From: Candidatus Enterousia sp.
GTDB lineage: Bacteria; Pseudomonadota; Alphaproteobacteria; Rs-D84
Assembly: GCA_045592905.1 (NCBI GenBank)
Contig: JAZNVR010000020.1
Coordinates: 3,471 to 67,470, forward strand
DNA: 64,000 bases
Direction of reading: 5' to 3'
Below are positions 1 through 64,000 of this stretch, one piece after another; within the stretch, counting starts at the first letter, position 1; each line of letters starts with the position of its first letter. Both the position numbers and the translations under genes were made by a program. The notes beneath the pieces were generated by a model. That model ran no database searches, was not told the DNA's origin, and saw only the letters and a program-made list of their open reading frames with translations.

Positions 1-2
1 GG

Positions 3-1388
3 TTATCAAATGACAAGCGTAATCAAGAATTGGTTAATGATCCAGATTCGCCTGTGGAAGTATTGATTTTCAAACAGGCTATTGCAACAGGTTGGGATTG
101 TCCGAGAGCACAAATCTTGGTTATGTTGTGCGATATCAAAAGTGTGACATTTGAAATTCAAACTGTCGGCCGTATCTTACGTATGCCAGAATTAAAACAT
201 TATGACGATGATGATTTAAATGCCTCTTATGTATTCACAAATATAGAAAAGCCAGAATACAGTCAAGAAACAGATGCCCAAGCGTTCTTTAAGACATATA
301 TATCTAGATTACAAAATAAAGAAACATTCAAGAATATTACTTTGCCGAATGCTTATTTATTGCGTCAAAATCGTCATCGTTTAGGCGGCGACTTTAGACG
401 CATTCTGGTTGAAACCTTGGACGAAGAATTTGGAATTGAAACACTAGATACCCCAAAACAACGATTAGAAAAGCTGGATGCAAAGCTACAAATTGAACCA
501 GAAGAATTAACAATACCAATTTTATCAGAGGTTGTCCTGAAAAGTTTGGACGACCAAGAACGGGTTATAGCAGAAATAGAAAACAACGAAAACGCATCTA
601 TTACCGCTGATGCACCATATATTCAGCGTCAATTTGACCGTTTATTGCGTGCGTTGGTATCACCGTATGCGCCACACGACTCTATGAACATATTAAAATC
701 TGCCTTATATTATTGGTTCAGATTGAATGGTTTTAGCAATGAATTGATGGTCCAGCGCATTCTGACTTGTTCTGACGAAAGTAAATTTGACGGCAGTCAG
801 AAATTGTTCGCAAAAATCATGGAAAAATCGAAAGCAAAATATGGCCATAATTCTGGTGAAACACGTCAAGAGGAACACAACACATTTAGAATTCCAAGAG
901 AACAGGAATTTGGTCAGAATTATGAAGAATGTAAAATGGATAAACATATATTACAACCATACTATCGACCAAAACAAGATTCAAACCAAAGTTATAAAAC
1001 CGAAATTGCCTTTGAAAATGTATTAAACGCAAGCAATAAAATAGATTGGTGGTATCGCAATAAAGAAGGCGAATCTAAATACTTTGCTGTGATATATGAA
1101 ATGACAAATCCAAGGAAAAATAACGAAATAGAGAAACGTGCTTTTTATCCAGATTATATAGTGAAGTTTAAGGATGGCCGAATTGGTATTTACGATACAA
1201 AATCAGGTTTTACTGTGACTCAACCAGAAACAACAGAAAAATTGCGTGCATTGCACAGTTACATAGCCGAGCATGTCGCAAAAACTAAATTGAATTTATG
1301 TGGTGGTATTATAGATGTACGGGATAATAATTCGTTCTACATAAAATCTGAGCCAGATGGTGACTTTAGTGTTTTTGATGAATTATAA
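3..1388 (+). CDS. Type III restriction endonuclease Res subunit, C-terminal part (5' truncated by window)
   Basis: Frame open from position 3; helicase-C motifs FKQAIATGWDCPRAQ and QTVGRILRMP; C-terminal nuclease FYPDYIV...IYDTK. Confidence 0.85.
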   Translation, partial: LSNDKRNQELVNDPDSPVEVLIFKQAIATGWDCPRAQILVMLCDIKSVTFEIQTVGRILRMPELKHYDDDDLNASYVFTNIEKPEYSQETDAQAFFKTYISRLQNKETFKNITLPNAYLLRQNRHRLGGDFRRILVETLDEEFGIETLDTPKQRLEKLDAKLQIEPEELTIPILSEVVLKSLDDQERVIAEIENNENASITADAPYIQRQFDRLLRALVSPYAPHDSMNILKSALYYWFRLNGFSNELMVQRILTCSDESKFDGSQKLFAKIMEKSKAKYGHNSGETRQEEHNTFRIPREQEFGQNYEECKMDKHILQPYYRPKQDSNQSYKTEIAFENVLNASNKIDWWYRNKEGESKYFAVIYEMTNPRKNNEIEKRAFYPDYIVKFKDGRIGIYDTKSGFTVTQPETTEKLRALHSYIAEHVAKTKLNLCGGIIDVRDNNSFYIKSEPDGDFSVFDEL

Positions 1389-1415
1389 AAAACGTGGTCA
1401 AATGACCACGTTTTT
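1388..1415. terminator. Bidirectional intrinsic terminator
   Basis: aaaaacgtggtca-aa-tgaccacgttttt between convergent genes. Confidence 0.8.
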
Positions 1416-2034
1416 ATCTTATAGATTTTATACTTTCCACCAATTTATAGATGCCCGCAAAGAATAAACACGTATATTCTGATGAATCACCAGCAGACTG
1501 TTTCCATGCTTTAGCCCTCTTTAAAGCATCATCATAGCCTGATTCCATCATGTCAAAATCAAAACGTGGATTTTTGGAATGATGGTATCCAGGCATACAA
1601 TTATTCAATTTACCTTGGTTCACTTTTGGGTCTGCGACTACCTTTTGATTGCAACACAATAATCCCCATGTTTCTATAGATGGCGCATTGAATGCTATGT
1701 TTATCTCTGGTGTATCCGGATTCCGGTTGGCCATGTATGCGCTAATTTTATCAAACGCATCTTTCACCTTTTTTGGAACATCGTTATCAAACACAACCCA
1801 AACTTCAGATTTTTCTGGCAGGGCTGGTCCATCACTAACAAAACGTATTGCAGTAACAGCTAAAGTCAATGGATCGGCAGAGCCTTTGTATATTGAAATT
1901 ACCGTGCAATTATATGCAGCACATAATTGTTTAATATACGCTCCTTCGGTTCCGGTGGTACCGCCCTCGCATGCCAGATAGATTATCTTTTTAGGAGTTC
2001 TACGGCGAAAAGTTATTTCACGATCTCTTCCCAT
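1414..2034 (-). CDS. RloB-family (TOPRIM-like) protein
   Basis: IYLACEG..TE..Y, VWVVFDND, NAPSIETWGLL motifs; directly downstream of an AAA ATPase. Confidence 0.8.
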   Translation of the reverse strand: MGRDREITFRRRTPKKIIYLACEGGTTGTEGAYIKQLCAAYNCTVISIYKGSADPLTLAVTAIRFVSDGPALPEKSEVWVVFDNDVPKKVKDAFDKISAYMANRNPDTPEINIAFNAPSIETWGLLCCNQKVVADPKVNQGKLNNCMPGYHHSKNPRFDFDMMESGYDDALKRAKAWKQSAGDSSEYTCLFFAGIYKLVESIKSIR

Positions 2035-3284
2035 GCCTTTTCATCTCCTAAAAATGGAATTGCACCATACCGCCCATTGATATAGTCTTTTTCCAAATCT
2101 TTATCAAAACGTGGATTTATATCTGTCAAAGGATACAAATCGCTTGCCCCTTCTTCGTCTTTCTCTACGAACCAGATTTCATCAACACGCCAAATATCAT
2201 GGCTTAACAACATTGTATTATGCATAGCCGCAATAATTTGTCCACCCATGTGATTGTTTAACAATCCCTTAAGCAATACTTTTGTCAAGAACGGATGAAA
2301 CAATCCATCAAATTCATCCAACAGCAGTAATTTGCTGCCTGGCATATTTTTGTATGAATACAACAAGAACCCGAGTTTAAACAGTTTGATCGTACCGGCG
2401 GATTCCTTTGATAACGTAAAAGGAACATCGCCATGCATTGTTATCAGGTTTTGTACTCTGATTCCACCACGATCGGCAATAAATACATAGTAATCGTCAC
2501 CATACTGACGTATCAATGCATGTCCTGGTTGCAATTTGGACAAGTCTGGGTCCCGTGCAATTTGTTCTGGGGTTGCCGGTGGCAAATCCCGCAAATCAAC
2601 ATCGGTTATTCCGGTATCTGCTTGTTTCAACAAACCTTTCAGGAATCTTTTAAACAAAGGCTCTCTAAATCCGTTATAGATGTACCCACCTGGTACTTCT
2701 GTTTTCGGATCAAAGAATGCGATTCCTCTTAAGAATTCGTCAATGTTAACAAAGTGTTGATTCCCAGGAATCTTATTATCGATTATCCCGTCACTTAGTA
2801 TTTTTGACATCAATGTAACGTCTTTTGGGCAGGTTCTGTTTTTATACCATTCGGTTTGAAACTTCTTGCCATATTCCGTTGTAAGTCCTGTTCTTTTGAA
2901 AATCAAATTGCGTTTTGTTTTTTCCGTAAAAGATATTTCTTCATTCAAAATCATTGTCGAATCAAACGATATTTTGTAAATGTAATTTACTCCGTTTGAT
3001 TTAAATTCAATTTCAAACTCTGTCGGAATGCCAACATTTTGCATAAACGCATTTAATGCGTTCAGTTTCAAAATGCTGTTTGGATACGCAAACATCGGCA
3101 CAAAACCTATCGCTTTCAACAGATTTGTCTTTCCAGACGCATTTGCCCCATATACAACAGCCCCCGATAACACACCTTTGTCCAGAATGTGTTCTGGATG
3201 TTGCTGTATAGCGGTCTTTTCCATTGACAAGGTTACTTTGTTTTTGAATGACGCAAAATTAGACACAGAAAAGTTTATTAACAT
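2013..3284 (-). CDS. RloA-like AAA_21 ATPase
   Basis: MLINFSVSNFASF start, YGANASGKTN Walker A, ESAGT signature, LLLDEFD Walker B, DEIWFVEK, YINGRYGAIP end. Confidence 0.88.
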   Translation of the reverse strand: MLINFSVSNFASFKNKVTLSMEKTAIQQHPEHILDKGVLSGAVVYGANASGKTNLLKAIGFVPMFAYPNSILKLNALNAFMQNVGIPTEFEIEFKSNGVNYIYKISFDSTMILNEEISFTEKTKRNLIFKRTGLTTEYGKKFQTEWYKNRTCPKDVTLMSKILSDGIIDNKIPGNQHFVNIDEFLRGIAFFDPKTEVPGGYIYNGFREPLFKRFLKGLLKQADTGITDVDLRDLPPATPEQIARDPDLSKLQPGHALIRQYGDDYYVFIADRGGIRVQNLITMHGDVPFTLSKESAGTIKLFKLGFLLYSYKNMPGSKLLLLDEFDGLFHPFLTKVLLKGLLNNHMGGQIIAAMHNTMLLSHDIWRVDEIWFVEKDEEGASDLYPLTDINPRFDKDLEKDYINGRYGAIPFLGDEKAWEEIVK

Positions 3285-3707
3285 ATCAAAACCTCTTCTT
3301 TACGATCAATAATATCAAATTTCGGCCAAAAAGTCAAGACAAATGTGAAAAAATCACATTTATTTGTAAAAAATGATGGTTTTTGACCATTTTCCATAAT
3401 TTTGGTTATACATACCTACGATATAAAAAATAAAAATCTGCGCCAAGTATTTACATCACCAAATATCAATGTTCAGCGATTGATAAGAAATCATTTAAAT
3501 TCTTTTTTAAGTTCTTATTTAAGAGATTATTTCAGTATTAAAAATCACAAAAAATTATATTGATTAACGGGTATTTAATGGATATTTTTACCAACTTGAA
3601 ATTTACACATATGTACACCACTTGTTTTTTTATGCACCATACCAACACGAAAAAAAGCCCCGATTCCTGCGGTATTGCGAAGTTTTTTTTACTTCCAATT
3701 AAATTTG

Positions 3708-3752
3708 CTGTTAATCCGTATGTCGTTGGTTCGAGCCCAACTGCCCAAGCCA
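3708..3752 (+). other. Displaced 3' half of tRNA-Asn(GTT); probable att site
   Basis: CTGTTAA anticodon loop, T-arm gttggTTCGAGCccaac, acceptor 3' strand + G-CCA; no D-arm or 5' acceptor strand upstream. Confidence 0.75.
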
Positions 3753-3965
3753 AGTTTTCCAAGGGTTTCACACGAAACCCTTTTTCTTCTACTTTGCGTT
3801 TGCTACCTATTTGCTACCACGAACATATATCTTAATTATGTAAAATCCTTGAATATTAAACATTATTTAGTATTATACAACCCAGAAAAAACAAAGGGTT
3901 CACGATGATTGAAGTTAAAATTTTAAATGAATGTACATTATTACAGGCATGCGAATGGATTGCGT

Positions 3966-4259
3966 TCAAATGGGAACCGATGAACAACGTTTATAACCAA
4001 TATCAAATAAAAAACCATTAAAGTTTTTTAAAACGGTTTCATAATTTTCAATTTCTTGCACAAAATTATCGCCAAACACAAAACCGCTGTGAATGCCTTT
4101 GTCCAATAATATAAAAACATCATCGGCCAAATCTTCATATCGATCATATCCATTATGCCGACAAAATCTTATTAATCTTATATTATAATCATAAATAGTG
4201 CTTGGTTTGAAACCTTGTTCTTTTAACCAAGTTTTGAATTTTTGTTTCAGCATAGACAT
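3966..4259 (-). CDS. Small hypothetical protein, weakly like an integrase N-terminal SAM-like domain
   Basis: FKTWLKEQGFKPSTIYDY pattern; AAGGA RBS. Confidence 0.45.
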   Translation of the reverse strand: MSMLKQKFKTWLKEQGFKPSTIYDYNIRLIRFCRHNGYDRYEDLADDVFILLDKGIHSGFVFGDNFVQEIENYETVLKNFNGFLFDIGYKRCSSVPI

Positions 4260-4385
4260 GTCCTTTTATACATTAATATTTTACACAAGTATGAAACACT
4301 TGCAATCACATTCTGTGTACTGAATACACACGCACAAGAACAATGACCTTCGCGTAAGAAGGGTCATAAGGAACTTTAAACAATA

Positions 4386-5198
4386 TTATGGCACAAAGAT
4401 ATTTAATTTTATAACTTTACAACCGAACGACAAATCCAACAAATACACATCCCTAAACACGGATTTAAAGTCATGTTTTTGTAATTCATTAGAAAAATGA
4501 ACAAAACAATTATCAACCACAACCAACAAATCACATTCATCACAATTCTTCTTATACGATTCAAATTTTCTATTTTTACTATCTATCGTTTTTTGCAATT
4601 CATCAAACGGATCTTCGATACACAACCCCATATTATTAACATGACAAGAAGTATTGGGTTCATGCATTCTACTGGCATGTAAAATAAATGTTTGTCCTTT
4701 TAAATCCACCCACTTTTTTGTTACCCCAAAATCTTTTATTCCTTCTGATTCCAAAACAGATACAAAAATATCTTTGAGTTCTTCGACAGATGCATTTATG
4801 TAATCAAAACCAGGATTGTTATGGACATCTATATGATCTTTCCATTTCACACTATTCTCTCTGGGATCATATACATCTATAACCAAAGACAAAGGGATAC
4901 CTTTTTGTTTAAAATATCCAACAACTTTCTTAGCCGCACCTTCAAGACGCATAGTTGCTTTATTTTTATCGTTCTCGTAAATAAAGTTGACAATTTCCAA
5001 ACCAATTGTTGGTTGATCAGGTACTTCAAATATAAAATCCGGACATTCACAAGGCTTCTTAGTTGTGATACCGTTATCTTCAGCCCATTTTATACCAATT
5101 TTATGGCGTGCAAACAAAGCCAAATAAGTTGCTTCGTTTCCTTTTTGGCTATCTTCTTGAATAATAAACTGTCCACCCTTGTGTACAACTTCTGACAT
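4386..5198 (-). CDS. Hypothetical protein, possible PD-(D/E)xK nuclease fold
   Basis: 270-aa ORF with ECPDFIF...IGLEIV motif; AAGGA RBS. Confidence 0.5.
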   Translation of the reverse strand: MSEVVHKGGQFIIQEDSQKGNEATYLALFARHKIGIKWAEDNGITTKKPCECPDFIFEVPDQPTIGLEIVNFIYENDKNKATMRLEGAAKKVVGYFKQKGIPLSLVIDVYDPRENSVKWKDHIDVHNNPGFDYINASVEELKDIFVSVLESEGIKDFGVTKKWVDLKGQTFILHASRMHEPNTSCHVNNMGLCIEDPFDELQKTIDSKNRKFESYKKNCDECDLLVVVDNCFVHFSNELQKHDFKSVFRDVYLLDLSFGCKVIKLNIFVP

Positions 5199-5307
5199 TC
5201 CAAATCCTTTGCTTAAAAATACTAAAAAATAAATCCATATACAACCACAAAAAAACTGTTGATTTTAAACATTTTTTATGAATATATACATATAAAAAGG
5301 GTAAAAA

Positions 5308-6372
5308 ATGAAATTTTTAAAATTAGATTTATCTTTTAGTAAAATTATTAGTTTCGCTGTCGTAACGATTGTGTGCATATTAGCTTTTGTATCAATAAAC
5401 ACATGTCAACAAGAATTAAAAAAAATTATATTACAAAACGAACAAATACAGATAAATTTATCAAAAACAAAAAATAATTCAGATTTGCAAAAATTATTAG
5501 CAGAATACCATATTAATAATGCTAATTATTCTAAACAATTTTATGAAAAACAAAGTGAATGGTTAAATGTATGGTTATTAATTGTAGGTATATTACTTAC
5601 AACAATAGCCATTATTGCACCACTTCGTTTTTCAGCAAACATTAAACAAATCCAGAAAGATGGCGATGATGTTATAAAAGATATCAGACTAAGAAACATG
5701 CAAGTATCGCAAAAATTAAAAGAAGAAAACGACAAAAGGAATTTGGATTTAATTAAATTTAGACTTGAATATAGAGTATTATTAGAACTTCAATGGTTTG
5801 GGTTTATCACTACTGAACAACAACTGCAAAAATATATTGATAATACACTGCTTGTTATAGATACAGAATGTGCAGACAACCAACAAGAAACACGTTTTAA
5901 GAACAACCTTTATGCTAAAGTATTTCTTCACCAATCTAGATGGTATAATCATAACAAAACATTAACAGAAACTTATAAAAAATCTATTGAATGCGTCAAT
6001 AAAGCTTTACTTTATTCGCCAGACGATGTGGATTTATATATTCATAAAAGTTATATAATAGCAACCGGCAACGAAGAAAACAAACACGATCAGGTTATTG
6101 AATTGCTGGAAAATGTTTTATCTGTTTACTGCTCCAATATAAAAACCTCCGCTTTAAATACAATATATTATAATTTGGCAGAAGCTTACATATTATCCGG
6201 TATTAATAATAATTTATTAAAAGCGATTGATTTATTACCAAAAATAGACACAACAAAAATTCATAAAGATGTGTTAGCAAAAGATTTTATGTCTTGGAAA
6301 CGAAAGTTGCAAAGCATGCCAAATTCTAATAAAAAACAACAGATAATAACATTTATAGATAAACATTCTTAA
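5308..6372 (+). CDS. Membrane-anchored protein with C-terminal TPR-like repeats
   Basis: Two hydrophobic segments; KALLYSPDDVDLY and IYYNLAEAYIL TPR-like patterns; very AT-rich. Confidence 0.55.
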   Translation: MKFLKLDLSFSKIISFAVVTIVCILAFVSINTCQQELKKIILQNEQIQINLSKTKNNSDLQKLLAEYHINNANYSKQFYEKQSEWLNVWLLIVGILLTTIAIIAPLRFSANIKQIQKDGDDVIKDIRLRNMQVSQKLKEENDKRNLDLIKFRLEYRVLLELQWFGFITTEQQLQKYIDNTLLVIDTECADNQQETRFKNNLYAKVFLHQSRWYNHNKTLTETYKKSIECVNKALLYSPDDVDLYIHKSYIIATGNEENKHDQVIELLENVLSVYCSNIKTSALNTIYYNLAEAYILSGINNNLLKAIDLLPKIDTTKIHKDVLAKDFMSWKRKLQSMPNSNKKQQIITFIDKHS

Positions 6373-6471
6373 ATAAGTCGTGGCTTGCACCTTATGGTAC
6401 ACACGTATGATTTTATTTGAAACTTTGGACTTTTTGTATTAGTATCAACCTTGAAACGATAGGAATTTATT

Positions 6472-7295
6472 ATGACAGGAAAAAGTATTAAAATTTACTT
6501 ACCAACAGGAAAGCCTGACGGCTTAAGAAAAGCATATATTACCACAGAAAAACCAGTGGTTTTTCGTATACCGCTTACAGAAATTAGTAACAACATTGAC
6601 CTTCTAGACTTTAATGGTATATATATATTTTAATCGACAGTATAACGACAGAAGCACCACAGATATATGTTGGCAAAGGCAAGGTAAAGTCCAGAATCCA
6701 ACAACACATAAAAAAGAAGACTTTCTGGAATACTGTTTTTGCAATACAACTTGATAGTGCTAGTGGGTTTAGTGATACTGATATTTCCTATCTTGAATAT
6801 TATTTTATAAAGAAAAGCAAAGATTTTAAAAACATAAATTCAGAAGAAAACAAGCAATTTCCGCAGAAACCTCGTTTAAAAGATGAAGAGTTAGATGATT
6901 TACATTGTTATATAGACACGATTGAACTTCTTTTGTCAGAGTTGGGCTTAAAATGTTTTCAAGATGAACCAAAAGACAATCTATTCACATGCCAGGATAA
7001 ATACGGCAGTTTCGGTCAAGGACGTTACAACGCTAATTCTGGTCTTTTGTTATTGAAAGGTGCAAAGTGCAGAATAGAAATGCACAAAGGTACAAAAAGC
7101 TTACCTAAACGTGATGATTTAATAAAAAAACATGTTTTACAAGAAAAGGATGGATTCTACATATTGCAAGAAGATGTTCTTTTCTCTTCCGTCTCATCCG
7201 CTGCTCAAATTGTGTTGGCAAGACGTGCTAACGGCTGGACTGAATGGAAGAACAAGTCTGGAAAAACATTGGATGATTTATACAGGATAAAATAG
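6472..7295 (+). pseudogene. GIY-YIG nuclease / DUF4357 protein, frameshifted in a (TA)5 tract
   Basis: ATG 6472 reads MTGKSIKIYL...GIYIF then stop at 6631; removing one TA gives GIYILID...IYVGKG...RIQQH, open to 7295 and ending FSSVSSAAQIVLARRANGWTEWK. Confidence 0.8.
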
Positions 7296-7642
7296 TATCA
7301 ACCTTTATTCCAATTGTTTAGAAACAGCTCGCATATTCTACCCAGACTAGTAAAATCATCAGGATTTTCAACTCGATACGTGCGAGTTATCTCGAGCCAG
7401 AATTTGTACCGTCCTGCTAAAGGGCGGTTTTTCTTTGGATTTCTAAGTTTTTTTTGCGGTTCGGCAATGCCGGTTGTAAAACAGGTTGTTTTTCAGGCGT
7501 TATCGAACTACATAATAAAAAAGGATAGAAATCTAACCTTTTTCTTAGTTCGAGTCCGCCTTGCCTGTTTGGTTAATCAAAAACTCTGTCCTGGTCCAGC
7601 ATATCTTGAACTGCATTTGCATCGTTTTTCGGGACATCTGAC

Positions 7643-8317
7643 CTATTTCTTTTTGATAAGTATATGCCAATGATAACTTTCGTATGTTTGATTGTCTTTC
7701 CGGTAATAAGTCCCGATATGTTTCACATCAAGAATTTCAAAGTCTTGGAATAATTTTAACAACAAACCATAATCAGCATAAAAGTGAGGAACCATATATT
7801 CGGGTCCCGGCTCGTCACGTAATTTAGTATTTTCATCAACAACAGGCCAATTTTGTTTGTAGCCCCACGTTTCTTTTGAGCCCAAAGTCAAATAACATTC
7901 ACCACCAGATTTCAAAATACGCTTTAACTCTTCTGTTATTTTATATACACCATTTGTATCTGTGTGAGAAATGACATTAAAACATAAAATACAATCCATA
8001 CTTTCGTCCGCAAAAGGAACGTTTAACATATCGCCTTGTTTAATATCAATATTCAGCCCCATTTCTTGTGCCCATTTAGCAGTATGTTCTATGGCTTTAT
8101 CACTAATATCAAATGCCGACACATTAAAATCATTAGAAGCAAATAAAATAGTATGTCGCCCCAGTCCACAACCCAAATCCAAGAAATTTTTTTTGCTTTG
8201 TTGCTTCCAACGCGTCATTAAATAAAACGATTCTGAAGCAGGTTTTTTCCATACGTCTGCAAAATCACCAGAAACAATATTCCAATTCCAACCCTGAGAT
8301 TTGATAATATCTGACAT
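7643..8317 (-). CDS. Class I SAM-dependent methyltransferase
   Basis: FLDLGCGLGRH motif I, VSAFDIS, PFADESMD, LKSGG. Confidence 0.9.
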   Translation of the reverse strand: MSDIIKSQGWNWNIVSGDFADVWKKPASESFYLMTRWKQQSKKNFLDLGCGLGRHTILFASNDFNVSAFDISDKAIEHTAKWAQEMGLNIDIKQGDMLNVPFADESMDCILCFNVISHTDTNGVYKITEELKRILKSGGECYLTLGSKETWGYKQNWPVVDENTKLRDEPGPEYMVPHFYADYGLLLKLFQDFEILDVKHIGTYYRKDNQTYESYHWHILIKKK

Positions 8318-8360
8318 AGCATATCCTTTTACTCATATTTTAATATACAATCCCCATAAA

Positions 8361-8747
8361 TCAATATGGTTTTTGGGATAAGATTTGCGACACGATTAAA
8401 TCTGCTGGCAGTTGCGGATGCGACAGCAATTCTGATATCAACACCCAGTGCATATAGTCATGGACACGCAATTGGATTTCGCCGGTGAAGGATTTGATTT
8501 CGTATGTATGAAGTTCAATAACCTTGCCTGAATCTGTTGTGTGTTCTGCGATTGTAATCAGGTCGCCAATTTCTGTGTCTATTCCCAATTCTTCAAACAG
8601 TTCCCTGCGCAGGCATGTTGGGCCGTCTTCACCATCTTCAAACTTACCACCGGGGTATTCCCATTCACCCGCCAATGGCTGGTCAGCCGCCCGTCGCATC
8701 AGCAGAACTTTATCCCCATCCCTAAAAATCGCAGCAGTTACTTTCAT
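8361..8747 (-). CDS. MutT/NudG-like Nudix hydrolase
   Basis: Nudix box WEYPGGKFEDGEDGPTCLRRELFEELG; LPAD near C-terminus. Confidence 0.9.
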   Translation of the reverse strand: MKVTAAIFRDGDKVLLMRRAADQPLAGEWEYPGGKFEDGEDGPTCLRRELFEELGIDTEIGDLITIAEHTTDSGKVIELHTYEIKSFTGEIQLRVHDYMHWVLISELLSHPQLPADLIVSQILSQKPY

Positions 8748-8787
8748 ATAGAATTATCAAACTTCTAATTTAGGCATATGATTTACA

Positions 8788-9063
8788 TTACACACCGCTT
8801 CGTCCATATACTATTTTGAAATTCCAGCGTTTCTTTTTGCGGACACAAAGGTGCGGGCGGTCAGAATCAATGATAAAAACAATCTTGCCAATCCAAATCC
8901 TGAAGTATCTTGCATACACTTTCTTGAATTTCACAGGTTCATGGGTTCGCATTTCGGTTCCATCGGTGTATTCAACCTCGGTACTGCGACCAATGCCGTA
9001 TTTATTATTATTAAAGTCCAGTCCGTATTCTATAAATATCTTTTTTACCTTTGGCATTTGCAA
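8788..9063 (-). CDS. Small basic protein, DUF3977-like
   Basis: FIEYG...STEVEYTDGTE...YFRIWIGKIVFIIDS pattern. Confidence 0.55.
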   Translation of the reverse strand: MQMPKVKKIFIEYGLDFNNNKYGIGRSTEVEYTDGTEMRTHEPVKFKKVYARYFRIWIGKIVFIIDSDRPHLCVRKKKRWNFKIVYGRSGV

Positions 9064-9070
9064 CTAACCT

Positions 9071-9580
9071 TTATCGTTGTTTGGTAACAAAATCTGCTAT
9101 TTGTTTGGCAGTCTGGGGTGGGGTCTGTCCGTCATTGTTTATTATCAAATCTGCATTTTTCGGTCTGTGATAGTTTTCATTATACATTTCACGTATACGT
9201 CCAATTTCCCAGTTGGTCAATGTACGTGATCCACGATTAGTCAAACAATTTTCCAAACTGGGGGCCAATGTAACTGCAATAAAACGTGTGTTCTTATCAA
9301 TATGTGCCGACCAACGTTGATACAGATTTTCTGTCATTGGATACGCAAAAATAATTGTTTCGTATTGTTGTTGATTTTTCTGCTGGGAAATAATTTTATC
9401 CAATCGGTTCAGCCGTTCGCCCCAGCCGGCCTGCATGGTCAAACCTAATTTTTTCTCTTCATCATCTGATAACAAGTCATCAACTTCTATAAAAACTGCG
9501 TGGGGTAATATTTGCACCAACAGTTTAGATACTGTTGATTTGCCAGAATTTATCGGGCCGTTGACATTCAGAATCAGCAT
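9071..9580 (-). CDS. P-loop nucleotide/shikimate kinase-like protein
   Basis: LNVNGPINSGKST Walker A, FIEVDD, IINNDGQTP. Confidence 0.75.
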   Translation of the reverse strand: MLILNVNGPINSGKSTVSKLLVQILPHAVFIEVDDLLSDDEEKKLGLTMQAGWGERLNRLDKIISQQKNQQQYETIIFAYPMTENLYQRWSAHIDKNTRFIAVTLAPSLENCLTNRGSRTLTNWEIGRIREMYNENYHRPKNADLIINNDGQTPPQTAKQIADFVTKQR

Positions 9581-9757
9581 TACAGTGTATCCTTTTTGAT
9601 ATTCTATACCGATTTTTTAGAAATATCAAATTTTATCTAGTCAAAGTGAATCCGACAAGTGTCTTTGGTTAATCACATATGCATATATTGTCAATATCAT
9701 CCTGCTTTAACAATTATTGTGATTGCATAAATTCCTAAAACGATATACCATGTACGC

Positions 9758-10969
9758 ATGGCGAAAAATTTTAATGAGATTTCTGTAAAAAGTGGATTAT
9801 CCTGGCTAAAAATCGGGTGGTTTTTTCATCACTTTATGTTAATAGTACCTGTTATTGTTTTAGTGTATACAAACAAGGGTGTATCTGTTGGGGATTTCTT
9901 TCTGACTCAAGGCATATTCCGATTGGCTGCGTTTTTATTTGAAATTCCATCGGGATATTTATCAGATTGCTTTAGCCGGAAAAAAGTACTGATTTTAGGT
10001 GCATTATTTTCATTGCTGGGATATGCAATTATTGCTGTTGCATATGGATTTTGGGCATTGGTTATTGGTGAAGCAATGTTGGGAATATCCAGTGCCTTGT
10101 TTTCCGGAACACTGGAAGCGTACACATACGACCTGTTAAAACGGAATAAAACACAAAAACAATTTCTGAAAGAATTTGGTGCCATTTCAACTGTTGCCAG
10201 TGTTGCTTGTTTTATTGCTGCGATTATGGGCGGATTATTATATGGCGTAATTGGTGCAAATGGTGTTTTATGGACAGAAGTATCATTCGCAATCATTGCT
10301 GTTATCGCATTGTTATTTATACCAGAACTGACTGAAATAAAACGCACTGTGAAGCAAAAAAGTGCAATTACAGATGCGATATCTATTACTGTGAATACAT
10401 TGAAGAATCCTAAATTAAGGAACTTGATTTTATTCCCATCATTGTTTGGTGGATTTACAATTGTTTTATTGTGGATTATGCAACCAATTATGGAAACAGC
10501 ACATGTTCCTGTTGAATTGTTTGGTTTTTATATGGGAATTAACCAGTTGGCGGCTATATTCTTTTCTAAATACGCATACAAAATATGTGAAAAATTGGGC
10601 GAAATCGCTGTTTCTGTTATAACGATTGCGGCAATTATAATCGGTGCAACAATGGGATTAATTGCCATACACATTAACAGTATGCCAATTATATACGCAT
10701 CATGTGCCATTATGGCAATCGTGCCTGCGATACGTATATTAAATAACCTGCAATACAATACACTGATTCATCATACAATTAAGTCAATAGAACGTGGCAC
10801 TGTTTTGTCTACACGTGAAATGACATCAACTATATTTGGTGCAATGTTCTTGATTTTTGCAAAGTTCTTGATGGATGGTTTTAGCACAACAACAACATTG
10901 ATATTTATTCTGGGAATGGTAATTACACTGATATTATCTTTACAGCGTGTATCAAAGTATATTAAATAA
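9758..10969 (+). CDS. MFS transporter
   Basis: About 12 hydrophobic helices; FEIPSGYLSDCFSRK MFS motif A; SGTLEAYTYD. Confidence 0.9.
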   Translation: MAKNFNEISVKSGLSWLKIGWFFHHFMLIVPVIVLVYTNKGVSVGDFFLTQGIFRLAAFLFEIPSGYLSDCFSRKKVLILGALFSLLGYAIIAVAYGFWALVIGEAMLGISSALFSGTLEAYTYDLLKRNKTQKQFLKEFGAISTVASVACFIAAIMGGLLYGVIGANGVLWTEVSFAIIAVIALLFIPELTEIKRTVKQKSAITDAISITVNTLKNPKLRNLILFPSLFGGFTIVLLWIMQPIMETAHVPVELFGFYMGINQLAAIFFSKYAYKICEKLGEIAVSVITIAAIIIGATMGLIAIHINSMPIIYASCAIMAIVPAIRILNNLQYNTLIHHTIKSIERGTVLSTREMTSTIFGAMFLIFAKFLMDGFSTTTTLIFILGMVITLILSLQRVSKYIK

Positions 10970-10973
10970 AGAC

Positions 10974-11534
10974 CTATCTGGTTCGGATATACTTTAAGAA
11001 CAAAGATTTAATTGATGTTTTTTCAGCCGGCAGTACATTTTGTGGATAAAACATTTGTTCCGATTTCCATTCTGGCGACATAAAAAATTTATCTGTGTTT
11101 TTTGGGAAATAGGTATAATGCGTTGGATTGTTTAATACTTGTTTTGCCAAATCTGCATCATAAATTTTTGTCAGATAAAAAACATCTATTATATCATTAT
11201 CCAATGCATAGTTATATACACCTGCACCGCCACAGATAAAAACCATATCAAAGGTGCGGGCGTGATGTATTGCAGATTCAATACTGGATGCATAAAAACA
11301 ACCGTTTATTGCAAATTCGTCTGTATATTTAGAACTGCATATAATATTTAATCTGCCCTGTAATGGGCGATTGCCCATACCATCAAAAGTATTTTTACCA
11401 AATATACATGGATAACCCATTGTCATATGACGAAAATGATAGAAGTCTTGTGCCGAATACCATGGCATACGATTATCACATCCGATAACATCGTTTGGGC
11501 CAACTGCTGCAATACCACAAATCACTGGCTTCAT
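10974..11534 (-). CDS. folA: Dihydrofolate reductase
   Basis: IAAVGPNDVIG.DNRMPW...DFYHFR.MTMG, RPLQGRLNII, FICGGAGVY. Confidence 0.9.
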   Translation of the reverse strand: MKPVICGIAAVGPNDVIGCDNRMPWYSAQDFYHFRHMTMGYPCIFGKNTFDGMGNRPLQGRLNIICSSKYTDEFAINGCFYASSIESAIHHARTFDMVFICGGAGVYNYALDNDIIDVFYLTKIYDADLAKQVLNNPTHYTYFPKNTDKFFMSPEWKSEQMFYPQNVLPAEKTSIKSLFLKYIRTR

Positions 11535-11536
11535 GT

Positions 11537-12121
11537 TTACCTGGCATGTTTTGGATTATATATACCATTTGCAATTAATGCACGACGCAGACAATTATAG
11601 TGCGACACCCTGCCCCGCAAATGATGATTATATAGTGTATTATTATTACTTATCATTGTAACAGGCACACCTTTGTCCAAACAACCCGCAACAACCAATG
11701 GGCCATCGTCAAAGTGCATATCTGTTTTTAATTCTTTTAAGATATCTGATTTTAGACCATGTTTATCAATAACCTGATTATAAGTACAGTTTATACCTGC
11801 ACCACGCAATTGATTAAACGTTTTATTTGGCTGCTTATACATGCGTTCTGTAACAAACAACACATCATAGTCTGGGTTTGCAATCAAATTATTTAAGACA
11901 TACGGAATATTTTTATCCAGTACTGGCATTGTATACAATAAATCATCACCGAATAATTCTAATAAATTATTCACCACATCAGGATTATCATACGCTTCGT
12001 TTAGGTTCCAACTGGTGGGTTTAGAATACGGCACGCCTGCACGTTGAAACGCCAACTGATACAGCGGTTTCATATTAAATATTACATTATCTAAATCAAA
12101 AGTTATCTTCTTTTTGTCCAT
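11537..12121 (-). CDS. HAD-superfamily 5'(3')-nucleotidase-like protein
   Basis: FDLDNV motif I, FVTER motif II, K...HFDD motif IV. Confidence 0.75.
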   Translation of the reverse strand: MDKKKITFDLDNVIFNMKPLYQLAFQRAGVPYSKPTSWNLNEAYDNPDVVNNLLELFGDDLLYTMPVLDKNIPYVLNNLIANPDYDVLFVTERMYKQPNKTFNQLRGAGINCTYNQVIDKHGLKSDILKELKTDMHFDDGPLVVAGCLDKGVPVTMISNNNTLYNHHLRGRVSHYNCLRRALIANGIYNPKHAR

Positions 12122-12240
12122 ATATATCCCTTGTCCTTTATCTTAATTGGGGCGATTATAACAATAAAAATTCAATTGCCAATATATTTATTGAAAAAAA
12201 TTTTATGATTTAGGATAATATTCTGACACAAGGAAAAAAC

Positions 12241-13167
12241 ATGCTGTTAAATATAATTTTATTAATTCTGGGCTTTATTTTATTAATCAAGGGTGCAGAT
12301 TATTTTGTTGATGGTGCATCCGCACTGGCAGAACGATTACATATACCTGCAATTATCATTGGTCTGACGGTGGTTGCCATGGGAACCAGTGCACCAGAAG
12401 CCGCAGTCAGCATATCATCTGCAATGGCAGGTTCAAATGCAATTGCAATTGGGAATGTAATCGGTTCTAATATTGCAAATATATTTCTTATACTGGGGAT
12501 TACCGCATTAATTACCACATTGACTGTACAGAAAAATACCGTTCATTATGAAATGCCATTTATGATATTTATTACTGTATTGTTATGCTGGTTTGGTTGG
12601 CAACATGGCATAATATCCAGATTTAATGCCGGTGTATTATTGGCACTGTTTATGATGTTTTTAGCGTATTTATTCATTGTATCACGTGGCAATACGGACA
12701 CGAACACACAAACAAAAACAATCGGCATAATAAAAATCACATGCTTTATACTGTTTGGTTTGATTGCATTAATATTTGGCAGCAAGATTACAGTACTGTC
12801 TGCTATTGATATCGCACAATATATTGGCATATCAGAACGTGTAATCGGACTGACAATTATCGCATTGGGCACCAGTTTACCAGAATTAGTAACCAGTATC
12901 ATTGCTGCAACCAAGGGTGAATCAGATATTGCGATTGGAAATATTGTTGGTTCTAATATATTTAACATACTGTTTGTTTTGGGGATTACTGGACTGATAT
13001 TACCCATACCATTTAACCATGCATTTTTATTTGATGGTATATTTGCAATACTGGCGGCCGTATTATTGGTATTATTCACATCAAAGAATAAAAAACTGGG
13101 GAAAATTGCAGGTATTTCATTTATCGTATTATACATCGTGTATATAACACGCCTGATTGTACACTAG
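12241..13167 (+). CDS. Ca2+/Na+ antiporter (YrbG/CaCA family)
   Basis: Two alpha repeats GTSAPE...GNVIGSNIAN and GTSLPE...GNIVGSNIFN. Confidence 0.93.
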   Translation: MLLNIILLILGFILLIKGADYFVDGASALAERLHIPAIIIGLTVVAMGTSAPEAAVSISSAMAGSNAIAIGNVIGSNIANIFLILGITALITTLTVQKNTVHYEMPFMIFITVLLCWFGWQHGIISRFNAGVLLALFMMFLAYLFIVSRGNTDTNTQTKTIGIIKITCFILFGLIALIFGSKITVLSAIDIAQYIGISERVIGLTIIALGTSLPELVTSIIAATKGESDIAIGNIVGSNIFNILFVLGITGLILPIPFNHAFLFDGIFAILAAVLLVLFTSKNKKLGKIAGISFIVLYIVYITRLIVH

Positions 13168-13245
13168 GTAAAAAATCACTTGTATTTACATATATAATTG
13201 TCTAGCATGACTAAATCATAAGAACAAGAAATATTAACAAGGGAG

Positions 13246-14421
13246 ATGAACATGAAAAAAATCTTTTTATTAACAAGTGTTTGTGCATTGGCAGCATGTG
13301 GTGGCGGATCTTCTACACCAATCAGCGGTGGTGCAACTGCAGGAACACCAACAGACGGTCGCCCACAAACAAGTGAACATTATATTTCCGCAGACGTTCG
13401 TGGAAGCAACCAGATAGTTACATCTGCAGCATCACAAATCTTTGTTGCCAAAGATGGCAGTTCACCAATTATTATACGTTCATCAACACCTGTTGAAATC
13501 AACGGTAAACAATACGACGAATATAATTTGGAAGATATAAAATTCTATCCCACAGGTGTTCAACCCGAAGATAATATGTATATCCAATTCGCATTGGATG
13601 ATTCTGGCAGAATTGATGAATTACACCTGGTTGAAGGCGACAATCAGTTGACTGTTGGTCGCAGTGGCGAAACATCCACTTTTGCACAACATGTGTTTAA
13701 GTATGTAATTTCTGATTGGCATTCTGATTACTTCTTGACCGAAATCACCGATCCTGCTGAATTACGTAAAGCACTGGAAAAACAATTGGAAGGCAAAGGA
13801 TTCAAAGATGAAATATTGGCCAAATTTGACAATAACGAAGGTAGATGGGAACCACAAAACCATACCGAAGAAATTGAAATGCATGGCAAATACGTTGGCG
13901 AAGGAAAAAATGAAGGCCTGCGTTATTCTGACTTTGGATATGACATTATGACCGAAGAAGGTAATGATAAAGATTACACTGTTATCGCAGGGGGCTATGA
14001 TGTTATGGCAATTCCACACAAAGACATTGTAAACAAAAATGTAACATTCCGTGGCAAGGCAATCGGAACCGGCAGTTACGAAGACCCAACCGATGGTTGG
14101 CAACAAATACACTTTACAACAGGTAACAACGATGCAACGTTACAACTGGATGGCGAAAAAGAAGTATTAACAATGCCATTTGCCGATTACTATACAGTGG
14201 TTGTTGAAAAAGAAGGTAATGATGCAACAATTACATTTAACGACTGGAAAGGCACAAATGATAAATTAAAGTTTGAAGAAACAACGGGCACGGCCGATGT
14301 TTTGTTCCAATACTTTGGTCAAAACGGCACACCATCCGAAGCAGTTGGTACAGTTACGTATGAAGAAGATTCAGCATACGAACCATCATTTGATGCTGGA
14401 TTTGGTGTAAAATTACAATAA
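13246..14421 (+). CDS. Surface lipoprotein with TbpB/fHbp-like C-terminal beta-barrel (probable Slam substrate)
   Basis: Lipobox LAAC followed by GGG and a flexible linker; LRYSDFG, VTFRGKAIG; ends FDAGFGVKLQ. Confidence 0.65.
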   Translation: MNMKKIFLLTSVCALAACGGGSSTPISGGATAGTPTDGRPQTSEHYISADVRGSNQIVTSAASQIFVAKDGSSPIIIRSSTPVEINGKQYDEYNLEDIKFYPTGVQPEDNMYIQFALDDSGRIDELHLVEGDNQLTVGRSGETSTFAQHVFKYVISDWHSDYFLTEITDPAELRKALEKQLEGKGFKDEILAKFDNNEGRWEPQNHTEEIEMHGKYVGEGKNEGLRYSDFGYDIMTEEGNDKDYTVIAGGYDVMAIPHKDIVNKNVTFRGKAIGTGSYEDPTDGWQQIHFTTGNNDATLQLDGEKEVLTMPFADYYTVVVEKEGNDATITFNDWKGTNDKLKFEETTGTADVLFQYFGQNGTPSEAVGTVTYEEDSAYEPSFDAGFGVKLQ

Positions 14422-14434
14422 TTGTGAAACAAGA

Positions 14435-14462
14435 AAAACACCCATTGTGGGTGTTTTTTTTA
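14435..14462 (+). terminator. Intrinsic terminator
   Basis: aaaaacaccc-cattgt-gggtgtttttttt. Confidence 0.75.
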
Positions 14463-14532
14463 TCTTGCATAGATACCCAAAAAAACATATAATATAGATA
14501 ATTATTGTATTAGGAGAAAGGGTGCCCCTGAG

Positions 14533-16104
14533 ATGTTTTACGAAAAACAATTTGGTTTTATGTGCGTTTTAACGTCATTCTGTGCGTTATATTCTGGTGA
14601 TGCCGATGCTATCTGTAACAGATATAATCCTGTGGGTGCGGGTAAGTATTGTCAGCATACTGTGGAATATACATGTCCAGAAAACTGTTATTGCACCGGT
14701 GTTAAAAAGGGTGAAAAATGCAGTATTACATGGGCAACTGGTGTTTCTAAGGCATGTAAAAACAGGGATCCTGATATTACGTCTGAATTATCTAATTCCC
14801 GATATGGTGTTTTTTTGTGTCCCGAAGGGATGACATCAAACAAGGGTGCATCAAAACAATCAGACTGTTTCAAAAAAGAAACAACAACAGCGTCCGATAC
14901 CGCAACCAGTGGAAAAACATGCAACAGTAACAGCAAACCTGCACCAAAGGGGTCATATTGTGGGGCGTTGTTAACAAAAAAATGTAAACCGGGATGCTAT
15001 TGCACAGGTGGTGGTAACTTTACATGGGCGGCTGGCGATGTTGAAAAGGGATGTCGGGACAGATGGTCCAAGGTTACATCAGAATTAAATAGTAAGGGTG
15101 TTTATTTATGCCCAGATGGATACACATCCGTAGAAGGTGCCGGTAGCCAGGAAGACTGTTTCTTGAAGGGGCATTCTGATATAAAATATAAAAAAGTGTC
15201 CTGTAATGCGGGACAATATTTACCTGCGAATGCCAGCAAATGCCAAAGTTGTAAATCAAACAATTCATATCTGTCATATTGCCCAGGTGGCAGTTGGTAT
15301 CCAAAATCATCTGCCCAAGGGTTAAAATCATGCCCAACTGGTCAAAAAATGAATGCAGATGGCACAGGTTGCACCACAAGCGACACAGGTGGCAGCACCG
15401 GTGGTAATACAGGTGGTGGCAGCACTGGCGGTTCATTACAATGTTCTGCGGGAAAATATTACAGTGCTGGTGCAAAAAAATGCGAACCATGCCCAATCAG
15501 GGAAAATGGTGAAAAATTCTTCTATTGCCCTGGGGTGTCATATACAAGTGGACAAACAGACGATACTGGTGCATACGAATGTCGCGAAGGTATCCCATCA
15601 TTAGATCAAACAAAATGCGAGAAGGTTACTGTAAATTGTTTGCCTGGGTATATGCTGAAACCACTTGCACGTGCATGCACAGCGTGTGATCCATCATGGG
15701 TTTGTCCTGGGGGTGATATAACATCATCATATCAAGCAGAAGGGTATGAATTATGCCCAGATGGCAAAATTCCAAACGATGGACATACAGCGTGCGTTGA
15801 TGCACCACCAGATTCTGTAACATGCAAGAATGGCGAATATTTGCCAGCACAGCAAACAACATGTGTACCATGCCCAGAATCAGATGCCACATCGGCAACT
15901 GTCTATACATGTCCAGGCCAAACCTGTCAAATTAGTAACGAAGATTGTGGACTAACAGAGACTCCACGTAGAATACTTAAGAAAGATCAACTGTTGTCTG
16001 GGGAAAAATCAACCAGCAACGCTCTACAAGATCAATGTTGGATACATACAAACCCAATAGAATATATTAATTGTGTATTAGGGGTCGCAGAAGAAGATCA
16101 ATAA
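14533..16104 (+). CDS. Secreted Cys-rich repeat protein
   Basis: Signal-like N-terminus; repeated CxxGxYxPAxxxxCxxC...YCPGG and CYCTG...GVxLCP..TSxxGA..DCF units. Confidence 0.75.
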   Translation: MFYEKQFGFMCVLTSFCALYSGDADAICNRYNPVGAGKYCQHTVEYTCPENCYCTGVKKGEKCSITWATGVSKACKNRDPDITSELSNSRYGVFLCPEGMTSNKGASKQSDCFKKETTTASDTATSGKTCNSNSKPAPKGSYCGALLTKKCKPGCYCTGGGNFTWAAGDVEKGCRDRWSKVTSELNSKGVYLCPDGYTSVEGAGSQEDCFLKGHSDIKYKKVSCNAGQYLPANASKCQSCKSNNSYLSYCPGGSWYPKSSAQGLKSCPTGQKMNADGTGCTTSDTGGSTGGNTGGGSTGGSLQCSAGKYYSAGAKKCEPCPIRENGEKFFYCPGVSYTSGQTDDTGAYECREGIPSLDQTKCEKVTVNCLPGYMLKPLARACTACDPSWVCPGGDITSSYQAEGYELCPDGKIPNDGHTACVDAPPDSVTCKNGEYLPAQQTTCVPCPESDATSATVYTCPGQTCQISNEDCGLTETPRRILKKDQLLSGEKSTSNALQDQCWIHTNPIEYINCVLGVAEEDQ

Positions 16105-16164
16105 TTTGGATTTATTCTTGACCCACATGCACATGGTAAAATATAATATCCATACATAAACTGT

Positions 16165-17151
16165 ATGGATATTTTTATGGCATCAATTCCAAAATTTTTA
16201 TTACCACAGAAAAACCTTGTTCGGTTGTTGCAAACGCATGCAGGATTATACAAATCACCAGATATACAAAAACTGATTAAATCTGTTGACGTTTATACAG
16301 AACCATTACAATTGGTATTCTTGTTGGCCAGTGCCATTTATAAATATGATAAAACAAAATTAACCAAACAATTGGCAGGCGTAATAAACCACGAAGTGTT
16401 TTCCAATGCAATGAATATGGCCGCATTTCAGAAAATATGCCGATTATATAATGCGGAAAATATTCCTGTACTGGCAACCAAGGGACTGGTACATAAATTA
16501 CTGTACCCACACAGCACCCGACCAATGAACGATGCGGACTTTGTCGTACCAAAATCAGTGTACAGACATGCAATCAATTTGGCTGTGCAAAACGGGTTCC
16601 ACATAAATCACGATTTGCGGTTTAGTGCAGACCTGCAATTACGGGACCAAGGATGTATTGATATACACTATGCCTTGTTCAAGGGAACAAACCCACGAAT
16701 GGACGACGTTGTATTTAATCGTGCAAAACATATTAACGTTATGGGATGTAATGTGCTGATTCCACAACCCGAAGATATTATTATTATTGAAATGTGCGAA
16801 TTTTATGGAAATTTCATATTTGAAGGTTTATCACTGGATACAGATATATCCAGAATATTTTCATCACATCCACAATGGGTACTGGATGTATATAAAATAA
16901 TTCGTGAAAACCCAAATCTGAATTGGGGCGAAATTATGCGAACAACACAAATGTCTGGATATGAATATCAAATAAAATTGTTGGCAAAACTGATGAATAA
17001 AATTATACCAAATGCAATTCCACCACACGCAACCAAGGTCATTGATTTTATGTGCCCTGATGATGTCGTACGAAATTATGTTAAGCGTGATGAAAAAATT
17101 GTATTTATGCATAAAAATAACTATAAATTGTACAAGAATAATAAAGTATAA
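16165..17151 (+). CDS. Nucleotidyltransferase (NTP_transf_5 family)
   Basis: IPVLATKG, RPMNDADFVV (DxD), IDIH, IPQPED. Confidence 0.8.
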   Translation: MDIFMASIPKFLLPQKNLVRLLQTHAGLYKSPDIQKLIKSVDVYTEPLQLVFLLASAIYKYDKTKLTKQLAGVINHEVFSNAMNMAAFQKICRLYNAENIPVLATKGLVHKLLYPHSTRPMNDADFVVPKSVYRHAINLAVQNGFHINHDLRFSADLQLRDQGCIDIHYALFKGTNPRMDDVVFNRAKHINVMGCNVLIPQPEDIIIIEMCEFYGNFIFEGLSLDTDISRIFSSHPQWVLDVYKIIRENPNLNWGEIMRTTQMSGYEYQIKLLAKLMNKIIPNAIPPHATKVIDFMCPDDVVRNYVKRDEKIVFMHKNNYKLYKNNKV

Positions 17152-18173
17152 TGAACACATCATATATTAAAAATTTTAATCTGTCTGAATTCATGTCGCT
17201 GTTTGATAAACTGGAATCTGCGGTGCAATCATCACAACATAAATGGTGTGGCACTGTATATGTCGGAACACGTCCACTGTATTTAGAATGTAATGTCCAA
17301 TGGATGACAGATAAAATTGAACAATACTTTGTTAATGTATTACCAAATGTAAAACTGGAAAACACACCAGAATTATACGTAATTAACAAAACATACGATG
17401 TGTTTGCTGTACCAGATACAGAAAAAACATATGTATGTTGTTTGGGCGATAATATTTATAAAAGACCAGACCTTATCATTAATCCGCACTGCGTATTTAT
17501 AAAAAAATCACCTAAATACATTATGGCACTAAATGATGATGAATCTAACTTTTTATATCTGGGTGAAAATCATTTATTGATGAAATTATTTAATTATATA
17601 TTTGATGAACCAAACTTTGCAGTTGTTCATGGTGCTGTGGTTGGACATAACGGTTGTGGCATACTGATTACAGGAATGTCCGGGTACGGAAAATCCACAT
17701 TGTCTGCACATTGTATGGCACGTGGATTGCAATTTGTTGGTGATGATAGAATCGCATTATGCAAAAATTCAGATGGATTATTTGCCAATCCAATTTATAC
17801 AACAATATCATTGGGCGATAATATCCCATCGCAACTGCAAATAACTGATACTGTACGTCCGACAAACAGTACAAAAGATATACTGATTCTGGACAAATCA
17901 CAAATATCTGAAAACATCAAAATTACTGCTGTACTGGAACCACAGAAATCAAACTGTAAAACGCCAGAAATTATAGATACCAAACCTGGACATGTCATAA
18001 CCAGAATGTGTATGGATTTTTCTACATTTAATGTGCTGACACCATCAAAAAATCAAATTGGGGACTGGCACAAGATTTTTGACTTGATGACGGGAATCAG
18101 TTTCTATAACATAAAATTATCTGAATCCATTTCTGATAATGTCAGTGCAATTATAAATTTTATAAAACCATAG
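17151..18173 (+). CDS. HPr-kinase-related P-loop kinase
   Basis: VHGAVV...GILITGMSGYGKSTL...FVGDDRI. Confidence 0.8.
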   Translation: MNTSYIKNFNLSEFMSLFDKLESAVQSSQHKWCGTVYVGTRPLYLECNVQWMTDKIEQYFVNVLPNVKLENTPELYVINKTYDVFAVPDTEKTYVCCLGDNIYKRPDLIINPHCVFIKKSPKYIMALNDDESNFLYLGENHLLMKLFNYIFDEPNFAVVHGAVVGHNGCGILITGMSGYGKSTLSAHCMARGLQFVGDDRIALCKNSDGLFANPIYTTISLGDNIPSQLQITDTVRPTNSTKDILILDKSQISENIKITAVLEPQKSNCKTPEIIDTKPGHVITRMCMDFSTFNVLTPSKNQIGDWHKIFDLMTGISFYNIKLSESISDNVSAIINFIKP

Positions 18174-18181
18174 GGGGTAAT

Positions 18182-18604
18182 ATGTTCAAACGCAATGATA
18201 ATTTCTTTTCAGATATAACAGATTCACAGACAATATTTATTGATATGGAATCCGGTGTTTTTTATGTATTACCATTGTTTGCCAACCTGGTTTTCAAGAT
18301 GTTATTAAACGGCAAGACACTTGATGAAATCACAAAAATATTTTCAACCATACCAGAAATTCCATCTGATTGGGCACAGCGTATTAATGATGTTTATGAT
18401 AACTTGATTAAGTATCAACTAATATTGCCATGCGAAACACCAGACGTGTTACCAAATGCAGAACTGACCGATTTTGTTTTACAGGAATTACAAGAAACAG
18501 ATTTCGCATATAAAATTGAACCGTCAACAGATGTGCAACAACTGCTGCTGGATGACCCAATTCATGATGTATCGCTGGATGGATGGACACCTTTTGCAAA
18601 ATGA
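18182..18604 (+). CDS. PqqD-family RiPP recognition element with a C-terminal LLLDDPIHDV..GW extension
   Basis: TIFIDMESGVFYVL..FANLVF beta3-alpha pattern; tail TDVQQLLLDDPIHDVSLDGWTP. Confidence 0.75.
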   Translation: MFKRNDNFFSDITDSQTIFIDMESGVFYVLPLFANLVFKMLLNGKTLDEITKIFSTIPEIPSDWAQRINDVYDNLIKYQLILPCETPDVLPNAELTDFVLQELQETDFAYKIEPSTDVQQLLLDDPIHDVSLDGWTPFAK

Positions 18605-19227
18605 TTTCTGTAATAATACCTGTATATAACGGTGATAAATATCTGGACGAATGTTTAGCCAGCGTTGGAAAAAATGCGGAAATCATCGTCATAAATGATG
18701 GCAGTACAGATAACACTGTAAACATCGCATCCAAATATACAAATAATTTAATTACAGTTGACAGAATTGGGCCTGTGCGTGCCAGAAACATTGGGATACA
18801 AGCATCAAAAAACGAATATATCATGTTTTTAGACTCAGATGATATCCTGAAAGAAAATGCGTTTGATATCTTGGGCAGCAATATACAAGATTATGATGCT
18901 GTTATTGGTTTGCGACAAGATTTTATATCGCCAGATTGTAAAAACAATCACGTTAATATAAATGTGTCTGGACACACCGCAATCGCAGGCTGTGCATTAA
19001 TAAGAAAAGATACATTCAATACTGTCGGTATGTTTGATGAAAACTTGATGTGCGGTGATGCATACGATTGGATACTGCGTGCAGAAAAAATTGGCTTAAA
19101 AATAAAAAAGATTAATGATGTCTTATGCATGCGAAGAATTCATGACAATAATATGGGGCGTACACTAAAAAATCAAGAATATGCAGATTACTGCAAAATA
19201 ATAAAAAAGCACTTTATAAAAAAATGA
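18601..19227 (+). CDS. Glycosyltransferase family 2
   Basis: MISVIIPVYN, INDGSTD, ARNIG, FLDSDD; ATGA-coupled to the PqqD gene. Confidence 0.92.
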   Translation: MISVIIPVYNGDKYLDECLASVGKNAEIIVINDGSTDNTVNIASKYTNNLITVDRIGPVRARNIGIQASKNEYIMFLDSDDILKENAFDILGSNIQDYDAVIGLRQDFISPDCKNNHVNINVSGHTAIAGCALIRKDTFNTVGMFDENLMCGDAYDWILRAEKIGLKIKKINDVLCMRRIHDNNMGRTLKNQEYADYCKIIKKHFIKK

Positions 19228-20195
19228 TGAATACTATACATATTTGTATCGCAGCAGATCGCAATTATAAATTGCCATTGGTTTGTTTGGTAAATTCTAT
19301 TTATAAAAATAGTTCTGTCCAACCATGCGTTATTCATGTTTTATATAATGACTTGTCTGAAAAATATCGGAATAAATTGGTACGGAAATATATCAATACA
19401 AACATATCATTTGACTTTATTGATATGTCTGAAATTAATTTTGATTTCCATGGTCTGGATATGCAATACTGGACCAAAACAATATTTTACAGAATAATGA
19501 TTCCAGAAATATTCCAAAGTCTGGACAGAATATTATATATTGATGGTGATACACTGGTATTGGGAAATCTGTCTGAAATGTTTAATACAAAATTCCCAGA
19601 CAATACTGATGTGGCAATGGTTGTAGATAAATATTCGTGGAAAACACATATATTCAAACTGGACATAAAAAACTATTTCAATTCAGGTATGATTCTGTTT
19701 GACCTAAATAAATGTCGTGAAAATAAATTTGCGGATAAATGCGTACGTTGGTTGCATGATAACCCAGATAAAGCAATGTTCCCAGATCAAGATGCAATAA
19801 ACACAATCTGTGATGGTAAAATATTACGACTGAATAACATGTATAATAAACAATTTGCACCAAATGATAAAATTATACTGGAAAAAAATCCTGTAATTAT
19901 TCACTTTTTATCTGCTGTTAAACCATGGATGCGAAACGCACCAATTACATACAGCAAAATATACAGACAATATATCCCATCAAAAATTCAACAAATGCGT
20001 GTACTGGGATTGCAAATAATTTGGCACAGTAAATATTTTGTATTCCATAAAAAATATTCAATGAAATTGCAACAGACAAAAATTCTTGAACAAATCAAGT
20101 TTTATCTGTTTAATATATGTATCAAAACAAAGACATTGAAAAAACAAAATATGGATTTGATTGATATCCTGAAAAATAATAAAAGTAAAAAATAA
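19224..20195 (+). CDS. Glycosyltransferase family 8
   Basis: RILYIDGD, YFNSGMILFD, FPDQDAIN, IIHF...KPW. Confidence 0.92.
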   Translation: MMNTIHICIAADRNYKLPLVCLVNSIYKNSSVQPCVIHVLYNDLSEKYRNKLVRKYINTNISFDFIDMSEINFDFHGLDMQYWTKTIFYRIMIPEIFQSLDRILYIDGDTLVLGNLSEMFNTKFPDNTDVAMVVDKYSWKTHIFKLDIKNYFNSGMILFDLNKCRENKFADKCVRWLHDNPDKAMFPDQDAINTICDGKILRLNNMYNKQFAPNDKIILEKNPVIIHFLSAVKPWMRNAPITYSKIYRQYIPSKIQQMRVLGLQIIWHSKYFVFHKKYSMKLQQTKILEQIKFYLFNICIKTKTLKKQNMDLIDILKNNKSKK

Positions 20196-20906
20196 ATGTA
20201 TATTAATCCTGAACTGATAACAGATGTGGTTATAAAAACACTGGAAAAACCAGTGGATTGGATACAATTTCAACGTTTCTTGAATAAATCACCATATGTA
20301 CGCAGAATTGCTTTTATCGGAACAGGTATTTTTCAACTGCCACAATTTGTACAAATGATACAGTTATGTCGTGATAAAGATATTGTACTAATATTCGGGG
20401 AATGTCGGGATACAACACCAGAAAACATTGATGCACTGGTTGAATACGGAAATGTTATATGTGTGAATATTTATGAAACATGTCAGCATGTTAACAGATT
20501 ATTAAAATTGAAAGAAAAGTATAATACTGCCCTGCCCGACGTTAATTTAATTTTTGATCAAACAAATCCAACCCCCCAAGATACAAATTTATCACAACCA
20601 TATGATTTTTATAATATGGGTCATGATACACATAATATTCCATGTCTAAAAATGCTGACAGAACCAATGATAAATTACAATGGTGATTTTTTAGGCTGTT
20701 GGGAAAATACTGATTCCAAACATCCTGTGAACGCATTTGATTTAGGGCTAGAAAACGCATTAAACCATCCTGTATACAAGAATAGATTGAAAATGTTACG
20801 TACCGGAAAAATAAACATGTCTTGCCCATGTGCAAGGTGCATGGTGTTTTTTGGTTTGGTATGGTCAAACAAAACTGTTGATGTGTATAAAAAGACAATT
20901 GAATAA
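20196..20906 (+). CDS. SPASM/Twitch-domain protein lacking the radical-SAM CxxxCxxC motif
   Basis: C-terminal PC......INYNGDFLGC...NAF...CPCARC. Confidence 0.65.
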   Translation: MYINPELITDVVIKTLEKPVDWIQFQRFLNKSPYVRRIAFIGTGIFQLPQFVQMIQLCRDKDIVLIFGECRDTTPENIDALVEYGNVICVNIYETCQHVNRLLKLKEKYNTALPDVNLIFDQTNPTPQDTNLSQPYDFYNMGHDTHNIPCLKMLTEPMINYNGDFLGCWENTDSKHPVNAFDLGLENALNHPVYKNRLKMLRTGKINMSCPCARCMVFFGLVWSNKTVDVYKKTIE

Positions 20907-20989
20907 TCTGTAATATTTTGTCTTGCAAAAAAATTCTATAATTAATAAAATGTACAGTAATATATGTAGAAAGGGCGGAAATCTAAGGT

Positions 20990-23974
20990 ATGCGGCATAT
21001 CAGACATATTATTTTTATTGCATTTGTCGTATTTACGATGTCTGTTGATATTGCAGGTGCGGTCAGTTGTGCCGCTGGTAAACATGTACGTGCAGGTGGT
21101 TGCTATGGTTGTCCTGCGGGATGTTATTGCGTTGGCAGTTCGGAAAAATCTGTTGATGACGGATGTAAAAATAGTAAAGGTAAATTTAAGAAAGAAGGTC
21201 AAGCTGGCGTATACACATGCCCAGCTGCATATCCAAATTCAGAACGTAATCATGCCGCAATTGGTGGTGTTGGGGCAAAATCTGCCAAAGAATGTTTCAA
21301 AAAAAGTGGCAGCACAAAAATATATAACGAAACAAAAAGTTGTCCTGCGGGACAATATCTGAAAGCGAATTCTTTGACATGTGCAGCATGCCCATCTGGC
21401 AAGGTTTGCAAGGGTGGCACACTTAACAAAGCAACCGCAGACCAGGGTATCACGACATGCCCATCAGGTCAGGCACCAAACAGTACAAAAACAGCATGCA
21501 TGTCTGCCATTACATGTAAGGCGGGGCAATATCTGCCAGCAAACAAAGACAAATGTGAAAGTTGTTCTTCGTTGGGTATAACAAAATACTGCCCAGGTGG
21601 TTCTTTCTTGAAAGGTACATCAGACCAAGGTGTCAGTACATGTTCTAAAAGCAACGAAACTACGAACGACGCCAGAACCGGTTGTACAACCAGCAAACGT
21701 TGCGATGCAGGACAACATAAAATAGGTCTGATTTGCTATGGCTGTCCCGAAGGTTCATATTGCGATGGCAGTGCAGAACAATCATCCAACGGTGGTAAAA
21801 ATGGTGTTGCTGGGGTTCATACATGCCCAGCTGCATATCCAAAATCGGACCGAAACAAGGCAACCGGTGGGGTTGGTGCCAAAACAGCAAAAGATTGCTA
21901 CAAGGTTGTTAGCAATGTAAAATATTATAATGTCCAGGTCAGTTGTGAAATCGGTAAATATTTACCGTCCAGCAAAACAACATGTGCAGCATGTACAGAT
22001 GGCAAATATTGCCCAGGTGGCAAATTTGATTTAGCAGCCATTGACCAAGGATTAATGACATGTCCATCTGGTCAAAAACCAAACAGCAACAAGACAGCAT
22101 GTAACACATCATGTTTGGCGGGTAAATATTTGCCAGCAAACACATCAACATGTGCAGCATGCCCAACTGATAAAAAAACCACATATTGTATTGGCGGTGA
22201 ATATGCAGTATCAAATAAAGATCAGGGTAAAGCAGAATGTGCACCTGGTAAAGTTGCAAATTCCGCCAGAACCGCATGTACAGACATAAAAGTTAAATGT
22301 TCTGCGGGACAATATCTGCCAGCAAACAGCGAAACATGCAAAAAATGTGAAGCAGGTAAAGTTTGTCTAAAAGAAGAAACATACACTTTTTCCACAGTAA
22401 AATCACAGGGTATGTCTGACTGTGCACAAAAAGAAATTCCAAACGACACACAAACTGCATGCGTTCCTGCACCGGCACAAACAGTTAAATGTAATGCTGG
22501 GGAATATCTGCCAGCAAATGCAGAAAAATGTTCCGCATGCAAGGCAAATTCTGCATGTGCAGGTGGTACATTTACAGTATCGGGTTCTGATAGTGGAATA
22601 AAAACATGCGAAGATAAAACAAAACCAAATGCACAAAAGTCTGCATGCGAAGCCGCAGGTGCAGAATGTTCCCCGGGACAATATTTGCCAGCAAACAAAA
22701 AAAAGTGCGAGGCATGTACCGCTGGAAACATCTGTCCAGGTGGTGTATGGTTTGAATTCAAGGCAGAAAATCAAGGTATTGAATCATGCCCTGCAAACAC
22801 AAAACCAAATGCAAATAAAACACAATGCGAAAAAGAAGAATCGCCAGTATGTGATGGTATAACTTCTTTAAATGCAGACGGAACAAAATGTGAAGTATTA
22901 CCAATTAAATGCCCCGCAGGTCATGCATTGCCAAAAGGTTCAAAAGAATGTACACCATGTGCCGAGAACATTATATTAGTAGTAGGTAACCTTCTGGCAG
23001 GTATAAATGTATATTGTCCGGGGGGTGAAATTACACCATCTAATGACGAGAATGTTGGTATGAAGGATTGTCCAGATGGGCAACAGGGTAATGCCGATTA
23101 TACTGCATGCGAACCAATCCCAGCAGAACCAGAAGAGGTAACAGAAGAAGCAGAAGAAGTAGTAGCAGAAGAAACGTCAGAAGAAGTTGACCCACAATCA
23201 ACCACTGTGATATGTCCAGCAGGTTCCGCACTGGCTGCAGGTTCCAGCGAATGTTCATTCTGTAAAGAAGGATCCATTCTTATCGCAGCAACATTAACTA
23301 TGTCTATATGTCCAGGTGGAAAACTAACACCATCCGCAGAAAAAATTGTTGGTCTGGAAAATTGTCCAGATGGTTTGTATCCAAATGATGATTTTACAGA
23401 ATGTATAGAGAAAAAAGTAATCACCAAGGATCAATTATTGTATGGCACCAACAGTGCTGATTCACCTTTGTCAGACCAATGTTGGTTAATCACGAACACT
23501 GAACAATATGAAAAATGCGTAACAGAAAAGGCAAAAAAAGTAAATCAGATTGTACGAAATACGGGTGTTGCAAAAACTGCACAAATATCAAACAAAATAA
23601 ATACAAACTTGCTTGATGACAAAACAGTTGAAATGGTTACCGCCCCAATTTCAATGGAAACCGGTATCAATTCTGATAAATCACTGCCAACATTACAGGT
23701 ACAATCTTCGGATGATACTGCAGGTAAAAAAACACTGCCATCGTTAAAATCACAATCTTCGGATGATACTGCGGGTGGGAAAACACTGCCAACAAACGAA
23801 TCAAAAACATTTGGTAATTTTAGCGGGGGCAAGACATCAAATAATGCATTTGGCGGAACAACAATGACAAATGGCGTAAATAGATCTGCAAGAACAGTAA
23901 ATACAGTAAAGAAAACCACGACTGTTACCAGACGCACAAAACCGGTTGTAAAACCAAGGCAAACAAGACATTAA
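20990..23974 (+). CDS. Large secreted Cys-rich repeat protein (paralog of 14533-16104)
   Basis: Signal peptide; many CxAGxYLPAN..C..C...CxGG...QG...CP repeats; S/T/K-rich tail. Confidence 0.78.
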   Translation: MRHIRHIIFIAFVVFTMSVDIAGAVSCAAGKHVRAGGCYGCPAGCYCVGSSEKSVDDGCKNSKGKFKKEGQAGVYTCPAAYPNSERNHAAIGGVGAKSAKECFKKSGSTKIYNETKSCPAGQYLKANSLTCAACPSGKVCKGGTLNKATADQGITTCPSGQAPNSTKTACMSAITCKAGQYLPANKDKCESCSSLGITKYCPGGSFLKGTSDQGVSTCSKSNETTNDARTGCTTSKRCDAGQHKIGLICYGCPEGSYCDGSAEQSSNGGKNGVAGVHTCPAAYPKSDRNKATGGVGAKTAKDCYKVVSNVKYYNVQVSCEIGKYLPSSKTTCAACTDGKYCPGGKFDLAAIDQGLMTCPSGQKPNSNKTACNTSCLAGKYLPANTSTCAACPTDKKTTYCIGGEYAVSNKDQGKAECAPGKVANSARTACTDIKVKCSAGQYLPANSETCKKCEAGKVCLKEETYTFSTVKSQGMSDCAQKEIPNDTQTACVPAPAQTVKCNAGEYLPANAEKCSACKANSACAGGTFTVSGSDSGIKTCEDKTKPNAQKSACEAAGAECSPGQYLPANKKKCEACTAGNICPGGVWFEFKAENQGIESCPANTKPNANKTQCEKEESPVCDGITSLNADGTKCEVLPIKCPAGHALPKGSKECTPCAENIILVVGNLLAGINVYCPGGEITPSNDENVGMKDCPDGQQGNADYTACEPIPAEPEEVTEEAEEVVAEETSEEVDPQSTTVICPAGSALAAGSSECSFCKEGSILIAATLTMSICPGGKLTPSAEKIVGLENCPDGLYPNDDFTECIEKKVITKDQLLYGTNSADSPLSDQCWLITNTEQYEKCVTEKAKKVNQIVRNTGVAKTAQISNKINTNLLDDKTVEMVTAPISMETGINSDKSLPTLQVQSSDDTAGKKTLPSLKSQSSDDTAGGKTLPTNESKTFGNFSGGKTSNNAFGGTTMTNGVNRSARTVNTVKKTTTVTRRTKPVVKPRQTRH
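23679..23792 (+). repeat. Tandem ~51-bp coding repeat (KTLPxLxxQSSDDTAG)
   Basis: acaatcttcggatgatactgc occurs twice and cactgcca three times. Confidence 0.75.
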
Positions 23975-24108
23975 TTTAGTGTTTGGTTAATACTTTTGTA
24001 AAAACACTTACATAGCACTTCAATAATCACAATATAAACATATAGTTATCTGTGATAAAATAAAAACTTTGCAATTCCAATATATCTTGATTATAATCCT
24101 AAACACTT

Positions 24109-25479
24109 ATGAATATAAAAAAGTTATTTTTTGTACTGCTGTTATTATTGCCCGAAATATGTTGGGCAACGGATTCTGTAAAACCAACAGAAACATCAAA
24201 AAAAACAACAGAAATAACCATGTCTACGACACAGGCGATGCAACTGGCCGGTGCGATGATTGATCGTGGCGATATTGAAAATGCAACAAAAATATTAACA
24301 CAAACACCGCCAATGAATAATGTCGCACTGGAAATAGAACGGTGGTTTTTATTGGCACAAATCGCACAAAAGCAAGGCGACTTTGAATCCGCAATCAAGA
24401 TATATCAAAAAATACTGGATGATCAGCCAAACTTGGCACGTATCAGGTTTGAATTAGCAACATGTTATATGCATACAAAACGTTGGTCACGTGCAGATTA
24501 TCATCTGCGATTGGCAATGGCGGGCAAGGATTTACCTGATAAGGTTAAACAATTAATGAATTATTACAGATATGTTATACGCCAAAATAAAAACTGGAAT
24601 ATATGGTTTAATTTGGGTGCCGCCCCAGACAGTAATGTAAACAATGCAACCGGTGGTAAAGAGTGTATTATTACACCATATGGTTTTGTGGGCTGTAATT
24701 ATTTAGCAGAACCAGAATCTGCAATTGGTACGAATTTTACACTGGGCGGGAATTACGAATTCAAACTGTCCGACAAGTGGCGTTGGAAATCAGATGCAAA
24801 TATTTATTCCAACATATATGACAAACACAAATTTGATGACTTGTATTTGGCACTTTCAACTGGGCCACGATATGTATGGCAACGTGGTGATATATGGATG
24901 GGGGCAACCGCATCACGCAGATGGTACGGATGGGATGAATACAACTGGAACGCTGGTATGCGACTAGACTTAAATTATGATTTTTCCAGAAAAATGTCTG
25001 GTGGTTTATATCTGCGATTTACAGAAAATACATATGATGATTATGGTGATTATTTAGATGGTCAGACATATGCTGCAAATGGACGATTAACCTACTCTTT
25101 TAATGCCAGTGTATACATGAATATACGTGGCGGATTAACACGTGAAGAAACCGCAAACAGTGCATACTCATTCTGGCAACCAAGCCTGTCTGTGGGAATT
25201 GGGGCAGAATTACCATGGGGTTTTCATGCGTATATTGAACCAATGGTATATTGGTCTTGGTATGATTCCGGCAAAATCGTTGTTAAAGACGCTGGATTTG
25301 CACGTGTTACAGAACATGATTTCACACACAGGTATGCAATATCTGTGTCTAATAATAAGTTTGATATTTGGGGATTTATCCCAACACTTACGTTCAGTTA
25401 CACACAACGTGATTCAAACATATGGCAACGTGAATACAAAAAGACATCTATTGAATTTACAATGCAACAACGTTTTTAA
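24109..25479 (+). CDS. Slam / type 11 secretion outer-membrane exporter (TPR + DUF560 barrel)
   Basis: Signal peptide; TPR (ILDDQPNLARIRFELA); APDSNVNNAT; aromatic beta-barrel ending R.SNI...Y......QRF. Confidence 0.85.
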   Translation: MNIKKLFFVLLLLLPEICWATDSVKPTETSKKTTEITMSTTQAMQLAGAMIDRGDIENATKILTQTPPMNNVALEIERWFLLAQIAQKQGDFESAIKIYQKILDDQPNLARIRFELATCYMHTKRWSRADYHLRLAMAGKDLPDKVKQLMNYYRYVIRQNKNWNIWFNLGAAPDSNVNNATGGKECIITPYGFVGCNYLAEPESAIGTNFTLGGNYEFKLSDKWRWKSDANIYSNIYDKHKFDDLYLALSTGPRYVWQRGDIWMGATASRRWYGWDEYNWNAGMRLDLNYDFSRKMSGGLYLRFTENTYDDYGDYLDGQTYAANGRLTYSFNASVYMNIRGGLTREETANSAYSFWQPSLSVGIGAELPWGFHAYIEPMVYWSWYDSGKIVVKDAGFARVTEHDFTHRYAISVSNNKFDIWGFIPTLTFSYTQRDSNIWQREYKKTSIEFTMQQRF

Positions 25480-25664
25480 TCTGAATTGGAATTTGTGGTA
25501 TTACGTATAAATTTATATACCGCCCCGAAAATCAATCAAAATCAATGAAAATCACCAGAACTAAATGCCGGCAAAAGCAAATACATAGCAAAAACATTGT
25601 GTATGATGCCAGCCGTGCGAACAATATTATTGACTATCAATACAAATCTAAATATCATTTACGT

Positions 25665-26069
25665 ATGAAAAATTTATTTTTTGTGTTTTCTATGTTTATA
25701 ATACTATCACGTACTGTTTTTGCGGCCCCTGATTACAGGTTTATGATGCAAAGTTGTGATACAGAATACGAAAATGCCAGCAAACGTGCCAATACGACCA
25801 TAGAAATTGTACAAGCAATAGATACACATACGGAATGCTATAAGACAATTGTATCAGAAATAATAACAACAAAATATAGACAAACCCATGAAAGCATGTG
25901 GGGCAATTTTATTCAATATATAGACAGTGCTGCAGATGCAACATCATATATTCAGCGCCCAGATTCTTGTTATCCACAGTGCGGTTCAATCATTGGGATA
26001 AATGCGGCGACATCAAAATTTGATGCCGCCAAACAATACCTGGAACAACTGATTCAGATAAATCAATAA
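25665..26069 (+). CDS. Small exported protein with 4 Cys, convergent on the lysozyme fusion
   Basis: Signal peptide MKNLFFVFSMFIILSRTVFA. Confidence 0.6.
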   Translation: MKNLFFVFSMFIILSRTVFAAPDYRFMMQSCDTEYENASKRANTTIEIVQAIDTHTECYKTIVSEIITTKYRQTHESMWGNFIQYIDSAADATSYIQRPDSCYPQCGSIIGINAATSKFDAAKQYLEQLIQINQ

Positions 26070-27232
26070 CCACTATAGTCTGCATTATTGTATAGCCGCC
26101 ATTCTGCATCACGTCGTCTATCCAAGATTCCTACATTCCTAAATGCACGCCACGCATATTCTAAATTTGGGTAAATATTGCTTTTATATTTATTGTCATT
26201 CAAATATTTTCTAACCGTTGATTGGTATAGCCCACGATTTCTATTTTGTGGTGCAGCAGACCCGGCCCCAATATTAAATACCAGCGACACCAATGCGTCA
26301 TATTGGCTTTGTGTCATATTTGATATGGCATCAGCAGATATTTGTTCGTTTATTGTGTTATAGGTCGCTTGCAGGTCTTGTTCCAACAGTTCTGTTGCCT
26401 GTTGTTCCGTTAAACCAGCACTAAAATCTTCACCTGGCTTTACCAAATGCCCATAGCCAATTGTTGCACCCACTGGCAATGGAACTCCTGCAGGTACAGG
26501 TTTGCCCGTGGCATCATCGTATATAACGTGTTTTCCATTAACCTTGACCGAACCTTCTAACCCTTTCAACCACTCGATACCTTTATCGCTCATTTTCATA
26601 TCAGTAACCTTTTGTGTTTCTGGCTTTTGGCCTTTATAAACCTTGCTGCCTATCTTCTTGCCGTTTTTGTCCAGCTCTATTTCTTCCACCCAACAGCGAC
26701 AGTTTGGATGAACGGGGATATCTGGTATATCTTCTTTGTTTTCATAGACTGTTCCATCATTCCCCGAACATTCATCGCATGTATTTTCGCCATGCTCGCT
26801 GTGCCATATCCATATCTTGGGCTTTATTTCAAACTCTGGAATATTCAAATCAAAGGTTTCCAGACTACGCTTTGACACATGACCACCTGGCATTAAAACT
26901 TTGACCGGTATTGACGTGCCAGGAACAACGTATTCTTCAATATCAAAATTAAAACCAATCGTTTCAAAATAATCACCGTATGTATCAAGAATTTCTGCTT
27001 CTGCCTCGCTTTTATCGGACTCAAACTCCGTTTCTATTTCATGCTGGGCTTTGTAGAACTGTTCCAATGTCATATCGTAATCTGGGTGCATCATACGACC
27101 GGATGCATCAAACTGTACTGTACCGGGGTACAGAATATTCATGTACCTTGTTGCACGTTTATATGTTTCGCTGTTTTTATCGCTGTATTCGGGTGATGAT
27201 ATCAGATCCTGTAAAAATTTTGGTGTTATCAT
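26063..27232 (-). CDS. MuF-like (phage minor head) domain fused to GH24 lysozyme
   Basis: GGAG RBS before ATG 27232; MuF motif WIW.....TCDEC...DG...P.HPNCRC; lysozyme SDKGIEWLKGLEG, IYDD, TIGYGHL, QYDALVSLVFNIG, RRRDAE. Confidence 0.82.
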   Translation of the reverse strand: MITPKFLQDLISSPEYSDKNSETYKRATRYMNILYPGTVQFDASGRMMHPDYDMTLEQFYKAQHEIETEFESDKSEAEAEILDTYGDYFETIGFNFDIEEYVVPGTSIPVKVLMPGGHVSKRSLETFDLNIPEFEIKPKIWIWHSEHGENTCDECSGNDGTVYENKEDIPDIPVHPNCRCWVEEIELDKNGKKIGSKVYKGQKPETQKVTDMKMSDKGIEWLKGLEGSVKVNGKHVIYDDATGKPVPAGVPLPVGATIGYGHLVKPGEDFSAGLTEQQATELLEQDLQATYNTINEQISADAISNMTQSQYDALVSLVFNIGAGSAAPQNRNRGLYQSTVRKYLNDNKYKSNIYPNLEYAWRAFRNVGILDRRRDAEWRLYNNADYSGY

Positions 27233-27245
27233 TGTTTTTCTCCAT

Positions 27246-27339
27246 AAAAAAACACCCGCACGTGGCGGGTAATAAAAAAAACGACCAAATGTCGTTCGCT
27301 GAATAAGTGTATTATACCATAAAATACGAAAATTTTCAA
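27246..27339 (-). promoter_or_regulatory. Sigma70 promoter followed by a two-terminator leader
   Basis: TTGAAA-17-TATAAT; aacgac-atttg-gtcgtt+U run; acccgc-cacgt-gcgggt+G-U7, just before the RBS. Confidence 0.75.
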
Positions 27340-27371
27340 TAAAAAACGACCGGCAAGCGGTCGTTAATTTC

Positions 27372-27447
27372 TGGTGGGGACACAGGGACTCGAACCCTGG
27401 ACCCAATGATTAAAAGTCATTTGCTCTACCAACTGAGCTATGTCCCC
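27372..27447 (-). tRNA. tRNA-Lys(TTT)
   Basis: GGGGACATAGCTCAGTTGGTAGAGC...CTTTTAA...GGTTCGAGTCC...CCA cloverleaf, 76 nt. Confidence 0.97.
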
Positions 27448-27548
27448 AAAACCGGACCCGGAAAGGGAAAACTTGCGTTCTATTTCCGTAGTTCGGGGGA
27501 AATTTTGACATAATTAAAAACAAAAATCAAGAAAAAATGCTATTTTTT

Positions 27549-28250
27549 TTATTTTTTCTGTTTTTTAGGCTTTGATTGTTGTGCTACCACAGTGCCAATG
27601 CCTGATAAATGCTGGGATATGTTTAGTGCAGATATACTGTCTGAATCCAACCAATCCAGTATTTTTGTCGTGATTGTTTCCAGATATTTCGCAGATATAT
27701 GACGATTTTTATGAAATTTATTTTCATTTATAAAATGTGTCATCGCACGTGCCAACGAAGATAATGTCTGAACCTGATCAGAAGGCAAAACATCTGTTTG
27801 ACTGTTGCGATACAACAGTGTATCCAGTTCATTATGATATTCGTGCATCTTGTCAATTATATTAGGGGTTATTTTTAATCGTTGTGATATTTCTGATGAA
27901 CGCCATGACAACATACGATTTATATTTTCTGTTGTTATCTTTGTTCGCACCGACATAGTTTCACGCAACAGCAAAATCAGGTTTATCATTAAATCATTTA
28001 TCTTGTCGCCAATACTGTTTGCCATATGCTGTTTCATCTGACGACTTATACGACTGTTTGTATAATCATACAACAAGAACACCAGCGGAATTGACAACAA
28101 AGACGCAGATACATTTATTACTAAATCACGAATATTATCGTTTGGTGCATTATCAATCGCACCTGTATACAAAACAACACCACCTGCGATTGACAGTAAA
28201 TATGGCAAAGATCTTAAAAAAACATTGCGAAAATTGATTTTCATACACAT
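27549..28250 (-). CDS. Hypothetical membrane protein (2 N-terminal TM segments)
   Basis: 233-aa ORF with two hydrophobic stretches. Confidence 0.6.
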   Translation of the reverse strand: MCMKINFRNVFLRSLPYLLSIAGGVVLYTGAIDNAPNDNIRDLVINVSASLLSIPLVFLLYDYTNSRISRQMKQHMANSIGDKINDLMINLILLLRETMSVRTKITTENINRMLSWRSSEISQRLKITPNIIDKMHEYHNELDTLLYRNSQTDVLPSDQVQTLSSLARAMTHFINENKFHKNRHISAKYLETITTKILDWLDSDSISALNISQHLSGIGTVVAQQSKPKKQKK

Positions 28251-28292
28251 ATGATAGCATATTTTTGCGGCAACATGTACAGGAACAATACC

Positions 28293-29468
28293 CTAGCCTT
28301 CGTCTAATATATCTGGCAACACACATTTACGACGAACAACAGTAATTGCCCAGCCAAATATCATCAGCATCATTACCCCAAGTATAAAAATACTGAATGC
28401 CCAACTGCCAAACTTTGCCCCCAGACCGATAATGCCACAAACCATCATATACACAACATACATCAGTGTCGTGTACAACGACAGAACAACAGACCGATGT
28501 CCCAGTGGTATCATATTCTGAAATCTGGAATACATCAGTGTATATATGCCATAAAACAGCATATATGCCACGCCCATCATCCACAACGCCCCAGGCGTAT
28601 AAGCAAACGAAAAACCAATATACAGCGCCCCAACAACCCCGATTAATGTATACAAAAACCAGTCAGGCAGTCTTGTAAACCTGTATGCAAATCGCTGGCC
28701 CAATGTGGCACACGCCAGTAAAAAGAAAGACAGTAATCCAACATATTCAGTCGGTATCCCCAGTTGTAATCCAAGTGGGCTTAAAAAATCGTCCAAAAAA
28801 GGAACATTTACCGCCAACAATGTCAGCATCATCACAGACATTAAACATGGTGTTTTCAAACAGACACGCCAACCTGTACGAAACAATTTTGTAAAATGAA
28901 CTTTCTTGGCGACCATATGTTGGGGCGGTGTGTACTTTACCGCCATCAAGCAAATAATTGATATTAAAATTGCTGCAACAGATGCCCATGTTACCCAATC
29001 ATACCCCAAGAACATCAGCAAAGAACCAAATGCAGACAACGCAGTCCCGATTGATTCATAAGTGGATTTGCGTCCCAAGATTCGTGTATAATCATCACCC
29101 ATACCGTTTGCATACACAGAATCATATAATAAACCTTCAAATGCAACGCTGCGGAATCCGGCCTGCAGCCCCCACAGGGTCATCCCCACAACAAAACCCA
29201 TATATGACGGCCAAGCCAACCACAATAAAATTGCAATCATTTTCAAGAACTGGCCAAAAATCATGGCATATCGCTGGCCCACACGATTGGTGATAAAAGT
29301 AATTGGCATTTGCCCCATGATTGTTGCAAGTGATGATATAATAAACATACTTGATAACTGTAAATCAGACAACCCATTTTCCAACATAAAGATTGAATAT
29401 ACAGGTGTTAACAATAAAAACTTGTTGAAAAACGCAAATCCATACAAAGCAATCAACAATCGTGACAA
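28293..29468 (-). CDS. MFS transporter
   Basis: About 12 TM segments; FEGLLYDSV matches the corresponding motif of the MFS at 9758. Confidence 0.85.
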   Translation of the reverse strand: MSRLLIALYGFAFFNKFLLLTPVYSIFMLENGLSDLQLSSMFIISSLATIMGQMPITFITNRVGQRYAMIFGQFLKMIAILLWLAWPSYMGFVVGMTLWGLQAGFRSVAFEGLLYDSVYANGMGDDYTRILGRKSTYESIGTALSAFGSLLMFLGYDWVTWASVAAILISIICLMAVKYTPPQHMVAKKVHFTKLFRTGWRVCLKTPCLMSVMMLTLLAVNVPFLDDFLSPLGLQLGIPTEYVGLLSFFLLACATLGQRFAYRFTRLPDWFLYTLIGVVGALYIGFSFAYTPGALWMMGVAYMLFYGIYTLMYSRFQNMIPLGHRSVVLSLYTTLMYVVYMMVCGIIGLGAKFGSWAFSIFILGVMMLMIFGWAITVVRRKCVLPDILDEG

Positions 29469-29577
29469 TATTTTCCCCTTTTATGCCAAATTATACATAT
29501 TTTTTGCCTAAAAAGTACAGGAAATATTGATTTTTTGCTAAAATTTACTATAATTATAGGGATATAGACAAAGGTGA

Positions 29578-31428
29578 GTGCATATGGCAACATTTGAATC
29601 CAAAAATTTTATTATTGACTTGGTCAAGCAGTTAAACTTGAACAATATGGATGATGCCACACGTGCCAGACTGGACGACTTGCAAAAAAAGGGACTTGCA
29701 ACAAAAAAGCAAATGGAATGGAACCCCCGGAGTCCTGATGACCCCAGGGGCCTTGTACCGACAATTACAGAAAACGACGGCACAAATTATACATATAACG
29801 GCGAACCTGTGGCCGGTGGCAACGAACCAAAGGTTAACGATTTAGAGGAACTGTATAAAAAAATAATTGTTATCCTGCGTGAGATAGAAGCAGACAGTGA
29901 CCTGAAAGAAAACGAGCCAACAAAAAAGTTTTTAGAAACTTTTTATGGTTCGGGTCTGGCCGTAGGAAAATTTGAAATAGAACCATTGCCTGATCCAAAC
30001 GCAGAGAAAATCGCAGAATATATTGATTCAAATCTAGATGACTATACAAACTTCTTTAATGGGGAAATAAAAGAAAAAGATTTAAAATCACTGGTTGAAA
30101 AATTAAAAGACGGCAAATATGTATCTGATACAAAAGCATTAAAAACACTGGATAAATTTTTAGAAAAAATTAACTATTACTATCAATGGGATAACAGCCG
30201 ACCATTACCGACCAAAGATTTACCTGATTTTTTAGGTACAGAAGAAGAAGTTGATGGTGTTAAGTATGCAGCATTAGACGTTAAAGGAATTACCGATTTA
30301 CGCAAGAAAATAGACTCCCCAAAAATACCAGACGACTTAAGTAATTTTGACAAAGGCTTACCGGACTTATTGGATCAACTGGTAAAAAAAGAGAAATTAT
30401 TTGAAAAATTTGCAAGTAAGGATGCAGAAGGCAGTATTTCTAAATGGATTACCAAGGGTATTAATGAAACCAACTATAAAACTGGTGATCATGCACTGAC
30501 GCCAAAGTATAAAGACCGCAAACAATTTTGGGATAATGCCAAGGATAAAATAAACGAATGGTATGTTAATACACTGGGAAAACTGGAACAAAAGCACGCA
30601 CGACATATATACCAAACAAAAGCACGGCATATTGTCGCAGAACTGATAAAAAAGGGCGTAAAACCAACAGACGGCACTGGAAAAATACTGGAAACACTGG
30701 ATGCAATACGCGGCGATTTACCAAACCCAGTACAAAAGCAGTTGGACTGGATAAAGGACACATTGACGCCAATGTCAAAAACCGACTTCTTTAAAGATGC
30801 GTTACGTGATGGTGACCAAATGAACGTATTGGTTTCTGAAATAATCAAGGCAGCCGCACACGATGACAAAGAAGAGGAAGCCATGGTCGCACTGGAAATG
30901 CTGGCGGTAATGCGGTATACAATGTTTACATCATCTGTTCGTGACCAATTGAAAAAAACTGAATTCAAATTATTATCTGATGGGAACTTGTCGTTTAACA
31001 AGGGAAATAAATTTATGCAATCATTAACCAAGGCACTGGACAACACATTAAAGTTCGGTATGATGGCTGCGTTTGAAATTGGAAATTTGGCAAAAAACGC
31101 AATAAAACAACAAGGATTAAGATTTGGTAAAGGTAAAGAATCCCTGGATGAACGTATTTCAAAGAGTAATGAATATACAGATAAAGATAAACAAAAAATG
31201 ATTGAACGACTGATGGGATTTTGGAACGAGGTTAATTCATCTGCAAACACCAAGGATTATAACATATTTATATATCATAACAAAAAACAAGAGCAGGCTG
31301 ATAAAGAAAACACCGGAGAAGTTGAGGTTAAATTGGCTGGCGAACCAACCAAGTTAACACATGAAACCAACCAACAACAAATATATCTGGAATATCTGAA
31401 AAACAATAACATTGGACGTGAAGCTTGA
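29578..31428 (+). CDS. Large helical hypothetical protein
   Basis: 616-aa ORF with upstream TTGATT/TATAAT-like signals; no motif recognised. Confidence 0.7.
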   Translation: MHMATFESKNFIIDLVKQLNLNNMDDATRARLDDLQKKGLATKKQMEWNPRSPDDPRGLVPTITENDGTNYTYNGEPVAGGNEPKVNDLEELYKKIIVILREIEADSDLKENEPTKKFLETFYGSGLAVGKFEIEPLPDPNAEKIAEYIDSNLDDYTNFFNGEIKEKDLKSLVEKLKDGKYVSDTKALKTLDKFLEKINYYYQWDNSRPLPTKDLPDFLGTEEEVDGVKYAALDVKGITDLRKKIDSPKIPDDLSNFDKGLPDLLDQLVKKEKLFEKFASKDAEGSISKWITKGINETNYKTGDHALTPKYKDRKQFWDNAKDKINEWYVNTLGKLEQKHARHIYQTKARHIVAELIKKGVKPTDGTGKILETLDAIRGDLPNPVQKQLDWIKDTLTPMSKTDFFKDALRDGDQMNVLVSEIIKAAAHDDKEEEAMVALEMLAVMRYTMFTSSVRDQLKKTEFKLLSDGNLSFNKGNKFMQSLTKALDNTLKFGMMAAFEIGNLAKNAIKQQGLRFGKGKESLDERISKSNEYTDKDKQKMIERLMGFWNEVNSSANTKDYNIFIYHNKKQEQADKENTGEVEVKLAGEPTKLTHETNQQQIYLEYLKNNNIGREA

Positions 31429-31530
31429 TTTTTTTGTCGATTTGTGGTATAATATAGGCATGCGTCACTGGTCAACAGTGGCGTTTGTTTTTTTACCCCT
31501 GCCCCATTGTTGGTGGTGGGGACTTTTTTT
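31425..31530 (+). promoter_or_regulatory. Sigma70 promoter followed by a two-terminator leader
   Basis: TTGATT-17-TATAAT; gcgtcactg-gtcaa-cagtggcgt+U run; cccca...tgggg-ac-U7. Confidence 0.72.
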
Positions 31531-31561
31531 AGCTAAAACAATTAACATAAAAGGATAAAAT

Positions 31562-32128
31562 ATGACACGTGTTTTACAAATTAGACGTGGCACAGCCGCA
31601 CAACATGAAAACTTTGTCGGAATGCCCGGCGAAATCACAATGGATACAGATAATAAAAACATTCGCCTGCATGATGGGCAAACGTTGGGCGGATTCATAA
31701 TTGGTGGTGGTAACAGCACAGGCAATAATGAATTTGATATCACAACTGTACCAGATGAATTCTGGGCACACACTGTCGCAAAACATACGCCTGCACCATT
31801 TACAGTAATAGAAACAGAACCAATGACACCAAACAGTAACGCTGCTGGCCTGGATTATATTATTGGCGGAAATGAAAAACCTGTATTTATCCAAACTGTG
31901 CTGGTATGCCAAATTCCACAAGCAGGATATAACATTAATGATGAAGTATGGTGCTGGGGCATTGGAAATCGTGCAAACCCAAATCCAACACCTGTATATG
32001 ATACAGACGGATTGCACATCAGACTGATGACAAATAATGAAAAATTTTGGGTAAATAATAAAAATACAGGTACACAATCAGAAATTACCGATACTAATTG
32101 GTCAATTTTATTCCGAGTTTACTGTTGA
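31562..32128 (+). CDS. Phage tail-fibre/receptor protein with Mtd_N-type (major tropism determinant N-terminal) domain
   Basis: LQIRRGTAAQHENFVG.PGEITMDTDNKNIRLHDGQTLGG. Confidence 0.75.
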   Translation: MTRVLQIRRGTAAQHENFVGMPGEITMDTDNKNIRLHDGQTLGGFIIGGGNSTGNNEFDITTVPDEFWAHTVAKHTPAPFTVIETEPMTPNSNAAGLDYIIGGNEKPVFIQTVLVCQIPQAGYNINDEVWCWGIGNRANPNPTPVYDTDGLHIRLMTNNEKFWVNNKNTGTQSEITDTNWSILFRVYC

Positions 32129-32178
32129 AAATAAAAAATAGCTTTGCTATGCTTGGGACGAAGAAAAAAGGATGGCAT

Positions 32179-33420
32179 ATGTATATACTTGCATTAAATT
32201 GTGGTTCTTCGTCCCTGAAATATCAGGTTTTTGACGCAGAAACAAAAACAGCAGTTGTTGGTGGTAATGTTGAAAAAATCGGTTTGGCTGATTCTTTCTT
32301 GACCCAAAAATACCCGGACGGCACAAAACAAAAGAAAGTCGTTTCAATGCAAAATCATGACGAAGCACTGAATAATGTTTTGATGATGTTGCGTGAGGCA
32401 TCAATTGACTTGAATGAAATCAAGGGTGTTGGTCATCGTGTTGTTATGGGGGGCGATAAATTCGCATCTTCGGTTGAAATCACAGATGAAGTTATTAAAA
32501 CAATTGATAAATTGTCACCATTGGCACCATTACACAATCCACCTGCACTGCGTGGAATTATGACTGCACAACAGTTGTTACCAAACGCAAAACAGGTTGC
32601 AGTGTTTGATACAGCGTTCCATCAAACAATGCCAGATTATGCATATCGCTATGCGGTTCCAATGGCATGGTACACACAACTGGGTGTACGTCGTTATGGT
32701 TTCCATGGAACCAGCCATTTGTATGTATCAAAACGTGCGGCAAAAATGCTGGGCAAGGATGCCAAAGATTGCAACTTTATCACAATGCACATTGGTTCTG
32801 GGGCATCTGCGACTGCAATTCGCAACGGTATTTCTGTTGATACATCTTTGGGTATGACACCATTGGCAGGTCTGACCATGGGAACACGCCCAGGTGATTT
32901 GGACCCTGGTGTTGTTCTGTATGTTATGGAACAGTTGCAATTAACACCTGCACAGATGCAAACACACCTTAGCAAGGATTCTGGATTAAAGGGTATCACA
33001 GAATGTTTCGTTGACCGTCGTGATGTAGAAGAAAATAAATCTACGAATGACTTGTGTCGCTTGGCCATTGATACAGAAGTTCACAATGTAAAAAAATACA
33101 TTGGTGCATATATGGCAGAACTGGGGCATGTTGACGCAATTATCTTTACCGCAGGCGTTGGTGAAAACGATGATTACCTGCGTGAAAAATTCTGCAGTGG
33201 ACTGGAAGAATTGGGTATCAAACTGGACGTTGAAAAGAATGCTAAATCATTGGCACGTTTGGGCGTTGAAGAAACAGAAATCAGTACCCCAGACAGCAAA
33301 GTCAAGGTATTTATGATTCCAACAAACGAAGAATTGGTTATCGTTGAAGATACATTGGCAATAATGAATGGTACATATAATCCAAATCACTTGGAAATGG
33401 ATTACAGTTTTTCTAAATAA
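32179..33420 (+). CDS. ackA: Acetate kinase
   Basis: LNCGSSSLKYQ, GHRVV, APLHNP, VFDTAFHQT, RRYGFHGTSH, FTAGVGEN, IPTNEE. Confidence 0.97.
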   Translation: MYILALNCGSSSLKYQVFDAETKTAVVGGNVEKIGLADSFLTQKYPDGTKQKKVVSMQNHDEALNNVLMMLREASIDLNEIKGVGHRVVMGGDKFASSVEITDEVIKTIDKLSPLAPLHNPPALRGIMTAQQLLPNAKQVAVFDTAFHQTMPDYAYRYAVPMAWYTQLGVRRYGFHGTSHLYVSKRAAKMLGKDAKDCNFITMHIGSGASATAIRNGISVDTSLGMTPLAGLTMGTRPGDLDPGVVLYVMEQLQLTPAQMQTHLSKDSGLKGITECFVDRRDVEENKSTNDLCRLAIDTEVHNVKKYIGAYMAELGHVDAIIFTAGVGENDDYLREKFCSGLEELGIKLDVEKNAKSLARLGVEETEISTPDSKVKVFMIPTNEELVIVEDTLAIMNGTYNPNHLEMDYSFSK

Positions 33421-33424
33421 GAAC

Positions 33425-33449
33425 ATCCCCCGTTTGGGGGATTTTTTTT
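33425..33449 (+). terminator. Terminator, copy of the ATCCCCCGTTTGGGGGAT palindrome family
   Basis: Hairpin plus T run after the ackA stop. Confidence 0.8.
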
Positions 33450-33518
33450 ACTGATATATATTGAATTTATAAAAATCGTACACTACAATATAGTTATAAT
33501 AAAACAAAGGATTTAATC

Positions 33519-34058
33519 ATGTGGACAACTGTTGCTGTTATCGCTGTATTTTTATTGTATTTTATCGCTGTTTATAATGGTCTGATTGCACGTCGTAACC
33601 AGGTACGTGAAGCATGGGCAACAATTGATACACAACTAAAACGCAGATATGATTTAATTCCTAACTTAATTGAAACAGTTCGTGGTGCCGCAAAACACGA
33701 AAAAGAAACTTTGACCGAACTGACCGCAGCACGCACAATGGCAATGAATGAATCTGGTCCAAGCAGTGCAAATGCACAAAATAAAATTTCACAAACATTA
33801 AAAAGTCTGTTTGCTGTTGCAGAAAATTATCCTGAATTAAAGGCAAATCAAAACTTCTTGGAATTACAACAAGAATTAAGCGATACAGAAACAAAAATTC
33901 AATCTGCACGTCAATTCTATAATACTGTTGTTATGGGATTAAATACACAAATTGAACAATTCCCATCTAATATCATCGCAAATATATTTGGTATAAAACC
34001 AGAAAAAATGTTTGAAATAGAAAATTCAGAAAAAGTCGCACCAAAGGTTGAATTCTAA
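33519..34058 (+). CDS. lemA: LemA family protein
   Basis: N-terminal TM; YNGL..RN.V.EAW..ID.QLKRRYDLIPNL, ENYPELKAN, FPSNIIA. Confidence 0.95.
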   Translation: MWTTVAVIAVFLLYFIAVYNGLIARRNQVREAWATIDTQLKRRYDLIPNLIETVRGAAKHEKETLTELTAARTMAMNESGPSSANAQNKISQTLKSLFAVAENYPELKANQNFLELQQELSDTETKIQSARQFYNTVVMGLNTQIEQFPSNIIANIFGIKPEKMFEIENSEKVAPKVEF

Positions 34059-34064
34059 AAAAAA

Positions 34065-34904
34065 ATGACACAAGATTTTATATTACACACCCATACAATC
34101 GGATTTGATGGTAAAAATCATGAACAAGAAATGATAAATGCCGCAAAACAACATGGCATAAAAACAATCGGATTTTCTAATCACTTTATTGTACATCCTG
34201 ATATTTATAAAACTGATTTTTATCCACATGCAGTACTGGGTGGATACGGACGTATGTATAACAAAGACTTTACAACAGCCATTAATAAATTCTTGGAACA
34301 TTATAATACATTAGACGAAATGAATATAAAATACAGCCCATATAATATAAAAGTATTACATGGTATGGAACTGGACTTGTTTAATAACAGACGTTGGTAT
34401 AATGGATATGCACATGCAATAAAAAAATTGAATCCTGATTATGTTATTGGGGCATGCCACTTTATTGAATACGGTGGGAAAGTTTGCAATATACACGATA
34501 TAAAAAAAGCATCCCCAGATATTCAAGATAAAATGATAAAAACATATTGGGAAAAAATTCAATGGATTGCAAAGTCTGGTTTATGTAATTTTATGGCTCA
34601 TCTTGACTTGCCCGCACGTGTAAATCTGGGCGGGGATGAAAAATGGACAGATATAGAACAAAAAACAATTGATATAATTGCAGATTGTAAAATTCCTGTG
34701 GAAATAAATACAGCGTTATACAAGTACAATGGACAACCACACCCTTTGCCACGAATTATGCAAATGTGTGCAGACAAACAAATACCGATGTTTCTATCTG
34801 ATGATGCACATCATGTCAGCCAAATATGCAGAAATTTTGACAATGCAAAAAAATACGCAGATAGTTTTGGAATCAAATTGATTGGATTGGACAAGATAAT
34901 TTAA
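34065..34904 (+). CDS. PHP-domain phosphoesterase (histidinol-phosphatase HisJ-like)
   Basis: LHTHT, GFSNH, GMELD, IGACH, AHLD, EINT, SDDAH. Confidence 0.85.
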   Translation: MTQDFILHTHTIGFDGKNHEQEMINAAKQHGIKTIGFSNHFIVHPDIYKTDFYPHAVLGGYGRMYNKDFTTAINKFLEHYNTLDEMNIKYSPYNIKVLHGMELDLFNNRRWYNGYAHAIKKLNPDYVIGACHFIEYGGKVCNIHDIKKASPDIQDKMIKTYWEKIQWIAKSGLCNFMAHLDLPARVNLGGDEKWTDIEQKTIDIIADCKIPVEINTALYKYNGQPHPLPRIMQMCADKQIPMFLSDDAHHVSQICRNFDNAKKYADSFGIKLIGLDKII

Positions 34905-35812
34905 TCATTTGCACGTGGGTGTGCATTGGCATAAATATTTGTAATTTCTGCCATATTTACCTTGGTGTATAATTGCGTTGTTGACAGGGACGCATGTCCC
35001 AACAATTCTTGCAGACTGCGTAAATCTGCCCCGCCTGCCAATAATGCTGTAGCAAATGTATGACGCAATGCATGTGGTGTTACATAATCTGGCAACTGTA
35101 AATAATGACGCAAGTTTTCAATAACTTTTTGTGCCATACGGGGCGACATCGGCAGACCACGCACACTGCGAAACAGTTCATCCATCGCATCATTTCCAAA
35201 TGGTCGCACATGAATATATCTTTCAATCGCATCCCATACCACAGGTAATACAGGCACCAATCTTTCTTTGTTACCCTTACCAACAATTCTTAGCACTTCT
35301 GGGCGACCACGAACATCCATATTACGCAAAGCCAACGCTTCGGATATACGCAATCCACAACCAAACAACAACACAACCAATGCCCAATCACGTGCCGCCA
35401 ACCATGGTTCACCACCATCAATATCACGAATGGCACCACGCATATGTTCAACATCAATAGGATCAATTGCCTTAGATAACTTTCGTGGAACCTTGGGCGA
35501 AGATATTAACCCAATGGCATCATTTTTTACATTGTAATTGCGTGCCAAGAATTTATAAAAACCACGTAATGATGATAACGCACGTGCCGTTGATTTATGC
35601 GACAGACCACGTCGCTGGCGGTTGGCCAAATACGAACGAAAACATAATGTATCAGGACGCGACATATCTGCAACAAATGGTGGTGTGCCCAAGAATTCCT
35701 GATAAAACGATAAAAAGTCGTGAATATCCGCATCATATGCCGTTGCAGTATGTGACGAATAATTCTTCGTCTGGATTAAATAGTCAATAAATTCAACAAC
35801 AACTTCGTTCAA
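34901..35812 (-). CDS. xerC: Chromosomal tyrosine recombinase XerC
   Basis: S.HT..AY..D, ARALSSLRGF, ARD..L..L.GCGLRISE, GKGNKER, TPHALRHTFAT.LL..GADLRSLQELLGHASLSTTQLY. Confidence 0.9.
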   Translation of the reverse strand: MNEVVVEFIDYLIQTKNYSSHTATAYDADIHDFLSFYQEFLGTPPFVADMSRPDTLCFRSYLANRQRRGLSHKSTARALSSLRGFYKFLARNYNVKNDAIGLISSPKVPRKLSKAIDPIDVEHMRGAIRDIDGGEPWLAARDWALVVLLFGCGLRISEALALRNMDVRGRPEVLRIVGKGNKERLVPVLPVVWDAIERYIHVRPFGNDAMDELFRSVRGLPMSPRMAQKVIENLRHYLQLPDYVTPHALRHTFATALLAGGADLRSLQELLGHASLSTTQLYTKVNMAEITNIYANAHPRAND

Positions 35813-35821
35813 GAATTTTCC

Positions 35822-36553
35822 TTATTTAATTTCATAAACCGCAGAAACAGATACAGTTACATCTGTATCACGCGTCATAATTGTACCAGATGCACTGTCC
35901 GCTGCAGATGCGGTCACCATTTTTGTTCGCAACAAACCATTTGTCGGAACAACAGAATTATTGGCATTTGTATCATACGATACAGATATCAGTCGCCCTG
36001 CCCGTTTGTTGTCACCGGATGCCAATGCATTCGCACGAACACGTGAATTTTCCACAGCAACAGATAAACATTGTTCCATAATCGGCTTTAACACTTCTGG
36101 ACTGGTGTACATACGCAGATTTTCAGAATACACATTTGGTTTATTTGCAAACTGGGATAATATTTGCTCAATTTCTTCAACGCTGTTTGCAGAAACTTCA
36201 ACTGCAATAGTTGTTTCTATTCCCAACACAACAGATTTTTGTTCGTCACGATTCCATTCTGATTTTTCATATGAATTAAACTGGGTTGTCTGTAATTGCA
36301 CAGACAATGCCTTCAAATATTCTGTGATTTCTGCCATTTGGGCGGTTGCATCACGCATTGATTGTGATGCAGTATCTGCCAACGCAGTTACACGCAATGT
36401 AATTGCAGTCTTGTCACGTGGTGCCGTTGTTAGGCATTCACCACTGACAGATATTGTACGCAGGCTGGCAGCACGATTATCTAAACAGCAAAACAACCCA
36501 CCCAACAATGCCACGCCAACAGCACTTGCAAAAATCACAGGTATTTTTTTCAT
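35822..36553 (-). CDS. SIMPL/DUF541 family periplasmic protein
   Basis: N-terminal anchor; TISVSGE....RD...ITL; AV.N...RA..LA; ends VSVSAVYEI. Confidence 0.8.
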   Translation of the reverse strand: MKKIPVIFASAVGVALLGGLFCCLDNRAASLRTISVSGECLTTAPRDKTAITLRVTALADTASQSMRDATAQMAEITEYLKALSVQLQTTQFNSYEKSEWNRDEQKSVVLGIETTIAVEVSANSVEEIEQILSQFANKPNVYSENLRMYTSPEVLKPIMEQCLSVAVENSRVRANALASGDNKRAGRLISVSYDTNANNSVVPTNGLLRTKMVTASAADSASGTIMTRDTDVTVSVSAVYEIK

Positions 36554-36574
36554 ATTCTCTCTCCTATAAATTAA

Positions 36575-37573
36575 TTAACCCAGCATAGCACGTTTTACCC
36601 GCATCAATGTTTCAGACGCAACAGGTTTAGCACGCAGGGCACCCTGTTGCAAAATCTGTTCAATTTCATCAGGATTTGACATCAGGCGTTCGTATTCCAT
36701 ACGTGCATCGGCCAACACAGAATTTACTTTTTCAAATAAAATTGTTTTGGCAGTGCCGTACCCCATGCCACCACGACGAAACATTTCTGCAAATTCTGCA
36801 ATTTCAGATTCAGACGCAAAGTGTTTATACAACTGATAAATTGTAGATTCATCAGGATTTTTAACCTCTTCCGGGGTTTTGGAATCTGTGATGATACGCA
36901 TAATCTTCTTTTTCAGTTCTTTTTCTGGTGCCATCAATGGAATTGTGTTGTCATAAGATTTGCTCATCTTTCTGCCGTCCAAACCGGGGATTAAACCTGT
37001 ATCACGCCCAATCACAGGGGTTGGCAACTTGAACACATTGCCGTACAGATGATTAAAATATCCTGCGATATCACGTGCAAATTCAACATGCTGTTTCTGG
37101 TCTGCACCAACCGGCACAATATCAGAATTATACAACAATATATCCGCAGTCATTAAAATCGGATATGTATACAGCCCCATATTTACACCTGCATCAATAT
37201 CGTCCCCAGATGCAATATTTTTATCCATCGCAGCCTTGTACGAATGGGCACGATTCATCAACCCCTTTGGTGTCACATTCATCAGCAATGTATTTAATTG
37301 ATATATTTCGTCAATATCAGACTGACGAAATAATATTGCATTTTCCAAATTCAGCCCCAATGAAATCAGCAGGGCTGCCGCCTGATAAGTATGTTCGCGT
37401 ATTACTTTTGCATCGTGAATACTATTTAGCGCGTGCAAATCAGCGATAAACATAAAAGTTTTTTGTGTTTGCGATGCGGCAATTGCAGGTTTTAGGGCTG
37501 CAATATAATTACCAAAATGTGGCATGCCTGTTGGTTGAATGCCTGTTAAAACAATTTTTTCTGTACTTGACAT
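36575..37573 (-). CDS. trpS: Tryptophan--tRNA ligase
   Basis: TGIQPTG.PHFGNY, YPILMTADIL, VPVGADQKQH, KMSKS. Confidence 0.97.
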   Translation of the reverse strand: MSSTEKIVLTGIQPTGMPHFGNYIAALKPAIAASQTQKTFMFIADLHALNSIHDAKVIREHTYQAAALLISLGLNLENAILFRQSDIDEIYQLNTLLMNVTPKGLMNRAHSYKAAMDKNIASGDDIDAGVNMGLYTYPILMTADILLYNSDIVPVGADQKQHVEFARDIAGYFNHLYGNVFKLPTPVIGRDTGLIPGLDGRKMSKSYDNTIPLMAPEKELKKKIMRIITDSKTPEEVKNPDESTIYQLYKHFASESEIAEFAEMFRRGGMGYGTAKTILFEKVNSVLADARMEYERLMSNPDEIEQILQQGALRAKPVASETLMRVKRAMLG

Positions 37574-37619
37574 AATAATTACCTTTTCTTGTGTTTAATT
37601 TTAATGAATTTTTGCTAAA

Positions 37620-37748
37620 AATGAAAGCCCAAAATAAAGTGGGGCATAAAAACAGTTCAGGCGACAATGCGCCAACATTTGTTTACAGAAAAGATAAATG
37701 TATTTTTTAACATATGTTTATTATAAGACACAAAAAGCAAACTTGCAA
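37620..37748 (-). promoter_or_regulatory. trpS promoter and putative Trp leader peptide MLKNTFIFSVNKCWRIVA (37657-37713)
   Basis: TTGCAA-17-TATAAT; 18-codon uORF with a WR motif, followed by a weak GC hairpin and U-rich tract. Confidence 0.55.
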
Positions 37749-37796
37749 TAAAAATCCCCCGTTTGGGGGATTTTTATGATATAATGACATATAAAT

Positions 37797-39521
37797 ATGG
37801 GGGATAAAATGGCAAAAAATATGTATGAAGTTATTAAAAAACAAAATGGAGAACATTTTGCCAAGGCAATTCGCAACTATGACAACGGTATTTTTGATAT
37901 CCCAAACATTGATAAAATTGTGAAATATGCGGGCCGTGATGCAGAACCAATTTTAAATTATCTGATATCATTAAAAGACATTACAATCGAAGAATATGGC
38001 GTACATATGGATCCAATCACACTGTTGGACAAGGCTGGTTATAACGCATATATTGCAGATACATTGGAAAAACAAAACGCAATCAAAAAATATTTTGCAC
38101 ATAGCGAAGAATTATGCACTTTCCGCGACCCGTTCAGATTTCAGCGTTACCACATTATAAATGCAGTGCGTAAAGATGTTGATAAAATCAAACGCGGCAA
38201 TCCACCGCAACGCGATGATGAATATGGTACATCCGTTATTTCAATTCAGATTTTAAAAACCGGTGGTTTTATTAGTATCAAAAACAGATATAATCACACT
38301 GTAGATAACTGTGACAATACATTAAATTCAAATCCTGACAACATTATTAAAGGCCTGTCCGATGCAATCAGGCATCACTTTGACGTTGATTTTTCATCAC
38401 AAAAAACTCAATTACCAGACGGATATGTATTGATTGGCAAACAAATATGCAAATATGATTACGAACTTAATAACGTATATTTTAGCAACGGATTCTATAT
38501 CAAAGACGGAAATGTAATTGAAATTAACCACGATTCTCAGTTAATGCTGGGCGGGGGAAATCTGTATGATAATAAACGCAGGGCAGTGATTGATTTGACT
38601 GACGAAGGTTTTCCAATGTTTGATAGTGTAATTTTAAAAGATAAAAAATTACTTATTATAAAAAATGAAGACGGTTCTAAATCATTAACTGCAGATGGCG
38701 AAACAATATTTTCTGTCAAAGACGGCCACATATTCTATCTGAATCCGAAGGATTCAATGACTGTTATATTGCGTGGTGCAACACTGCGTGGCGATTTAGA
38801 TTTCAGTCACGTAAACTATCTGGATGCAACAGGTGCAGATTTTAGCATGGCAACCAGTTTAAAAATGCCAACTGATGGCAAAGATGTACGACTGGGGACT
38901 GCAATACTGCCTGTGTGTGATTTGGATTTTAGCGGCACAGAAAAACTTGATTTAGAATACGCAGATTTAAGACATGTAACCAATCTAAAATTTGCACAAC
39001 AACCAGGCACCGCAGAGGTTTTGTTTTCATCAACAAAACTGCCTGTGTGTGATTTGGATTTTAGTAATCTGAACGAACTGAAACTGAATAACATGGATTT
39101 AAGCAAGGCAAAAAATATCAAAATGCCAGCCAATGCAAAGTTAGTCAGTATATCAGGCACAAAATTTCCATCTTGCCATTTAGACGTTAGTGGAGCAGAT
39201 ATCCTGTTTTTGCGTAACGTAGTTTTAAAACATTTACATAGTTTAAAAATGCCGACACACGCAAAATTGATTGATATTTTTAGTGCTTCAATGCCTGTAT
39301 GTGACTTAGATTTCACCAACGTACAAACATTCAGAATAAACGATAGTGACTGCACAAAAGTTTACAGTATAAAATTACCACCCAATGGTATAAAATATAT
39401 AATCAATGCAAAATTTTCGACAGCTATTGAAATGCAATTAGCATCGGAAAGATTAAAAAGACAAAATACAACCCAAGGAAGAACAAATGTCCAAAATCCA
39501 AATGACATTAACGAACGGTAA
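37797..39521 (+). CDS. Hypothetical protein with C-terminal LRR/pentapeptide-like solenoid repeats
   Basis: Repeats of LPVCDLDFS......L...D.S....LKMP at roughly 43-45-aa spacing. Confidence 0.7.
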   Translation: MGDKMAKNMYEVIKKQNGEHFAKAIRNYDNGIFDIPNIDKIVKYAGRDAEPILNYLISLKDITIEEYGVHMDPITLLDKAGYNAYIADTLEKQNAIKKYFAHSEELCTFRDPFRFQRYHIINAVRKDVDKIKRGNPPQRDDEYGTSVISIQILKTGGFISIKNRYNHTVDNCDNTLNSNPDNIIKGLSDAIRHHFDVDFSSQKTQLPDGYVLIGKQICKYDYELNNVYFSNGFYIKDGNVIEINHDSQLMLGGGNLYDNKRRAVIDLTDEGFPMFDSVILKDKKLLIIKNEDGSKSLTADGETIFSVKDGHIFYLNPKDSMTVILRGATLRGDLDFSHVNYLDATGADFSMATSLKMPTDGKDVRLGTAILPVCDLDFSGTEKLDLEYADLRHVTNLKFAQQPGTAEVLFSSTKLPVCDLDFSNLNELKLNNMDLSKAKNIKMPANAKLVSISGTKFPSCHLDVSGADILFLRNVVLKHLHSLKMPTHAKLIDIFSASMPVCDLDFTNVQTFRINDSDCTKVYSIKLPPNGIKYIINAKFSTAIEMQLASERLKRQNTTQGRTNVQNPNDINER

Positions 39522-39945
39522 TGTTATAATTGAAACATTACCAAATGTTGCGCCAAAACATGTTGCAAGAATTATTGAATTGGTAAAATCTGGTTTCTAT
39601 GACGGATTAACATTTCATCGTGTGATTGATGGTTTTATGGCACAGACTGGTTGCCCATTGGGAAATGGTACCGGTGGCAGTGGTGTTAAAATTCCAGCCG
39701 AGTTTTCAAGTGAACATTTTTCACGTGGCACAGTTGGTATGGCACGTGCATTTGATATCAATTCTGCGGATTCACAGTTCTTTATTTGCTTTGATGATTG
39801 CGGTTTTTTGGATGGGAAATATACAGTTTGGGGACGTGTTGTGTCAGGAATGGAACATGTTGATAATATTAAACGAGGCGACGAATTTGATAACGGCCAT
39901 GTTGAAAACCCAGACAAAATTATAAGGATGGAAGTTATCGATTAA
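39487..39945 (+). CDS. Cyclophilin-type peptidyl-prolyl isomerase
   Basis: APKHV, FYDGLTFHRVIDGFMAQTG.P.G.GTGG, GMARA...NSADSQFFI, YTVWGRV. Confidence 0.95.
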   Translation: MSKIQMTLTNGNVIIETLPNVAPKHVARIIELVKSGFYDGLTFHRVIDGFMAQTGCPLGNGTGGSGVKIPAEFSSEHFSRGTVGMARAFDINSADSQFFICFDDCGFLDGKYTVWGRVVSGMEHVDNIKRGDEFDNGHVENPDKIIRMEVID

Positions 39946-39970
39946 AAAATCCCCCAAACGGGGGATTTTT
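39946..39970. terminator. Bidirectional terminator at the end of the virion module
   Basis: aaaatcccccaaacgggggattttt between convergent genes. Confidence 0.8.
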
Positions 39971-40229
39971 ATTTTATTACTGCACCTTTTATCAAAGTCA
40001 GGTCTTCTTTGATATCGTCAATTTTAATTTGTATTCTGGCAATACCCGTTTCCAAGATTGTCGTTCTGTTTTCTAGGGCGGTTATGCGGGCATCAACACG
40101 TTCCAGTTCCAGAACAGAAAAATCCTGTTTGGCAGCCCAATAAATTACACCTGCAACAAACGCGATTAAAAACCAACTTTCACGCAGGAATTCCAGCAAT
40201 CCATTTACTGGCTTGTGTTGCGATTTCAT
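39969..40229 (-). CDS. Small TM + coiled-coil protein (holin/hemolysin XhlA-like)
   Basis: Hydrophobic WFLIAFVAGVIYW followed by heptads RITALENR...IKEDL. Confidence 0.5.
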   Translation of the reverse strand: MKSQHKPVNGLLEFLRESWFLIAFVAGVIYWAAKQDFSVLELERVDARITALENRTTILETGIARIQIKIDDIKEDLTLIKGAVIK

Positions 40230-40429
40230 GACTTGTCCCCCATGCCCCTGGATACCAGCGTTTCAATTTGATGCACCAAAAAACGCTGTGATTCCAATGA
40301 ACGCAATTCTGAATCTGTGGCGTTTGGACCCAAAACACGTTCAATTGTTGTTTTACGTAAATGTTCCAAAACACGCTGACCAGACACACCAGAAAATGTC
40401 TTGGCATATGCAATTTCTATATCTGTCAT
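40226..40429 (-). CDS. Bbp19-like small phage protein
   Basis: YAKTFSG.SGQRVLEHLR......LGP...LR.LESQR.LV..IE; directly after the portal gene. Confidence 0.7.
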   Translation of the reverse strand: MTDIEIAYAKTFSGVSGQRVLEHLRKTTIERVLGPNATDSELRSLESQRFLVHQIETLVSRGMGDKS

Positions 40430-41661
40430 AACGCACCCCCAAGAACACTTTCAATTGTTGTCATTTGTGCAATTGGTGCAATATATTTTAATTCTGCATC
40501 ACTGTTTAGTTTAATCGGTTCAATCAATCCACGTGATGACAATATTTGCAATCCACGATCACATAACGGTCTGATGAATTCATGCAGCATGCGTCCATAT
40601 GTTGCACCCAAAATTCGCATCATATCTGCGTTGCGTGCCATAATTTCTGTTGCTGTCATTTCTTTCTCGCTTAACAGCCCCAACCTGTCCGCCAACAGTG
40701 CATGACGAATTCTGTCACGCAGATCTTTTAATATAATCTGTGAAACATCAAAGTCAGCCGCACTGTTCAATGGGGTCAGACCAGATGAACCAACAGCCTT
40801 TGGTATAATCGCCCCAGGGGTCAGATTGATATTATTCAGATTTATAACCCCATCATCATCTGCCTGCCAGATGCCAGACACTGCGATTGTTGCGTTTTTA
40901 AGCACCAGTTCAACAACCTTGTTCGCAGTTTTAATATCTGGTAATGCACGCATAATTGGACTGCGACCATATATTTCCCCACTGACCACAGACCAGCGGA
41001 ATATAATATATGGATTGGTTTCAAATATGCCAGTTGATACAATATTGTTTTCAATATCACCACCAACATCCAACCACGCTGTAAATTCTGTGCCAACCAG
41101 GCTTTGTACCAATTTCAATTGCATTTCTGGGTTATTTTTGATTGATTCACGTATATTTGATGGCGGTGTCCATGTTGGATATTGTTCCATAACTTCACGT
41201 GCAGACATTGAAGTCGTATGAAATACAGCATTTGGTAAAACTGCAATATCAGACATCGGAATCGCTGTAAAATTAAATGCAGATGATGTACCAATTGGGT
41301 TTTGTGCCATAAACAAGCATGCTGTTCCCAATGTAACCAAATCCATATAACACTGATGCACAGTTGTATAAAAATTAGAATCGTTTAAATGTGCCCGCAA
41401 AACAGATGTTGCATAATCTGCATCTGGTGATAATTCACTTTCTGGAACCAGTTGCAACCACATTGATTCTGGTGGTGTCAACAATGTATAGATAGACGCA
41501 GCCAAATTATCTGCAGCATCTGATGCAGTGGCATCATACAATGTGGCCAAATCATCATCTGATGTTGGCATTGTATATCTGCGTGCATCATCCCAACGCT
41601 TTAACCATGGGTTGCGTAAATCCAAGGCACGTTTATAAAGTTGCTGTAAGTTATTTTGCAT
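40426..41661 (-). CDS. Portal / head-to-tail connector (T7 gp8/Bbp21-like), compact
   Basis: LYDATA.DA.DNLAA.....LTPP...W, DLVTLGTA, PYIIFRW....GEIYGRSP.MRALPDIKTAN, MTATEI. Confidence 0.88.
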   Translation of the reverse strand: MQNNLQQLYKRALDLRNPWLKRWDDARRYTMPTSDDDLATLYDATASDAADNLAASIYTLLTPPESMWLQLVPESELSPDADYATSVLRAHLNDSNFYTTVHQCYMDLVTLGTACLFMAQNPIGTSSAFNFTAIPMSDIAVLPNAVFHTTSMSAREVMEQYPTWTPPSNIRESIKNNPEMQLKLVQSLVGTEFTAWLDVGGDIENNIVSTGIFETNPYIIFRWSVVSGEIYGRSPIMRALPDIKTANKVVELVLKNATIAVSGIWQADDDGVINLNNINLTPGAIIPKAVGSSGLTPLNSAADFDVSQIILKDLRDRIRHALLADRLGLLSEKEMTATEIMARNADMMRILGATYGRMLHEFIRPLCDRGLQILSSRGLIEPIKLNSDAELKYIAPIAQMTTIESVLGGAL

Positions 41662-41689
41662 TTTTTATCCTTTGTTTTGTGTTATTTTT

Positions 41690-42529
41690 CTAAATCTTGA
41701 AATTTGTGTTTGCATTAAATGTTTTAACGCCATACCCCAATGGCCGAACAGGTATTGGTGTTTGTGCAATCGCACCGGCAACCGCATCCAATCCGTCATC
41801 ATGACCCGCATACGCAACAGGCGACCAACCAATCATTTCTGCAATCAATGGTGTTTTCTGGACACGTATATGTGCGTATAAATGCCCCGTACTTAGAACC
41901 GGTTCAATCGCAGACAATATGCGTTCTGATTTTGCACGATTATTTGCCACACGATTTACATATATGTTGCATCCACGACGCATGGCACAATCACGCATAA
42001 TTTCTGGCAATCCGCCACCAATACCATTTGTTTCAATTGTAATTTTGTTTAATCTATGCTGATACATATAATCAATTATCATGTCGCATTGGCAGGACAA
42101 TGGAAATTGTTCTGAATCAGGCACCGTTAAATACAAAATATCATGAATAAAAACATGTCTATTTTTATCATCACGATATAACAAAACACATGCACTGCCA
42201 TCACGTTTACTGCGACCGGTTGACGGATCCCAATACAACATGCAACCAGAAATTATGTATTCGCCAATTTTGGCTGTTCTGGGTTCAAATTCTTCGTTAT
42301 ACAAATGCAATCCGCCTGGATCAAGTCTGGCACGTTCTGGCGAAATAAATTCTAGCATCATTTGTGCAGAAAAATGTCGTGGCCCAACCGTTTGACGCAT
42401 TTGGTCTATTTTTTCGTGCGGAAACAATTCTGGCCATACCGGTTTTCCGGCATTATCCACGATTGGAATTTTTAATATTTTATATCCTGATAAAAAAGGC
42501 GTTGAAAAAGCATTTTTTTCATATAACAT
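41690..42529 (-). CDS. Terminase large subunit, C-terminal nuclease half
   Basis: Probable start MLYEK at 42529; WPELF, F.AQMM, YWDPS...DGSA, IETNGIG, K..RI..AIEP, HDDGLDA. Confidence 0.82.
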   Translation of the reverse strand: MLYEKNAFSTPFLSGYKILKIPIVDNAGKPVWPELFPHEKIDQMRQTVGPRHFSAQMMLEFISPERARLDPGGLHLYNEEFEPRTAKIGEYIISGCMLYWDPSTGRSKRDGSACVLLYRDDKNRHVFIHDILYLTVPDSEQFPLSCQCDMIIDYMYQHRLNKITIETNGIGGGLPEIMRDCAMRRGCNIYVNRVANNRAKSERILSAIEPVLSTGHLYAHIRVQKTPLIAEMIGWSPVAYAGHDDGLDAVAGAIAQTPIPVRPLGYGVKTFNANTNFKI

Positions 42530-42551
42530 TGAACCAAAGAAGGAATTTGAC

Positions 42552-44117
42552 ATGGACTTTACCCCTAAAACTTTACCTACGAATTTAGAAGCCGAACAGG
42601 CTGTGTTGGCTGCTGTTTTAATGAACAATCGTGCACTAGAAAACGTGTCAGAATTCCTGCGGGCAGAACATTTTTCACATCCTGCACACCAAGAAATATA
42701 TAAACTAGCAAACCGTCAATTTTCAGCCGGCATTCCATTTGATATAATCACTGCAAAAAATTACTTGGATCAACAAGGTGTTCTGGAAACTGTTGGTGGT
42801 GTTGATTACCTGACACAGTTATCTGGTGCTGGTGCAACTGTTGTGAACATTGAACAATATGCAAGAATTGTATACGAACATGCAATGCGACGTAACTTAA
42901 TTGCATTGGGTCAAGATATTACTGACAAGGCATTTATTGAAGATTTAGATAATCCTGTATCACGACAAATTGAAATTGCGGAACAAAAACTGTTTGATAT
43001 GGCAACAATTGGTTCATCTGAACGTGAAGTTACATCTATTAAATCTGCATTAGATGCCGCACTGAAAGAAGTTGAAATCGCATATAAGGCAGATGGTCAA
43101 CTGTCTGGTTTAACAACAGGATTGTCTGCACTGGATAAATCAATCAGTGGGTTGCATAATTCTGACTTAATTATTATTGCTGGACGACCAGCGATGGGAA
43201 AAACCACACTGGCAACGAACATTGCATTTAATGCCGCAAATGCAATTATGTACGGTCGTGCAAATCCAAACTACAAGGGTGTTGTTGCATTTTTTAGTCT
43301 TGAAATGTCATCATCACAATTGGCTGCACGTATATTGTCATCTCAATCCAAGGTACCTGCATCCGCAATGCGTGAAGGGGCTGTAACAGATGAAGATTTT
43401 ATGAAGATGACACAGTATTCCGCTGCAATCAGCAAAATACCATTGTTTATTGATGATACACCCGGAATGTCCGTCCCAATGATTCGCACACGTGCCAGAC
43501 GCTTGGCACGCAAGCATGGCGGAATCGCACTGATTGTAATTGACTATCTGCAATTAATGACATCACCTGGTGGCAAAAAAAGCGATAATCGTGTCCAAGA
43601 AATTTCTGAAATAACACGTGGTCTGAAAATGCTGGCCAAAGACTTAAATGTTCCTGTTATCGCATTGTCCCAGTTATCACGTAGTGTTGAATCACGTGAT
43701 GACAAACGTCCACAATTGGCAGACTTGCGTGAATCAGGTTCTATTGAACAAGATGCTGATATTGTTATGTTCACATATCGTGAAGAATATTATCTGCAAA
43801 ATCGTGACCCATCAGAAAGAATGTCTAATACAACAAACAACGCAATGGTTGAAAGTTGGCAAAAACGTTTAGAACGTGCACGTGGCAAAGCAGATATTAT
43901 CATTGGCAAAAACCGACATGGTCGCCCAGAAACCGTACGAACAGCGTTCTTTGGCGATTACAGTCTGTTTGACAATCTGGATGAATTCCAAGCACGTGGC
44001 GAAAATGAATTCGCACAGCCTGCACCAACTGTTTCTGCGTCAACGTTTGCACCAAATCCTGACACAATGCCAACAGCGATTGACCCAGATGAAATACCAG
44101 ACGATATTCTAATGTAA
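42552..44117 (+). CDS. dnaB: Replicative DNA helicase
   Basis: P.NLEAEQAVL, AGRPAMGKT, FSLEMS, IDYLQL, LSQLSR.VESR.DKRPQLADLRESGSIEQDAD, KNRHG. Confidence 0.97.
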   Translation: MDFTPKTLPTNLEAEQAVLAAVLMNNRALENVSEFLRAEHFSHPAHQEIYKLANRQFSAGIPFDIITAKNYLDQQGVLETVGGVDYLTQLSGAGATVVNIEQYARIVYEHAMRRNLIALGQDITDKAFIEDLDNPVSRQIEIAEQKLFDMATIGSSEREVTSIKSALDAALKEVEIAYKADGQLSGLTTGLSALDKSISGLHNSDLIIIAGRPAMGKTTLATNIAFNAANAIMYGRANPNYKGVVAFFSLEMSSSQLAARILSSQSKVPASAMREGAVTDEDFMKMTQYSAAISKIPLFIDDTPGMSVPMIRTRARRLARKHGGIALIVIDYLQLMTSPGGKKSDNRVQEISEITRGLKMLAKDLNVPVIALSQLSRSVESRDDKRPQLADLRESGSIEQDADIVMFTYREEYYLQNRDPSERMSNTTNNAMVESWQKRLERARGKADIIIGKNRHGRPETVRTAFFGDYSLFDNLDEFQARGENEFAQPAPTVSASTFAPNPDTMPTAIDPDEIPDDILM

Positions 44118-44195
44118 TTTTGTATGATTTTACTTGCACATTTTCTAAAAATTGACTAATATTTTGTCAAGAAATAAATTTTTAGGAGCATTGCC

Positions 44196-45203
44196 ATGGC
44201 ACAAGAAGAAATCATTTTTCCAAATAATATACGCAACATTCGGTTGGCGGCTGGTATGAAAATGACTGAATTAGCACGCAGAACTGGATTATCATTATCC
44301 GCAGTATCCAAAATTGAAAAAGGCGTTCGTCGCTTAAACCAAAAACAATTGTTAAATATTTGCAGTATCTTGGGTTGCAAATTATCAGATATATTTATCA
44401 AGGAATCTGACGACGTTGCAAATCAATGGCAAAATGAAATCAAACGCCGTATGACAGATAACGAAGATAACGGTCTGAAAGTATTCGGCAGTGGATTACG
44501 CAAAATCCGCCAAATCAAAGGTAAAACTATCGCACAGGCTGCCAAAGATGCTGGAATGACATTGTCTGTATATCATAAAATAGAAGTTGGACAACGTGAA
44601 ATCTATAAAAATGAAATTGAACCGTTGGCAAAATCATTCGCAATGGGCGTTGAAGATATGTTTCAACAAATCGCAGATTTATATAAATCTGGTGAATTAA
44701 ACAAACATATTAACAAGGTCAAAGAACGTGTCAAATCTGTTTTAATTCCAGGCAGTCCAATATCTGGTATTGACATGCAAGGCAGCGTTTTTGGTGCAAA
44801 ATTATATGACAGTGCACGAAAAAAATTAGTTCCTGTGTTTGGTATGCCTGCTGGAAAGGCAATTGCATTCAAAAAGTCTGACGAAACAATGATTGTCGCA
44901 CCAATCGCACTGGAAGGTCGCAAAGGTGTTTATGCTGTTGTTCCAAACACAAAAAGACTGGGTGGATTTATACCAGAAAAATCATACGTATTTGTTGATG
45001 CATTAACACCCGCAACCCCAGGCGATTTAGCGGTATGTGTTGACCCAGATTTTGATAACTTGAATTCAGAAACAACAACAACCGCACATATCGTAAGTGT
45101 TCGTCAAGATTCCAAAGGCAATTTGTATGGCCATATTGCAGCACCAGAAGAAAAAATTACTGGCAAACTAATGCACAAGGTCATAATGATTGTTACAGAA
45201 TAA
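44196..45203 (+). CDS. Regulator with two XRE HTH domains and a degenerate S24-like C-terminus
   Basis: IRNIR..AGM...ELA..TGLS.SAVSKIEKG and LRKIR......AQAA..AGM..SVY.KIEVG; C-terminal VPVFG..AG...YAV...VFVD...PGD. Confidence 0.8.
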   Translation: MAQEEIIFPNNIRNIRLAAGMKMTELARRTGLSLSAVSKIEKGVRRLNQKQLLNICSILGCKLSDIFIKESDDVANQWQNEIKRRMTDNEDNGLKVFGSGLRKIRQIKGKTIAQAAKDAGMTLSVYHKIEVGQREIYKNEIEPLAKSFAMGVEDMFQQIADLYKSGELNKHINKVKERVKSVLIPGSPISGIDMQGSVFGAKLYDSARKKLVPVFGMPAGKAIAFKKSDETMIVAPIALEGRKGVYAVVPNTKRLGGFIPEKSYVFVDALTPATPGDLAVCVDPDFDNLNSETTTTAHIVSVRQDSKGNLYGHIAAPEEKITGKLMHKVIMIVTE

Positions 45204-45233
45204 ATCACCCTATATGGAGAGAGAGGGTATACC

Positions 45234-45875
45234 ATGAAAGCAAAAATTCGTGCAACCGCACAAAAGTTACTAAATCTGTATCGCCAAGCACATGTAATTG
45301 TTGGTGGCTGGGGTACGGTTAACCCAATCTTTGTTGACGAAGCGGACGATAATGTAATTCATGAAATTCAAGATTTACCAACTGGTAAAATGCTGGTGCG
45401 TCATATTGAAAATCTGCGTAGTGGCAAAACCCCAATGGATTCAATTGAACGTGAATTGTTACCATATGGCGGCATGATGGTTGGCGAAGAAATTACCCCG
45501 ATTAATCTGACAGCAGAACAATGGTCTGAATTAGAATATGGACTTGAAAACTTTGTTCCAAACCAAGAAGGACTTGATGCATTCACTTCATTGGATGTTA
45601 TTAAGCATTTTGGCGAACAATGGCCCGAAATAATTAGTTCTGTTATACAATCAAAAAAACATTTACAAGATAAATGGGCTGCTGTAAAGCATACTTTTAA
45701 CGCATACAGACTGTGGGTATCTGCAAATGAGGTTATATCAAAACCATTAACGGAACGTGTTCGTGCCCAAGTTCAAGCAGATATGCCAGAATACGAAACA
45801 TACTTGCCGATGTTTGGCGATGCAGGTAATAAACTGTTAACAAAATTACGCACATTTATCAGCAGCATTGGTTAA
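45234..45875 (+). CDS. Hypothetical protein
   Basis: 213-aa ORF with GAGGG RBS; its stop overlaps the TerL-N stop in TTAA. Confidence 0.7.
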   Translation: MKAKIRATAQKLLNLYRQAHVIVGGWGTVNPIFVDEADDNVIHEIQDLPTGKMLVRHIENLRSGKTPMDSIERELLPYGGMMVGEEITPINLTAEQWSELEYGLENFVPNQEGLDAFTSLDVIKHFGEQWPEIISSVIQSKKHLQDKWAAVKHTFNAYRLWVSANEVISKPLTERVRAQVQADMPEYETYLPMFGDAGNKLLTKLRTFISSIG

Positions 45876-46477
45876 TCACTTGAATCGGTACGATATATCG
45901 TATCATATGTATGCGGTGTTCCAATATAAATCATTGTTCCCGATGGCGATAAGATAAAATCTAGTTCACGCAACCGTTCTCGCAGACTTTCTCGTTTGAC
46001 AGCAGTGTTTGATGTATTTGGCACTTCTACGTCATCACATATTATTAAATCTGCACGCATACCTGTTATATTTCCATAAACGCCCTGACAAATAACAGAC
46101 GGTTCACGAATACCTATTGGTCTGTTAATTGTTATGCGTCCTGTGGCCCACTCTTTTTTATTTGTTGGAATTAATTCAGAACAAAACGTATGATTTTCCA
46201 AAATATGTTTTATATGTGCTACCATACGGGTTGCCAACGTAGATTCTGCGGACAATATCAATATTCTGGTTTCTGGCCGCAAGTATAAAACACATGCCGC
46301 AAACACACCAACAACCGTAGATTTTCCAGAATGCCGAAACGCCATTAATAAACCACGATGTGGATTATGTGTCCAAACATCAACAAAAAAACGCATTATA
46401 GTACGATGATGTTTGGGTGTTTTTAATCCCAGAATTCTGTTCCATTCATCTAAAAAATTATAAAACTCCGTAATCAT
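45872..46477 (-). CDS. Terminase large subunit, N-terminal ATPase half
   Basis: Walker A MAFRHSGKST, ITGMRAD, Walker B IICDDVE, motif III YIGTPH; ends 12 residues later. Confidence 0.85.
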   Translation of the reverse strand: MITEFYNFLDEWNRILGLKTPKHHRTIMRFFVDVWTHNPHRGLLMAFRHSGKSTVVGVFAACVLYLRPETRILILSAESTLATRMVAHIKHILENHTFCSELIPTNKKEWATGRITINRPIGIREPSVICQGVYGNITGMRADLIICDDVEVPNTSNTAVKRESLRERLRELDFILSPSGTMIYIGTPHTYDTIYRTDSSD

Positions 46478-47009
46478 CGTTATTTTCATTTGGTGCAGGT
46501 TCAGAAACAAATCCGTAATCATTTATCAATACAGGCAACGCATTTTTTAGAACACTGACCAGGTTACGATACAGCCCCAGCACCGCCCCACCGGACAATT
46601 TGTCTTCTATGACCTGTAATGTATAATCCATTTGTTTTTTTATTTCATCATGTTTGTTGACCCATTCTAATAAATCAACATCTATGTTTTGTATGTCTTG
46701 AAATGCAGCCAGCAGAAAATTGAAATCCGAATTCAAGTGTTCTGGATCAATGATTTTTGTTGGCTGATAATCAATTACACGTGACAGTGATATCTGCCGA
46801 AATATATCTATCTTGGTATCAGCAGTTGGTGCAACATCAAAAACGACATTTCCACCAGAAAAATCATCATTTGGTATAATTGAAAAATTTTGATTTTCAC
46901 AATCTATGACATCATCAATAGCAACATGAATATCTGCAATTTGAAAGAAAGGAAAAGAAAACGCAAATTCTGTTGTATTACCATCTGAAACATAAGATAT
47001 TTTATACAT
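46458..47009 (-). CDS. T7 gp17-like tail-fibre N-terminal (adaptor) protein
   Basis: Y.SDGNTTEF.F.FPFF...DI.V, GG.VVF..AP......I.R, LN.DF..L....QD; ends with two DYG motifs. Confidence 0.8.
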   Translation of the reverse strand: MYKISYVSDGNTTEFAFSFPFFQIADIHVAIDDVIDCENQNFSIIPNDDFSGGNVVFDVAPTADTKIDIFRQISLSRVIDYQPTKIIDPEHLNSDFNFLLAAFQDIQNIDVDLLEWVNKHDEIKKQMDYTLQVIEDKLSGGAVLGLYRNLVSVLKNALPVLINDYGFVSEPAPNENNDDYGVL

Positions 47010-47041
47010 ACAATTCCCCCTTGGTTTGATTAGAATAAATA

Positions 47042-47386
47042 TTATCCGACCAAATCATCAAGTCTGGACAATAACGATTTTAATAAATTTGGTTTTTTTA
47101 CATTTGTGTTTTTCAACTTCATTAGATTGCTACGCTTTTTTTCATCATATGGTGCTGATGTTTCTGATTTTAATCTGCGTAGTACTGCACCCTCGCTTAT
47201 ACCACCAGACATTCCAGATGCACCAAATTTTGCACGTTGTGTTGATAAAACTTTATTTATTAAATTCGTTTTTTCTTTTTCATCTTGTGCCATCTGTTCC
47301 AATATTTCTTTACGTTGTGAATTTACATTTTTTTTAGCATCTTTGTAATCCAACAATTCTGTTACATCAGATACAATTTGTCCCAT
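47042..47386 (-). CDS. Virion-associated protein (internal virion protein-like)
   Basis: Coiled N-terminus, QRAKFGASGM..G.S..VL; lies after the tail tube genes. Confidence 0.55.
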   Translation of the reverse strand: MGQIVSDVTELLDYKDAKKNVNSQRKEILEQMAQDEKEKTNLINKVLSTQRAKFGASGMSGGISEGAVLRRLKSETSAPYDEKKRSNLMKLKNTNVKKPNLLKSLLSRLDDLVG

Positions 47387-47406
47387 TTTTTATCCTTTTT
47401 ATTATT

Positions 47407-49119
47407 TTATATCGTATACCAACCATGAACCGTTACAGACAAAATGGTTACAGGATATGGTTCTGAACCATGTATTGTCCACATTGGATTCATCGTATTA
47501 TCTATTGTTCCCAGCAAATTAACAAACACATCGCCATTATATCCGTTACTGGATGCATCATATACTTCGTTCGGTAATGTTATACGATGCTGATTAATGT
47601 ATATAGATTTAGTGTTAATCACACGTGCCACTACTTTTCGTACTTTGATACGACTGGCATTATGTTTTGATGAACGTAATGGCATCCCCGATGCACAAAA
47701 AGCAAAATGATATTGTCCTGCGTCAACCATTGCATTTTTATCAAAGACTTCTAAACAAATTTTGTTATTTCGTATAACAACGACATATGTTTTTTCACCA
47801 GATACCACAACAGAAATAAAACGTCCTTGGGTTTTATATTCAGACCATGCCGAAATTCCCAATGCCGCATTTTGATTTAACACCGCCAATACACCATCAT
47901 TTTTTACGACAAACAATTGACGATTTGTACCGTTATATGCCATATCAATAGGTTCATTCATTAAATGTTTTGACAATGCACACAAATCATTTGCGTTATA
48001 TTTTTCACCCAACTCATCCAAACTAAGTTCACGAATATCACGACCGTTTGCAGACATAAAAACTGTTGCTCCTTCTATCTTTTGTGGTGGCAAATGTCGT
48101 AACAAATAAGAACCAACAGATGTATGCTGTTTCACATCAACAGATGACGGTGTTAACGGTTTATTAGAAATTGCCCATTCACCAGAATTTGTTAATATCT
48201 GCAAATTATCACTGCTGACTAATGTGCGAATCTGTTGACGTTCTTGGGATTGTAATGATATGAATATTGCTTCGTCATCAAGTCCCGTACCAGTATCAAA
48301 ATTTTTGTGTCGTCCAACTTGCGACATCCAAACACCACTGGGCCAACTGGGCGTTCCACCAAACACCAATCTGTCCTGATGAAACGTAATACAAGATGGC
48401 CAACCACGACGATTGCTGAATGCGGACTCATACCATTGTGCAACAGGATTTTCTGGTCTGGTATAAACGCCATTTATATATGCAACAACCTGTGTTGGAC
48501 TGATATATTCTGTAATCAACCATTGATTGTCCAATAAATACAAGCGACTGCCCACACTGTCTGGTGTCCAAAAATTTGTATTCGTTGTAAACGTTGCATA
48601 ATTGTTTCCCTGGGCATTTGTATCAACTGTAATTAATACACCAGATGCATCATCAAATTTTACGAACGGCAAATTAATTGTCATATTTTCATTACCGTCA
48701 AAAATAAATCTGGATAACGAAAATCCTGTATCTGTTTTTTCCAATACATATGGCGGATAATTTGGATGCACAAAAATCATTGTATCAAAGCGTTGTGCAT
48801 ATTGAATATTTTTTACATCATCATACGCCCATGGCGATAACATATCTTTGACACGAATATTATCATGATATATATAAACACGTTGATTCATTAATGCCAA
48901 AACATATTCTTTGCCATCTGCCACAGAAAAAGATATTAATCTGGCATTATCTGGCAATTGATCCACAGTGGTTAGTCCCCATCTGCGTGATAAAGCACCG
49001 CTGGCCATAACGTCCATATTTTCTAGTTTTGACAATCCATTTATTCCATCACGTGCATAAAATTCCGAAGAAACTTCACCTTGTGCAAAAGAATTTTGTG
49101 TTTTTATAAATTCTGCCAT
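47407..49119 (-). CDS. Tail tubular protein B / nozzle (T7 gp12-like)
   Basis: Q.SF..GEVS, G.L.RR.G, YAQ..DT...VHP..PP, GWPS..TFHQDRLVFGG, W.S.VG...NF. Confidence 0.85.
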   Translation of the reverse strand: MAEFIKTQNSFAQGEVSSEFYARDGINGLSKLENMDVMASGALSRRWGLTTVDQLPDNARLISFSVADGKEYVLALMNQRVYIYHDNIRVKDMLSPWAYDDVKNIQYAQRFDTMIFVHPNYPPYVLEKTDTGFSLSRFIFDGNENMTINLPFVKFDDASGVLITVDTNAQGNNYATFTTNTNFWTPDSVGSRLYLLDNQWLITEYISPTQVVAYINGVYTRPENPVAQWYESAFSNRRGWPSCITFHQDRLVFGGTPSWPSGVWMSQVGRHKNFDTGTGLDDEAIFISLQSQERQQIRTLVSSDNLQILTNSGEWAISNKPLTPSSVDVKQHTSVGSYLLRHLPPQKIEGATVFMSANGRDIRELSLDELGEKYNANDLCALSKHLMNEPIDMAYNGTNRQLFVVKNDGVLAVLNQNAALGISAWSEYKTQGRFISVVVSGEKTYVVVIRNNKICLEVFDKNAMVDAGQYHFAFCASGMPLRSSKHNASRIKVRKVVARVINTKSIYINQHRITLPNEVYDASSNGYNGDVFVNLLGTIDNTMNPMWTIHGSEPYPVTILSVTVHGWYTI

Positions 49120-49130
49120 TTTTTCCCCCA

Positions 49131-49649
49131 TTAAAATCGTGCACTAACCAATGAAAAATCAGTTATCCCACCAGATACAGATGTTGTACTGTCTATGTAT
49201 TTAGCGTTTTGCAATTCAGATTCATACAGTGCAACCAATGTACGAAACACAGTATTATCACCCAACAATGGCATGCAAAATTCCATTGCAAGACGTGTTG
49301 CAACCAATTCAGCAAAATAACTGGGGAAACTTTCTGGTGCGGTTTTAACAATCGCAACAATAGAAATATTATCCATATCAGATATAATTTTGTTCCCAAT
49401 AATATTTCCTTGGGATTTTAATACACGTAAAACATTTGATGGCACTAAAAAGTTTCCATCTGTATTTTTTATTAAATCAATTTGCTGTTGTGCAAAATGC
49501 CATGGATGCAATGCCAACAGTGAATTAACAATCGTATCAAATAATGTACGTGCTAATTTCGCAGGGGCACTATCATCTGTTAAAGATTGGATTGGCGATT
49601 CCCCTAATTTTAATAATGCCATAGAACACAAATCTATTTTTGTAAGCAT
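49131..49649 (-). CDS. Tail tubular protein A / adaptor (T7 gp11-like)
   Basis: IDLCS.AL.KLGE.PI.S, LL..HPW.FA, FP.YF...V..RLA.E. Confidence 0.82.
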   Translation of the reverse strand: MLTKIDLCSMALLKLGESPIQSLTDDSAPAKLARTLFDTIVNSLLALHPWHFAQQQIDLIKNTDGNFLVPSNVLRVLKSQGNIIGNKIISDMDNISIVAIVKTAPESFPSYFAELVATRLAMEFCMPLLGDNTVFRTLVALYESELQNAKYIDSTTSVSGGITDFSLVSARF

Positions 49650-49726
49650 TTTTATCACCCCTTTATAATATTTTTAGAAAAAAACAGACCGGCAGAAAAC
49701 CGGTCTGTGCAAGATATAAAAGTATA

Positions 49727-49957
49727 TTATGCCAATGCAACAGTAGTTACATTTAATTCTGTAATATTTATTTTCTTAATCGCAGTGTTATCAGATGCAT
49801 TGATTATAATTATATCACCAATATTCATCAGTGTTTTAACATTATTAAAATATCCGTTTGCAGTAATTGTTGACAACGTTTCATCTGCACTGTAATGCCA
49901 CAATGTAAATCCATTTGCATATGCAATAACTGACAAGTTTTTATTTTGAAATGCCAT
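49727..49957 (-). CDS. Small capsid-associated (decoration-like) protein
   Basis: LSVIAYANGFTLWHY...GYFN...GD.I; directly after the capsid gene. Confidence 0.6.
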   Translation of the reverse strand: MAFQNKNLSVIAYANGFTLWHYSADETLSTITANGYFNNVKTLMNIGDIIIINASDNTAIKKINITELNVTTVALA

Positions 49958-50003
49958 GTTTTTTCCTTTTTTTATTTTTATTTGATTTTATTGTATTATT
50001 GAC

Positions 50004-50831
50004 TTATGCAGATTGTGTATCAGAACATTTAACACGTACGATACCATCACCATCAATTAAAACCGCACCCTGGGACATGCTGTTGCTGATAAAGTGTGCA
50101 GCACGTTCACCATGCCAAGAAATATCTGTTTTAACTTCTTGACCGCATGCATGACCGATACTGGATGCATGATAAATAAAGCAGTCACGATTTGTTTCAG
50201 ACACAGGCAAACCATTATACAGAACCCATGTAATTCCCAACCATTTGCGTGCTTCACAACCATTGATTAATGGTGTTTCACTGCCAACATAATCTGCGGA
50301 AACAAATTCATCCATTGACAATAATTCATTCCACTGATGAACACCAACAACAGCAAAGCGACGGCCATCATCTGGCACATCATTTGTGTTTAATACTTCA
50401 ACAGCAGACAATATTAAATCTTTGGTTAATCCAGTTGTATAATCACCAACATTTGCTGTTGCAGTATTCATTGCAGCAACAATTAATTCATCTGTTTTGC
50501 GTCCCAATGCGTATGCACCAGCAGAAGCCACAACACGACGTTCATCAACATTTGTTTTTAATTCATCCAATGCATCAACCCAATCACCTGCGTAATAATC
50601 TTGCAGCAAGCATTCCACAGGTTCATGATTTAAATTCATAACAGGCACAATACCATGACGTGATTTTGTACTGGCGGTGCCACGACCTACTTTTTGGAAC
50701 GTAGTAGATGCACCAACGACGCCAGATTTACTGCGAACAGTTGAACGCAACTTTGTTCCCATTTGTTGATATGCCAAATGCACATCAGCTTCAAATTGTT
50801 TTACAAAAACATTATCTATTGAAATAGACAT
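50004..50831 (-). CDS. Major capsid protein (podovirus type)
   Basis: FVKQFEADVHLAYQ..G.KLR.TV, F.KVG, D.LDELK, A.ALGRK.DE.I, DVPDDG.R. Confidence 0.88.
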   Translation of the reverse strand: MSISIDNVFVKQFEADVHLAYQQMGTKLRSTVRSKSGVVGASTTFQKVGRGTASTKSRHGIVPVMNLNHEPVECLLQDYYAGDWVDALDELKTNVDERRVVASAGAYALGRKTDELIVAAMNTATANVGDYTTGLTKDLILSAVEVLNTNDVPDDGRRFAVVGVHQWNELLSMDEFVSADYVGSETPLINGCEARKWLGITWVLYNGLPVSETNRDCFIYHASSIGHACGQEVKTDISWHGERAAHFISNSMSQGAVLIDGDGIVRVKCSDTQSA

Positions 50832-50844
50832 ACAAAAATCCTTT

Positions 50845-51058
50845 TGTTAAAAATTAATTTTACTTATCAGATTTTGTGTTTTGGTTATGCAAATAATGCG
50901 CCAGAAAACAAAAATATTTGGGTCTGCGAAATGCAGATTATCCATAAAAAATATCAGTTAGACTGTGCACAAAATCTAACTGATACTTTTATAAAAAAAA
51001 GGATCTGTGTTTTACCACAGACCCTATAAAGACAAAAACCCCACTATCGCAGGGAATT
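50845..51058 (-). terminator. Series of three terminator-like hairpins upstream of the capsid gene
   Basis: ccctgc-gata-gtgggg+U5; gggtctgtg-gtaaaa-cacagatcc+U8; tatcagttaga..tctaactgata+U6. Confidence 0.65.
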
Positions 51059-51060
51059 TA

Positions 51061-51354
51061 TTATTTCTTTTTTGCACATGCTTTTTTTGCAACTGGTTTT
51101 GCAGCCACTTTTTTAACAGGTGCTTTTTTTGCAACTGGTTTTGCAGCTGGTTTTTTTGCAGGTGCTTTTTTTGCAACTGGTTTTGCAGCCACTTTTTTTG
51201 CAGGTGCTTTTTTTGCAACTGGTTTTGCAGCTGGTTTTTTTGCAGGTGCTTTTTTTCCAACTGGTTTTGCAGCCGCTTTTTTTGCAGGTGCTTTTTTTGC
51301 AGCTGGTTTTGCAGCTGGTTTTTCTGCTACTTTTTTCTTAAAAAAGAAACGCAT
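51061..51354 (-). CDS. Histone H1-like K/A/P-rich DNA-binding protein
   Basis: AGGAG RBS; KKAPAKK(P/V)AAKPVA repeats; own TTTACT-17-TAAAAT promoter. Confidence 0.8.
   Translation of the reverse strand: MRFFFKKKVAEKPAAKPAAKKAPAKKAAAKPVGKKAPAKKPAAKPVAKKAPAKKVAAKPVAKKAPAKKPAAKPVAKKAPVKKVAAKPVAKKACAKKK
51080..51330 (-). repeat. Imperfect ~42-bp coding tandem repeat in the H1-like gene
   Basis: Repeated tttttgcaactggttttgcagc...ttttttgcaggtgc. Confidence 0.85.
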
Positions 51355-51464
51355 TTCTTCTCTCCTATTTTGTTTGAAGATAGAACAAACTTTTTTTGTT
51401 CTTGTTTTATATTTTATATTAAACATAAAATTTAGTAAAGAAGAAAAGTAAAAAAATCATATAT

Positions 51465-52121
51465 TTATGAATATAATTTTTTGAAACCATTTTCAATTTT
51501 TCTGATATATTCTGTATCATTATCACGCCAATATTTTGGATCACGCATCATGCGTCTTAAATCATCATCTGTTAAATTTTGTGTTTCATTTTTATCTGTT
51601 TTTACATTTGGTTCCATAGATTGCATCATCTTATACACGCTTTGTATTCCCTGGGGTGTAGAGCACAGTTCATTAAATGCATCATGTGGTAAAAATTTTT
51701 CACCGAATGCATTAATTGCATTTAATGCGTCCTTCATTTTTTCTGTTCCGCCAAAGAAATTTTTCAATTCATTTATTGCACCTGTTTCATTTTTCACAGA
51801 AAACAAATCAGATATAACTGGCGACAAAAAATTATTTGCGATGTCATAAATTTTTTCTACTTGTGATTTTGTTAATCCGATTTTCAAGAATTGTTCACGC
51901 AGATTTTCATCATCATACAAATCATTTTTTGGATAATCATCTGCACAATCTGGCACACCGATTGCCCGATTAAATTTTCTTTTTGCATCATCATCTGAAT
52001 TTTCTGTTGGCACAGAAATCATTGTTCCGATTTTTTTCTCTAATTCAGTATATGATTTTATCAAAGAATCAGAATTTAACGTACCATCTTCATTCAGAAA
52101 TTTTTCTGGTATATTATCCAT
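51465..52121 (-). CDS. Capsid assembly scaffolding protein (T7 gp9-like)
   Basis: IPEKF...DG......L.KSY.ELEKK; GVP...DDY; C-terminal LRRMMRDPKYWRD....I..I..GF.KLY. Confidence 0.8.
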   Translation of the reverse strand: MDNIPEKFLNEDGTLNSDSLIKSYTELEKKIGTMISVPTENSDDDAKRKFNRAIGVPDCADDYPKNDLYDDENLREQFLKIGLTKSQVEKIYDIANNFLSPVISDLFSVKNETGAINELKNFFGGTEKMKDALNAINAFGEKFLPHDAFNELCSTPQGIQSVYKMMQSMEPNVKTDKNETQNLTDDDLRRMMRDPKYWRDNDTEYIRKIENGFKKLYS

Positions 52122-52311
52122 TGTTTTTTCCTTTTGTTTCATTTGATTTACGCAAGAAATAAATCCCCCCCAATGTAAAGACTGTTTGCAACATAGTAAA
52201 CACATCTGTATCACCAACCAAGTACGCTGCCACAGCAGAAAGTATCCCTGTTCCAGAAATTATATACGTACGATATCCGGTCAGATATCCGCCCTTGAAA
52301 AACTTTTGCAT
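52114..52311 (-). CDS. Holin-like small 2-TM protein
   Basis: L.GYRTYII....ILSAVAAYLVG...TLGGIYFLR plus basic tail. Confidence 0.6.
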   Translation of the reverse strand: MQKFFKGGYLTGYRTYIISGTGILSAVAAYLVGDTDVFTMLQTVFTLGGIYFLRKSNETKGKNNG

Positions 52312-52331
52312 TAAAACACCTTTTTTAAGTA

Positions 52332-52742
52332 TTACAGATAGAACAGAAAACCATCTATATCTGCGATATATCCACGTGCGATGGCCCATTGTGGCATAGT
52401 ATCAGCCGCATGAAATTTTATTGCACCCCGACATGCATCATCCAGTCCCCCCATTAACATACGCTGTGCGACACGCACGCACATTTGGAATTTACGGTTA
52501 TTCGCATTCACATTTAATTTTTGATATTTATCTGATGTTACATTCAGTGCATCAAACACAGATTTATCTGTAATAACATCTGCGATGGCCCGACCTGATT
52601 TATCTGAAATATTTTTTATCATAGAAGTCATTGCTTCCACCAGTGTCAGCGATATTGCATCTGTTTGTGCGTATACGACACGTGCGACTTTATATGCCAG
52701 TGATGCGGACACATCTGGATTTTTTATTATTGTTAATTGCAT
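52332..52742 (-). CDS. SleB/Hydrolase_2-like cell-wall hydrolase, apparently degenerate
   Basis: ARVVYAQT (canonical ART.YxEA), D...GA.KFHA...P.WA......IDGFLFY. Confidence 0.7.
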   Translation of the reverse strand: MQLTIIKNPDVSASLAYKVARVVYAQTDAISLTLVEAMTSMIKNISDKSGRAIADVITDKSVFDALNVTSDKYQKLNVNANNRKFQMCVRVAQRMLMGGLDDACRGAIKFHAADTMPQWAIARGYIADIDGFLFYL

Positions 52743-52762
52743 ATCTTTAATTGCCTTTTGGT

Positions 52763-52874
52763 AAAAAAAGTCCCTGTGCGGACACACAGGGAATAAAAAA
52801 ACCACACATATCGTGTGGGCACAATCTGTACTGTTTATGTGCAATATAGTATCATATTTTTCATTAAAAGTCAA
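52763..52874 (-). promoter_or_regulatory. Virion operon promoter followed by a two-terminator leader
   Basis: TTGACT-17-TACTAT; ccacac-gatat-gtgtgg+U7; tccctgtg-tgtccg-cacaggga-c-U7. Confidence 0.75.
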
Positions 52875-52908
52875 GACATTATTTTATAACGCCCGAAAAT
52901 CCGGGGTT

Positions 52909-53589
52909 TTACAGACTTATTTCATCGCCATACACCAGTAAATATCGTGTATCACGTCGCAGAACCAGCGCACCATTTTCGTTTATTCCGACCAATTGTG
53001 CGATTTCCCCCTGATATTTAACAGGTTTATTAATACATACGGCCAATTCTGTCCATTTATCACGCACAGCCCTAAAATCTGCATTACGCCATTTATTTAT
53101 ATTACGCATCAGTCTGTTCAGTAATTCTGTCAGTGGTGTTTCTGCATAATTATCCAACTTGGTTGTTTTATACTTATCAACAGTTGGGTTTGTATTTACA
53201 TTTATACCGATTCCGACGACGACGAACCGTCCAGTATATTCAATCAAGATTCCTGCGATTTTTTTACCATCCACCAGAATATCATTTGGCCATTTTATTT
53301 CAGGATGTGCCCCAAATGATGCGATTGATTCAGCCACTGCCACCGCCACAGCATACGACAAACGTGGATCACGTTCTGGGGATTCAAAGATAAAACTGAC
53401 ATATAAATTACCATGGTGCGACACCCAGTTTCTGCGATATCTGCCCCGACCGGCCGACTGTGCAGCGGCCAGCACCACTGTTTTATCAGTTGCCCGCCCT
53501 GCATTAATTAATTCGTGTGCATAGTCCTGGGTACTGGGGATTTTATCAAACGATATTAATTTATAATTTGCCAATTTTGTACACCCCAT
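52909..53589 (-). CDS. birA: Biotin--protein ligase (no HTH)
   Basis: STQD, QSAGRGR..RNW.S..GNLY, IKWPNDI..GKKIAGILIE, GIGIN. Confidence 0.93.
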   Translation of the reverse strand: MGCTKLANYKLISFDKIPSTQDYAHELINAGRATDKTVVLAAAQSAGRGRYRRNWVSHHGNLYVSFIFESPERDPRLSYAVAVAVAESIASFGAHPEIKWPNDILVDGKKIAGILIEYTGRFVVVGIGINVNTNPTVDKYKTTKLDNYAETPLTELLNRLMRNINKWRNADFRAVRDKWTELAVCINKPVKYQGEIAQLVGINENGALVLRRDTRYLLVYGDEISL

Positions 53590-53980
53590 TATTATTTATG
53601 ATAAATTCCCGTCCGTACACACGACGTAATCCAGATATAGCGGTATCAACCACATGTGTTGCAACATTTGGTGCGTATCCCAGTGCGTTTTTCAATTCCC
53701 CCAGTGTCATTCCCCCTGATTTATACAGCATTACGATAATTTGTTCCTGGGTTCGTGGCAGCGATATTTTTTCACCAAATATCTGAAATAACAGATTAGT
53801 ATTATCTGTTGCATTCAGTATAATTGTTTTCAGTTCCATTGGGCTGATTATTTTATTTACATTCAGATTATCAAAATTGACATCTGTAACAGACGGCACG
53901 TCCAGCACAGTTGCCCCGAAATCGGCCAATATTTGTTTCCACACAGGATTTGCAGAATATATACGTACACCACTTAACAT
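53561..53980 (-). CDS. Winged-helix protein with OmpR-type C-terminal DNA-binding domain and vestigial N-terminus
   Basis: EL...LGY....THVVDTAISGLRR....I.N.GVY. Confidence 0.65.
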   Translation of the reverse strand: MLSGVRIYSANPVWKQILADFGATVLDVPSVTDVNFDNLNVNKIISPMELKTIILNATDNTNLLFQIFGEKISLPRTQEQIIVMLYKSGGMTLGELKNALGYAPNVATHVVDTAISGLRRVYGREFIINNNGVYKIGKL

Positions 53981-54079
53981 ATATTCAGGTTACACGATAT
54001 CCATATAATTGTCCAACAAAAAACCACAATGGATACATTGTGGTTATGGGTGGGGCATAAAATCCCCGTTGCACAGAAC

Positions 54080-54328
54080 CTATTGTCGTTCATTATCAGG
54101 TGTTGCACCAATAAACTTGGTAAAGTCTTGAATTTTTGCCCCTGTTGACGACAAAATTTTAGAAATACTGTTTGTTGATGGCCATCGTGGTTGACCTTCT
54201 TTGGACCATCTTTTACTTTTATTAAATGTTGTTGGGTCCAGTCCACTGCATTTTGCCAATCCGGAACAAGACATACCATGTTCTGTTGCGAATTTTTCTA
54301 TTGCATGCCAGACATCATCATGTGTCAT
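54080..54328 (-). CDS. Alphaproteobacterial phage-repressor-like HTH protein lacking the usual S24 domain
   Basis: THDDVWHAIEKFA...GMS.SGLAK.SGLDPTTFNKSKR...G.PRWPST.SISK.L; GGGAG RBS. Confidence 0.8.
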   Translation of the reverse strand: MTHDDVWHAIEKFATEHGMSCSGLAKCSGLDPTTFNKSKRWSKEGQPRWPSTNSISKILSSTGAKIQDFTKFIGATPDNERQ

Positions 54329-54529
54329 TTTTTTCTCCCTTCTATTTTTTTTCAACACTAGAATTTATATTTTTTGTCTAATGCACATTGATTTTATTCC
54401 AGAAATCCAAGGCTTACAACAAGTACCATTTCCTAGGAATCAAAGAACAAAACCACCCAACAAAATATACAAAAAAATTTTTTTGACAAAACACTTGACG
54501 AATCGATTTTTGTGTACTATATTTTAATT

Positions 54530-54720
54530 CGTCAAAGGGATAACCCCCTATGATACAGATGGAAACATCTGTGGGGACCAGAGGTTCAGACTCCCTCCTA
54601 CATTCTCTCTCCTCTGGACTCTGGGCCCCAAGATTTTAGTTTAGAGTGTCCAATTTCTTTTTCTCCTTTCCTTCCTTTCGGGACACTCGGAAATACCGCC
54701 GGCGACGGCGGTGTTTTTTT
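54530..54720 (+). ncRNA. Putative sRNA with CU-rich, anti-SD-like loops
   Basis: Promoter TTGACG-17-TATATT; GAAA-tetraloop hairpin, two long stems with CUCC-rich loops, strong terminator accgccg-gcga-cggcggt+U7. Confidence 0.65.
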
Positions 54721-54831
54721 ATACGCCCACATGGTTTTGGACATATTAAACAAAGAATATTTTTTACTTGCCCATACGTATAAAATTTTTCTACACTTTA
54801 CATAACCAGGAAACAAGATTGGGGGGATTGC

Positions 54832-57666
54832 GTGGGCAATACAATAAAATTTTTACGAATCGCAATATCGGCATTTATGCTGATAATCTGTACGCACCCC
54901 GCTTTTTCTGCTTCAGTTGTAACTACATGTTCTACAATTACAGAGGAATCTATATGTATAGAGAGAATGTTATGCAAATGGGACAACGGTGAATGTGTAC
55001 AAAGTACTACAACTAGCCTTGAATTCATAACGTTTAATGCGCATGGTGGCAGTGGTACGATGCTGACACAGAACTTTACTCCTGGTACGACCGTGAAGTT
55101 ATATAAGAACAATTTTGAACGCACTGGCTATACGTTTAAGTACTGGACCACAACAGAAGAGGATAGCGATGGCACCGCATATGGGGACGAGGCAACTGTA
55201 TCCTTAGTATCAAGTATAACATTATATGCCCAGTGGGCACCAAAGGAATCTACGATTACATGGGATCTTAATGGTGGTGAACCAAATAATTGGGACAAAT
55301 GTGAACAAGCTCTGCAAAAAGACCCCAGTTTTACAATAACTAAAACTCCGGGTAATTTTTCTCGGCAGCCTGCAACTTACTCTGTAACGATAACGGCAAA
55401 ATATGATAAGTATCTGCAAAATATACCTAGGGATTGTAAGTTATATAACGCCGGATATACATTTAATGGGATTGGTATACCTGCAGGGATCGTGGGGGTG
55501 ACCCCAGTTTATTATTATGACAAGAATTACGCTGGCACAAAACAATGGGATCGTACGGAAGATACAACACTAAAGGCCTTCTGGGAACCAAATGTTATCC
55601 CTGTAACATTAAATCCCGGTAATTATACATCATTTGTACAAGAAGTATCACCAAAGAAAATAGAATTAAAATATGGTACCGGATGGTATACAGAAGATAC
55701 ATCATCATCACCGGTTTTGCCACCTATAACAAACATAACAAAAATTCCAATTGTTGGTGGAAAATTATTCAATGGGTTTTATTATAACGATACTCAAAAT
55801 GATAAAATTACTCAAATGATTGACAATGCTGGAGAATTTACGGAATCTATGACAGCTACGTCATTTGAATCAGGCGAATATACTTTTAATGCACAGTACA
55901 CTGATTGTGAATGTTCTAAATCAACAGGGGTCAGTTCAACAACACCAACAGGAACAACGACCAAAAACCAATGTATATGTAGTGTACAATGTAGCCGAGG
56001 GTACAGTCAAGACGGCGGAAAAAACACCACGACTACATTTTCTCATACTGGAACTGCTGGTAGCAGTTCTGTTGAAGTAACGTGTCTTCCCCGGGAATAC
56101 ACAATAACATATAATATTGGGGCTGGGAATAATGTCCCAGATCCCCAACCAGTAAAATTTGGTGAAACATTGCCACCCGTTGCTTCCCCAACAAGGGATG
56201 GTTATACATTTACAGGTTTTTATGATAACGATGGAAGACAATATTACAAAGCTAACGGCACCCCAGTGAGCGGACGATTGTGGGATAAAACCAGTGATAC
56301 AACCTTGTATGCCGAGTGGAATGCAATTATGTACAAGGTTGCATTGAACAACCAGGGTGCAACATCCAGCGGAACGACAGCGTTCTTTTATAAATACGAT
56401 ACAGACGACGGCAAATGTAAGTTTTACTTGGACGATCAATTAACACAGTGTGTTACTGCCAACAGCACTCTAATAAGCAAACCAACAAAAACAGGTTATA
56501 CATTTCAAGGCTATTACACCGGAGAAAATGGTAGTGGCACACAATATATAAATAGCAACGGTGTTATTGACGATGATTTGCTGATGGTAATACCCAACAC
56601 TGGCACTGGCCAATTAACCTTGTATGCGAAATGGGAACCAATTCAGATTGAAATTACCTTAAATCCAGAAAAAGTTACGCTTAACGGTAGAACCGGAGTA
56701 TATGTTTATGCACAAAATCCTGTCCCTGTTAAAATAAGAGTAACATACGGAACAGATGGGTTTCAGAAACAGGATACAGAGGATGCTGAATGGACAACCA
56801 TGGAAAAGACACCTAAACAGGTGTACCAACTGACCAAACTACCAATTGTATCTAAACAAATATTCGGCGGATATATGAATATTAAAAGTGTAATGCCAGA
56901 AACACTAATAAATAACAGAGGTGTTTTTACAAATAATTTTACAAGTACAACATTTGAATCTGATGATGATGCAGAACAAAATTTTGTGCCTGCTTTTACA
57001 CCTTGTGAATGTTCTGCATCAACAGGGGTCAGTTCAGTAGAAGTAACAGGAACAACGAACCAAAACCAATGTACGTGTAGGGTAAATTGTCAAGAAGGGT
57101 ACAGTAAAGACAGTGGAGATAACACCACGACTGATTTTGAATATACTGGAACTGCTGGTGTCGCTAAAGTTGAAGTAACGTGTAATCCCCGGAATTACAC
57201 AGTAACATATTCATGTGGTGATGGAGCGACAGGCACACCACCAAACGATTCAACTGCGACATATAACAGTAACTTTGCACCAGCATCTAATACTACCTGT
57301 ACCAAGACAGGATATGTCTTTGCAGGTTGGACAACGACTGATAATGCAGAAAACAGTGTAGAACATACTGCTGGGACAGAGTTCACATGGCAATATACAA
57401 GTGACAAGACGTTTACAGCGAAATGGATGCAATGCGATGCAGGTTGCTACTGCAGTGGGCAGATAACAGTAAACGCAAACAACGAAATATGTACACAGAG
57501 ATGTCCAGACAACTTTACATCTGATGCGGGGGCATCGGCAATAACAGATTGTTATCTGAAATCCGATATTACATTTACGGACAATTATAGAACCACGATT
57601 AAAGTAGGCGATACCAAATATTATTGGTATAAGGATAATCCGACACCGACCCAAACGTCAGAATAA
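54832..57666 (+). CDS. Secreted protein with InlB B-repeat (Listeria-Bacteroides) domains and Cys-rich modules
   Basis: Signal peptide; repeated P.R/KTGYTF.G...TLYAxW; C-terminal CP..FTSDAGA....DCY. Confidence 0.82.
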   Translation: MGNTIKFLRIAISAFMLIICTHPAFSASVVTTCSTITEESICIERMLCKWDNGECVQSTTTSLEFITFNAHGGSGTMLTQNFTPGTTVKLYKNNFERTGYTFKYWTTTEEDSDGTAYGDEATVSLVSSITLYAQWAPKESTITWDLNGGEPNNWDKCEQALQKDPSFTITKTPGNFSRQPATYSVTITAKYDKYLQNIPRDCKLYNAGYTFNGIGIPAGIVGVTPVYYYDKNYAGTKQWDRTEDTTLKAFWEPNVIPVTLNPGNYTSFVQEVSPKKIELKYGTGWYTEDTSSSPVLPPITNITKIPIVGGKLFNGFYYNDTQNDKITQMIDNAGEFTESMTATSFESGEYTFNAQYTDCECSKSTGVSSTTPTGTTTKNQCICSVQCSRGYSQDGGKNTTTTFSHTGTAGSSSVEVTCLPREYTITYNIGAGNNVPDPQPVKFGETLPPVASPTRDGYTFTGFYDNDGRQYYKANGTPVSGRLWDKTSDTTLYAEWNAIMYKVALNNQGATSSGTTAFFYKYDTDDGKCKFYLDDQLTQCVTANSTLISKPTKTGYTFQGYYTGENGSGTQYINSNGVIDDDLLMVIPNTGTGQLTLYAKWEPIQIEITLNPEKVTLNGRTGVYVYAQNPVPVKIRVTYGTDGFQKQDTEDAEWTTMEKTPKQVYQLTKLPIVSKQIFGGYMNIKSVMPETLINNRGVFTNNFTSTTFESDDDAEQNFVPAFTPCECSASTGVSSVEVTGTTNQNQCTCRVNCQEGYSKDSGDNTTTDFEYTGTAGVAKVEVTCNPRNYTVTYSCGDGATGTPPNDSTATYNSNFAPASNTTCTKTGYVFAGWTTTDNAENSVEHTAGTEFTWQYTSDKTFTAKWMQCDAGCYCSGQITVNANNEICTQRCPDNFTSDAGASAITDCYLKSDITFTDNYRTTIKVGDTKYYWYKDNPTPTQTSE

Positions 57667-57671
57667 TAAAA

Positions 57672-59864
57672 TTACATAAAATTAATTGGATTTACGTCAA
57701 TTTTAACACGAATGTTCGCAGGTTGCTTTACAGATGATAACCATTGCGTAACAATCGGCTGTAAATTCGCATTACGACCACCCGCAACCAAAAATCGCAT
57801 GCGATACCATAGTCGTACCTGATATATCTGGGCCGGAATCGGCCCCATTATTTTACCCCCAGATAAACATGGTGCCACATCACGCAACGCAGAACAATAC
57901 TGATGTAATACCGATTCACGCTGGCCTTCTATGATAATGGCAATTAACTGACCATATGGGGGCATGTTCGCAATACGACGACCAGACATGTCCATCTGCA
58001 TAAATCTGTCACGATCACATGCACAAATTGATGTTAATACCGGATGTTCCGGCTGATACGTCTGTAATAATACACGACCCGCATGTTCACCACGACCCGC
58101 ACGACCCGCAACCTGGAATAATTGCTGAAATGTATGTTCCGCAGAACGAAAATCTGTTCCAAATAAACCCATATCACTGTCAACAACACCAACCAAGGTT
58201 AAATTCGGAAAATGATGACCCTTGGCCAGAATTTGTGTGCCAATAACAATGTCTGTTTCACCACATTCCAACCCATGAACCAAACGTTCCAACGATTGAC
58301 GTGATGTGATAATATCACTGGATACCAGTGCAGTACGGGCATTTGGAAAACGAACGTTTACTTCTTGTTCTATCTTTTCCAGACCAACACCACGCATGGA
58401 TATATCACCACCACAGTCTGGACATGTTTTTGGCATCGCCCCAGTACGACCACATATATGACACAACATTTTCCCAATACGCTTGTGATATGTCATGCCA
58501 ACACTGCATTCCGGACAAACAGATGTCCAACCACATTTCTTGCACTGGGTAATCGGGGCAAAACCACGCCTGTTGATAAATAACATAACCTGATGACCCG
58601 CAGATAATGTCTGGGCAATCGCATCACATAATGGTTGTGATAAAAATCCTGGCTGTTCTGTGCCGTCAATTATATATGTGTCTGGACGATGTTCACGTAA
58701 ATCAATTGTGGTTATTTCTGGTAACTGGGCACCACCAAATCTGGATGTCAATTTTAATTGAGTGTATTTGCCCAAATTTACGTTTTCCAGCGTTTCAGCA
58801 GATGGGGTCGCACTGGCCAATACAACAGGTATCCCCGCAATCTTGGCACGTAAAATCGCCATGTCACGTGCATGATAATTCCCCATATCTTCTTGCTTGT
58901 ACGATGTATCGTGTTCTTCGTCAATTACAATCAACCCTAAATTCTGCCATGGTAAAAATAACGCACTGCGTGTGCCAACAACCATCTTGATTTTACCGCT
59001 TAATACGCCATGCCAGATTTCACGACGACGGGCAGATGTTAAATTGCTGTGCCATATAACAGGCGGAGAACCAAATCTGGACTGAAAACGTGACATAAAT
59101 TGGGCAGTTAATGCAATTTCAGGCATCATTAATAATACAGAATAACCCAAACTGTACGCACGCCACGCAGAATCAAAATATACCTGGGTCTTGCCACTGC
59201 CAGTAATGCCGTCAAGTAAGTGTACAGAAAAACCACCAGATAATACAGACTTGCCAATCGTGTCCGCAGCAATTTGCTGCTGTGAATTCAGAACAATGTT
59301 GCCAGAATCATTATACTGATATATATATCGGTCAGAATGCCTTGGACGTGTCGCAGACGGTATCAGAATACCATTCTTTATCATCGTACGAATTACGCCA
59401 GAACTGACATGCGATATATTCTGAATGTCCGATACAGTCATCGCATCGTTATCGTTTGACGCAAATGCATCTTGTACAGATAAACGATTCTGGGTCATGC
59501 GAACATCAGACGCAAAATTAAATTCATACAACTGCTCCATCGGGGGTGGACAAAATGCATCTGGAATGTTAACAATCAAACGTAAAACCATGCCCATCGG
59601 TATCAATGTCCATGATGACATGCGTTGTATCCACTGTAAATCAAATACAGATAACCCAGCAGAATATATTTGCAACACGTTCTTGATTTTGCTTTCTGGC
59701 AATCCACTGTCGCCATAACCCCAAATAACACCAATGCATGGACGATTCATAACGTTTACACGTACAAATGTCCCAATGTCCGCATCGCCAGTCAGCCGAT
59801 AATCATAACCGGCATTCGGAATGTTCGCAACCAAGACCTTGACAATCGTACCCGCATTAAACAT
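57672..59864 (-). CDS. priA: Primosomal protein N'
   Basis: GITGSGKT, PEIALT, VGTRSALF, IDEEHD.SYKQ, NRRGFA with Zn CxxC pairs, QVAGRAGR. Confidence 0.96.
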   Translation of the reverse strand: MFNAGTIVKVLVANIPNAGYDYRLTGDADIGTFVRVNVMNRPCIGVIWGYGDSGLPESKIKNVLQIYSAGLSVFDLQWIQRMSSWTLIPMGMVLRLIVNIPDAFCPPPMEQLYEFNFASDVRMTQNRLSVQDAFASNDNDAMTVSDIQNISHVSSGVIRTMIKNGILIPSATRPRHSDRYIYQYNDSGNIVLNSQQQIAADTIGKSVLSGGFSVHLLDGITGSGKTQVYFDSAWRAYSLGYSVLLMMPEIALTAQFMSRFQSRFGSPPVIWHSNLTSARRREIWHGVLSGKIKMVVGTRSALFLPWQNLGLIVIDEEHDTSYKQEDMGNYHARDMAILRAKIAGIPVVLASATPSAETLENVNLGKYTQLKLTSRFGGAQLPEITTIDLREHRPDTYIIDGTEQPGFLSQPLCDAIAQTLSAGHQVMLFINRRGFAPITQCKKCGWTSVCPECSVGMTYHKRIGKMLCHICGRTGAMPKTCPDCGGDISMRGVGLEKIEQEVNVRFPNARTALVSSDIITSRQSLERLVHGLECGETDIVIGTQILAKGHHFPNLTLVGVVDSDMGLFGTDFRSAEHTFQQLFQVAGRAGRGEHAGRVLLQTYQPEHPVLTSICACDRDRFMQMDMSGRRIANMPPYGQLIAIIIEGQRESVLHQYCSALRDVAPCLSGGKIMGPIPAQIYQVRLWYRMRFLVAGGRNANLQPIVTQWLSSVKQPANIRVKIDVNPINFM

Positions 59865-59998
59865 GTCTATTAAATTAGAATGTTTTTGGCAAAAATTCAA
59901 CACGATTTATCAATCCTGTAATACAACTTTTATTTACAGTTGACAAAGTGCTTTTTTGTGCTATAATATTGTGTGTAATCTAAATCAAGGAATGTATT

Positions 59999-60499
59999 AT
60001 GCCAATAAAACGCAAAACAGCAGCAGATAAAGAATGCGGAATTTTCGCACAACAAATTAACGCTTTTGTCGTACATGAATATGGTTTCTATTATTTAACC
60101 CCTGAACAACACAAGGGTGAATGGCGTTCAAAAATCCCATACAGCCAAAATGTAGAACACGATATTATAAAATTCGCTGCAGAATATATTGAAACAGGTA
60201 TTTCAAATCAACAACTGGCTAAGTTGCAAACGTTCTTGAATAAACTTATCCCGTTGATGGCAGATTATTTGGCAAAATACGTCGCAAAAAGTCCAAATTA
60301 TAAATGTCGTGAACAGGCAACAAGTGCATTAACTGAAATCTTAAAGAAAAAAAGTACGATTTTAACACCACGTGTTCGTGATGCAGAAACAAGAAAAAAA
60401 CGTGACAGAATTAATGCTGCCCAGGCTGCATGCAAACACAGACAAATCCAAGATATGTTCGCACATGCAACGCAATTTACAACAAATTATTCTAAATAA
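59999..60499 (+). CDS. Hypothetical protein (paralog of the next gene)
   Basis: TTGACA-17-TATAAT promoter and AAGGA RBS. Confidence 0.7.
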   Translation: MPIKRKTAADKECGIFAQQINAFVVHEYGFYYLTPEQHKGEWRSKIPYSQNVEHDIIKFAAEYIETGISNQQLAKLQTFLNKLIPLMADYLAKYVAKSPNYKCREQATSALTEILKKKSTILTPRVRDAETRKKRDRINAAQAACKHRQIQDMFAHATQFTTNYSK

Positions 60500-60521
60500 C
60501 ACATAACCAAGAATCTATAAT

Positions 60522-61029
60522 ATGCAAAAAAAATAAACAACGTACCCCAGAAGAACTCTCAGCGTTCAAGTATATACGACAAGAAATTAATAATTTCGTT
60601 ATTGAAGAATATAGATACTACTATCTAAAACCTGGACAACTGAATGCACATTGGTTGGCTGTTATGCCGTACAAACCAGAATTGGTTGAAATTTTATTAC
60701 AAAAAGTTTCTAATATATTAAACCAAAAAATGAACAGCAAAAACCCTGTATTCATGGCTCATGTCATTACTGATATTGCGTATTACCTGTCTCAATACGC
60801 TAATAAAAATCCAGACAGCATAAATCGTAACCAAACAGCCAAGGCATTAAAACAAAAATTGAAAAAAACAAATGCTGTACTGCAAGGTAAACTAAATGTA
60901 ACTGACCTGGAAAAAAAGTGGCAACAAAACAAGCACGACAATTACATAGCCAGGTTAAAGACCTGTTCCGAGAAATGCAAAATGACCATAAATATCACTG
61001 GAGCAAATAAAACAAACCTATATTACTAA
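60522..61029 (+). pseudogene. Paralogous hypothetical gene frameshifted at an A8 tract
   Basis: ATG CAA AAA AAA TAA; A7 gives MQKNKQR...QEINNFVIEEYRYYYLKP..., matching QQINAFVVHEYGFYYLTP of the upstream gene. Confidence 0.7.
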
Positions 61030-61902
61030 ATCAATATCCGCATCATCACCGGTGCGGTTTATTATTATATCTGGGTTAAACTGGGTACGGAACCATGTGC
61101 GTTGCCGCTTTGCATATTGATTGGTTTTGTTTGTCCAATCAGCAATACAATCTGATTCCGATTTTTCACCACGCAAATATGCACACAACTGCATCGCACC
61201 AATTGCACGTGATTCATCCAAGTTATAATCAATTATCTTTTGTGCCTCAACAACCGCACCGCCAGATAACATCTGCGGTATTCGTGCAGCAATTCGTTCA
61301 CGAAGAACATTAACATCTGGACTTATCAAAACACGAAACGCATCTGGTACAACAGCGCCCGAACGTGGTATATTCTGAAATTCAGATAAATGGTGCCCTG
61401 TTTCTAAAAATACCTCTAACGCACGTGCAACACGCTGTGGATCGGTCGCAGTGAAATCAGACGGCAATAATTTTCGTGCCATATTAATATCTTCTGCAAC
61501 CAGACTGCGTGCACGATTGCGGGCATCATCACCAATACTTGGCATCGGTGAAATACCGTTTATCAACGCATTTATATAATACCCTGTCCCGCCAACAAAA
61601 ATCGGCACACGCCCCATGACAATCGCATTATCATATTCACGTTTCGCCATTTGCAGATATTCTGCAACACTAATCTGTTGCGATAATGGCAATACGGAAA
61701 ATAATCTGTATGGCACCCCATCAATTTCATCAGATAATACACATCCTGCAAACGGACTGGCAGATATGTTTTCAATTCCCTGATAAATCTGAACACTGTC
61801 ACAATTTATTATCATGCCACCAATTTTACATGCCAAACGATGGGCAAAACTGGATTTACCTGATGCTGTTGGACCTGTGATAATATAAGCGTTGTGTTTC
61901 AT
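61018..61902 (-). CDS. miaA: tRNA dimethylallyltransferase
   Basis: ITGPTASGKS, NCDSVQIY, VGGTGYY, RV.RALEV, T.QYAKRQRTWF. Confidence 0.96.
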   Translation of the reverse strand: MKHNAYIITGPTASGKSSFAHRLACKIGGMIINCDSVQIYQGIENISASPFAGCVLSDEIDGVPYRLFSVLPLSQQISVAEYLQMAKREYDNAIVMGRVPIFVGGTGYYINALINGISPMPSIGDDARNRARSLVAEDINMARKLLPSDFTATDPQRVARALEVFLETGHHLSEFQNIPRSGAVVPDAFRVLISPDVNVLRERIAARIPQMLSGGAVVEAQKIIDYNLDESRAIGAMQLCAYLRGEKSESDCIADWTNKTNQYAKRQRTWFRTQFNPDIIINRTGDDADIDLVI

Positions 61903-62013
61903 GTCATACGATTATAGTACCAGATTGACAATTGTAAATAAAATATTGTAATTCTAAAATTTATGATGCTATGATACAAGTATGTCTAATTATAAACGAA
62001 AGGAAGTAATAAT

Positions 62014-63012
62014 ATGTCAAAAGTAAGAGTTGCAATTAACGGTTTCGGTCGCATTGGTCGCTTGGTATTGCGTGCAGCACTGGAATCCGGTCGTGATGAT
62101 ATTGAATTTGTTGCAGTAAATGATTTGGCACCTGCCGAACAAAATGCATATCTGTTAAAGTATGATTCTGTACATGGCAATTTGCCAATGGATATAAAAC
62201 TGGATGGCGAATACATTATCGCTGGCAATCACAAGATTAAATGTCTGTCGGAACGCAATCCGGAAAACTTGCCTTGGGGCGAAATGAACATTGATATCGT
62301 TATGGAATGCACAGGCATCTTTACCGCTGCGGACAAGGCACGTGTTCATCTGGATGCGGGTGCAAAACGTGTTTTGGTATCTGCACCATCTGCAGGGGCA
62401 GACAAAACAATCGTATATGGCGTTAACCAAGACACATTAACTGCATCTGACCTGATTGTATCAAACGCATCTTGCACAACAAATTGCTTGGCACCTGTGG
62501 TCAAGGTATTAAATGATAAATACGGTGTCGTTTCTGGTTGGATGACAACTGTACATGCATATACTGGCGATCAACAGTTACTGGATAAAAACCACAAAGA
62601 TTTTCGTCGTGCAAGGGCTGCCAACCTGTCTATGATTCCGACCAGCACCGGTGCCGCCAAGGCGATTGGCCTGGTATTACCAGAATTAGCCGGCAAACTG
62701 GACGGAATGGCAATTCGTGTTCCAACCCCAGATGTATCTGTGGTTGAATTGGTTGTGAATTTGGAAAAATCTGCAACCGTTGAAGAAATCAATAACGCAA
62801 TGCATGCGGCACAGTCAAACACATTTGGCTATAACGACATGCCATTGGTATCAATTGACTTTACACACGATGCACACAGTTCTATTTTTGATGCCGGCCA
62901 GACCAAGGTTTTGGGTGACAAACTGGTACACGTAACGGCATGGTATGACAACGAATGGGGATTCTCTAACCGCATGTGTGATACAGCTGTTGCGATGGGC
63001 AAACTGATATAA
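62014..63012 (+). CDS. gap: Glyceraldehyde-3-phosphate dehydrogenase
   Basis: INGFGRIGR, SNASCTTNCLAP, PTSTGAAKA, WYDNEWGFSNR. Confidence 0.98.
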   Translation: MSKVRVAINGFGRIGRLVLRAALESGRDDIEFVAVNDLAPAEQNAYLLKYDSVHGNLPMDIKLDGEYIIAGNHKIKCLSERNPENLPWGEMNIDIVMECTGIFTAADKARVHLDAGAKRVLVSAPSAGADKTIVYGVNQDTLTASDLIVSNASCTTNCLAPVVKVLNDKYGVVSGWMTTVHAYTGDQQLLDKNHKDFRRARAANLSMIPTSTGAAKAIGLVLPELAGKLDGMAIRVPTPDVSVVELVVNLEKSATVEEINNAMHAAQSNTFGYNDMPLVSIDFTHDAHSSIFDAGQTKVLGDKLVHVTAWYDNEWGFSNRMCDTAVAMGKLI

Positions 63013-63037
63013 AAAATCCCCCGATTGGGGGATTTTT
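63011..63037. terminator. Bidirectional terminator, palindrome-family copy
   Basis: aaaaatcccccgattgggggattttt. Confidence 0.8.
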
Positions 63038-63233
63038 ATTTTCCACAACGCAAATTTATTGGATATTGAAATAAATCTGTCAGCATTATCATTTGATAAA
63101 TGTTTGGTTGTATATTACCACGTATTATTTTGTCATACTCTATTTCCGATGTGATTGCCAAACAGTTACACATAATCCAAATCGGTATATTCTTTTCTAA
63201 TCTAAGGCGTTCTATTTCCTGTCCCAGTGTCAT
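63036..63233 (-). CDS. Small XRE-like HTH protein
   Basis: LGQEIERLRLEKNI....C..L.I.....Y.KI.RG..QP......L..LF; GGGGG RBS. Confidence 0.6.
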   Translation of the reverse strand: MTLGQEIERLRLEKNIPIWIMCNCLAITSEIEYDKIIRGNIQPNIYQMIMLTDLFQYPINLRCGK

Positions 63234-63245
63234 TTTGTACCCCCA

Positions 63246-63450
63246 TAAAAAAAGTAAGACCGCCAATAAATCTGACGGTCGGGGAGTTAGTAAATCACAT
63301 CTATCAATGACTCTGCTGTGTTTCCGGTATGCCGTATTTTATATCACAACAGCTCCCCGACCGCAGTCGGGGGATTTAACGATGCAACTAAACGCACCGG
63401 ATAGATATGGGGTTACTACACCCCGAACCCAAAATCCATTGGACTCGTTT
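63246..63450 (-). ncRNA. Structured leader RNA/attenuator (C4/P4-CI-like architecture)
   Basis: Multiple hairpins; 11-nt complementary segments CGGUCGGGGAG/CUCCCCGACCG overlapping a terminator. Confidence 0.55.
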
Positions 63451-63551
63451 CTTATGCTAACAGGTTTTGCACATTTTTCAAATAATTATTTAACTTGAAA
63501 AAAAGTACTTGCAATTATTTTCCAGACAGTATAATATGTGCATTGCTTTAA

Positions 63552-63628
63552 GGGGTTGTAGCTCAGCTGGTTAGAGCGTCTGCCTGTCACGCAGAAGGTC
63601 GCGGGTTCGAGCCCCGTCAATCCCGCCA
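63552..63628 (+). tRNA. tRNA-Asp(GTC)
   Basis: GGGGTTGTAGCTCAGCTGGTTAGAGCG...CTGTCAC...GGTTCGAGCCC...GCCA, 77 nt. Confidence 0.97.
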
Positions 63629-63684
63629 GCTATTTGCACCGTCATTATGACGGTGTTTTTTCATAAATATTTATTTAATCAAAA

Positions 63685-64000
63685 TTACTTTTTTACACAT
63701 TTTTTTTGATTTTCATCATATTTATAGCCAATCAAACAGAAACCGCATCTATACTGCAGGGTTGTTTCGTGATATAAATCTTTTGGTTGACCTTGCCACT
63801 CATATCCATTCAAACATGTCGCCAGGTCCAGATATAACTTATCTGTATAACCATTCCCATCATATGTATTTGCACATATTATCCCGTCACTAAAGCTAAG
63901 CAAGTCACACTGATACCCTGTTTCTTTTTCTGTCGGGACAGGCAAAGTTGTGATAACGTTTGTGCAATCTGCATCACTGTATGCCGTTGGATTGCCTTGC
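63685..64000 (-). CDS. C-terminal part of a Cys-rich protein (start outside window)
   Basis: Open frame to the window end; ends CGFCLIGYKYDENQKKCVKK. Confidence 0.55.
   Translation of the reverse strand, partial: QGNPTAYSDADCTNVITTLPVPTEKETGYQCDLLSFSDGIICANTYDGNGYTDKLYLDLATCLNGYEWQGQPKDLYHETTLQYRCGFCLIGYKYDENQKKCVKK

Follow-up and report, generated by a model that had tools for sequence, protein, structure and literature searches.

The gene at 26063-27232 (minus strand) in a 64,000-nucleotide stretch of a Candidatus Enterousia sp. genome (the window) appears to encode a peptidoglycan-attacking effector that is carried by a particle and belongs to a polymorphic family. Its first ~38 residues would be a copy, in evolutionary terms, of the tail at the C-terminus of a T7-type scaffold protein; we assign this reading a probability of roughly 55%. 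The enzyme is probably packed into the shell of a domesticated virus and delivered to other cells. Packing is held to be probable because the start of the enzyme copies the scaffold tail.

The gene, its leader and its polymorphic family

The gene and its surroundings comprise the following features:

25545-26069, plus strand: convergent 174-aa ORF with a signal-peptide-like stretch, a weak candidate immunity protein (ORF list)
26063-26617, minus strand: linker and GH24 muramidase domain, stop codon included (PF00959, Foldseek, invariant E226)
26618-27118, minus strand: rest of the conserved N-domain, i.e., an extended stretch, a long helix (residues 56-92), and a beta core with a MuF-type zinc ribbon (residues 135-182)
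27119-27232, minus strand: N-terminal scaffold-tail-like module (the tag), residues 1-38 (hhalign, AF2 helices, dN/dS)
27233-27345, minus strand: gene leader, with a promoter-like site, two hairpin-plus-T-run terminator-like sites, and GGAG
27372-27447, minus strand: tRNA-Lys(UUU), directly upstream of the gene (ARAGORN; Rfam RF00005, 77.5 bits)

The preliminary description had placed a MuF-lysozyme gene at this position, in agreement with the ORF list, which gives an ATG start at 27232 and a product of 389 aa. From its N-terminus, the protein consists of a module of ~38 aa, a partial MuF zinc-ribbon domain, and a GH24 muramidase. Residues 254-377 match PF00959 (67.3 bits against a cut-off of 22.3; E 2e-18), and a Foldseek search with the whole model matched solved muramidases and endolysins (E 6e-6; TM 0.74-0.79 on the target) through the lysozyme domain only, with none matched by the N-domain. 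Given a family match over the cut-off and a predicted lysozyme fold, the product can be classed as a GH24 phage-type lysozyme. E226, the candidate catalytic residue of this domain, is invariant among 49 homologs. The MuF zinc-motif domain proposed to precede the GH24 domain was recovered only in part: PF04233 is matched by residues 135-182, covering model positions 61-111 only, with 23.3 bits, below the Pfam cut-off of 29.6. Its gathering score was passed by one of eight relatives (L072, 35.8 bits), and L077 gave no PF04233 match. The zinc-ribbon residues C152, C155, H175, and C180 are invariant in the 49 homologs, and C178 is present in at least 90% of them. Searches with tblastn were positive against phage MuF-like minor head proteins, including that of cyanophage PSS2, matched over residues 36-180.

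Variation at the C-terminus had been anticipated, and diverse peptidoglycan-attacking ends do occur on one conserved N-terminus. Homologs of this family (MuF-X) share 80-92% identity as far as about residue 205 and diverge beyond it, with a recombination junction near that residue. The swappable ends are GH24 (PF00959), GH108 (PF05838), Tlde1-like (PF03734/PF10908), and M23, and four end types were seen in 13 loci. Contrary to the earlier view of a solitary gene, a second paralog, Tlde1-like at its end, was located just beyond the window at C20:69277, and relatives hold one to four N-domain matches, fragments counted. In the 13 loci, the neighboring small ORFs are type-specific (Tlde1-like, 4/4; GH108, 3/3; T4-lysozyme-like, 3/3), and an orphan module was also seen. 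The 174-aa neighbor in the window matches no Pfam family. Further arrangements include two tandem tags and nothing else (P0330 and P0384), an internal tag (P0250), a tag fused directly to a lysozyme (P0055), and a short-form gene ~1 kb downstream of the portal gene (G052).

The leader carries promoter-like elements, TTGAAA (27339-27334) and, after 17 nt, TGgTATAAT (27319-27311), followed by terminator-like sites at about 27297-27274 and 27270-27246 and by GGAG at 27243-27240. A leader architecture shared with the capsid cluster, as claimed from the outset, was confirmed, both leaders having a promoter-like site and two terminator-like sites. The same leader precedes the paralog and an HExxH gene on C22, as well as the homologs in 13/13 loci inspected by eye. 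Apart from the tRNA, Rfam gave nothing over the gathering score in the leader region. The family uses three tRNA-adjacent slots, distributed over the 13 loci as Lys (2), Glu (2), and Ala-His (9). Contigs from four RNA-library runs of one study cover stretches of the gene's relatives; in two of the runs they break at 26617, the recombination junction, and one contig spans the coding region into the leader. As these libraries may hold DNA, such cover demonstrates neither transcription nor read-through, and uncovered parts carry no meaning.

A role as the lysis enzyme of the particle was considered and set aside. The capsid cluster has its own hydrolase gene and, after it, a small ORF that is holin-like by eye (52114-52874), and an endolysin would need no tag, MuF core, or allele-specific neighbors.

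A conserved podovirus-like element and its scaffold

The presumed partner of the tag belongs to a phage-derived gene cluster in the same window:

40426-41661, minus strand: portal protein (PF12236, E 3.8e-82)
41690-42628, minus strand: terminase large subunit, C-terminal nuclease half (PF22530)
45872-46522, minus strand: terminase large subunit, N-terminal ATPase half (phrog_38, E 8.7e-43)
50004-50831, minus strand: major capsid protein, presumed target of the scaffold tail and the tag (PF19821, E 7.5e-71)
51465-52121, minus strand: T7-type scaffold protein, 218 aa (PF05396, E 3.9e-9)
52771-52874, minus strand: capsid cluster leader, a promoter-like site followed by two terminator-like hairpins

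The scaffold was found in 138/151 genomes of the order, spanning 19 of the 22 genera and 105/107 same-genus genomes. One match per genome is the rule in nearly every case (four genomes show two), and the identity of the scaffold falls from 64-84% inside the genus to 46-67% at the family level and 26-40% at the order level. The element is thus vertically inherited, near-universal, and single-copy, with divergence tracking kinship, as is characteristic of domesticated phages and gene transfer agents (GTAs). It can be regarded as podovirus-like and domesticated, and it is conserved throughout an order of Alphaproteobacteria with genomes of ~1 Mb. Tubular tail proteins and a fiber stub are conserved in the cluster. 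Both terminase halves were recovered in 5/5 relatives searched, the ATPase half as a separate ORF, and the nuclease half lies ~3.2 kb from the N-terminal half in the three same-genus genomes among them. The particle had been pictured as a protein-delivery device. This picture is not supported insofar as it would exclude the packaging of DNA, which the conserved portal and both conserved terminase halves favor.

The scaffold tail, i.e., the last 36 codons of the gene (51468-51575, minus strand), corresponds by itself to PF05396 positions 158-186 of 188. It is nearly invariant in 120 homologs, is the best-conserved part of the scaffold, and is tethered by a disordered linker (scaffold residues 171-180). 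Pelagibacter phage Hodr likewise has this tail on its scaffold. The capsid protein is 55-61% identical to its IMG/VR relatives, the scaffolds of which are ~32% identical. A sequence search of solved structures with the scaffold gave no meaningful match. Scaffold domains bound to coat protein have been described for P22, T7, SPP1, and 80alpha procapsids (PMC12005531); together with its conservation and its tether, this makes the tail a plausible coat-binding module. A complex prediction of the capsid protein with residues 1-55 of the tag protein (score 0.01, mark 0.32) argues neither for nor against binding.

Comparison of the N-terminal module with the scaffold tail

Taken one to one, the likeness of the window's own tag and tail is at chance level. 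BLASTP did not report it, and the Smith-Waterman score of 29 was matched by 2.2% and 6.3% of 5000 shuffles. Against the scaffold tail, the MuF-lysozyme ORF ranked 75th of 2960 ORFs from its own genome. The preliminary description had suggested a genome-wide search with an HMM of scaffold C-termini, which did not retrieve the gene: it ranked about 400 and 157 of 5329 own-genome proteins, and the best E against 116 MuF-X family members was 10. The relationship is detected only in the reverse search or by profile-profile comparison. Likewise, PF05396 was matched by none of nine tags at E<=10, as compared with E 6e-4 for the scaffold tail itself, and the invariant W198 and near-invariant R199 of the scaffold are not preserved in the tags.

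Compared family against family, the resemblance of the N-terminus to the scaffold tail is borne out by evidence beyond that of the first description. The top local hhalign match always joined the N-terminus to the extreme C-terminus of the scaffold. With long forms only, P was 0.0031, and 1/300 column shuffles equaled the score; with long and short forms, P was 5e-5, and neither the whole-alignment (0/472) nor the within-tail (0/397) shuffles reached it. A comparison of 86 N-termini with 112 scaffold tails gave a probability of 92.8% over 37 columns (P 4e-7; 0/306 order-shuffles), and ten tags on canonical MuF cores reached 96.1% (P 3e-9, a figure without shuffle control). In these alignments, residues 5-35/40 of the tag pair with scaffold residues 187-218, and the match extends into the L-[YF]-P-G end common to many tails. 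An HMM of the N-termini, run against 8488 ORFs of T7-like IMG/VR loci, gave 39 matches at E<=10 (best E 0.077), and 39/39 were scaffolds, matched at their tails, with no other protein among them. The control set, 8418 ORFs of unrelated MuF-bearing viral loci, gave none at E<=1. The AF2 helices of the tag (5-12, 14-17, and 22-34) mirror those of the scaffold (185-192, 195-198, and 203-217). By profile comparison, then, the first ~38 residues are related to the C-terminal tail of T7-type scaffolds, in register to its C-terminal end.

A chance match between two amphipathic helix-turn-helix peptides would account for the one-to-one results and for the failure of the tail HMM to find the gene, and is already disfavored. 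None of the 472, 397, and 306 shuffles reached the profile score, the reversed scaffold scored 10.6 as compared with 32.7 in the true orientation, every HMM match fell on a scaffold tail, and the hhalign score climbed with added diversity from 26.8 to 32.7, 34.2, and 40.7. Coincidence is therefore very improbable. The tag was also considered as the first half of PF04233. This candidate was rejected because the PF04233 match begins at model positions 54-63 in the seven matching relatives, in short and long forms alike.

The tag is under purifying selection, with dN/dS values of 0.04-0.10 in 12 pairs and with P4, L7, Y16, K19, Y30, P36, and G37 invariant in 49 sequences. Inspection by eye of four genomes gave no clear pattern of co-variation between the tag and the resident tail. 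The tag occurs in 63/151 genomes of the order, and the family in 50/107 same-genus genomes; as the family is missing from about half of the genus, the particle does not require it. The scaffold is present in 61 of the 63 tag-positive genomes, a co-occurrence that is barely informative, given that almost all members of the order have the scaffold. A second lineage has it in 4/5 genomes with a tagged MuF protein as against 1/10 with an untagged one, a comparison of 15 phylogenetically non-independent genomes. In G121 (same genus, 94% complete, five contigs), an intact tagged gene was found with no scaffold, capsid, or portal match. Fragments excepted, the tag was found in the order only with a MuF zinc ribbon and could therefore belong to a single MuF-type unit instead of being a free-standing address. 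A T7-like IMG/VR element, L106, has an ORF between scaffold and capsid with an N-terminus matching the tail HMM at E 2e-8 and with no MuF core. An IMG/VR search with this ORF returned only itself, and a search with the MuF-X alignment returned no relatives via the patterns used. A scan of GTDB contigs with P0380 alone gave no match.

Proposed mechanism, alternatives and relation to known systems

In the proposed mechanism, an antiterminator would act on the capsid cluster and the effector genes together by opening their leaders, each with a promoter and two terminators. During procapsid assembly, the tag would take the site of the scaffold tail, which by analogy with P22 and 80alpha would lie on the inner face of the coat protein, and a few effector molecules would be enclosed. 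The particle would then bring the muramidase to another cell and the wall would be cut there; other alleles would carry GH108, a Tlde1-like L,D-transpeptidase, or M23 in its place. Kin may be protected by the allele-specific neighboring small genes.

The T7 transglycosylase gp16 opens peptidoglycan for DNA entry and is a model for a different role, in which the MuF-X proteins would serve a GTA-like particle as structural ejection proteins. The hydrolase would then open recipient peptidoglycan for DNA instead of acting as an antagonistic toxin, and the tag would still be a loading signal. The conserved portal, terminase halves, tubular tail proteins, and fiber stub do suggest a particle that packages DNA, no ORF in the cluster is as large as gp15/gp16 (between the tubular protein and the fiber stub lies only a 114-aa ORF), phrog_2083, an "internal virion lysozyme motif", is weakly matched, and every C-terminal domain seen targets peptidoglycan. 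We nevertheless regard this role as unlikely: only 50/107 same-genus genomes have the family as compared with 105/107 for the scaffold, and genomes carry several paralogs and fragments. Moreover, allele swapping at one junction, type-specific downstream ORFs, and an orphan module form the pattern of polymorphic toxin-immunity systems, and Tlde1-like and M23 domains are, to our knowledge, not usual penetration enzymes.

It is also rather improbable that the N-terminal module, truly related to the scaffold tail, acts away from the coat site, on the portal, the scaffold core, or itself as part of a MuF-type unit, or that the proteins act independently of the particle. The positions in common are the hydrophobic face and the ends of the 37-column match, the tag is under strong purifying selection, and both the variants with tandem, internal, or directly fused tags and the L106 ORF suggest a separable module. 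These observations have to be weighed against the nearly constant joining of the tag to a MuF zinc ribbon, the loss of the scaffold-invariant residues, the retention of the gene by G121 without particle genes, and the short-form gene near the portal in G052. The MuF protein gp7 of SPP1 is described as binding the portal, which would also suit an off-coat site (PMC5576092).

The preferred reading, a particle-borne effector, brings the family close to the MuF polymorphic toxins of temperate phages, which likewise combine a conserved MuF-type N-terminal region with swappable C-terminal toxins (Jamet et al., 2017; PMC5576092). The two are also alike in the small candidate immunity genes downstream and in the location presumed for the proteins, the phage head (PMC5576092). 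Unlike in those toxins, only the zinc-ribbon half of PF04233 is matched, below the cut-off in the window's protein, and the C-termini are peptidoglycan enzymes; the terms "lysozyme" and "peptidoglycan" occur 0 times in the main text of that article (PMC5576092). The genes lie behind tRNA genes, in the window remote from the portal gene, whereas MuF toxin genes are expected immediately downstream of it, and in place of a prophage the host element is a domesticated cluster that is conserved in the chromosome (PMC5576092). The scaffold-tail-like N-terminal module is an additional feature of which no mention was met in that source (PMC5576092).

Other loading systems offer partial parallels. In SaPI1, CpmB is reported to compete with the 80alpha scaffold for a coat-protein site (PMC5644958). 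CpmB is an alternative scaffold that alters capsid size, whereas the present module sits at the N-terminus of an enzyme and would be a loading address (PMC5644958). The capsid targeting sequence of T4 is, like the tag, a short conserved N-terminal signal on diverse proteins; it brings them into the prohead and works on foreign proteins such as GFP (PMC3012670). As described, it differs from the tag in targeting the scaffolding core and in being no copy of a scaffold tail (PMC3012670).

Cleavage by the prohead protease removes the T4 sequence. With encapsulin cargo-loading peptides and engineered P22 scaffold fusions, cargo is loaded through a terminal peptide, or a fragment of the scaffold, that attaches to an HK97-fold shell on its inner face. 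These systems are compartments free of DNA or constructs made in the laboratory, whereas the present case would be natural and, as read from its genes, would involve a tailed, probably DNA-packaging particle. BaGTA similarly derives from a domesticated phage, its loci are dispersed, and its leader has termination sites ahead of the structural genes and after the promoter; Q-like antitermination (BrrG) is reported to control its capsid operon (10.1101/2024.11.20.624540). Unlike BaGTA as reported, the element of the window is T7-like in its scaffold (PF05396), capsid (PF19821), and portal (PF12236), and its terminase is split into two genes (10.1101/2024.11.20.624540). A limited keyword search of the literature found no description of this element, nor of MuF proteins bearing a scaffold-tail tag.

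A broader proposal is more doubtful: the scaffold-tail module may be a general, portable loading address for T7-type procapsids, and the order, with at least one further lineage, may have turned a domesticated podovirus-like particle into a weapon. Recombination would swap the warhead behind a fixed tag, antitermination would control the firing, and allele-specific immunity would spare kin. Toxin delivery of this kind would be independent of contact and would differ from that by tailocins, by secretion systems, and by classical gene transfer agents. Except in T4 and P22, little is understood of how minor proteins enter phage heads. If the reading is correct, a natural scaffold-tail copy serving as an N-terminal address would provide a simple, testable rule for T7-type shells and a natural counterpart to the engineered scaffold-fusion loading used in nanotechnology. 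A phage-derived particle retained by almost all members of an order of gut bacteria with 1-Mb genomes would carry exchangeable cell-wall toxins. That would bear on why domesticated particles persist, whether for gene transfer, killing, or both, and on competition between strains in the gut.

The MuF-X family behind tRNA genes

The window gene is a long form of the MuF-X family, in which a conserved N-domain, comprising the ~38-aa tag and a MuF-type zinc ribbon, is joined to exchangeable peptidoglycan-attacking C-terminal ends.

26063-27232, minus strand: MuF-lysozyme gene, intact ORF, 389 aa

It begins with an ATG at 27232, preceded by GGAG at a distance of 8 nt. In Pfam searches, GH24 lysozyme was assigned to residues 254-377 (67 bits), and the second half only of PF04233 (MuF) matched residues 135-182 at a sub-threshold 23.3 bits (cut-off 29.6). 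In tblastn, the cyanophage PSS2 minor head protein matches residues 36-180, and MuF-like proteins of Microbacterium phages match the zinc-ribbon stretch. The AlphaFold model (mean pLDDT 86) places three short helices at the N-terminus (5-12, 14-17, 22-34); beyond them run an extended stretch of lower confidence, the long helix 56-92 and a beta-rich core, which a disordered linker (206-209) connects to the lysozyme. Solved muramidases were the sole Foldseek matches of the model.

The preliminary description called the gene solitary, which is wrong: a paralogue at position 69277 of contig C20 of the same genome, behind tRNA-Glu, is 72% identical over the N-domain, carries a Tlde1/YkuD-like end and is followed by two small membrane ORFs. 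The proposed polymorphism of the C-termini was borne out. In public proteins, the N-terminal ~200 residues keep 80-92% identity and continue into PF00959, PF05838 or PF03734/PF10908, and an M23 end was found in a short form (a class of ~285 aa in which the N-terminal module lies directly ahead of the zinc ribbon). In 13/13 loci the MuF-X gene follows a tRNA gene (Lys in 2, Glu in 2, Ala-His in 9), with GH24 ends in 3, T4-lysozyme-like in 3, GH108 in 3 and Tlde1-like in 4. Small neighbouring ORFs track the end type across these loci, one of which holds an orphan GH108 module; end-matched small ORFs together with an orphan module are what polymorphic toxin-immunity loci show. The family is patchily spread, being present in 50/107 same-genus genomes with one to four matches each (fragments counted). 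Over 12 pairs, dN/dS was 0.04-0.10 within the tag, against 0.09-0.21 in the remaining N-domain.

Kinship of the tag and the scaffold tail

The tag had been likened by eye to the last 36 aa of the scaffold.

51465-52121, minus strand: T7-type scaffold (PF05396)

One to one, this likeness is at chance: BLASTP does not report it for the window pair, 2-6% of shuffles attain its Smith-Waterman score (29), and the window ORF ranks 75 of 2960 own-genome ORFs against the scaffold tail. The suggested HMM of scaffold C-termini, trained on 50 of the order's scaffolds, also failed in the own genome, ranking the window gene ~400 and the paralogue ~157 of 5329 ORFs. Family against family, however, the resemblance holds. 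The MuF-X N-terminus is highly conserved (120 homologues), and the scaffold tail is nearly invariant. When the whole N-domain and scaffold families were compared with hhalign, the best local match placed residues 7-26 on scaffold 189-208 (P 0.0031; reached by 1/300 column shuffles). Short forms alone aligned in the same place, across 33 columns (P 0.022), and long plus short forms scored 32.7 over 31 columns (P 5e-5), reached by 0/472 whole-alignment and 0/397 tail-confined shuffles, with 10.6 for the reversed scaffold. A comparison of 86 N-termini against 112 distinct tails (the order plus IMG/VR) matched 37 columns at 92.8% probability (P 4e-7; 0/306 shuffles), and ten tags on canonical MuF cores reached 96.1% (P 3e-9, without shuffle control).

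An N-terminal HMM searched against 8488 ORFs of 80 T7-like IMG/VR loci gave 39 matches at E<=10 (best E 0.077); all 39 were scaffolds matched at their C-terminal end, and the alignment extends into an L-F/Y-P-G end common to tag and tail. When 80 unrelated MuF-bearing viral loci (8418 ORFs) were searched, the same HMM had no match at E<=1. Predicted secondary structures of tag and tail agree in register. In the reverse direction, the best E of the tail HMM against MuF-X proteins was only 10, no tag matched PF05396, and the scaffold hallmark residues W198 and R199 are not kept in tags. We read this asymmetry, in which the tag HMM finds tails while reverse searches fail, as true but distant relatedness, the tag being a scaffold-tail copy that has diverged.

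The capsid element and its leaders

The neighbourhood of the scaffold also encodes a capsid (PF19821), T7-like tubular tail proteins, a fibre stub, a portal (PF12236) and a large terminase split over two ORFs:

45872-46522, minus strand: terminase large subunit, ATPase ORF
41690-42628, minus strand: terminase large subunit, nuclease ORF

In the own genome (0.99 Mb, 33 contigs, 97% complete) and its relatives, the element was domesticated long ago and is not a recent prophage, because the scaffold is found in 138/151 sampled genomes and 19/22 genera of the order, matches once in almost every positive genome (twice in 4 genomes) and drops in identity with decreasing kinship. DNA packaging is probably retained, as the terminase halves are separate ORFs in 5/5 relatives searched, two other families included; in one other family they are adjacent. 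Between the halves (41690-46522), the opposite strand carries the gene of the replicative helicase, dnaB, along with a double-HTH protein and an ORF of 213 aa. Among cultured phages, Pelagibacter phage Hodr comes closest by capsid (44% identity).

Several further ORFs accompany the cluster. Its first genes (52114-52874, minus strand) resemble a lysis pair: a cell-wall hydrolase (weak PF07486 match, true start probably near 52742) and a 91-aa ORF, membrane-protein-like by eye. Between the scaffold and capsid genes lies a lysine/alanine/proline-repeat, histone-H1-like ORF (51061-51426, minus strand; weak PF07382 match), followed ahead of the capsid gene by two to three terminator-like hairpins (51054-50953). 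Two candidate regulators of the element stand just upstream of the cluster, on the far side of birA: a 139-aa ORF with a winged-helix-like C-terminal half by eye (53561-53980, minus strand) and a Cro/C1-type HTH ORF (54080-54358, minus strand).

Scaffolds with the same tail motif are encoded on at least 591 viral contigs of IMG/VR, many of them 12-13 kb long. In L101, the one such locus examined at ORF level, ORF sizes are consistent with a portal first, then scaffold, capsid and tubular proteins. Several such loci bear IMG identifiers of genome rather than metagenome style, so that structural-only clusters of this kind may be widespread.

The stretch separating the tRNA terminator from the start codon of the window gene holds a promoter close to consensus (TTGAAA, 17 nt, TGgTATAAT) along with two hairpin-plus-T-run sites. 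The paralogue is preceded by the same leader, as is a third gene, which lacks both the tag and a Pfam family:

3129-4001 of locus L005 (contig C22, own genome), minus strand: 290-aa HExxH protein behind tRNA-Ala/tRNA-His

In relatives, this tRNA slot is occupied by MuF-X genes. At the start of the capsid cluster (52874-52771), a promoter-like site occurs along with a pair of terminator-like hairpins, and more hairpins precede the capsid gene. A strict scan, which missed the window gene's own leader, found just 7 tandem terminator pairs genome-wide, 4 of them at MuF-X and capsid-cluster elements (one in the paralogue leader, one in the capsid-cluster leader, two overlapping ahead of the capsid gene). 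The shared leader architecture first proposed stands; it does not extend to the sequences, which differ between the two kinds of leader. MuF-X and the capsid cluster may be co-regulated by antitermination, for which BaGTA is the precedent (10.1101/2024.11.20.624540).

Distribution and reading of the tag

A tag plus zinc ribbon profile matched 1505 representatives at E<=0.001, most via the zinc ribbon alone. Among 150 representatives listed, 38/146 new proteins carry the tag at E<=6e-6, some on a canonical MuF core. Two small proteins (P0330, P0384) consist of two tandem tags; in P0055, which groups 14 member sequences, the first 22 residues are joined straight to a lysozyme without a MuF core, and in P0250 the tag is internal, lying with the zinc ribbon C-terminal to another domain.

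Five of 67 GTDB loci with a canonical MuF core carry the tag, all of them titled as uncultured Alphaproteobacteria. The scaffold occurs in 4/5 genomes with tagged versus 1/10 with untagged cores (one-sided Fisher, 0.017, in a small sample of genomes that are not phylogenetically independent) and in 61/63 tag-positive genomes of the order. In G025, tag-positive without a scaffold match, the portal lies at a contig end. G121, of the same genus (0.8 Mb, 5 contigs, 94% complete), matches neither scaffold nor capsid nor portal but retains an intact 421-aa tagged MuF-X ORF. In L106, a GC-rich T7-like IMG/VR locus, the N-terminus of an ORF between scaffold and capsid matches the tail HMM at E 2e-8:

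4417-7215 of L106: ORF with scaffold-tail-like N-terminus, followed by three paralogous ORFs

The three paralogous ORFs resemble an immunity array; no Pfam family was found in this region.

By analogy with P22 and 80alpha, as outlined in PMC12005531 and PMC5644958, the scaffold tail is most likely a coat-binding module, and its conservation and disordered-linker tether fit. We infer coat binding, loading, delivery, immunity and antitermination alike. The particle had been proposed as a protein-delivery device; the conserved packaging genes make it unlikely to be a carrier of protein alone. For a tail copy at the N-terminus of exchangeable wall-degrading enzymes, loading into the procapsid and then delivery would be the most economical function.

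Follow-up and report, generated by a model that had tools for sequence, protein, structure and literature searches.

Three particle-related loci in the window, the whole 64,000-nucleotide stretch of Candidatus Enterousia DNA analysed here, raise a common question: why does each place two apparent transcription terminators between a promoter and the gene that it should serve? The first-pass annotation had proposed that the leaders of a MuF-lysozyme fusion gene, an Mtd_N-type gene and the first virion gene (hereinafter designated L1, L2 and L3, respectively) define one regulon, kept silent until a processive antiterminator acts. The genome (order Rs-D84, 0.99 Mb (992 kb)) comes from a group of gut bacteria described as uncultured, with genomes of roughly 1 Mb and a probable dependence on other cells (PMC12306168); the available part of that source makes no mention of phage, prophage, capsid or gene transfer. 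The putatively domesticated T7-like particle system described below is apparently undescribed so far.

Architecture of the three leaders

Consensus scans place all three leaders where they had been annotated (Table 1). In each, the promoter (TTGnnn-17 bp-TGnTAnnnT) leads into two hairpin and T-run terminators, and an RBS comes next. The second stem lies 19-41 nt upstream of the start codon. The GGGAC-T7 ending noted for two of the three is correct, but it is the 3′ arm of a CCC...GGG stem and nothing more. The -35 element of L2 overlaps the stop codon of a 616-aa ORF upstream.

Table 1 Features of the leaders and of the genes behind them.
Feature	Position	Strand	Evidence or detail
MuF-like + phage-lysozyme fusion gene, 389 aa (behind L1)	26063..27232	-	Phage_lysozyme 2e-18; Phage_Mu_F 23.3 bits
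L1 tandem terminators (predicted)	27246..27297	-	hairpin 27297..27279 + T8; hairpin 27271..27253 + T7
L1 promoter, TTGAAA, 17-bp spacer, TGg, TATAAT	27311..27339	-	11/12 consensus, TG yes
L2 promoter, TTGATT, 17-bp spacer, TGg, TATAAT	31425..31453	+	10/12 consensus, TG yes
L2 tandem terminators (predicted)	31462..31530	+	hairpins 31462..31484, 31502..31521, T7 after each
Mtd_N-type tail-fibre-like gene, 188 aa (behind L2)	31562..32128	+	Mtd_N 3.5e-15; PHROG tail protein
Virion cluster, downstream part: TerL C half (start ATG at 42529), portal	40426..42529	-	domain and PHROG matches
Virion cluster, upstream part	45872..52742	-	Pfam-type and PHROG matches
Terminator 3′ of capsid and 76-aa genes, about 25 nt before tube gene	49684..49708	-	hairpin scan
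Three terminator-like hairpins between Lys/Ala-rich gene and capsid gene	50953..51054	-	hairpin scan
L3 tandem terminators (predicted)	52763..52818	-	hairpins 52818..52802, 52792..52771, T7 after each
L3 initial transcribed region	52819..52845	-	conserved starting at invariant CAT: CAT-A/C-AA-C/G-AG..A.ATT
L3 promoter, TTGACT, 17-bp spacer, TGa, TACTAT	52846..52874	-	9/12 consensus, TG yes

The six leader hairpins have folding energies of -6.6 to -14.9 kcal/mol (-6.6 and -10.8 kcal/mol in L1), with 6-8 T in the next 9 nt. Each is a G+C-rich stem-loop followed by a U run, the form of an intrinsic terminator, and termination is predicted at each. The leader hairpins are much like the 3′-end terminators of the genome (n=292), with a median energy of -9.0 against -11.4 kcal/mol and a T-run of 7 against 6.

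The leader layout is specific to particle genes

Using crude custom scripts for the terminator rule and the 972 gene calls, we found 224 promoter-pattern matches in the genome and a mean of 224.4 in ten first-order Markov genomes of equal size. Promoters with a terminator within 45 nt number 15, against a mean of 0.4 in the simulated genomes, and those with two tandem terminators number 5, against 0 in all ten. Eight of the 15 lie at most 86 nt from a gene start; five of these are new, and the rest are L1, L2 and L3. For the other seven, the nearest gene call on the same strand is more than 1 kb away or absent. The genome holds exactly eight promoter-terminator-gene units, five with two terminators and three with one. 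Seven precede particle genes, namely the gene that opens the virion cluster, three MuF fusions and three paralogous genes for Mtd_N fibres, and the eighth precedes an HExxH protein of no known role. One unit (C22) carries a second promoter-like site 3′ of its terminators.

Intergenic promoters of the same type occur within 250 nt of a gene start at 62 places. No leader terminator follows 55 of them, in agreement with the first-pass remark that the double-terminator layout was not seen ahead of the housekeeping genes inspected, and 42 of these 55 lie no more than 45 nt from the gene start. The promoter, which had been counted among the special features of the loci, is instead the general promoter type of the genome, and only the terminators set the loci apart; the particle promoters are nearer consensus (-35 TTGAYTTTT, -10 TATAAT) than the housekeeping ones. 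The leader layout is more than chance and is specific to particle-related genes.

Conservation and covariation in relatives

The contig collection (genome_contigs) contains 495 relatives, and the 80 listed are all uncultured bacterial MAG records. The virion-cluster leader retains its promoter pattern, at fixed spacing, in 61 of 61 Enterousia loci, with at least two terminators in 59 of the 61. Among 24 same-genus virion-cluster loci, the promoter rule holds for 23, and two hairpin and T-run units are present in every one; the same host gene stands upstream of the cluster in these 24. The layout recurs in about 24 of 30 MuF-type loci (judged by eye), other families of the order included, and in 16 of 19 same-genus Mtd_N-type loci. 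Ordinary 3′ terminators of upstream genes lying by chance behind promoter-like AT-rich sequence would fit the random genome-wide frequency of the promoter pattern and the seven matches that are not upstream of a gene, but this explanation, already disfavoured, is extremely improbable given the promoters kept at fixed spacing in every related locus, the double units absent from ten simulations and the restriction of the units to particle genes.

When related virion-cluster leaders are aligned, both stems covary, with compensatory changes in 12 of 13 pairs. Paired cells make up 91.4%, versus 76.3% after shuffling (none of 500 shuffles attains 91.4%) and at most 52.7% when slid, and double-change cells number 137 versus 47 expected. 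Judged from these alignments, selection acts on the structure of the hairpins rather than on their sequence. Particle-gene specificity, conservation in relatives and covariation of both stems uphold that part of the one-regulon claim by which the loci form one group.

The three leader classes in Enterousia have in common only the generic promoter; their transcribed boxes are class-specific, so a single sequence-specific loader is not evident. The spacer consensus also differs among the classes and resembles that of housekeeping spacers. In one other genus (G040), three loci have in common a 55-bp block that spans the promoter.

The virion-cluster leader is conserved from its invariant CAT, the presumed transcription start, over about 17 nt before hairpin 1 (C7, A8, T9 and A11 are invariant in 63 aligned sequences), and hairpin 1 is better kept in sequence than hairpin 2. 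A conserved 5′ stretch plus a hairpin is the seed-plus-terminator anatomy that would be expected if the leader RNA were itself the product, as trans-acting small RNAs about 45-85 nt long that keep a conserved single-stranded 5′ part, or if it were an RNA-level sensor of small molecules or NTP pools that needs no dedicated protein. We consider either role unlikely. The 19-nt 5′ segment forms a best duplex of -15.9 kcal/mol with the 972 gene start regions, against -15.5 ± 1.5 kcal/mol for 30 shuffled seeds, no Rfam family matches, the 5′ boxes differ among leader classes, and leaders of about 20 nt plus a hairpin are too short for a typical ligand-binding aptamer.

Genes of the particle and internal terminators

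The upstream part of the virion cluster encodes a cell-wall hydrolase, a 91-aa membrane protein, a scaffold, a Lys/Ala-rich protein, the capsid, a 76-aa ORF, tube A, tube B, a gp14-like protein, a fibre N-terminal adaptor and the N half of TerL. The only DnaB_C match in the genome falls inside the cluster. The capsid is present in 38 of 41 relatives from 6 families, at 65-96% identity; by this distribution, and by the constant upstream host gene in the 24 same-genus loci, the particle genes are chromosomally fixed and inherited across the clade, as expected of a domesticated particle.

The MuF fusions score 23.3 and 28.0 bits against Phage_Mu_F, under the 29.6-bit curated cut-off, and have PHROG minor-head and head-morphogenesis matches of 1e-6 to 3e-10, the 389-aa fusion included. 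The domains fused to the MuF-like module are clear (Phage_lysozyme 2e-18, Tlde1 1e-9, YkuD 1.6e-8). One fusion carries an N-terminal domain without assignment.

Terminators are not confined to the leaders. Of 61 related loci, 56 have at least one terminator-like hairpin ahead of the capsid gene and 45 have the terminator after it; a sigma-70-like promoter ahead of the capsid gene occurs in 3 of 61 only and is thus not conserved. Since further conserved terminators stand in front of the capsid and tail genes, which have no conserved promoter of their own, processive read-through would be needed to make the capsid, which lends indirect support to the processive action that the first-pass annotation had proposed. 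In T7, the terminator T-phi follows the capsid gene and sets capsid:tail ratios; likewise, an intrinsic terminator is predicted after the capsid gene here, within a T7-like gene order. Our search, whose control was silent and thus uninformative, found no T7-type RNA polymerase; in contrast to T7, transcription would then fall to the host polymerase.

Search for an antiterminator

The factor that would relieve the block did not emerge from the families searched, leaving the antiterminator part of the earlier claim without a candidate. The genome has a single NusG-domain gene and no NusG paralogue of the RfaH, LoaP or UpxY type. Phage_antitermQ (PF06530), one of three Q families, has no match at E ≤ 0.1 in this genome (the E. 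coli control was positive), and the best Phage_AlpA match, within a 462-aa frame, reaches 14.2 bits against a 21-bit cut-off. Two cluster genes, HTH335 and u213, are poor candidates: they occur in 41 of 41 and 39 of 41 relatives, including genomes without a capsid match, and neither is linked to the virion cluster outside Enterousia. u213 has no informative fold match.

The failure to find such a family favours a different account, constitutive attenuation and insulation, which we regard as doubtful but serious. Leaky terminators would act as dimmers that give low fixed or stochastic expression from strong promoters with no dedicated antiterminator, and would also block read-through from upstream tRNA and housekeeping genes. 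Only two sigma-70-family genes are present in this reduced genome, which makes hard-wired control plausible, and three of the eight units have a single terminator. Same-strand upstream genes end 30-88 nt ahead of the L2 and L3 hairpins, so these hairpins may also terminate those transcripts, and the post-capsid terminator could merely set capsid:tail ratios, given its T-phi-like position. However, the capsid, the most abundant part, would sit behind five terminators with no conserved promoter, the wrong order for stoichiometry; in L1 and the two units that closely resemble it, a separate terminator already precedes the promoter; and near-consensus promoters with strong blocks would be wasteful if the block were never relieved.

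Discussion

Regulated, processive antitermination of the particle-gene leaders is our best reading of these data, with about an even chance of being right. Each unit would start from a sigma-70 extended -10 promoter of ordinary, near-consensus type, probably active at all times. As a rule, its transcripts would stop within about 45-90 nt, at one or two intrinsic terminators, leaving the genes silent if termination is efficient, and expression would need a factor, presumably a dedicated antiterminator, that turns RNA polymerase terminator-resistant. Such resistance would have to persist because three or four more terminators precede the capsid and tail genes, which lack their own promoter. Besides the virion and lysis cluster, the regulon would include the fusions of MuF domains to domains that target the cell wall, as well as interchangeable Mtd_N-type fibres, and its product would be a chromosomally fixed, T7-like phage-derived particle.

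By analogy, the control is probably of the lambda Q, AlpA or GafZ kind, in a different form. The lambda PR′ promoter is strong and near-consensus, like the particle promoters here. Excerpts of the sources describe lambda late control as the PR′ promoter, the tR′ terminator and the Q antiterminator (PMC7969949, PMC11150451). The two systems would be alike in a strong constitutive promoter (predicted here), a short terminated leader RNA, a terminator between late promoter and late genes, and downstream virion and lysis genes that would need a terminator-resistant polymerase, at later terminators too. Unlike lambda, this genome lacks a match to the one Q family searched, 63 aligned leaders contain no conserved -10-like pause element (TAnnnT) recognised by eye, two terminators fall in the first 90 nt or so of the transcript, and at least eight dispersed units replace the one late operon.

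The Pseudomonas aeruginosa AlpA regulon (PMC7969949, PMC9371919, in the portions available) has one leader terminator at alpB and two at PA0807; once loaded at the promoter, AlpA overrides terminators whatever their sequence, and its target genes cause self-lysis (PMC7969949). Dispersed loci, a common promoter followed by one or two leader terminators, and lysis functions among the controlled genes recur here. The differences are that no Phage_AlpA match exceeds the cut-off, that no common spacer element comparable to the AlpA-binding element is evident across leader classes, and that the targets form an entire set of phage-particle genes.

GafZ drives terminator read-through in the alphaproteobacterial GTA of Caulobacter, which in the accessible text has a terminator 3′ of the first gene that consists of 150-bp GC-rich repeats, promoters with degenerate -35 elements that require the activator GafY and IHF, and a single GafZ target promoter (PMC11150451). 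Both are alphaproteobacterial and apparently domesticated particles with a main cluster and accessory loci elsewhere, and anti-termination would be required here too to transcribe the cluster; the present system differs in its near-consensus promoters, terminators within the leader and many loci. MuF polymorphic toxins of temperate phages, as far as the excerpted source describes them, fuse a MuF module to variable domains (PMC5576092). The MuF-like module with variable domains here (lysozyme, YkuD/Tlde1, unassigned N-terminal domain) resembles them, although these genes are chromosomal and dispersed, each behind a leader that would be terminator-gated, and Pfam MuF scores fall below the cut-off.

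If an antiterminator is present, it may be of a new class, since the searches for one Q family, Phage_AlpA and NusG paralogues identified none. We tentatively suggest, as a reading less likely than not, an undescribed, vertically inherited T7-like particle across the order Rs-D84 with interchangeable fibres and MuF-fused cell-wall-attacking cargo, perhaps a GTA of a sixth, independent kind or a device that delivers toxins by means of a capsid, whose regulon (at least eight units here) is held by leader terminators and switched by such an antiterminator.

Although small, this genome from an unstudied lineage has kept a complete set of T7-like particle genes, and these are strongly conserved. 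The leader layout provides a sequence signature for finding regulon members in any related genome and a testable handle on how and when the particles are made. If read-through is regulated, the missing factor is probably a new antiterminator; if it is unregulated, the system would be an example of promoter-proximal terminators serving as fixed dimmers in a regulator-poor genome.

Particle loci share a promoter followed by tandem terminators

The double-terminator leader that the first-pass annotation had described at three dispersed loci of the domesticated T7-like phage particle is borne out by consensus scans, which recover all three promoters and six of the six hairpins. As read at the three sites, L1, L2 and L3 (the leaders preceding the MuF-lysozyme gene, the Mtd_N gene and the first virion-cluster gene, respectively) each carry -35 and -10 hexamers separated by a 17-bp spacer that ends in TGn, with 11/12, 10/12 and 9/12 consensus matches and the TG present in each. 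Downstream of the -10 element lie a stem-loop with a T7-8 run, a short spacer, a second G+C-rich stem-loop with a T7 run, and then the RBS and ATG. The leader hairpins are about as strong, in dG and T-run, as the 3'-end terminators of the genome. None of the leaders belongs to an Rfam family: only two tRNAs exceed gathering thresholds in the window, and the three matches within 49600-53000 (E >= 0.73) fall far under gathering. A look for sequencing runs with this sequence turned up 23, none of them of RNA.

The cluster behind L3 runs along the minus strand from a cell-wall hydrolase through a small membrane protein, the scaffold, a Lys/Ala-rich protein and the capsid to tube proteins A and B, a gp14-like protein, a fibre adaptor and the N half of the terminase large subunit (TerL); three plus-strand genes follow, and then the TerL C half and the portal. 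The two TerL halves match consecutive stretches (270-459 and 468-704) of one PHROG profile. The genes between them are dnaB, which gives the sole DnaB_C match of this genome, HTH335 and u213; the TerL-C ATG is 22 nt from that of dnaB and the two genes diverge. The Lys/Ala-rich protein has histone-H1-like repeats, and its HC2 match is weak (23 bits vs a 40-bit cut-off). Just upstream of L3, a gene with a biotin/lipoate ligase domain shows by eye a GRGRxxRxW motif and lacks an N-terminal HTH; the end of a 139-aa ORF that overlaps it on the upstream side resembles, by eye, a winged-helix segment, and the two could represent a split BirA-type protein.

Coordinates of leader-associated genes and other features (window positions unless a locus, contig or genome is named; contigs are those of the source genome G000 except where G040, a relative from another family, is given)
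Feature	Location	Strand	Description
Gene after L1	26063-27232	minus	389-aa MuF-like and phage-lysozyme fusion
Gene after L2	31562-32128	plus	188-aa Mtd_N-type fibre-like protein
T7-like structural cluster after L3	40426-52742	minus	structural gene set complete
TerL C half	41690-42529	minus	
HTH335	44196-45203	plus	
u213	45234-45875	plus	
TerL N half	45872-46522	minus	
Pre-capsid intergenic region	50832-51060	minus	~230-nt conserved structured leader in 61 related loci
Lys/Ala-rich protein gene	51061-51426	minus	between scaffold and capsid genes
Ligase-domain gene	52909-53980	minus	
MuF and YkuD/Tlde1 fusion	L001 3278-4399		locus outside the window
C-terminal-MuF protein	C32 from 7959		
Mtd_N fibre paralogue	C12 18176	minus	
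Mtd_N fibre paralogue	C16 6542	minus	
C22 unit	L002 9129-10104 (C22)		290-aa protein, HExxH motif
Gene-less promoter-terminator pairs	C2 23915; C5 2039; C9 13626; C11 40500; C23 17157; C23 73350; C30 20864		
TCCCCC/GGGGGA terminator sites	33426-33440; 37755-37769; 39950-39964; 63017-63031		
G040 shared-block locus	G040 C2 137306	plus	
G040 shared-block locus	G040 C1 647743	minus	
G040 shared-block locus	G040 C1 45236	minus	

Leaders with terminators form a small set within the genome

We scanned the whole genome (992,529 bp, 33 contigs) with our own terminator rule and a crude gene caller, which returned 748 terminator-like sites and 972 genes. The succession of promoter, two terminators and start codon precedes five genes: those behind L1-L3, a MuF and YkuD/Tlde1 fusion on the same contig just outside the window, and the gene for the HExxH protein on contig C22. 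An independent pass, accepting any match to the promoter pattern with a terminator within 45 nt, yielded 15 sites. Eight are no more than 86 nt from a gene start: the five double units, the Mtd_N paralogues on C12 and C16, and a 201-aa C-terminal-MuF protein on C32. In ten simulated genomes, single units averaged 0.4 and double units 0. The observation of these leaders is confirmed as real and, by the scan for more members that the first-pass annotation proposed, extended to at least eight units. For the remaining seven sites, no gene is called on the same strand within 1 kb or at all; they may include small-RNA genes as well as fortuitous matches. A short palindromic terminator, in which 4-5 nt separate TCCCCC from GGGGGA and each strand has a T-run, also recurs at several intergenic sites.

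The usual promoter of the genome has the form TTGnnn-N14-TGn-TAnnnT. Its intergenic copies no more than 250 nt from a start number 62. In agreement with the earlier remark that the double-terminator layout was not seen ahead of the housekeeping genes inspected, 55 of them lack a leader terminator, and for 42 of these 55 the ATG is at most 45 nt away. Particle promoters differ only in being nearer consensus, with TTGAYTTTT at -35 and TATAAT at -10. What marks the particle loci is the long leader with terminators; the promoter is not special.

The three MuF-motif proteins differ in partner domain (lysozyme, YkuD/Tlde1 and, in the third, an N-terminal domain without a family, the MuF motif being C-terminal) and in this resemble MuF polymorphic toxins; small ORFs after the Tlde1 fusion could encode immunity proteins. 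The three Mtd_N-type paralogues have their N-terminus in common and unrelated C-termini. The C22 protein has no Pfam or PHROG family match; Atlas provides leads only, to hypothetical clusters, some of them viral, one with SprT-like annotation in 16% of its members. Its leader contains a second extended -10-like site downstream of the two terminators. Several leader-bearing genes directly follow tRNA genes (tRNA-Lys before L1, tRNA-Glu and tRNA-His before two others), and a tRNA-like 3' end, recognised by eye, precedes the C16 unit.

The leaders are conserved in layout across relatives

The capsid gene was found, at 65-96% identity, in 38 of 41 relatives from six families of Rs-D84, the order concerned; the three genomes without a match (G033, G034 and G037) are 63-92% complete. 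Its close relatives belong to Candidatus Enterousia or to uncultured Alphaproteobacteria, from animal guts. Among virion-cluster leaders of the same genus, 23/24 pass the promoter rule, the 24th having a weaker -10, and all 24 contain two hairpin and T-run units. Of 80 further Enterousia loci retrieved, 61 had complete flanks; all of these have the promoter pattern, with at least two terminators within 130 nt in 59 and one in two.

Stem sequences of this leader diverge widely between species, and across 63 distinct leaders compensatory changes affect 12 of 13 consensus pairs, with 137 double-change cells vs 47 expected. Paired cells amount to 91.4%, vs 76.3% in shuffles, a control that overstates the significance because the genomes are kin, and vs at most 52.7% with partners slid, a control free of this weakness.

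For MuF-type leaders, inspection by eye finds the layout in about 24 of 30 loci, two other families included; among the rest, three are truncated or ambiguous and three do not have it. Mtd_N-type leaders carry a promoter and one or two terminators in 16/19 same-genus loci; one of the exceptions has its fibre gene immediately downstream of the virion cluster. Of 11 Mtd_N-type leaders from other families, only one passes the strict rule, and four more show a hairpin and T-run by eye. Applied to the whole G040 genome (31% GC), strict rules return only two single-terminator units and miss the known leaders, and relaxed rules are noisy (15 of 314). The terminator rule (at least three G-C pairs) is too strict at this GC content.

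Internal terminators surround the capsid gene

In the 61 loci, coding-strand terminator-like sites cluster at three places only. These are the leader, the stretch 100-300 nt ahead of the capsid gene, where 56 loci have at least one and 42 at least two, and a place some 250 nt past that gene, occupied in 45 loci; in the window, this last terminator ends about 25 nt upstream of the tube gene. The pre-capsid leader is composed of a terminator, a long sequence-conserved hairpin with a T-run, a variable hairpin flanked by a box, and a pair of conserved boxes whose T-rich linker varies in length. It matches nothing in Rfam, and a sigma-70 promoter is not conserved in it, being present in 3/61 loci only. 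A sigma-54 promoter at the pre-capsid box was considered and rejected: in this genome the box looks like GG-N10-GC, but relatives have spacings anywhere from 9 to 17, and the lack of any Sigma54_DBD found in the genome also counts against it. With terminators around the capsid gene and no conserved promoter, expression of capsid and tail therefore needs processive read-through, by a polymerase insensitive to five or six terminators, unless a promoter has escaped recognition. Fixed attenuation, the main rival to regulated read-through, appears to us rather unlikely.

In the virion-cluster leader, conservation begins at an invariant CAT, from which we infer the probable transcription start, and extends about 17 nt to hairpin 1; the 5' boxes of the MuF and Mtd_N leaders differ from this one. 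In G040, a motif search identified a near-identical 55-bp block running from upstream of -35 through the start of hairpin 1 at three loci, whose genes are the virion cluster, an Mtd_N gene and one for a 61-aa membrane protein. Such a block would be expected if one sequence-specific loader served all three loci. A trans-acting small RNA was rejected, since complementarity of the 5' box to gene start regions is no better than that of shuffled seeds.

Candidate factors

The suggested search for a Q or NusG-paralogue gene found neither among the families covered: the genome has one NusG-domain gene, no match to Phage_antitermQ, one of three Q families, and none above cut-off to Phage_AlpA, so that at the protein level no candidate belongs to these families. 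Sigma-70-family genes number two. T7-type RNA polymerase (PF00940) has no match in the genome, but the control search matched nowhere either.

HTH335 contains two XRE-type HTH domains and, by eye, a C-terminal part like the LexA/CI-type S24 domain. It lies with u213 within a few kb of the capsid gene in Enterousia, and on other contigs in other families. Because it is present in 41/41 relatives, always beside u213 and unlinked to the capsid outside the genus, we reject it as a particle-specific factor and regard it as a general regulator; it may still have a role. u213 has no family match and 1302 homologues, the few named ones being called hypothetical. Its AlphaFold model is all-helical (pLDDT 80.8); Foldseek against the PDB is uninformative (best match E 0.52), and VIA-align gives Z <= 6.2 for a C-terminal helical hairpin only. 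A Q-like role is rejected for u213, which occurs in 39/41 relatives, including the three without a capsid match, and is unlinked to the cluster outside the genus. Among the candidates examined, none is left as antiterminator.

Relation to known systems

The present layout works like lambda PR'/tR'/Q and is closest to the AlpA regulon, which is reported to have two loci with one and two leader terminators and a factor that loads at the promoter spacer (PMC7969949). It differs from control of the Caulobacter GTA, in which weak promoters depend on an activator, termination comes after the first gene and GafZ acts at a single target (PMC11150451). The paper on the Enterousia lineage describes, in the portion available, genomes of about 1 Mb and a probable partner-dependent lifestyle, and that portion says nothing of phages, prophages, capsids or gene transfer (PMC12306168); titles and abstract openings of literature naming Enterousia or Rs-D84 likewise do not mention a phage-derived particle.

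In this organism, a complete T7-like set of structural genes is a fixed part of the chromosome. That its dispersed loci form one regulon, as first proposed, is well supported; the accompanying claim of antitermination is still what we infer, regulated processive antitermination being the most likely mechanism of their control, with about an even chance of being correct.

Follow-up and report, generated by a model that had tools for sequence, protein, structure and literature searches.

In the gene transfer agent RcGTA, the recipient takes up the delivered DNA from the periplasm via ComEC and DprA. RcGTA-like head genes also persist in reduced endosymbionts, and for these George et al. (PMC9254644) raise repurposing for host interaction. 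Among isolated phages, the closest to the locus described here are pelagiphage Hodr and its relatives. This locus lies in a stretch of 64,000 nucleotides from Candidatus Enterousia sp. (assembly GCA_045592905.1, contig JAZNVR010000020.1, positions 3,471 to 67,470; hereafter, the window), and is probably no prophage but a particle system of the gene transfer agent type, derived from a podovirus, domesticated and inherited vertically. Domestication is well supported, and we infer that the particle packages and transfers DNA. No published description of this system was found. The source, a gut bacterium with a reduced genome, is uncultured and represented by metagenome-assembled genomes only; independent metagenome contigs from four studies span the region and bridge its junctions.

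The virion module occupies positions 39969-52874 of the window, on the minus strand, and contains genes for head, tail, packaging and lysis functions: a hydrolase, a holin-like protein, scaffold, an H1-like protein, capsid, a decoration-position protein, tail tubes A and B, a gp14-like protein, a fibre adaptor, terminase, portal, Bbp19 and an XhlA-like protein. The genes proposed in the initial annotation are all confirmed at their coordinates and strand, with Pfam and PHROG profile matches that are strong for some and weak or lacking for others, and so are the host genes cyclophilin (39487-39945) and birA (52909-53589) as flanks. A bidirectional, terminator-like hairpin (39945-39970) separates the XhlA-like gene from cyclophilin. 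The set is compact, follows T7 order and is fixed between host genes, with the essential dnaB interleaved.

The module is widely and stably maintained in the order Rs-D84. Synteny is identical in 7/7 full Enterousia loci and, among 87 loci, every gene but the fibre adaptor is present wherever covered, save in one degraded locus (L064). The portal gene occurs in 24/24 sampled members of the genus and in 37/41 relatives, and the capsid gene, as detected by profile, in 295 of 328 Rs-D84 genomes, belonging to 28 of the 30 genera; the distribution is therefore not patchy, whereas patchiness among close strains would, according to the initial annotation, have spoken against a host-owned system. The full complement of head, tail, motor and lysis genes is kept together across six families. 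Among the 224 high-quality genomes of Rs-D84, 211 have the capsid gene and 13 do not; the system is therefore dispensable.

The proposed congruence with a core gene also holds. Portal and rpoB trees of 27 genomes, obtained by quick LG+G4 searches with SH-aLRT as sole support, have 15/24 splits in common, and their patristic distances correlate with r = 0.975, a value reached by 0 of 2000 permutations in a Mantel test. Regarding selection, dN/dS values (pooled over the 5 closest independent pairs, using our own Nei-Gojobori script on ORFs with uncurated starts) range from 0.022 (capsid) to 0.103 (hydrolase), versus 0.042 for dnaB and 0.048 for birA; selection at 0.02-0.10 is thus comparable to that on both host genes, and not relaxed. 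Being inherited like host genes and kept intact by selection, the module looks like a new particle system resembling gene transfer agents and not like a prophage.

Prophage marks were searched for in the module and its surroundings. No integrase was found at the module, no flanking direct repeat (att) or tRNA, and no phage replication gene, dnaB being the single replicative helicase of the host. To this absence, already pointed out in the initial annotation, must be added that an XerC-like tyrosine recombinase (34901-35812) lies 4.2 kb away; it is one of the only two tyrosine recombinases (the Xer pair) in the whole genome. Alternatively, the locus might be a slowly decaying remnant of a defective prophage, or else a temperate phage or satellite that is still mobile and infects these bacteria again and again. 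This could be argued from the fact that virus-prediction pipelines call the module viral: at least 583 stretches with a relative of the capsid are in IMG/VR, many as 10-14 kb "viral genomes", and a 5-kb GenBank record named "Bacteriophage sp." has a capsid 63% identical, in addition to the kinship with Hodr. Such an origin is extremely improbable, contradicted as it is by unrelaxed selection, by a locus and gene order constant in every Enterousia species examined, by co-divergence with rpoB, by the missing prophage marks and by the presence of the host's only dnaB inside the module; besides, no isolated-phage capsid is more than 44% identical. The conservation, co-divergence, purifying selection and lack of prophage marks support instead a host-owned, podovirus-derived particle.

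Among the head genes, the portal (40426..41661; PF12236, E 3.8e-82) is a T7 gp8-type head-to-tail connector, shortened at its C-terminus: it measures 411 aa versus 483-587 aa in relatives, and the Enterousia protein lacks a C-terminal stretch common to all other families aligned. Its identity is 72-87% inside the genus and 42-47% against other families, with a dN/dS of 0.029. Next to it, a Bbp19-like small phage protein (40226..40429; PF25181, 36.5 bits vs a cut-off of 25) has a homologue in Pelagibacter phage Hodr, where it is placed between portal and scaffold. The major capsid protein (50004..50831; PF19821, E 7.5e-71) belongs to the HK97 fold family, of the BPP-1/T7-like Phage_capsid_2 type, and is 65-73% identical across Rs-D84 families. 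The scaffold (51465..52217; PF05396, 37.1 bits vs a cut-off of 27.1) is a T7 gp9-type capsid assembly protein. A 76-aa protein (49727..49957), present in 85/85 covered loci, is labelled "decoration" for its gene position, its sole match being a PHROG of unknown function (phrog_18004, E 5.9e-13); a strong terminator-like hairpin (49708-49684) follows immediately downstream. Between the scaffold and capsid genes, a histone H1-like gene with lysine/alanine/proline repeats (51061..51426) matches HC2 and NF038053 weakly (HC2/H1-like, 23.1 bits, below the cut-off of 40). This kind of gene is found at the equivalent place in 9/9 Enterousia loci examined and in 4/4 loci of family f3. In contrast, phage Hodr has no H1-like gene at that position, and class-wide ORF maps that show scaffold and capsid on their strand (L151, L153, L156, L168) contain no ORF of at least 60 aa in the gap.

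The large terminase (TerL) was listed as a single gene in the initial annotation. A terminase is indeed present but is encoded by two genes, a feature new here: (i) an ATPase half (45872..46522; PF03237, 25.6 bits vs a cut-off of 22), which covers positions 270-459 of phrog_38 (E 8.7e-43); and (ii) an RNase H-like nuclease half (41690..42628; PF22530, 27.7 bits), which covers positions 468-704 of the same profile (E 1e-31), a clean split. Translation of the latter probably starts at an internal Met around residues 26-34. The ATPase half conserves Walker A, Walker B and a GTPH motif, occurs in 81/81 covered loci and has a dN/dS of 0.037; the nuclease half conserves the WDPS, ETNGIG and DDGLDA motifs, occurs in 72/72 covered loci and has a dN/dS of 0.091. 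In IMG/VR loci, the corresponding counts are 44/44 for TerL-N and 33/33 for TerL-C. Three plus-strand genes lie between both halves: dnaB, a double-HTH gene and a gene for an unknown 213-aa protein. TerL also consists of two ORFs in 5/5 loci of other families that have adjacent halves; outside Rs-D84, it is one ORF in 7/7 loci. No TerL that consists of two polypeptides is known to package DNA. As anticipated, no small terminase is recognizable in the module, and no homologue could be detected for the conserved 100-aa gene that occupies the TerS position elsewhere in the family.

The tail genes are of T7 type. Tail tube A, or adaptor (49131..49658), is gp11-like (PF17212, 25.4 bits vs a cut-off of 22.3; phrog_394, E 3e-32), and tail tube B, or nozzle (47407..49131; phrog_376, E 9.3e-91), is gp12-like. 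The nozzle measures 574 aa versus mostly 625-693 aa elsewhere, with an internal deletion of some 54 alignment columns; both portal and nozzle are then shorter than their relatives, in agreement with the compactness initially noticed. The gp14-like small internal virion protein (47042..47386) is a weak call, as PF24072 scores 22 bits and its cut-off is 27; the gene occurs in 81/82 covered loci, and the length hardly varies (114-115 aa). The short tail-fibre protein (46458..47009; phrog_21412, E 3.6e-11) comprises a T7 gp17-type N-terminal adaptor (PF03906, 19.9 bits, below the cut-off of 25.2) plus about 70 residues, and occurs in 61/81 covered loci. In genomes without this in-module adaptor, ORFs of 262-336 aa far from the module begin with a homologous N-terminal region; the remote fibre gene that had been proposed exists, therefore, in those related species but was not found in the present genome. 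The absence of large ejection proteins was confirmed: neither the large internal proteins of phage Hodr nor its fibre have a homologue in the whole genome.

Three genes can be associated with lysis. The cell-wall hydrolase-like gene, a presumed endolysin (52332..52874; PF07486, Hydrolase_2, 25.7 bits, just under the cut-off of 27), is present as annotated, but its true start is probably near 52742 rather than at the ORF end, 52874: terminator-like hairpins of birA (52818-52771) fall within the long ORF and a length of 136 aa recurs in other species. In class-wide modules, hydrolase homologues are located at the TerL end. Beside the hydrolase, a small membrane protein (52114..52389; some 65 aa when counted from an internal Met), with two hydrophobic stretches read by eye as helices, is presumed to be a holin from its position. 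It has no family match in the profile search; the gene occurs in 66/66 covered loci, with many ORFs of 62-65 aa and a dN/dS of 0.071. Finally, the last gene of the module (39969..40229; PF10779, E 0.0087; phrog_1193, E 3.9e-4) encodes a weakly matched, XhlA-like membrane/coiled-coil protein of 86 aa, found in 8/8 Enterousia loci (dN/dS 0.062).

A gene-transfer particle could be produced from these parts as follows. Some of the cells would build proheads on the portal from scaffold and capsid protein. DNA would be cut and pumped by the ATPase and nuclease of TerL, which would have been separate polypeptides ever since the ancestor of Rs-D84. Packaging is probably not specific for the element's own sequence, since no small terminase is recognizable, and the lysine-rich H1-like protein may condense or accompany the packaged DNA. 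Tube A, nozzle, gp14-like protein and short fibre would then complete a stubby tail, and holin, hydrolase and XhlA-like protein would free the particles by lysis. As large T7-type ejection proteins are missing, the delivered DNA would probably halt in the recipient periplasm, and its uptake would then depend on ComEC and DprA; both are present in the genome, being common genes of little proof value.

The same gaps admit another reading, which we regard as rather unlikely: a real, selected particle repurposed for delivery or display of protein cargo, for interaction with the partner cell or animal host on which these bacteria, being metabolically dependent, rely, or for killing, in which DNA packaging would be vestigial or serve only for head stabilization. 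The missing ejection proteins and small terminase, the deleted portal C-terminus, the shortened nozzle and the histone-like gene added within the head-gene block would fit, as would the host-interaction role suggested for RcGTA-like head genes and the lifestyle of Rs-D84 bacteria, likely obligate symbionts or parasites according to a published study (PMC12306168). Nevertheless, the conserved catalytic motifs of both TerL halves, the selection on them and their presence in all covered loci are difficult to account for unless DNA is cut and pumped; tail and fibre genes are retained, with a remote fibre where the in-module one is missing, and neither a cargo-targeting feature nor any evidence on the tagged cargo of the initial annotation was found.

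As initially noted, the module is interrupted by dnaB as well as by the H1-like gene. The former (42552..44117, plus strand; NF006606, 618.6 bits vs a cut-off of 540) is the genome's only copy, is single-copy also in 40/41 relatives, and is distant from the module in other families. The Xre-type double-HTH regulator (335 aa; 44196..45203, plus strand; HTH_3 in two stretches) is a conserved host gene, present in 41/41 relatives, including some without a portal match (dN/dS 0.042). The 213-aa protein (45234..45875, plus strand) has no Pfam, PHROG or NCBIfam match, and its gene occurs in 79/79 covered Enterousia loci (dN/dS 0.057). In three other families, ftsZ adjoins the portal in 5 loci. It could then be proposed that phage genes were co-opted singly for cell roles, with no complete particle, and that the cluster is preserved only by being linked to dnaB and other essential neighbours; the scattering of the genes in other Alphaproteobacteria would agree with this. 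We deem it very unlikely: linkage cannot keep ORFs intact for so long, and all of the approximately 15 structural, packaging and lysis genes are under the purifying selection described above, with near-constant lengths over the 87 loci and joint retention across the six families.

The Enterousia module is a streamlined branch of an Alphaproteobacteria-wide family, detected in 68/298 other sampled Alphaproteobacteria (71/301 sampled genomes, about a quarter). Class-wide, the genes are often scattered, portal and capsid being 11 kb to 1.5 Mb apart in 5/5 genomes tested; no tyrosine recombinase lies within 20 kb in the 5/5 loci checked, and 3/3 informative same-genus pairs have an orthologous locus with conserved flanks. 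Module and rpoB distances, from trees built by the quick searches described above, correlate with r = 0.80 and 9/22 splits are common, with deep nodes discordant or unresolved; in consequence, some horizontal movement may have occurred outside Rs-D84. Two IMG/VR contigs of 35-37 kb, with a capsid identity of 61-62%, contain additional large ORFs and may represent true phages of the lineage.

The module (window 39969-52874) is a co-oriented run of minus-strand genes, with cyclophilin and birA as flanks. In order of transcription, these genes encode: (i) a cell-wall hydrolase-like protein; (ii) a small two-helix membrane protein, presumed to be a holin; (iii) a T7 gp9-type scaffold; (iv) a lysine-rich H1-like protein; (v) a BPP-1/T7-type capsid protein (PF19821); (vi) a 76-aa protein at the decoration position; (vii) tube A, of the gp11 type; (viii) tube B, that is, the nozzle, of the gp12 type; (ix) a gp14-like protein; (x) a 183-aa fibre protein (the fibre adaptor) with a T7 gp17-type N-terminus; and (xi) a 216-aa terminase ATPase (TerL-N, 45872-46522). 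A plus-strand block comes next, containing dnaB and the genes of a 335-aa double-HTH protein and a 213-aa protein, after which the minus-strand run resumes with the terminase nuclease (TerL-C, 41690-42628), a gp8-type portal (PF12236), a Bbp19-like protein and an XhlA-like protein. The assignments of scaffold, capsid, both tube proteins, both terminase genes, portal and Bbp19-like protein are strong; those of the hydrolase, holin, H1-like, decoration-position and XhlA-like proteins are weak or positional. The gp14-like protein is likewise a weak assignment; its match and that of the fibre domain are below the Pfam cut-offs, both with support from PHROGs and from position.

The module thus holds a T7-order virion set (portal, scaffold, capsid, tube, gp14-like protein, gp17-type fibre N-terminus and a TerL with a T7-type nuclease), and the genes listed in the initial annotation were confirmed, with corrections. 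Two components were not found at BLAST level: (i) the large ejection proteins of the gp15/gp16 class, since a search of the whole genome at E values up to 0.001 gave no match to the 783-aa and 1247-aa internal proteins of Pelagibacter phage Hodr (nor to its fibre); and (ii) the small terminase, since the gene that occupies the TerS position in the wider family has no detectable homologue in Rs-D84, the order to which Enterousia belongs. The genes for head, short tail, packaging motor and lysis are otherwise complete, and all of them are under selection. The module and its surroundings have a GC content (0.34-0.41) similar to that of the remaining window.

Strong terminator-like hairpins are located 3' of the decoration-position gene, the H1-like gene and birA, as well as at the cyclophilin end. 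They would fit highly expressed head genes and may mark the borders of the module, but they are to be taken as hints only, because the overall counts of the scan were at chance level (13 terminator-like sites vs. 10 expected; 52 promoter-like sites vs. 58 expected). Besides, the portal, gp14-like and decoration-position genes have in common a 27-nt motif in the start region (window 41659-41685, 47384-47410 and 49955-49981), which reads on the coding strand as an AAAGGA-type ribosome site, then an A-run and then ATG.

The large terminase had been described as a single gene. A terminase is indeed present, but it is divided into two genes, one for the ATPase and one for the nuclease. The 216-aa ORF at 45872-46522 corresponds to positions 270-459 of the PHROG TerL profile and the ORF at 41690-42628 to positions 468-704, so nothing is missing between the halves. 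Like the single-chain relatives, the two proteins conserve the Walker A and Walker B motifs, the motif for coupling and the acidic motifs of the nuclease. Five loci from other Rs-D84 families have the halves side by side, in every case as distinct ORFs 175-380 bp apart, and in one further family (f3) the portal gene is placed between them. Outside Rs-D84, TerL is one ORF of 487-571 aa in each of the seven loci mapped. Since TerL is split in all adjacent Rs-D84 loci and single elsewhere, the split dates to the stem of Rs-D84 and has been kept since then.

The dnaB gene inside the module is the only one in the genome (an assembly of 992,529 bases, 97% complete), and its product passes the cut-off of the NCBIfam model of the cellular replicative helicase but not that of the phage DnaB model; hence, the gene interrupting the module is the host's own. 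In other Rs-D84 families dnaB is far from the module, from which it follows that the dnaB block entered the module on the Enterousia line. At window 44109, 8 bases before the dnaB stop codon, one base is missing in the contigs of all four metagenome runs, so that the C-terminus of the window's DnaB may reflect an assembly error or a strain difference. The double-HTH protein (window 44196-45203) is conserved in 41/41 relatives and its gene is found about 4 kb from the portal gene in two f3 genomes. Among NCBIfam families, this protein comes closest to Wmk, the male-killing protein of Wolbachia WO, but the resemblance is confined to the HTH (E = 1.8e-9) and falls far short of the cut-off. In one relative's genome (G023; 6% contamination) dnaB, the HTH gene and the capsid gene each occur in two copies on different contigs (C1 and C27), probably as a result of two strains having been placed in one bin and not of duplication.

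Other host genes are associated with the module elsewhere in the order. In five loci of three other Rs-D84 families, ftsZ is directly beside the portal gene and co-oriented with it (L020, 13139-14821; L021, 4598-6349; L022, 5019-6539; L027, 6009-7760; L025, 13033-15036). Family f5 also has the genes of an AmiC-type amidase and an ABC-F protein inside the module. As for FtsZ in Enterousia, PF12327 gave no matches in the window's genome, and PF00091 gave none in 5/5 Enterousia genomes, among them a single-contig one and a 100%-complete one (controls were positive in 13/14). Judging from these profile searches, division may take place in Enterousia without FtsZ.

Enterousia has been placed in Rs-D84, an uncultured alphaproteobacterial order of gut bacteria with genomes below about 1 Mb, as stated in the consulted sections of PMC12306168. 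The best capsid matches among species-representative genomes are 85-96% identical, many of them from Candidatus Enterousia, and the window is best taken as Enterousia DNA. The portal was found in 37 of 41 sampled relatives, including all 24 genus members; the four relatives with no portal match are 63-92% complete genomes. The capsid profile matched 295 of 328 Rs-D84 genomes (211 of the 224 high-quality ones), in 28 of 30 genera. The 13 high-quality genomes without a capsid gene indicate that the module is sometimes lost. In 7/7 full Enterousia loci (an eighth is cut by a contig end) the gene order is that of the window, including the dnaB, HTH and unknown genes inside TerL and birA at the end. 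Across 87 distinct Enterousia loci (L035 and L100, whose gene tables duplicate other loci, are not counted), no module gene is missing from a covered region and gene lengths hardly vary, except for the fibre adaptor, present in 61 of 81 covered loci, and one degraded locus (L064). Similarly, IMG/VR contigs of the Enterousia type hold TerL-C in 33/33 and TerL-N in 44/44 cases; in one of them (L237), TerL-C was recovered by tblastn and is overlapped by the dnaB frame. Contigs from four studies, many at least 99% alike, cover the region and bridge both the junction of the unknown gene with TerL-N and the overlapping starts of TerL-C and dnaB. These contigs come from total-DNA metagenome runs and were used for presence and junctions only.

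The portal and rpoB trees of 27 genomes agree: the internal topology of f3 is identical in both, f5 and f6 stand together, and the same Enterousia subclades are recovered. Patristic distances are correlated at r = 0.975, a value reached in 0/2000 Mantel permutations (a count that overstates independence because the 27 genomes are related); 15 of 24 splits are common to both trees, and portal branches exceed rpoB branches in length by a factor of about 1.6. The trees do not include one locus with a stop in the portal gene and a contig end (L011) and one genome in which a contig end truncates rpoB (G033). The synteny and tree congruence expected of a host-owned module were therefore found, with the same order in the seven full loci, no patchiness within the genus and the portal following a core gene. 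Co-divergence with the host of resident phage-derived genes, visible here in the portal/rpoB congruence and the same locus, is one of the criteria by which gene transfer agents (GTAs) and viriforms are recognised.

A second criterion is purifying selection at cellular rates. Values of dN/dS were obtained with a Nei-Gojobori script on protein-guided codon alignments, pooling the five closest phylogenetically separate pairs (dS about 0.26-0.68). They were 0.022 for the capsid, 0.029 for the portal, 0.037 for TerL-N, 0.056 for the gp14-like protein, 0.059 for the decoration-position protein, 0.060 for the fibre, 0.077 for tube A, 0.084 for tube B, 0.090 for the scaffold, 0.091 for TerL-C and 0.103 for the hydrolase; the host genes dnaB and birA gave 0.042 and 0.048, respectively. 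The module genes are in consequence under purifying selection at host rates, with no sign of relaxed selection in this range (0.022-0.103).

The module has changed within Rs-D84. The H1-like gene is found between scaffold and capsid in 9/9 Enterousia loci examined and in 4/4 f3 loci; the same gap holds a basic membrane protein in families f2 and f4, and an unrelated gene in Hodr. Among the portals aligned, that of Enterousia alone is devoid of a C-terminal stretch common to all the others, and the Enterousia nozzle has an internal deletion. In 20 of the 81 covered loci the fibre adaptor is missing from the module. Three adaptor-less genomes have remote ORFs of 262-336 aa that share 35-43% identity with the adaptor over their first 105-128 residues, which indicates that the fibre was moved or replaced and not lost.

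Alternatively, the module could be an integrated prophage. A recombinase gene is in fact located 4.2 kb from it, but its product is XerC-like and belongs to the Xer pair, the only two tyrosine recombinases in the genome (the family search covered tyrosine recombinases). No att-like pair of direct repeats bracketing the module was found, nor any tRNA between window 30000 and 63551, and the early genes of Hodr have no homologue beside the module. The lack of an integrase, an att site and a phage replication gene, already remarked upon at first sight, was thus borne out, dnaB being the host's; and the lack of autonomous replication, integration and excision (a Xer pair only, no att-like repeat or tRNA) is a third criterion for GTAs and viriforms. 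Given the absence of att repeat and tRNA, the presence of only Xer tyrosine recombinases, the host's own dnaB, and a non-patchy distribution at the same locus, an integrated prophage was rejected. Co-divergence, selection, locus and the lack of prophage marks support instead the original proposal of a host-owned, podovirus-derived particle.

The module has relatives well beyond Rs-D84. In an even draw of Alphaproteobacteria, the capsid profile matched 71 of 301 genomes, about 45 of them with E < 1e-100. The carriers have genomes of 0.9-6.5 Mb, some of them complete (1.9-4.6 Mb), and almost always one copy. Nineteen of 20 loci hold module genes in T7 order, and in the remaining one the only matches, to portal and tube, are distant; the loci have a local GC of 38-70%. 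The T7 order starts with the portal, after which come Bbp19, scaffold, capsid, decoration, tubes A and B, a 160-170-aa protein and a fibre of 363-708 aa, followed by a conserved family of 100-aa proteins at the TerS position, a single-chain TerL and a hydrolase. According to the ORF maps, these modules have no large internal proteins either. In one carrier, the module adjoins pyrD and other host genes, and holds a lysozyme and the RcGTA-type holin family PF11351. No tyrosine recombinase was found within 20 kb of the module in 5/5 genomes. In the five genomes tested, the distance between the capsid gene and the single portal gene is 11, 14, 20 and 153 kb and 1.5 Mb, and in 3/3 informative same-genus pairs the module is at the orthologous locus with flanks conserved on both sides.

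In a capsid+TerL tree of 26 genomes, Rs-D84 forms one clade adjoined by a 1.1-Mb genome, as it is in the rpoB tree. Both trees also share an identical clade of three genomes, and deeper nodes differ or lack resolution. Module and rpoB distances are correlated at r = 0.80 overall and 0.76 without Rs-D84, with 9 of 22 splits in common (one genome, G383, was left out of the distance statistics owing to a wrong rpoB ORF with a branch length of 10). We read the class-wide family as an old domestication, or at least as the outcome of a long host-bound history, of which the Rs-D84 form would be the most reduced. Some horizontal movement is possible, as are living phage relatives of the family; two IMG/VR contigs of 35-37 kb, with capsids 61-62% identical, carry extra large ORFs.

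Among mobile elements, a capsid search of PLSDB plasmids yielded four distant matches (about 25% identity), none of them alphaproteobacterial. IMG/VR, in turn, contains at least 583 stretches encoding relatives of the module capsid, and "viral genomes" of 10-14 kb with Enterousia-type module genes account for many of the top 80. Many of those at the IMG/VR loci L190-L243 begin exactly at the capsid gene, and a 5-kb GenBank record labelled "Bacteriophage sp." (MT838907.1) also encodes a relative of this capsid. These entries are probably cellular DNA misfiled as virus, and such stretches probably inflate gut virome counts.

Regarding known systems, the nearest isolated phage, Pelagibacter phage EXVC031P Hodr, belongs with Methylophilales phage MEP301 and Vibrio phages such as 1.257.O to the marine T7-order podophages. 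Homologues of module proteins in these phages, encoded in the same relative order, are the capsid (44% identical in Hodr), the portal (33%), the scaffold, the nozzle and a Bbp19-like protein. Nevertheless, the phage genomes, of 32-35 kb, also contain early and replication genes and those for the 783-aa and 1247-aa internal proteins; their TerL is one chain of 501 aa and their nozzle has 918 aa. No homologue of the extra genes was found in the window's genome. Only five Hodr ORFs have a homologue in the module (capsid, scaffold, Bbp19-like, portal and nozzle), and two others weakly match other contigs.

The well-studied alphaproteobacterial GTAs are the RcGTA-like ones and BaGTA, and characterised GTAs are few, as far as the consulted sections of the literature go. 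RcGTA-type elements (Rhodogtaviriformidae), as described in the sections consulted (PMC9254644; PMC9662315), resemble the module in (i) vertical inheritance, purifying selection, lysis genes and no replication or integration genes, also in Alphaproteobacteria; (ii) multi-locus organisation, seen here in the wider family; and (iii) the retention of RcGTA-like head genes in reduced Rickettsiales and Holosporaceae genomes. They differ in being siphovirus-like, with a PF05065 HK97 Phage_capsid head and a long tail, whereas the module has a PF12236 portal, a PF19821 capsid, a gp11/gp12-type tube and a split TerL. RcGTA membership was rejected, as PF05065 had no matches in the window's genome (97% complete), while the control was positive in Caulobacter.

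BaGTA of Bartonella (Bartogtaviriformidae) is, in the consulted sections of its descriptions (PMC9662315; PMC3610622), likewise an alphaproteobacterial domesticated cluster (about 14 kb, 11-13 genes) that co-diverges with its host, with host and phage-derived genes intermixed over a larger region. It had been raised as a candidate by one carrier (G434, with a 2.5-Mb genome and a locus of 38% GC). However, its published gene table (PMC3610622) lists a 447-aa TerL, a 620-aa portal and two genes, then others plus a tail fibre, which is not T7 order, and BaGTA needs a phage-derived run-off replication origin, nothing comparable to which was seen in the module. BaGTA is recognised by TerL, portal and capsid, in this order and within 5 kb, next to that origin; the module runs instead as scaffold, capsid, tail, TerL and portal. 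Sulfitobacter phages, reportedly the nearest to the BaGTA TerL, are not among the listed capsid matches in the phage collection. BaGTA membership was set aside by description, on the different order and protein sizes in the published table. FpGTA of Faecalibacterium prausnitzii, compared by description only, is a gut GTA-like element, "most likely podovirus-like", whose genes for head, tail, fibre, holin and endolysin are divided between two loci, but its host is a Firmicute; Rs-D84 is not mentioned in that paper (PMC12946183).

By every criterion that sequence can test, the module appears GTA-like, and it is known here from its genes. GTAs are further characterised by particles that carry more or less random host DNA, too little to encode the particle itself, and by delivery of this DNA to recipients, in which it recombines; the presence of ComEC and DprA bears on delivery indirectly. 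No published description of the module, of a T7-like alphaproteobacterial GTA or of Enterousia/Rs-D84 phage-like genes was found among open-access and bioRxiv main texts, and phage, capsid and GTA are not mentioned in the Rs-D84 paper (PMC12306168). As a tentative joint reading, to which we give rather less than even credence, the module would belong to an undescribed, class-wide, vertically inherited T7-like viriform family, which would add to RcGTA and BaGTA a third, independent GTA lineage in the Alphaproteobacteria. In Rs-D84 only some 10 kb of phage-derived genes would be left of this family, which would still be working, with a two-polypeptide terminase, without small terminase or ejection proteins, and with the gain of a histone-like protein encoded among the head genes, and it would package host DNA, or DNA and protein, for exchange between cells unable to live alone. 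As for the mechanism proposed for the module itself, particles would be made and then released by lysis; DNA would be packaged without sequence specificity via the two-piece terminase, possibly accompanied by the H1-like protein; and recipients would take it up through ComEC and DprA, both of which are present.

The module is of high interest for its split terminase, its interleaved essential genes and an unexpected class-wide family. If the joint reading is true, a podovirus-derived system fixed across a whole gut order widens the known origins of GTAs. The presence of relatives in about one quarter of the sampled Alphaproteobacteria offers carriers for particle and transfer tests, if they can be grown, and the split terminase is a natural experiment on whether motor ATPase and nuclease can act as separate proteins. 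Furthermore, strong selection on about 10 kb of phage-derived genes, in a genome of less than 1 Mb that retains little of its biosynthesis, bears on the purpose of GTAs.

Other features of the window deserve a brief mention. Just outside the module there are a 944-aa protein with Listeria-Bacteroides repeats (PF09479; window 54832-57666) and a 574-aa protein with no convincing family (window 37797-39521), both of them candidate surface proteins. An AAA_21/AbiEii-like ATPase gene (2013-3284) beside a low-GC stretch (0.29 at 4-7 kb) may form a small defence or foreign island (window 2013-7000). Finally, in window 20990-25479 the gene of a 994-aa protein that matches no family precedes that of a Slam-type surface-lipoprotein assembly modifier (PF04575, E = 4.1e-35), and the two proteins may constitute a surface lipoprotein export pair.
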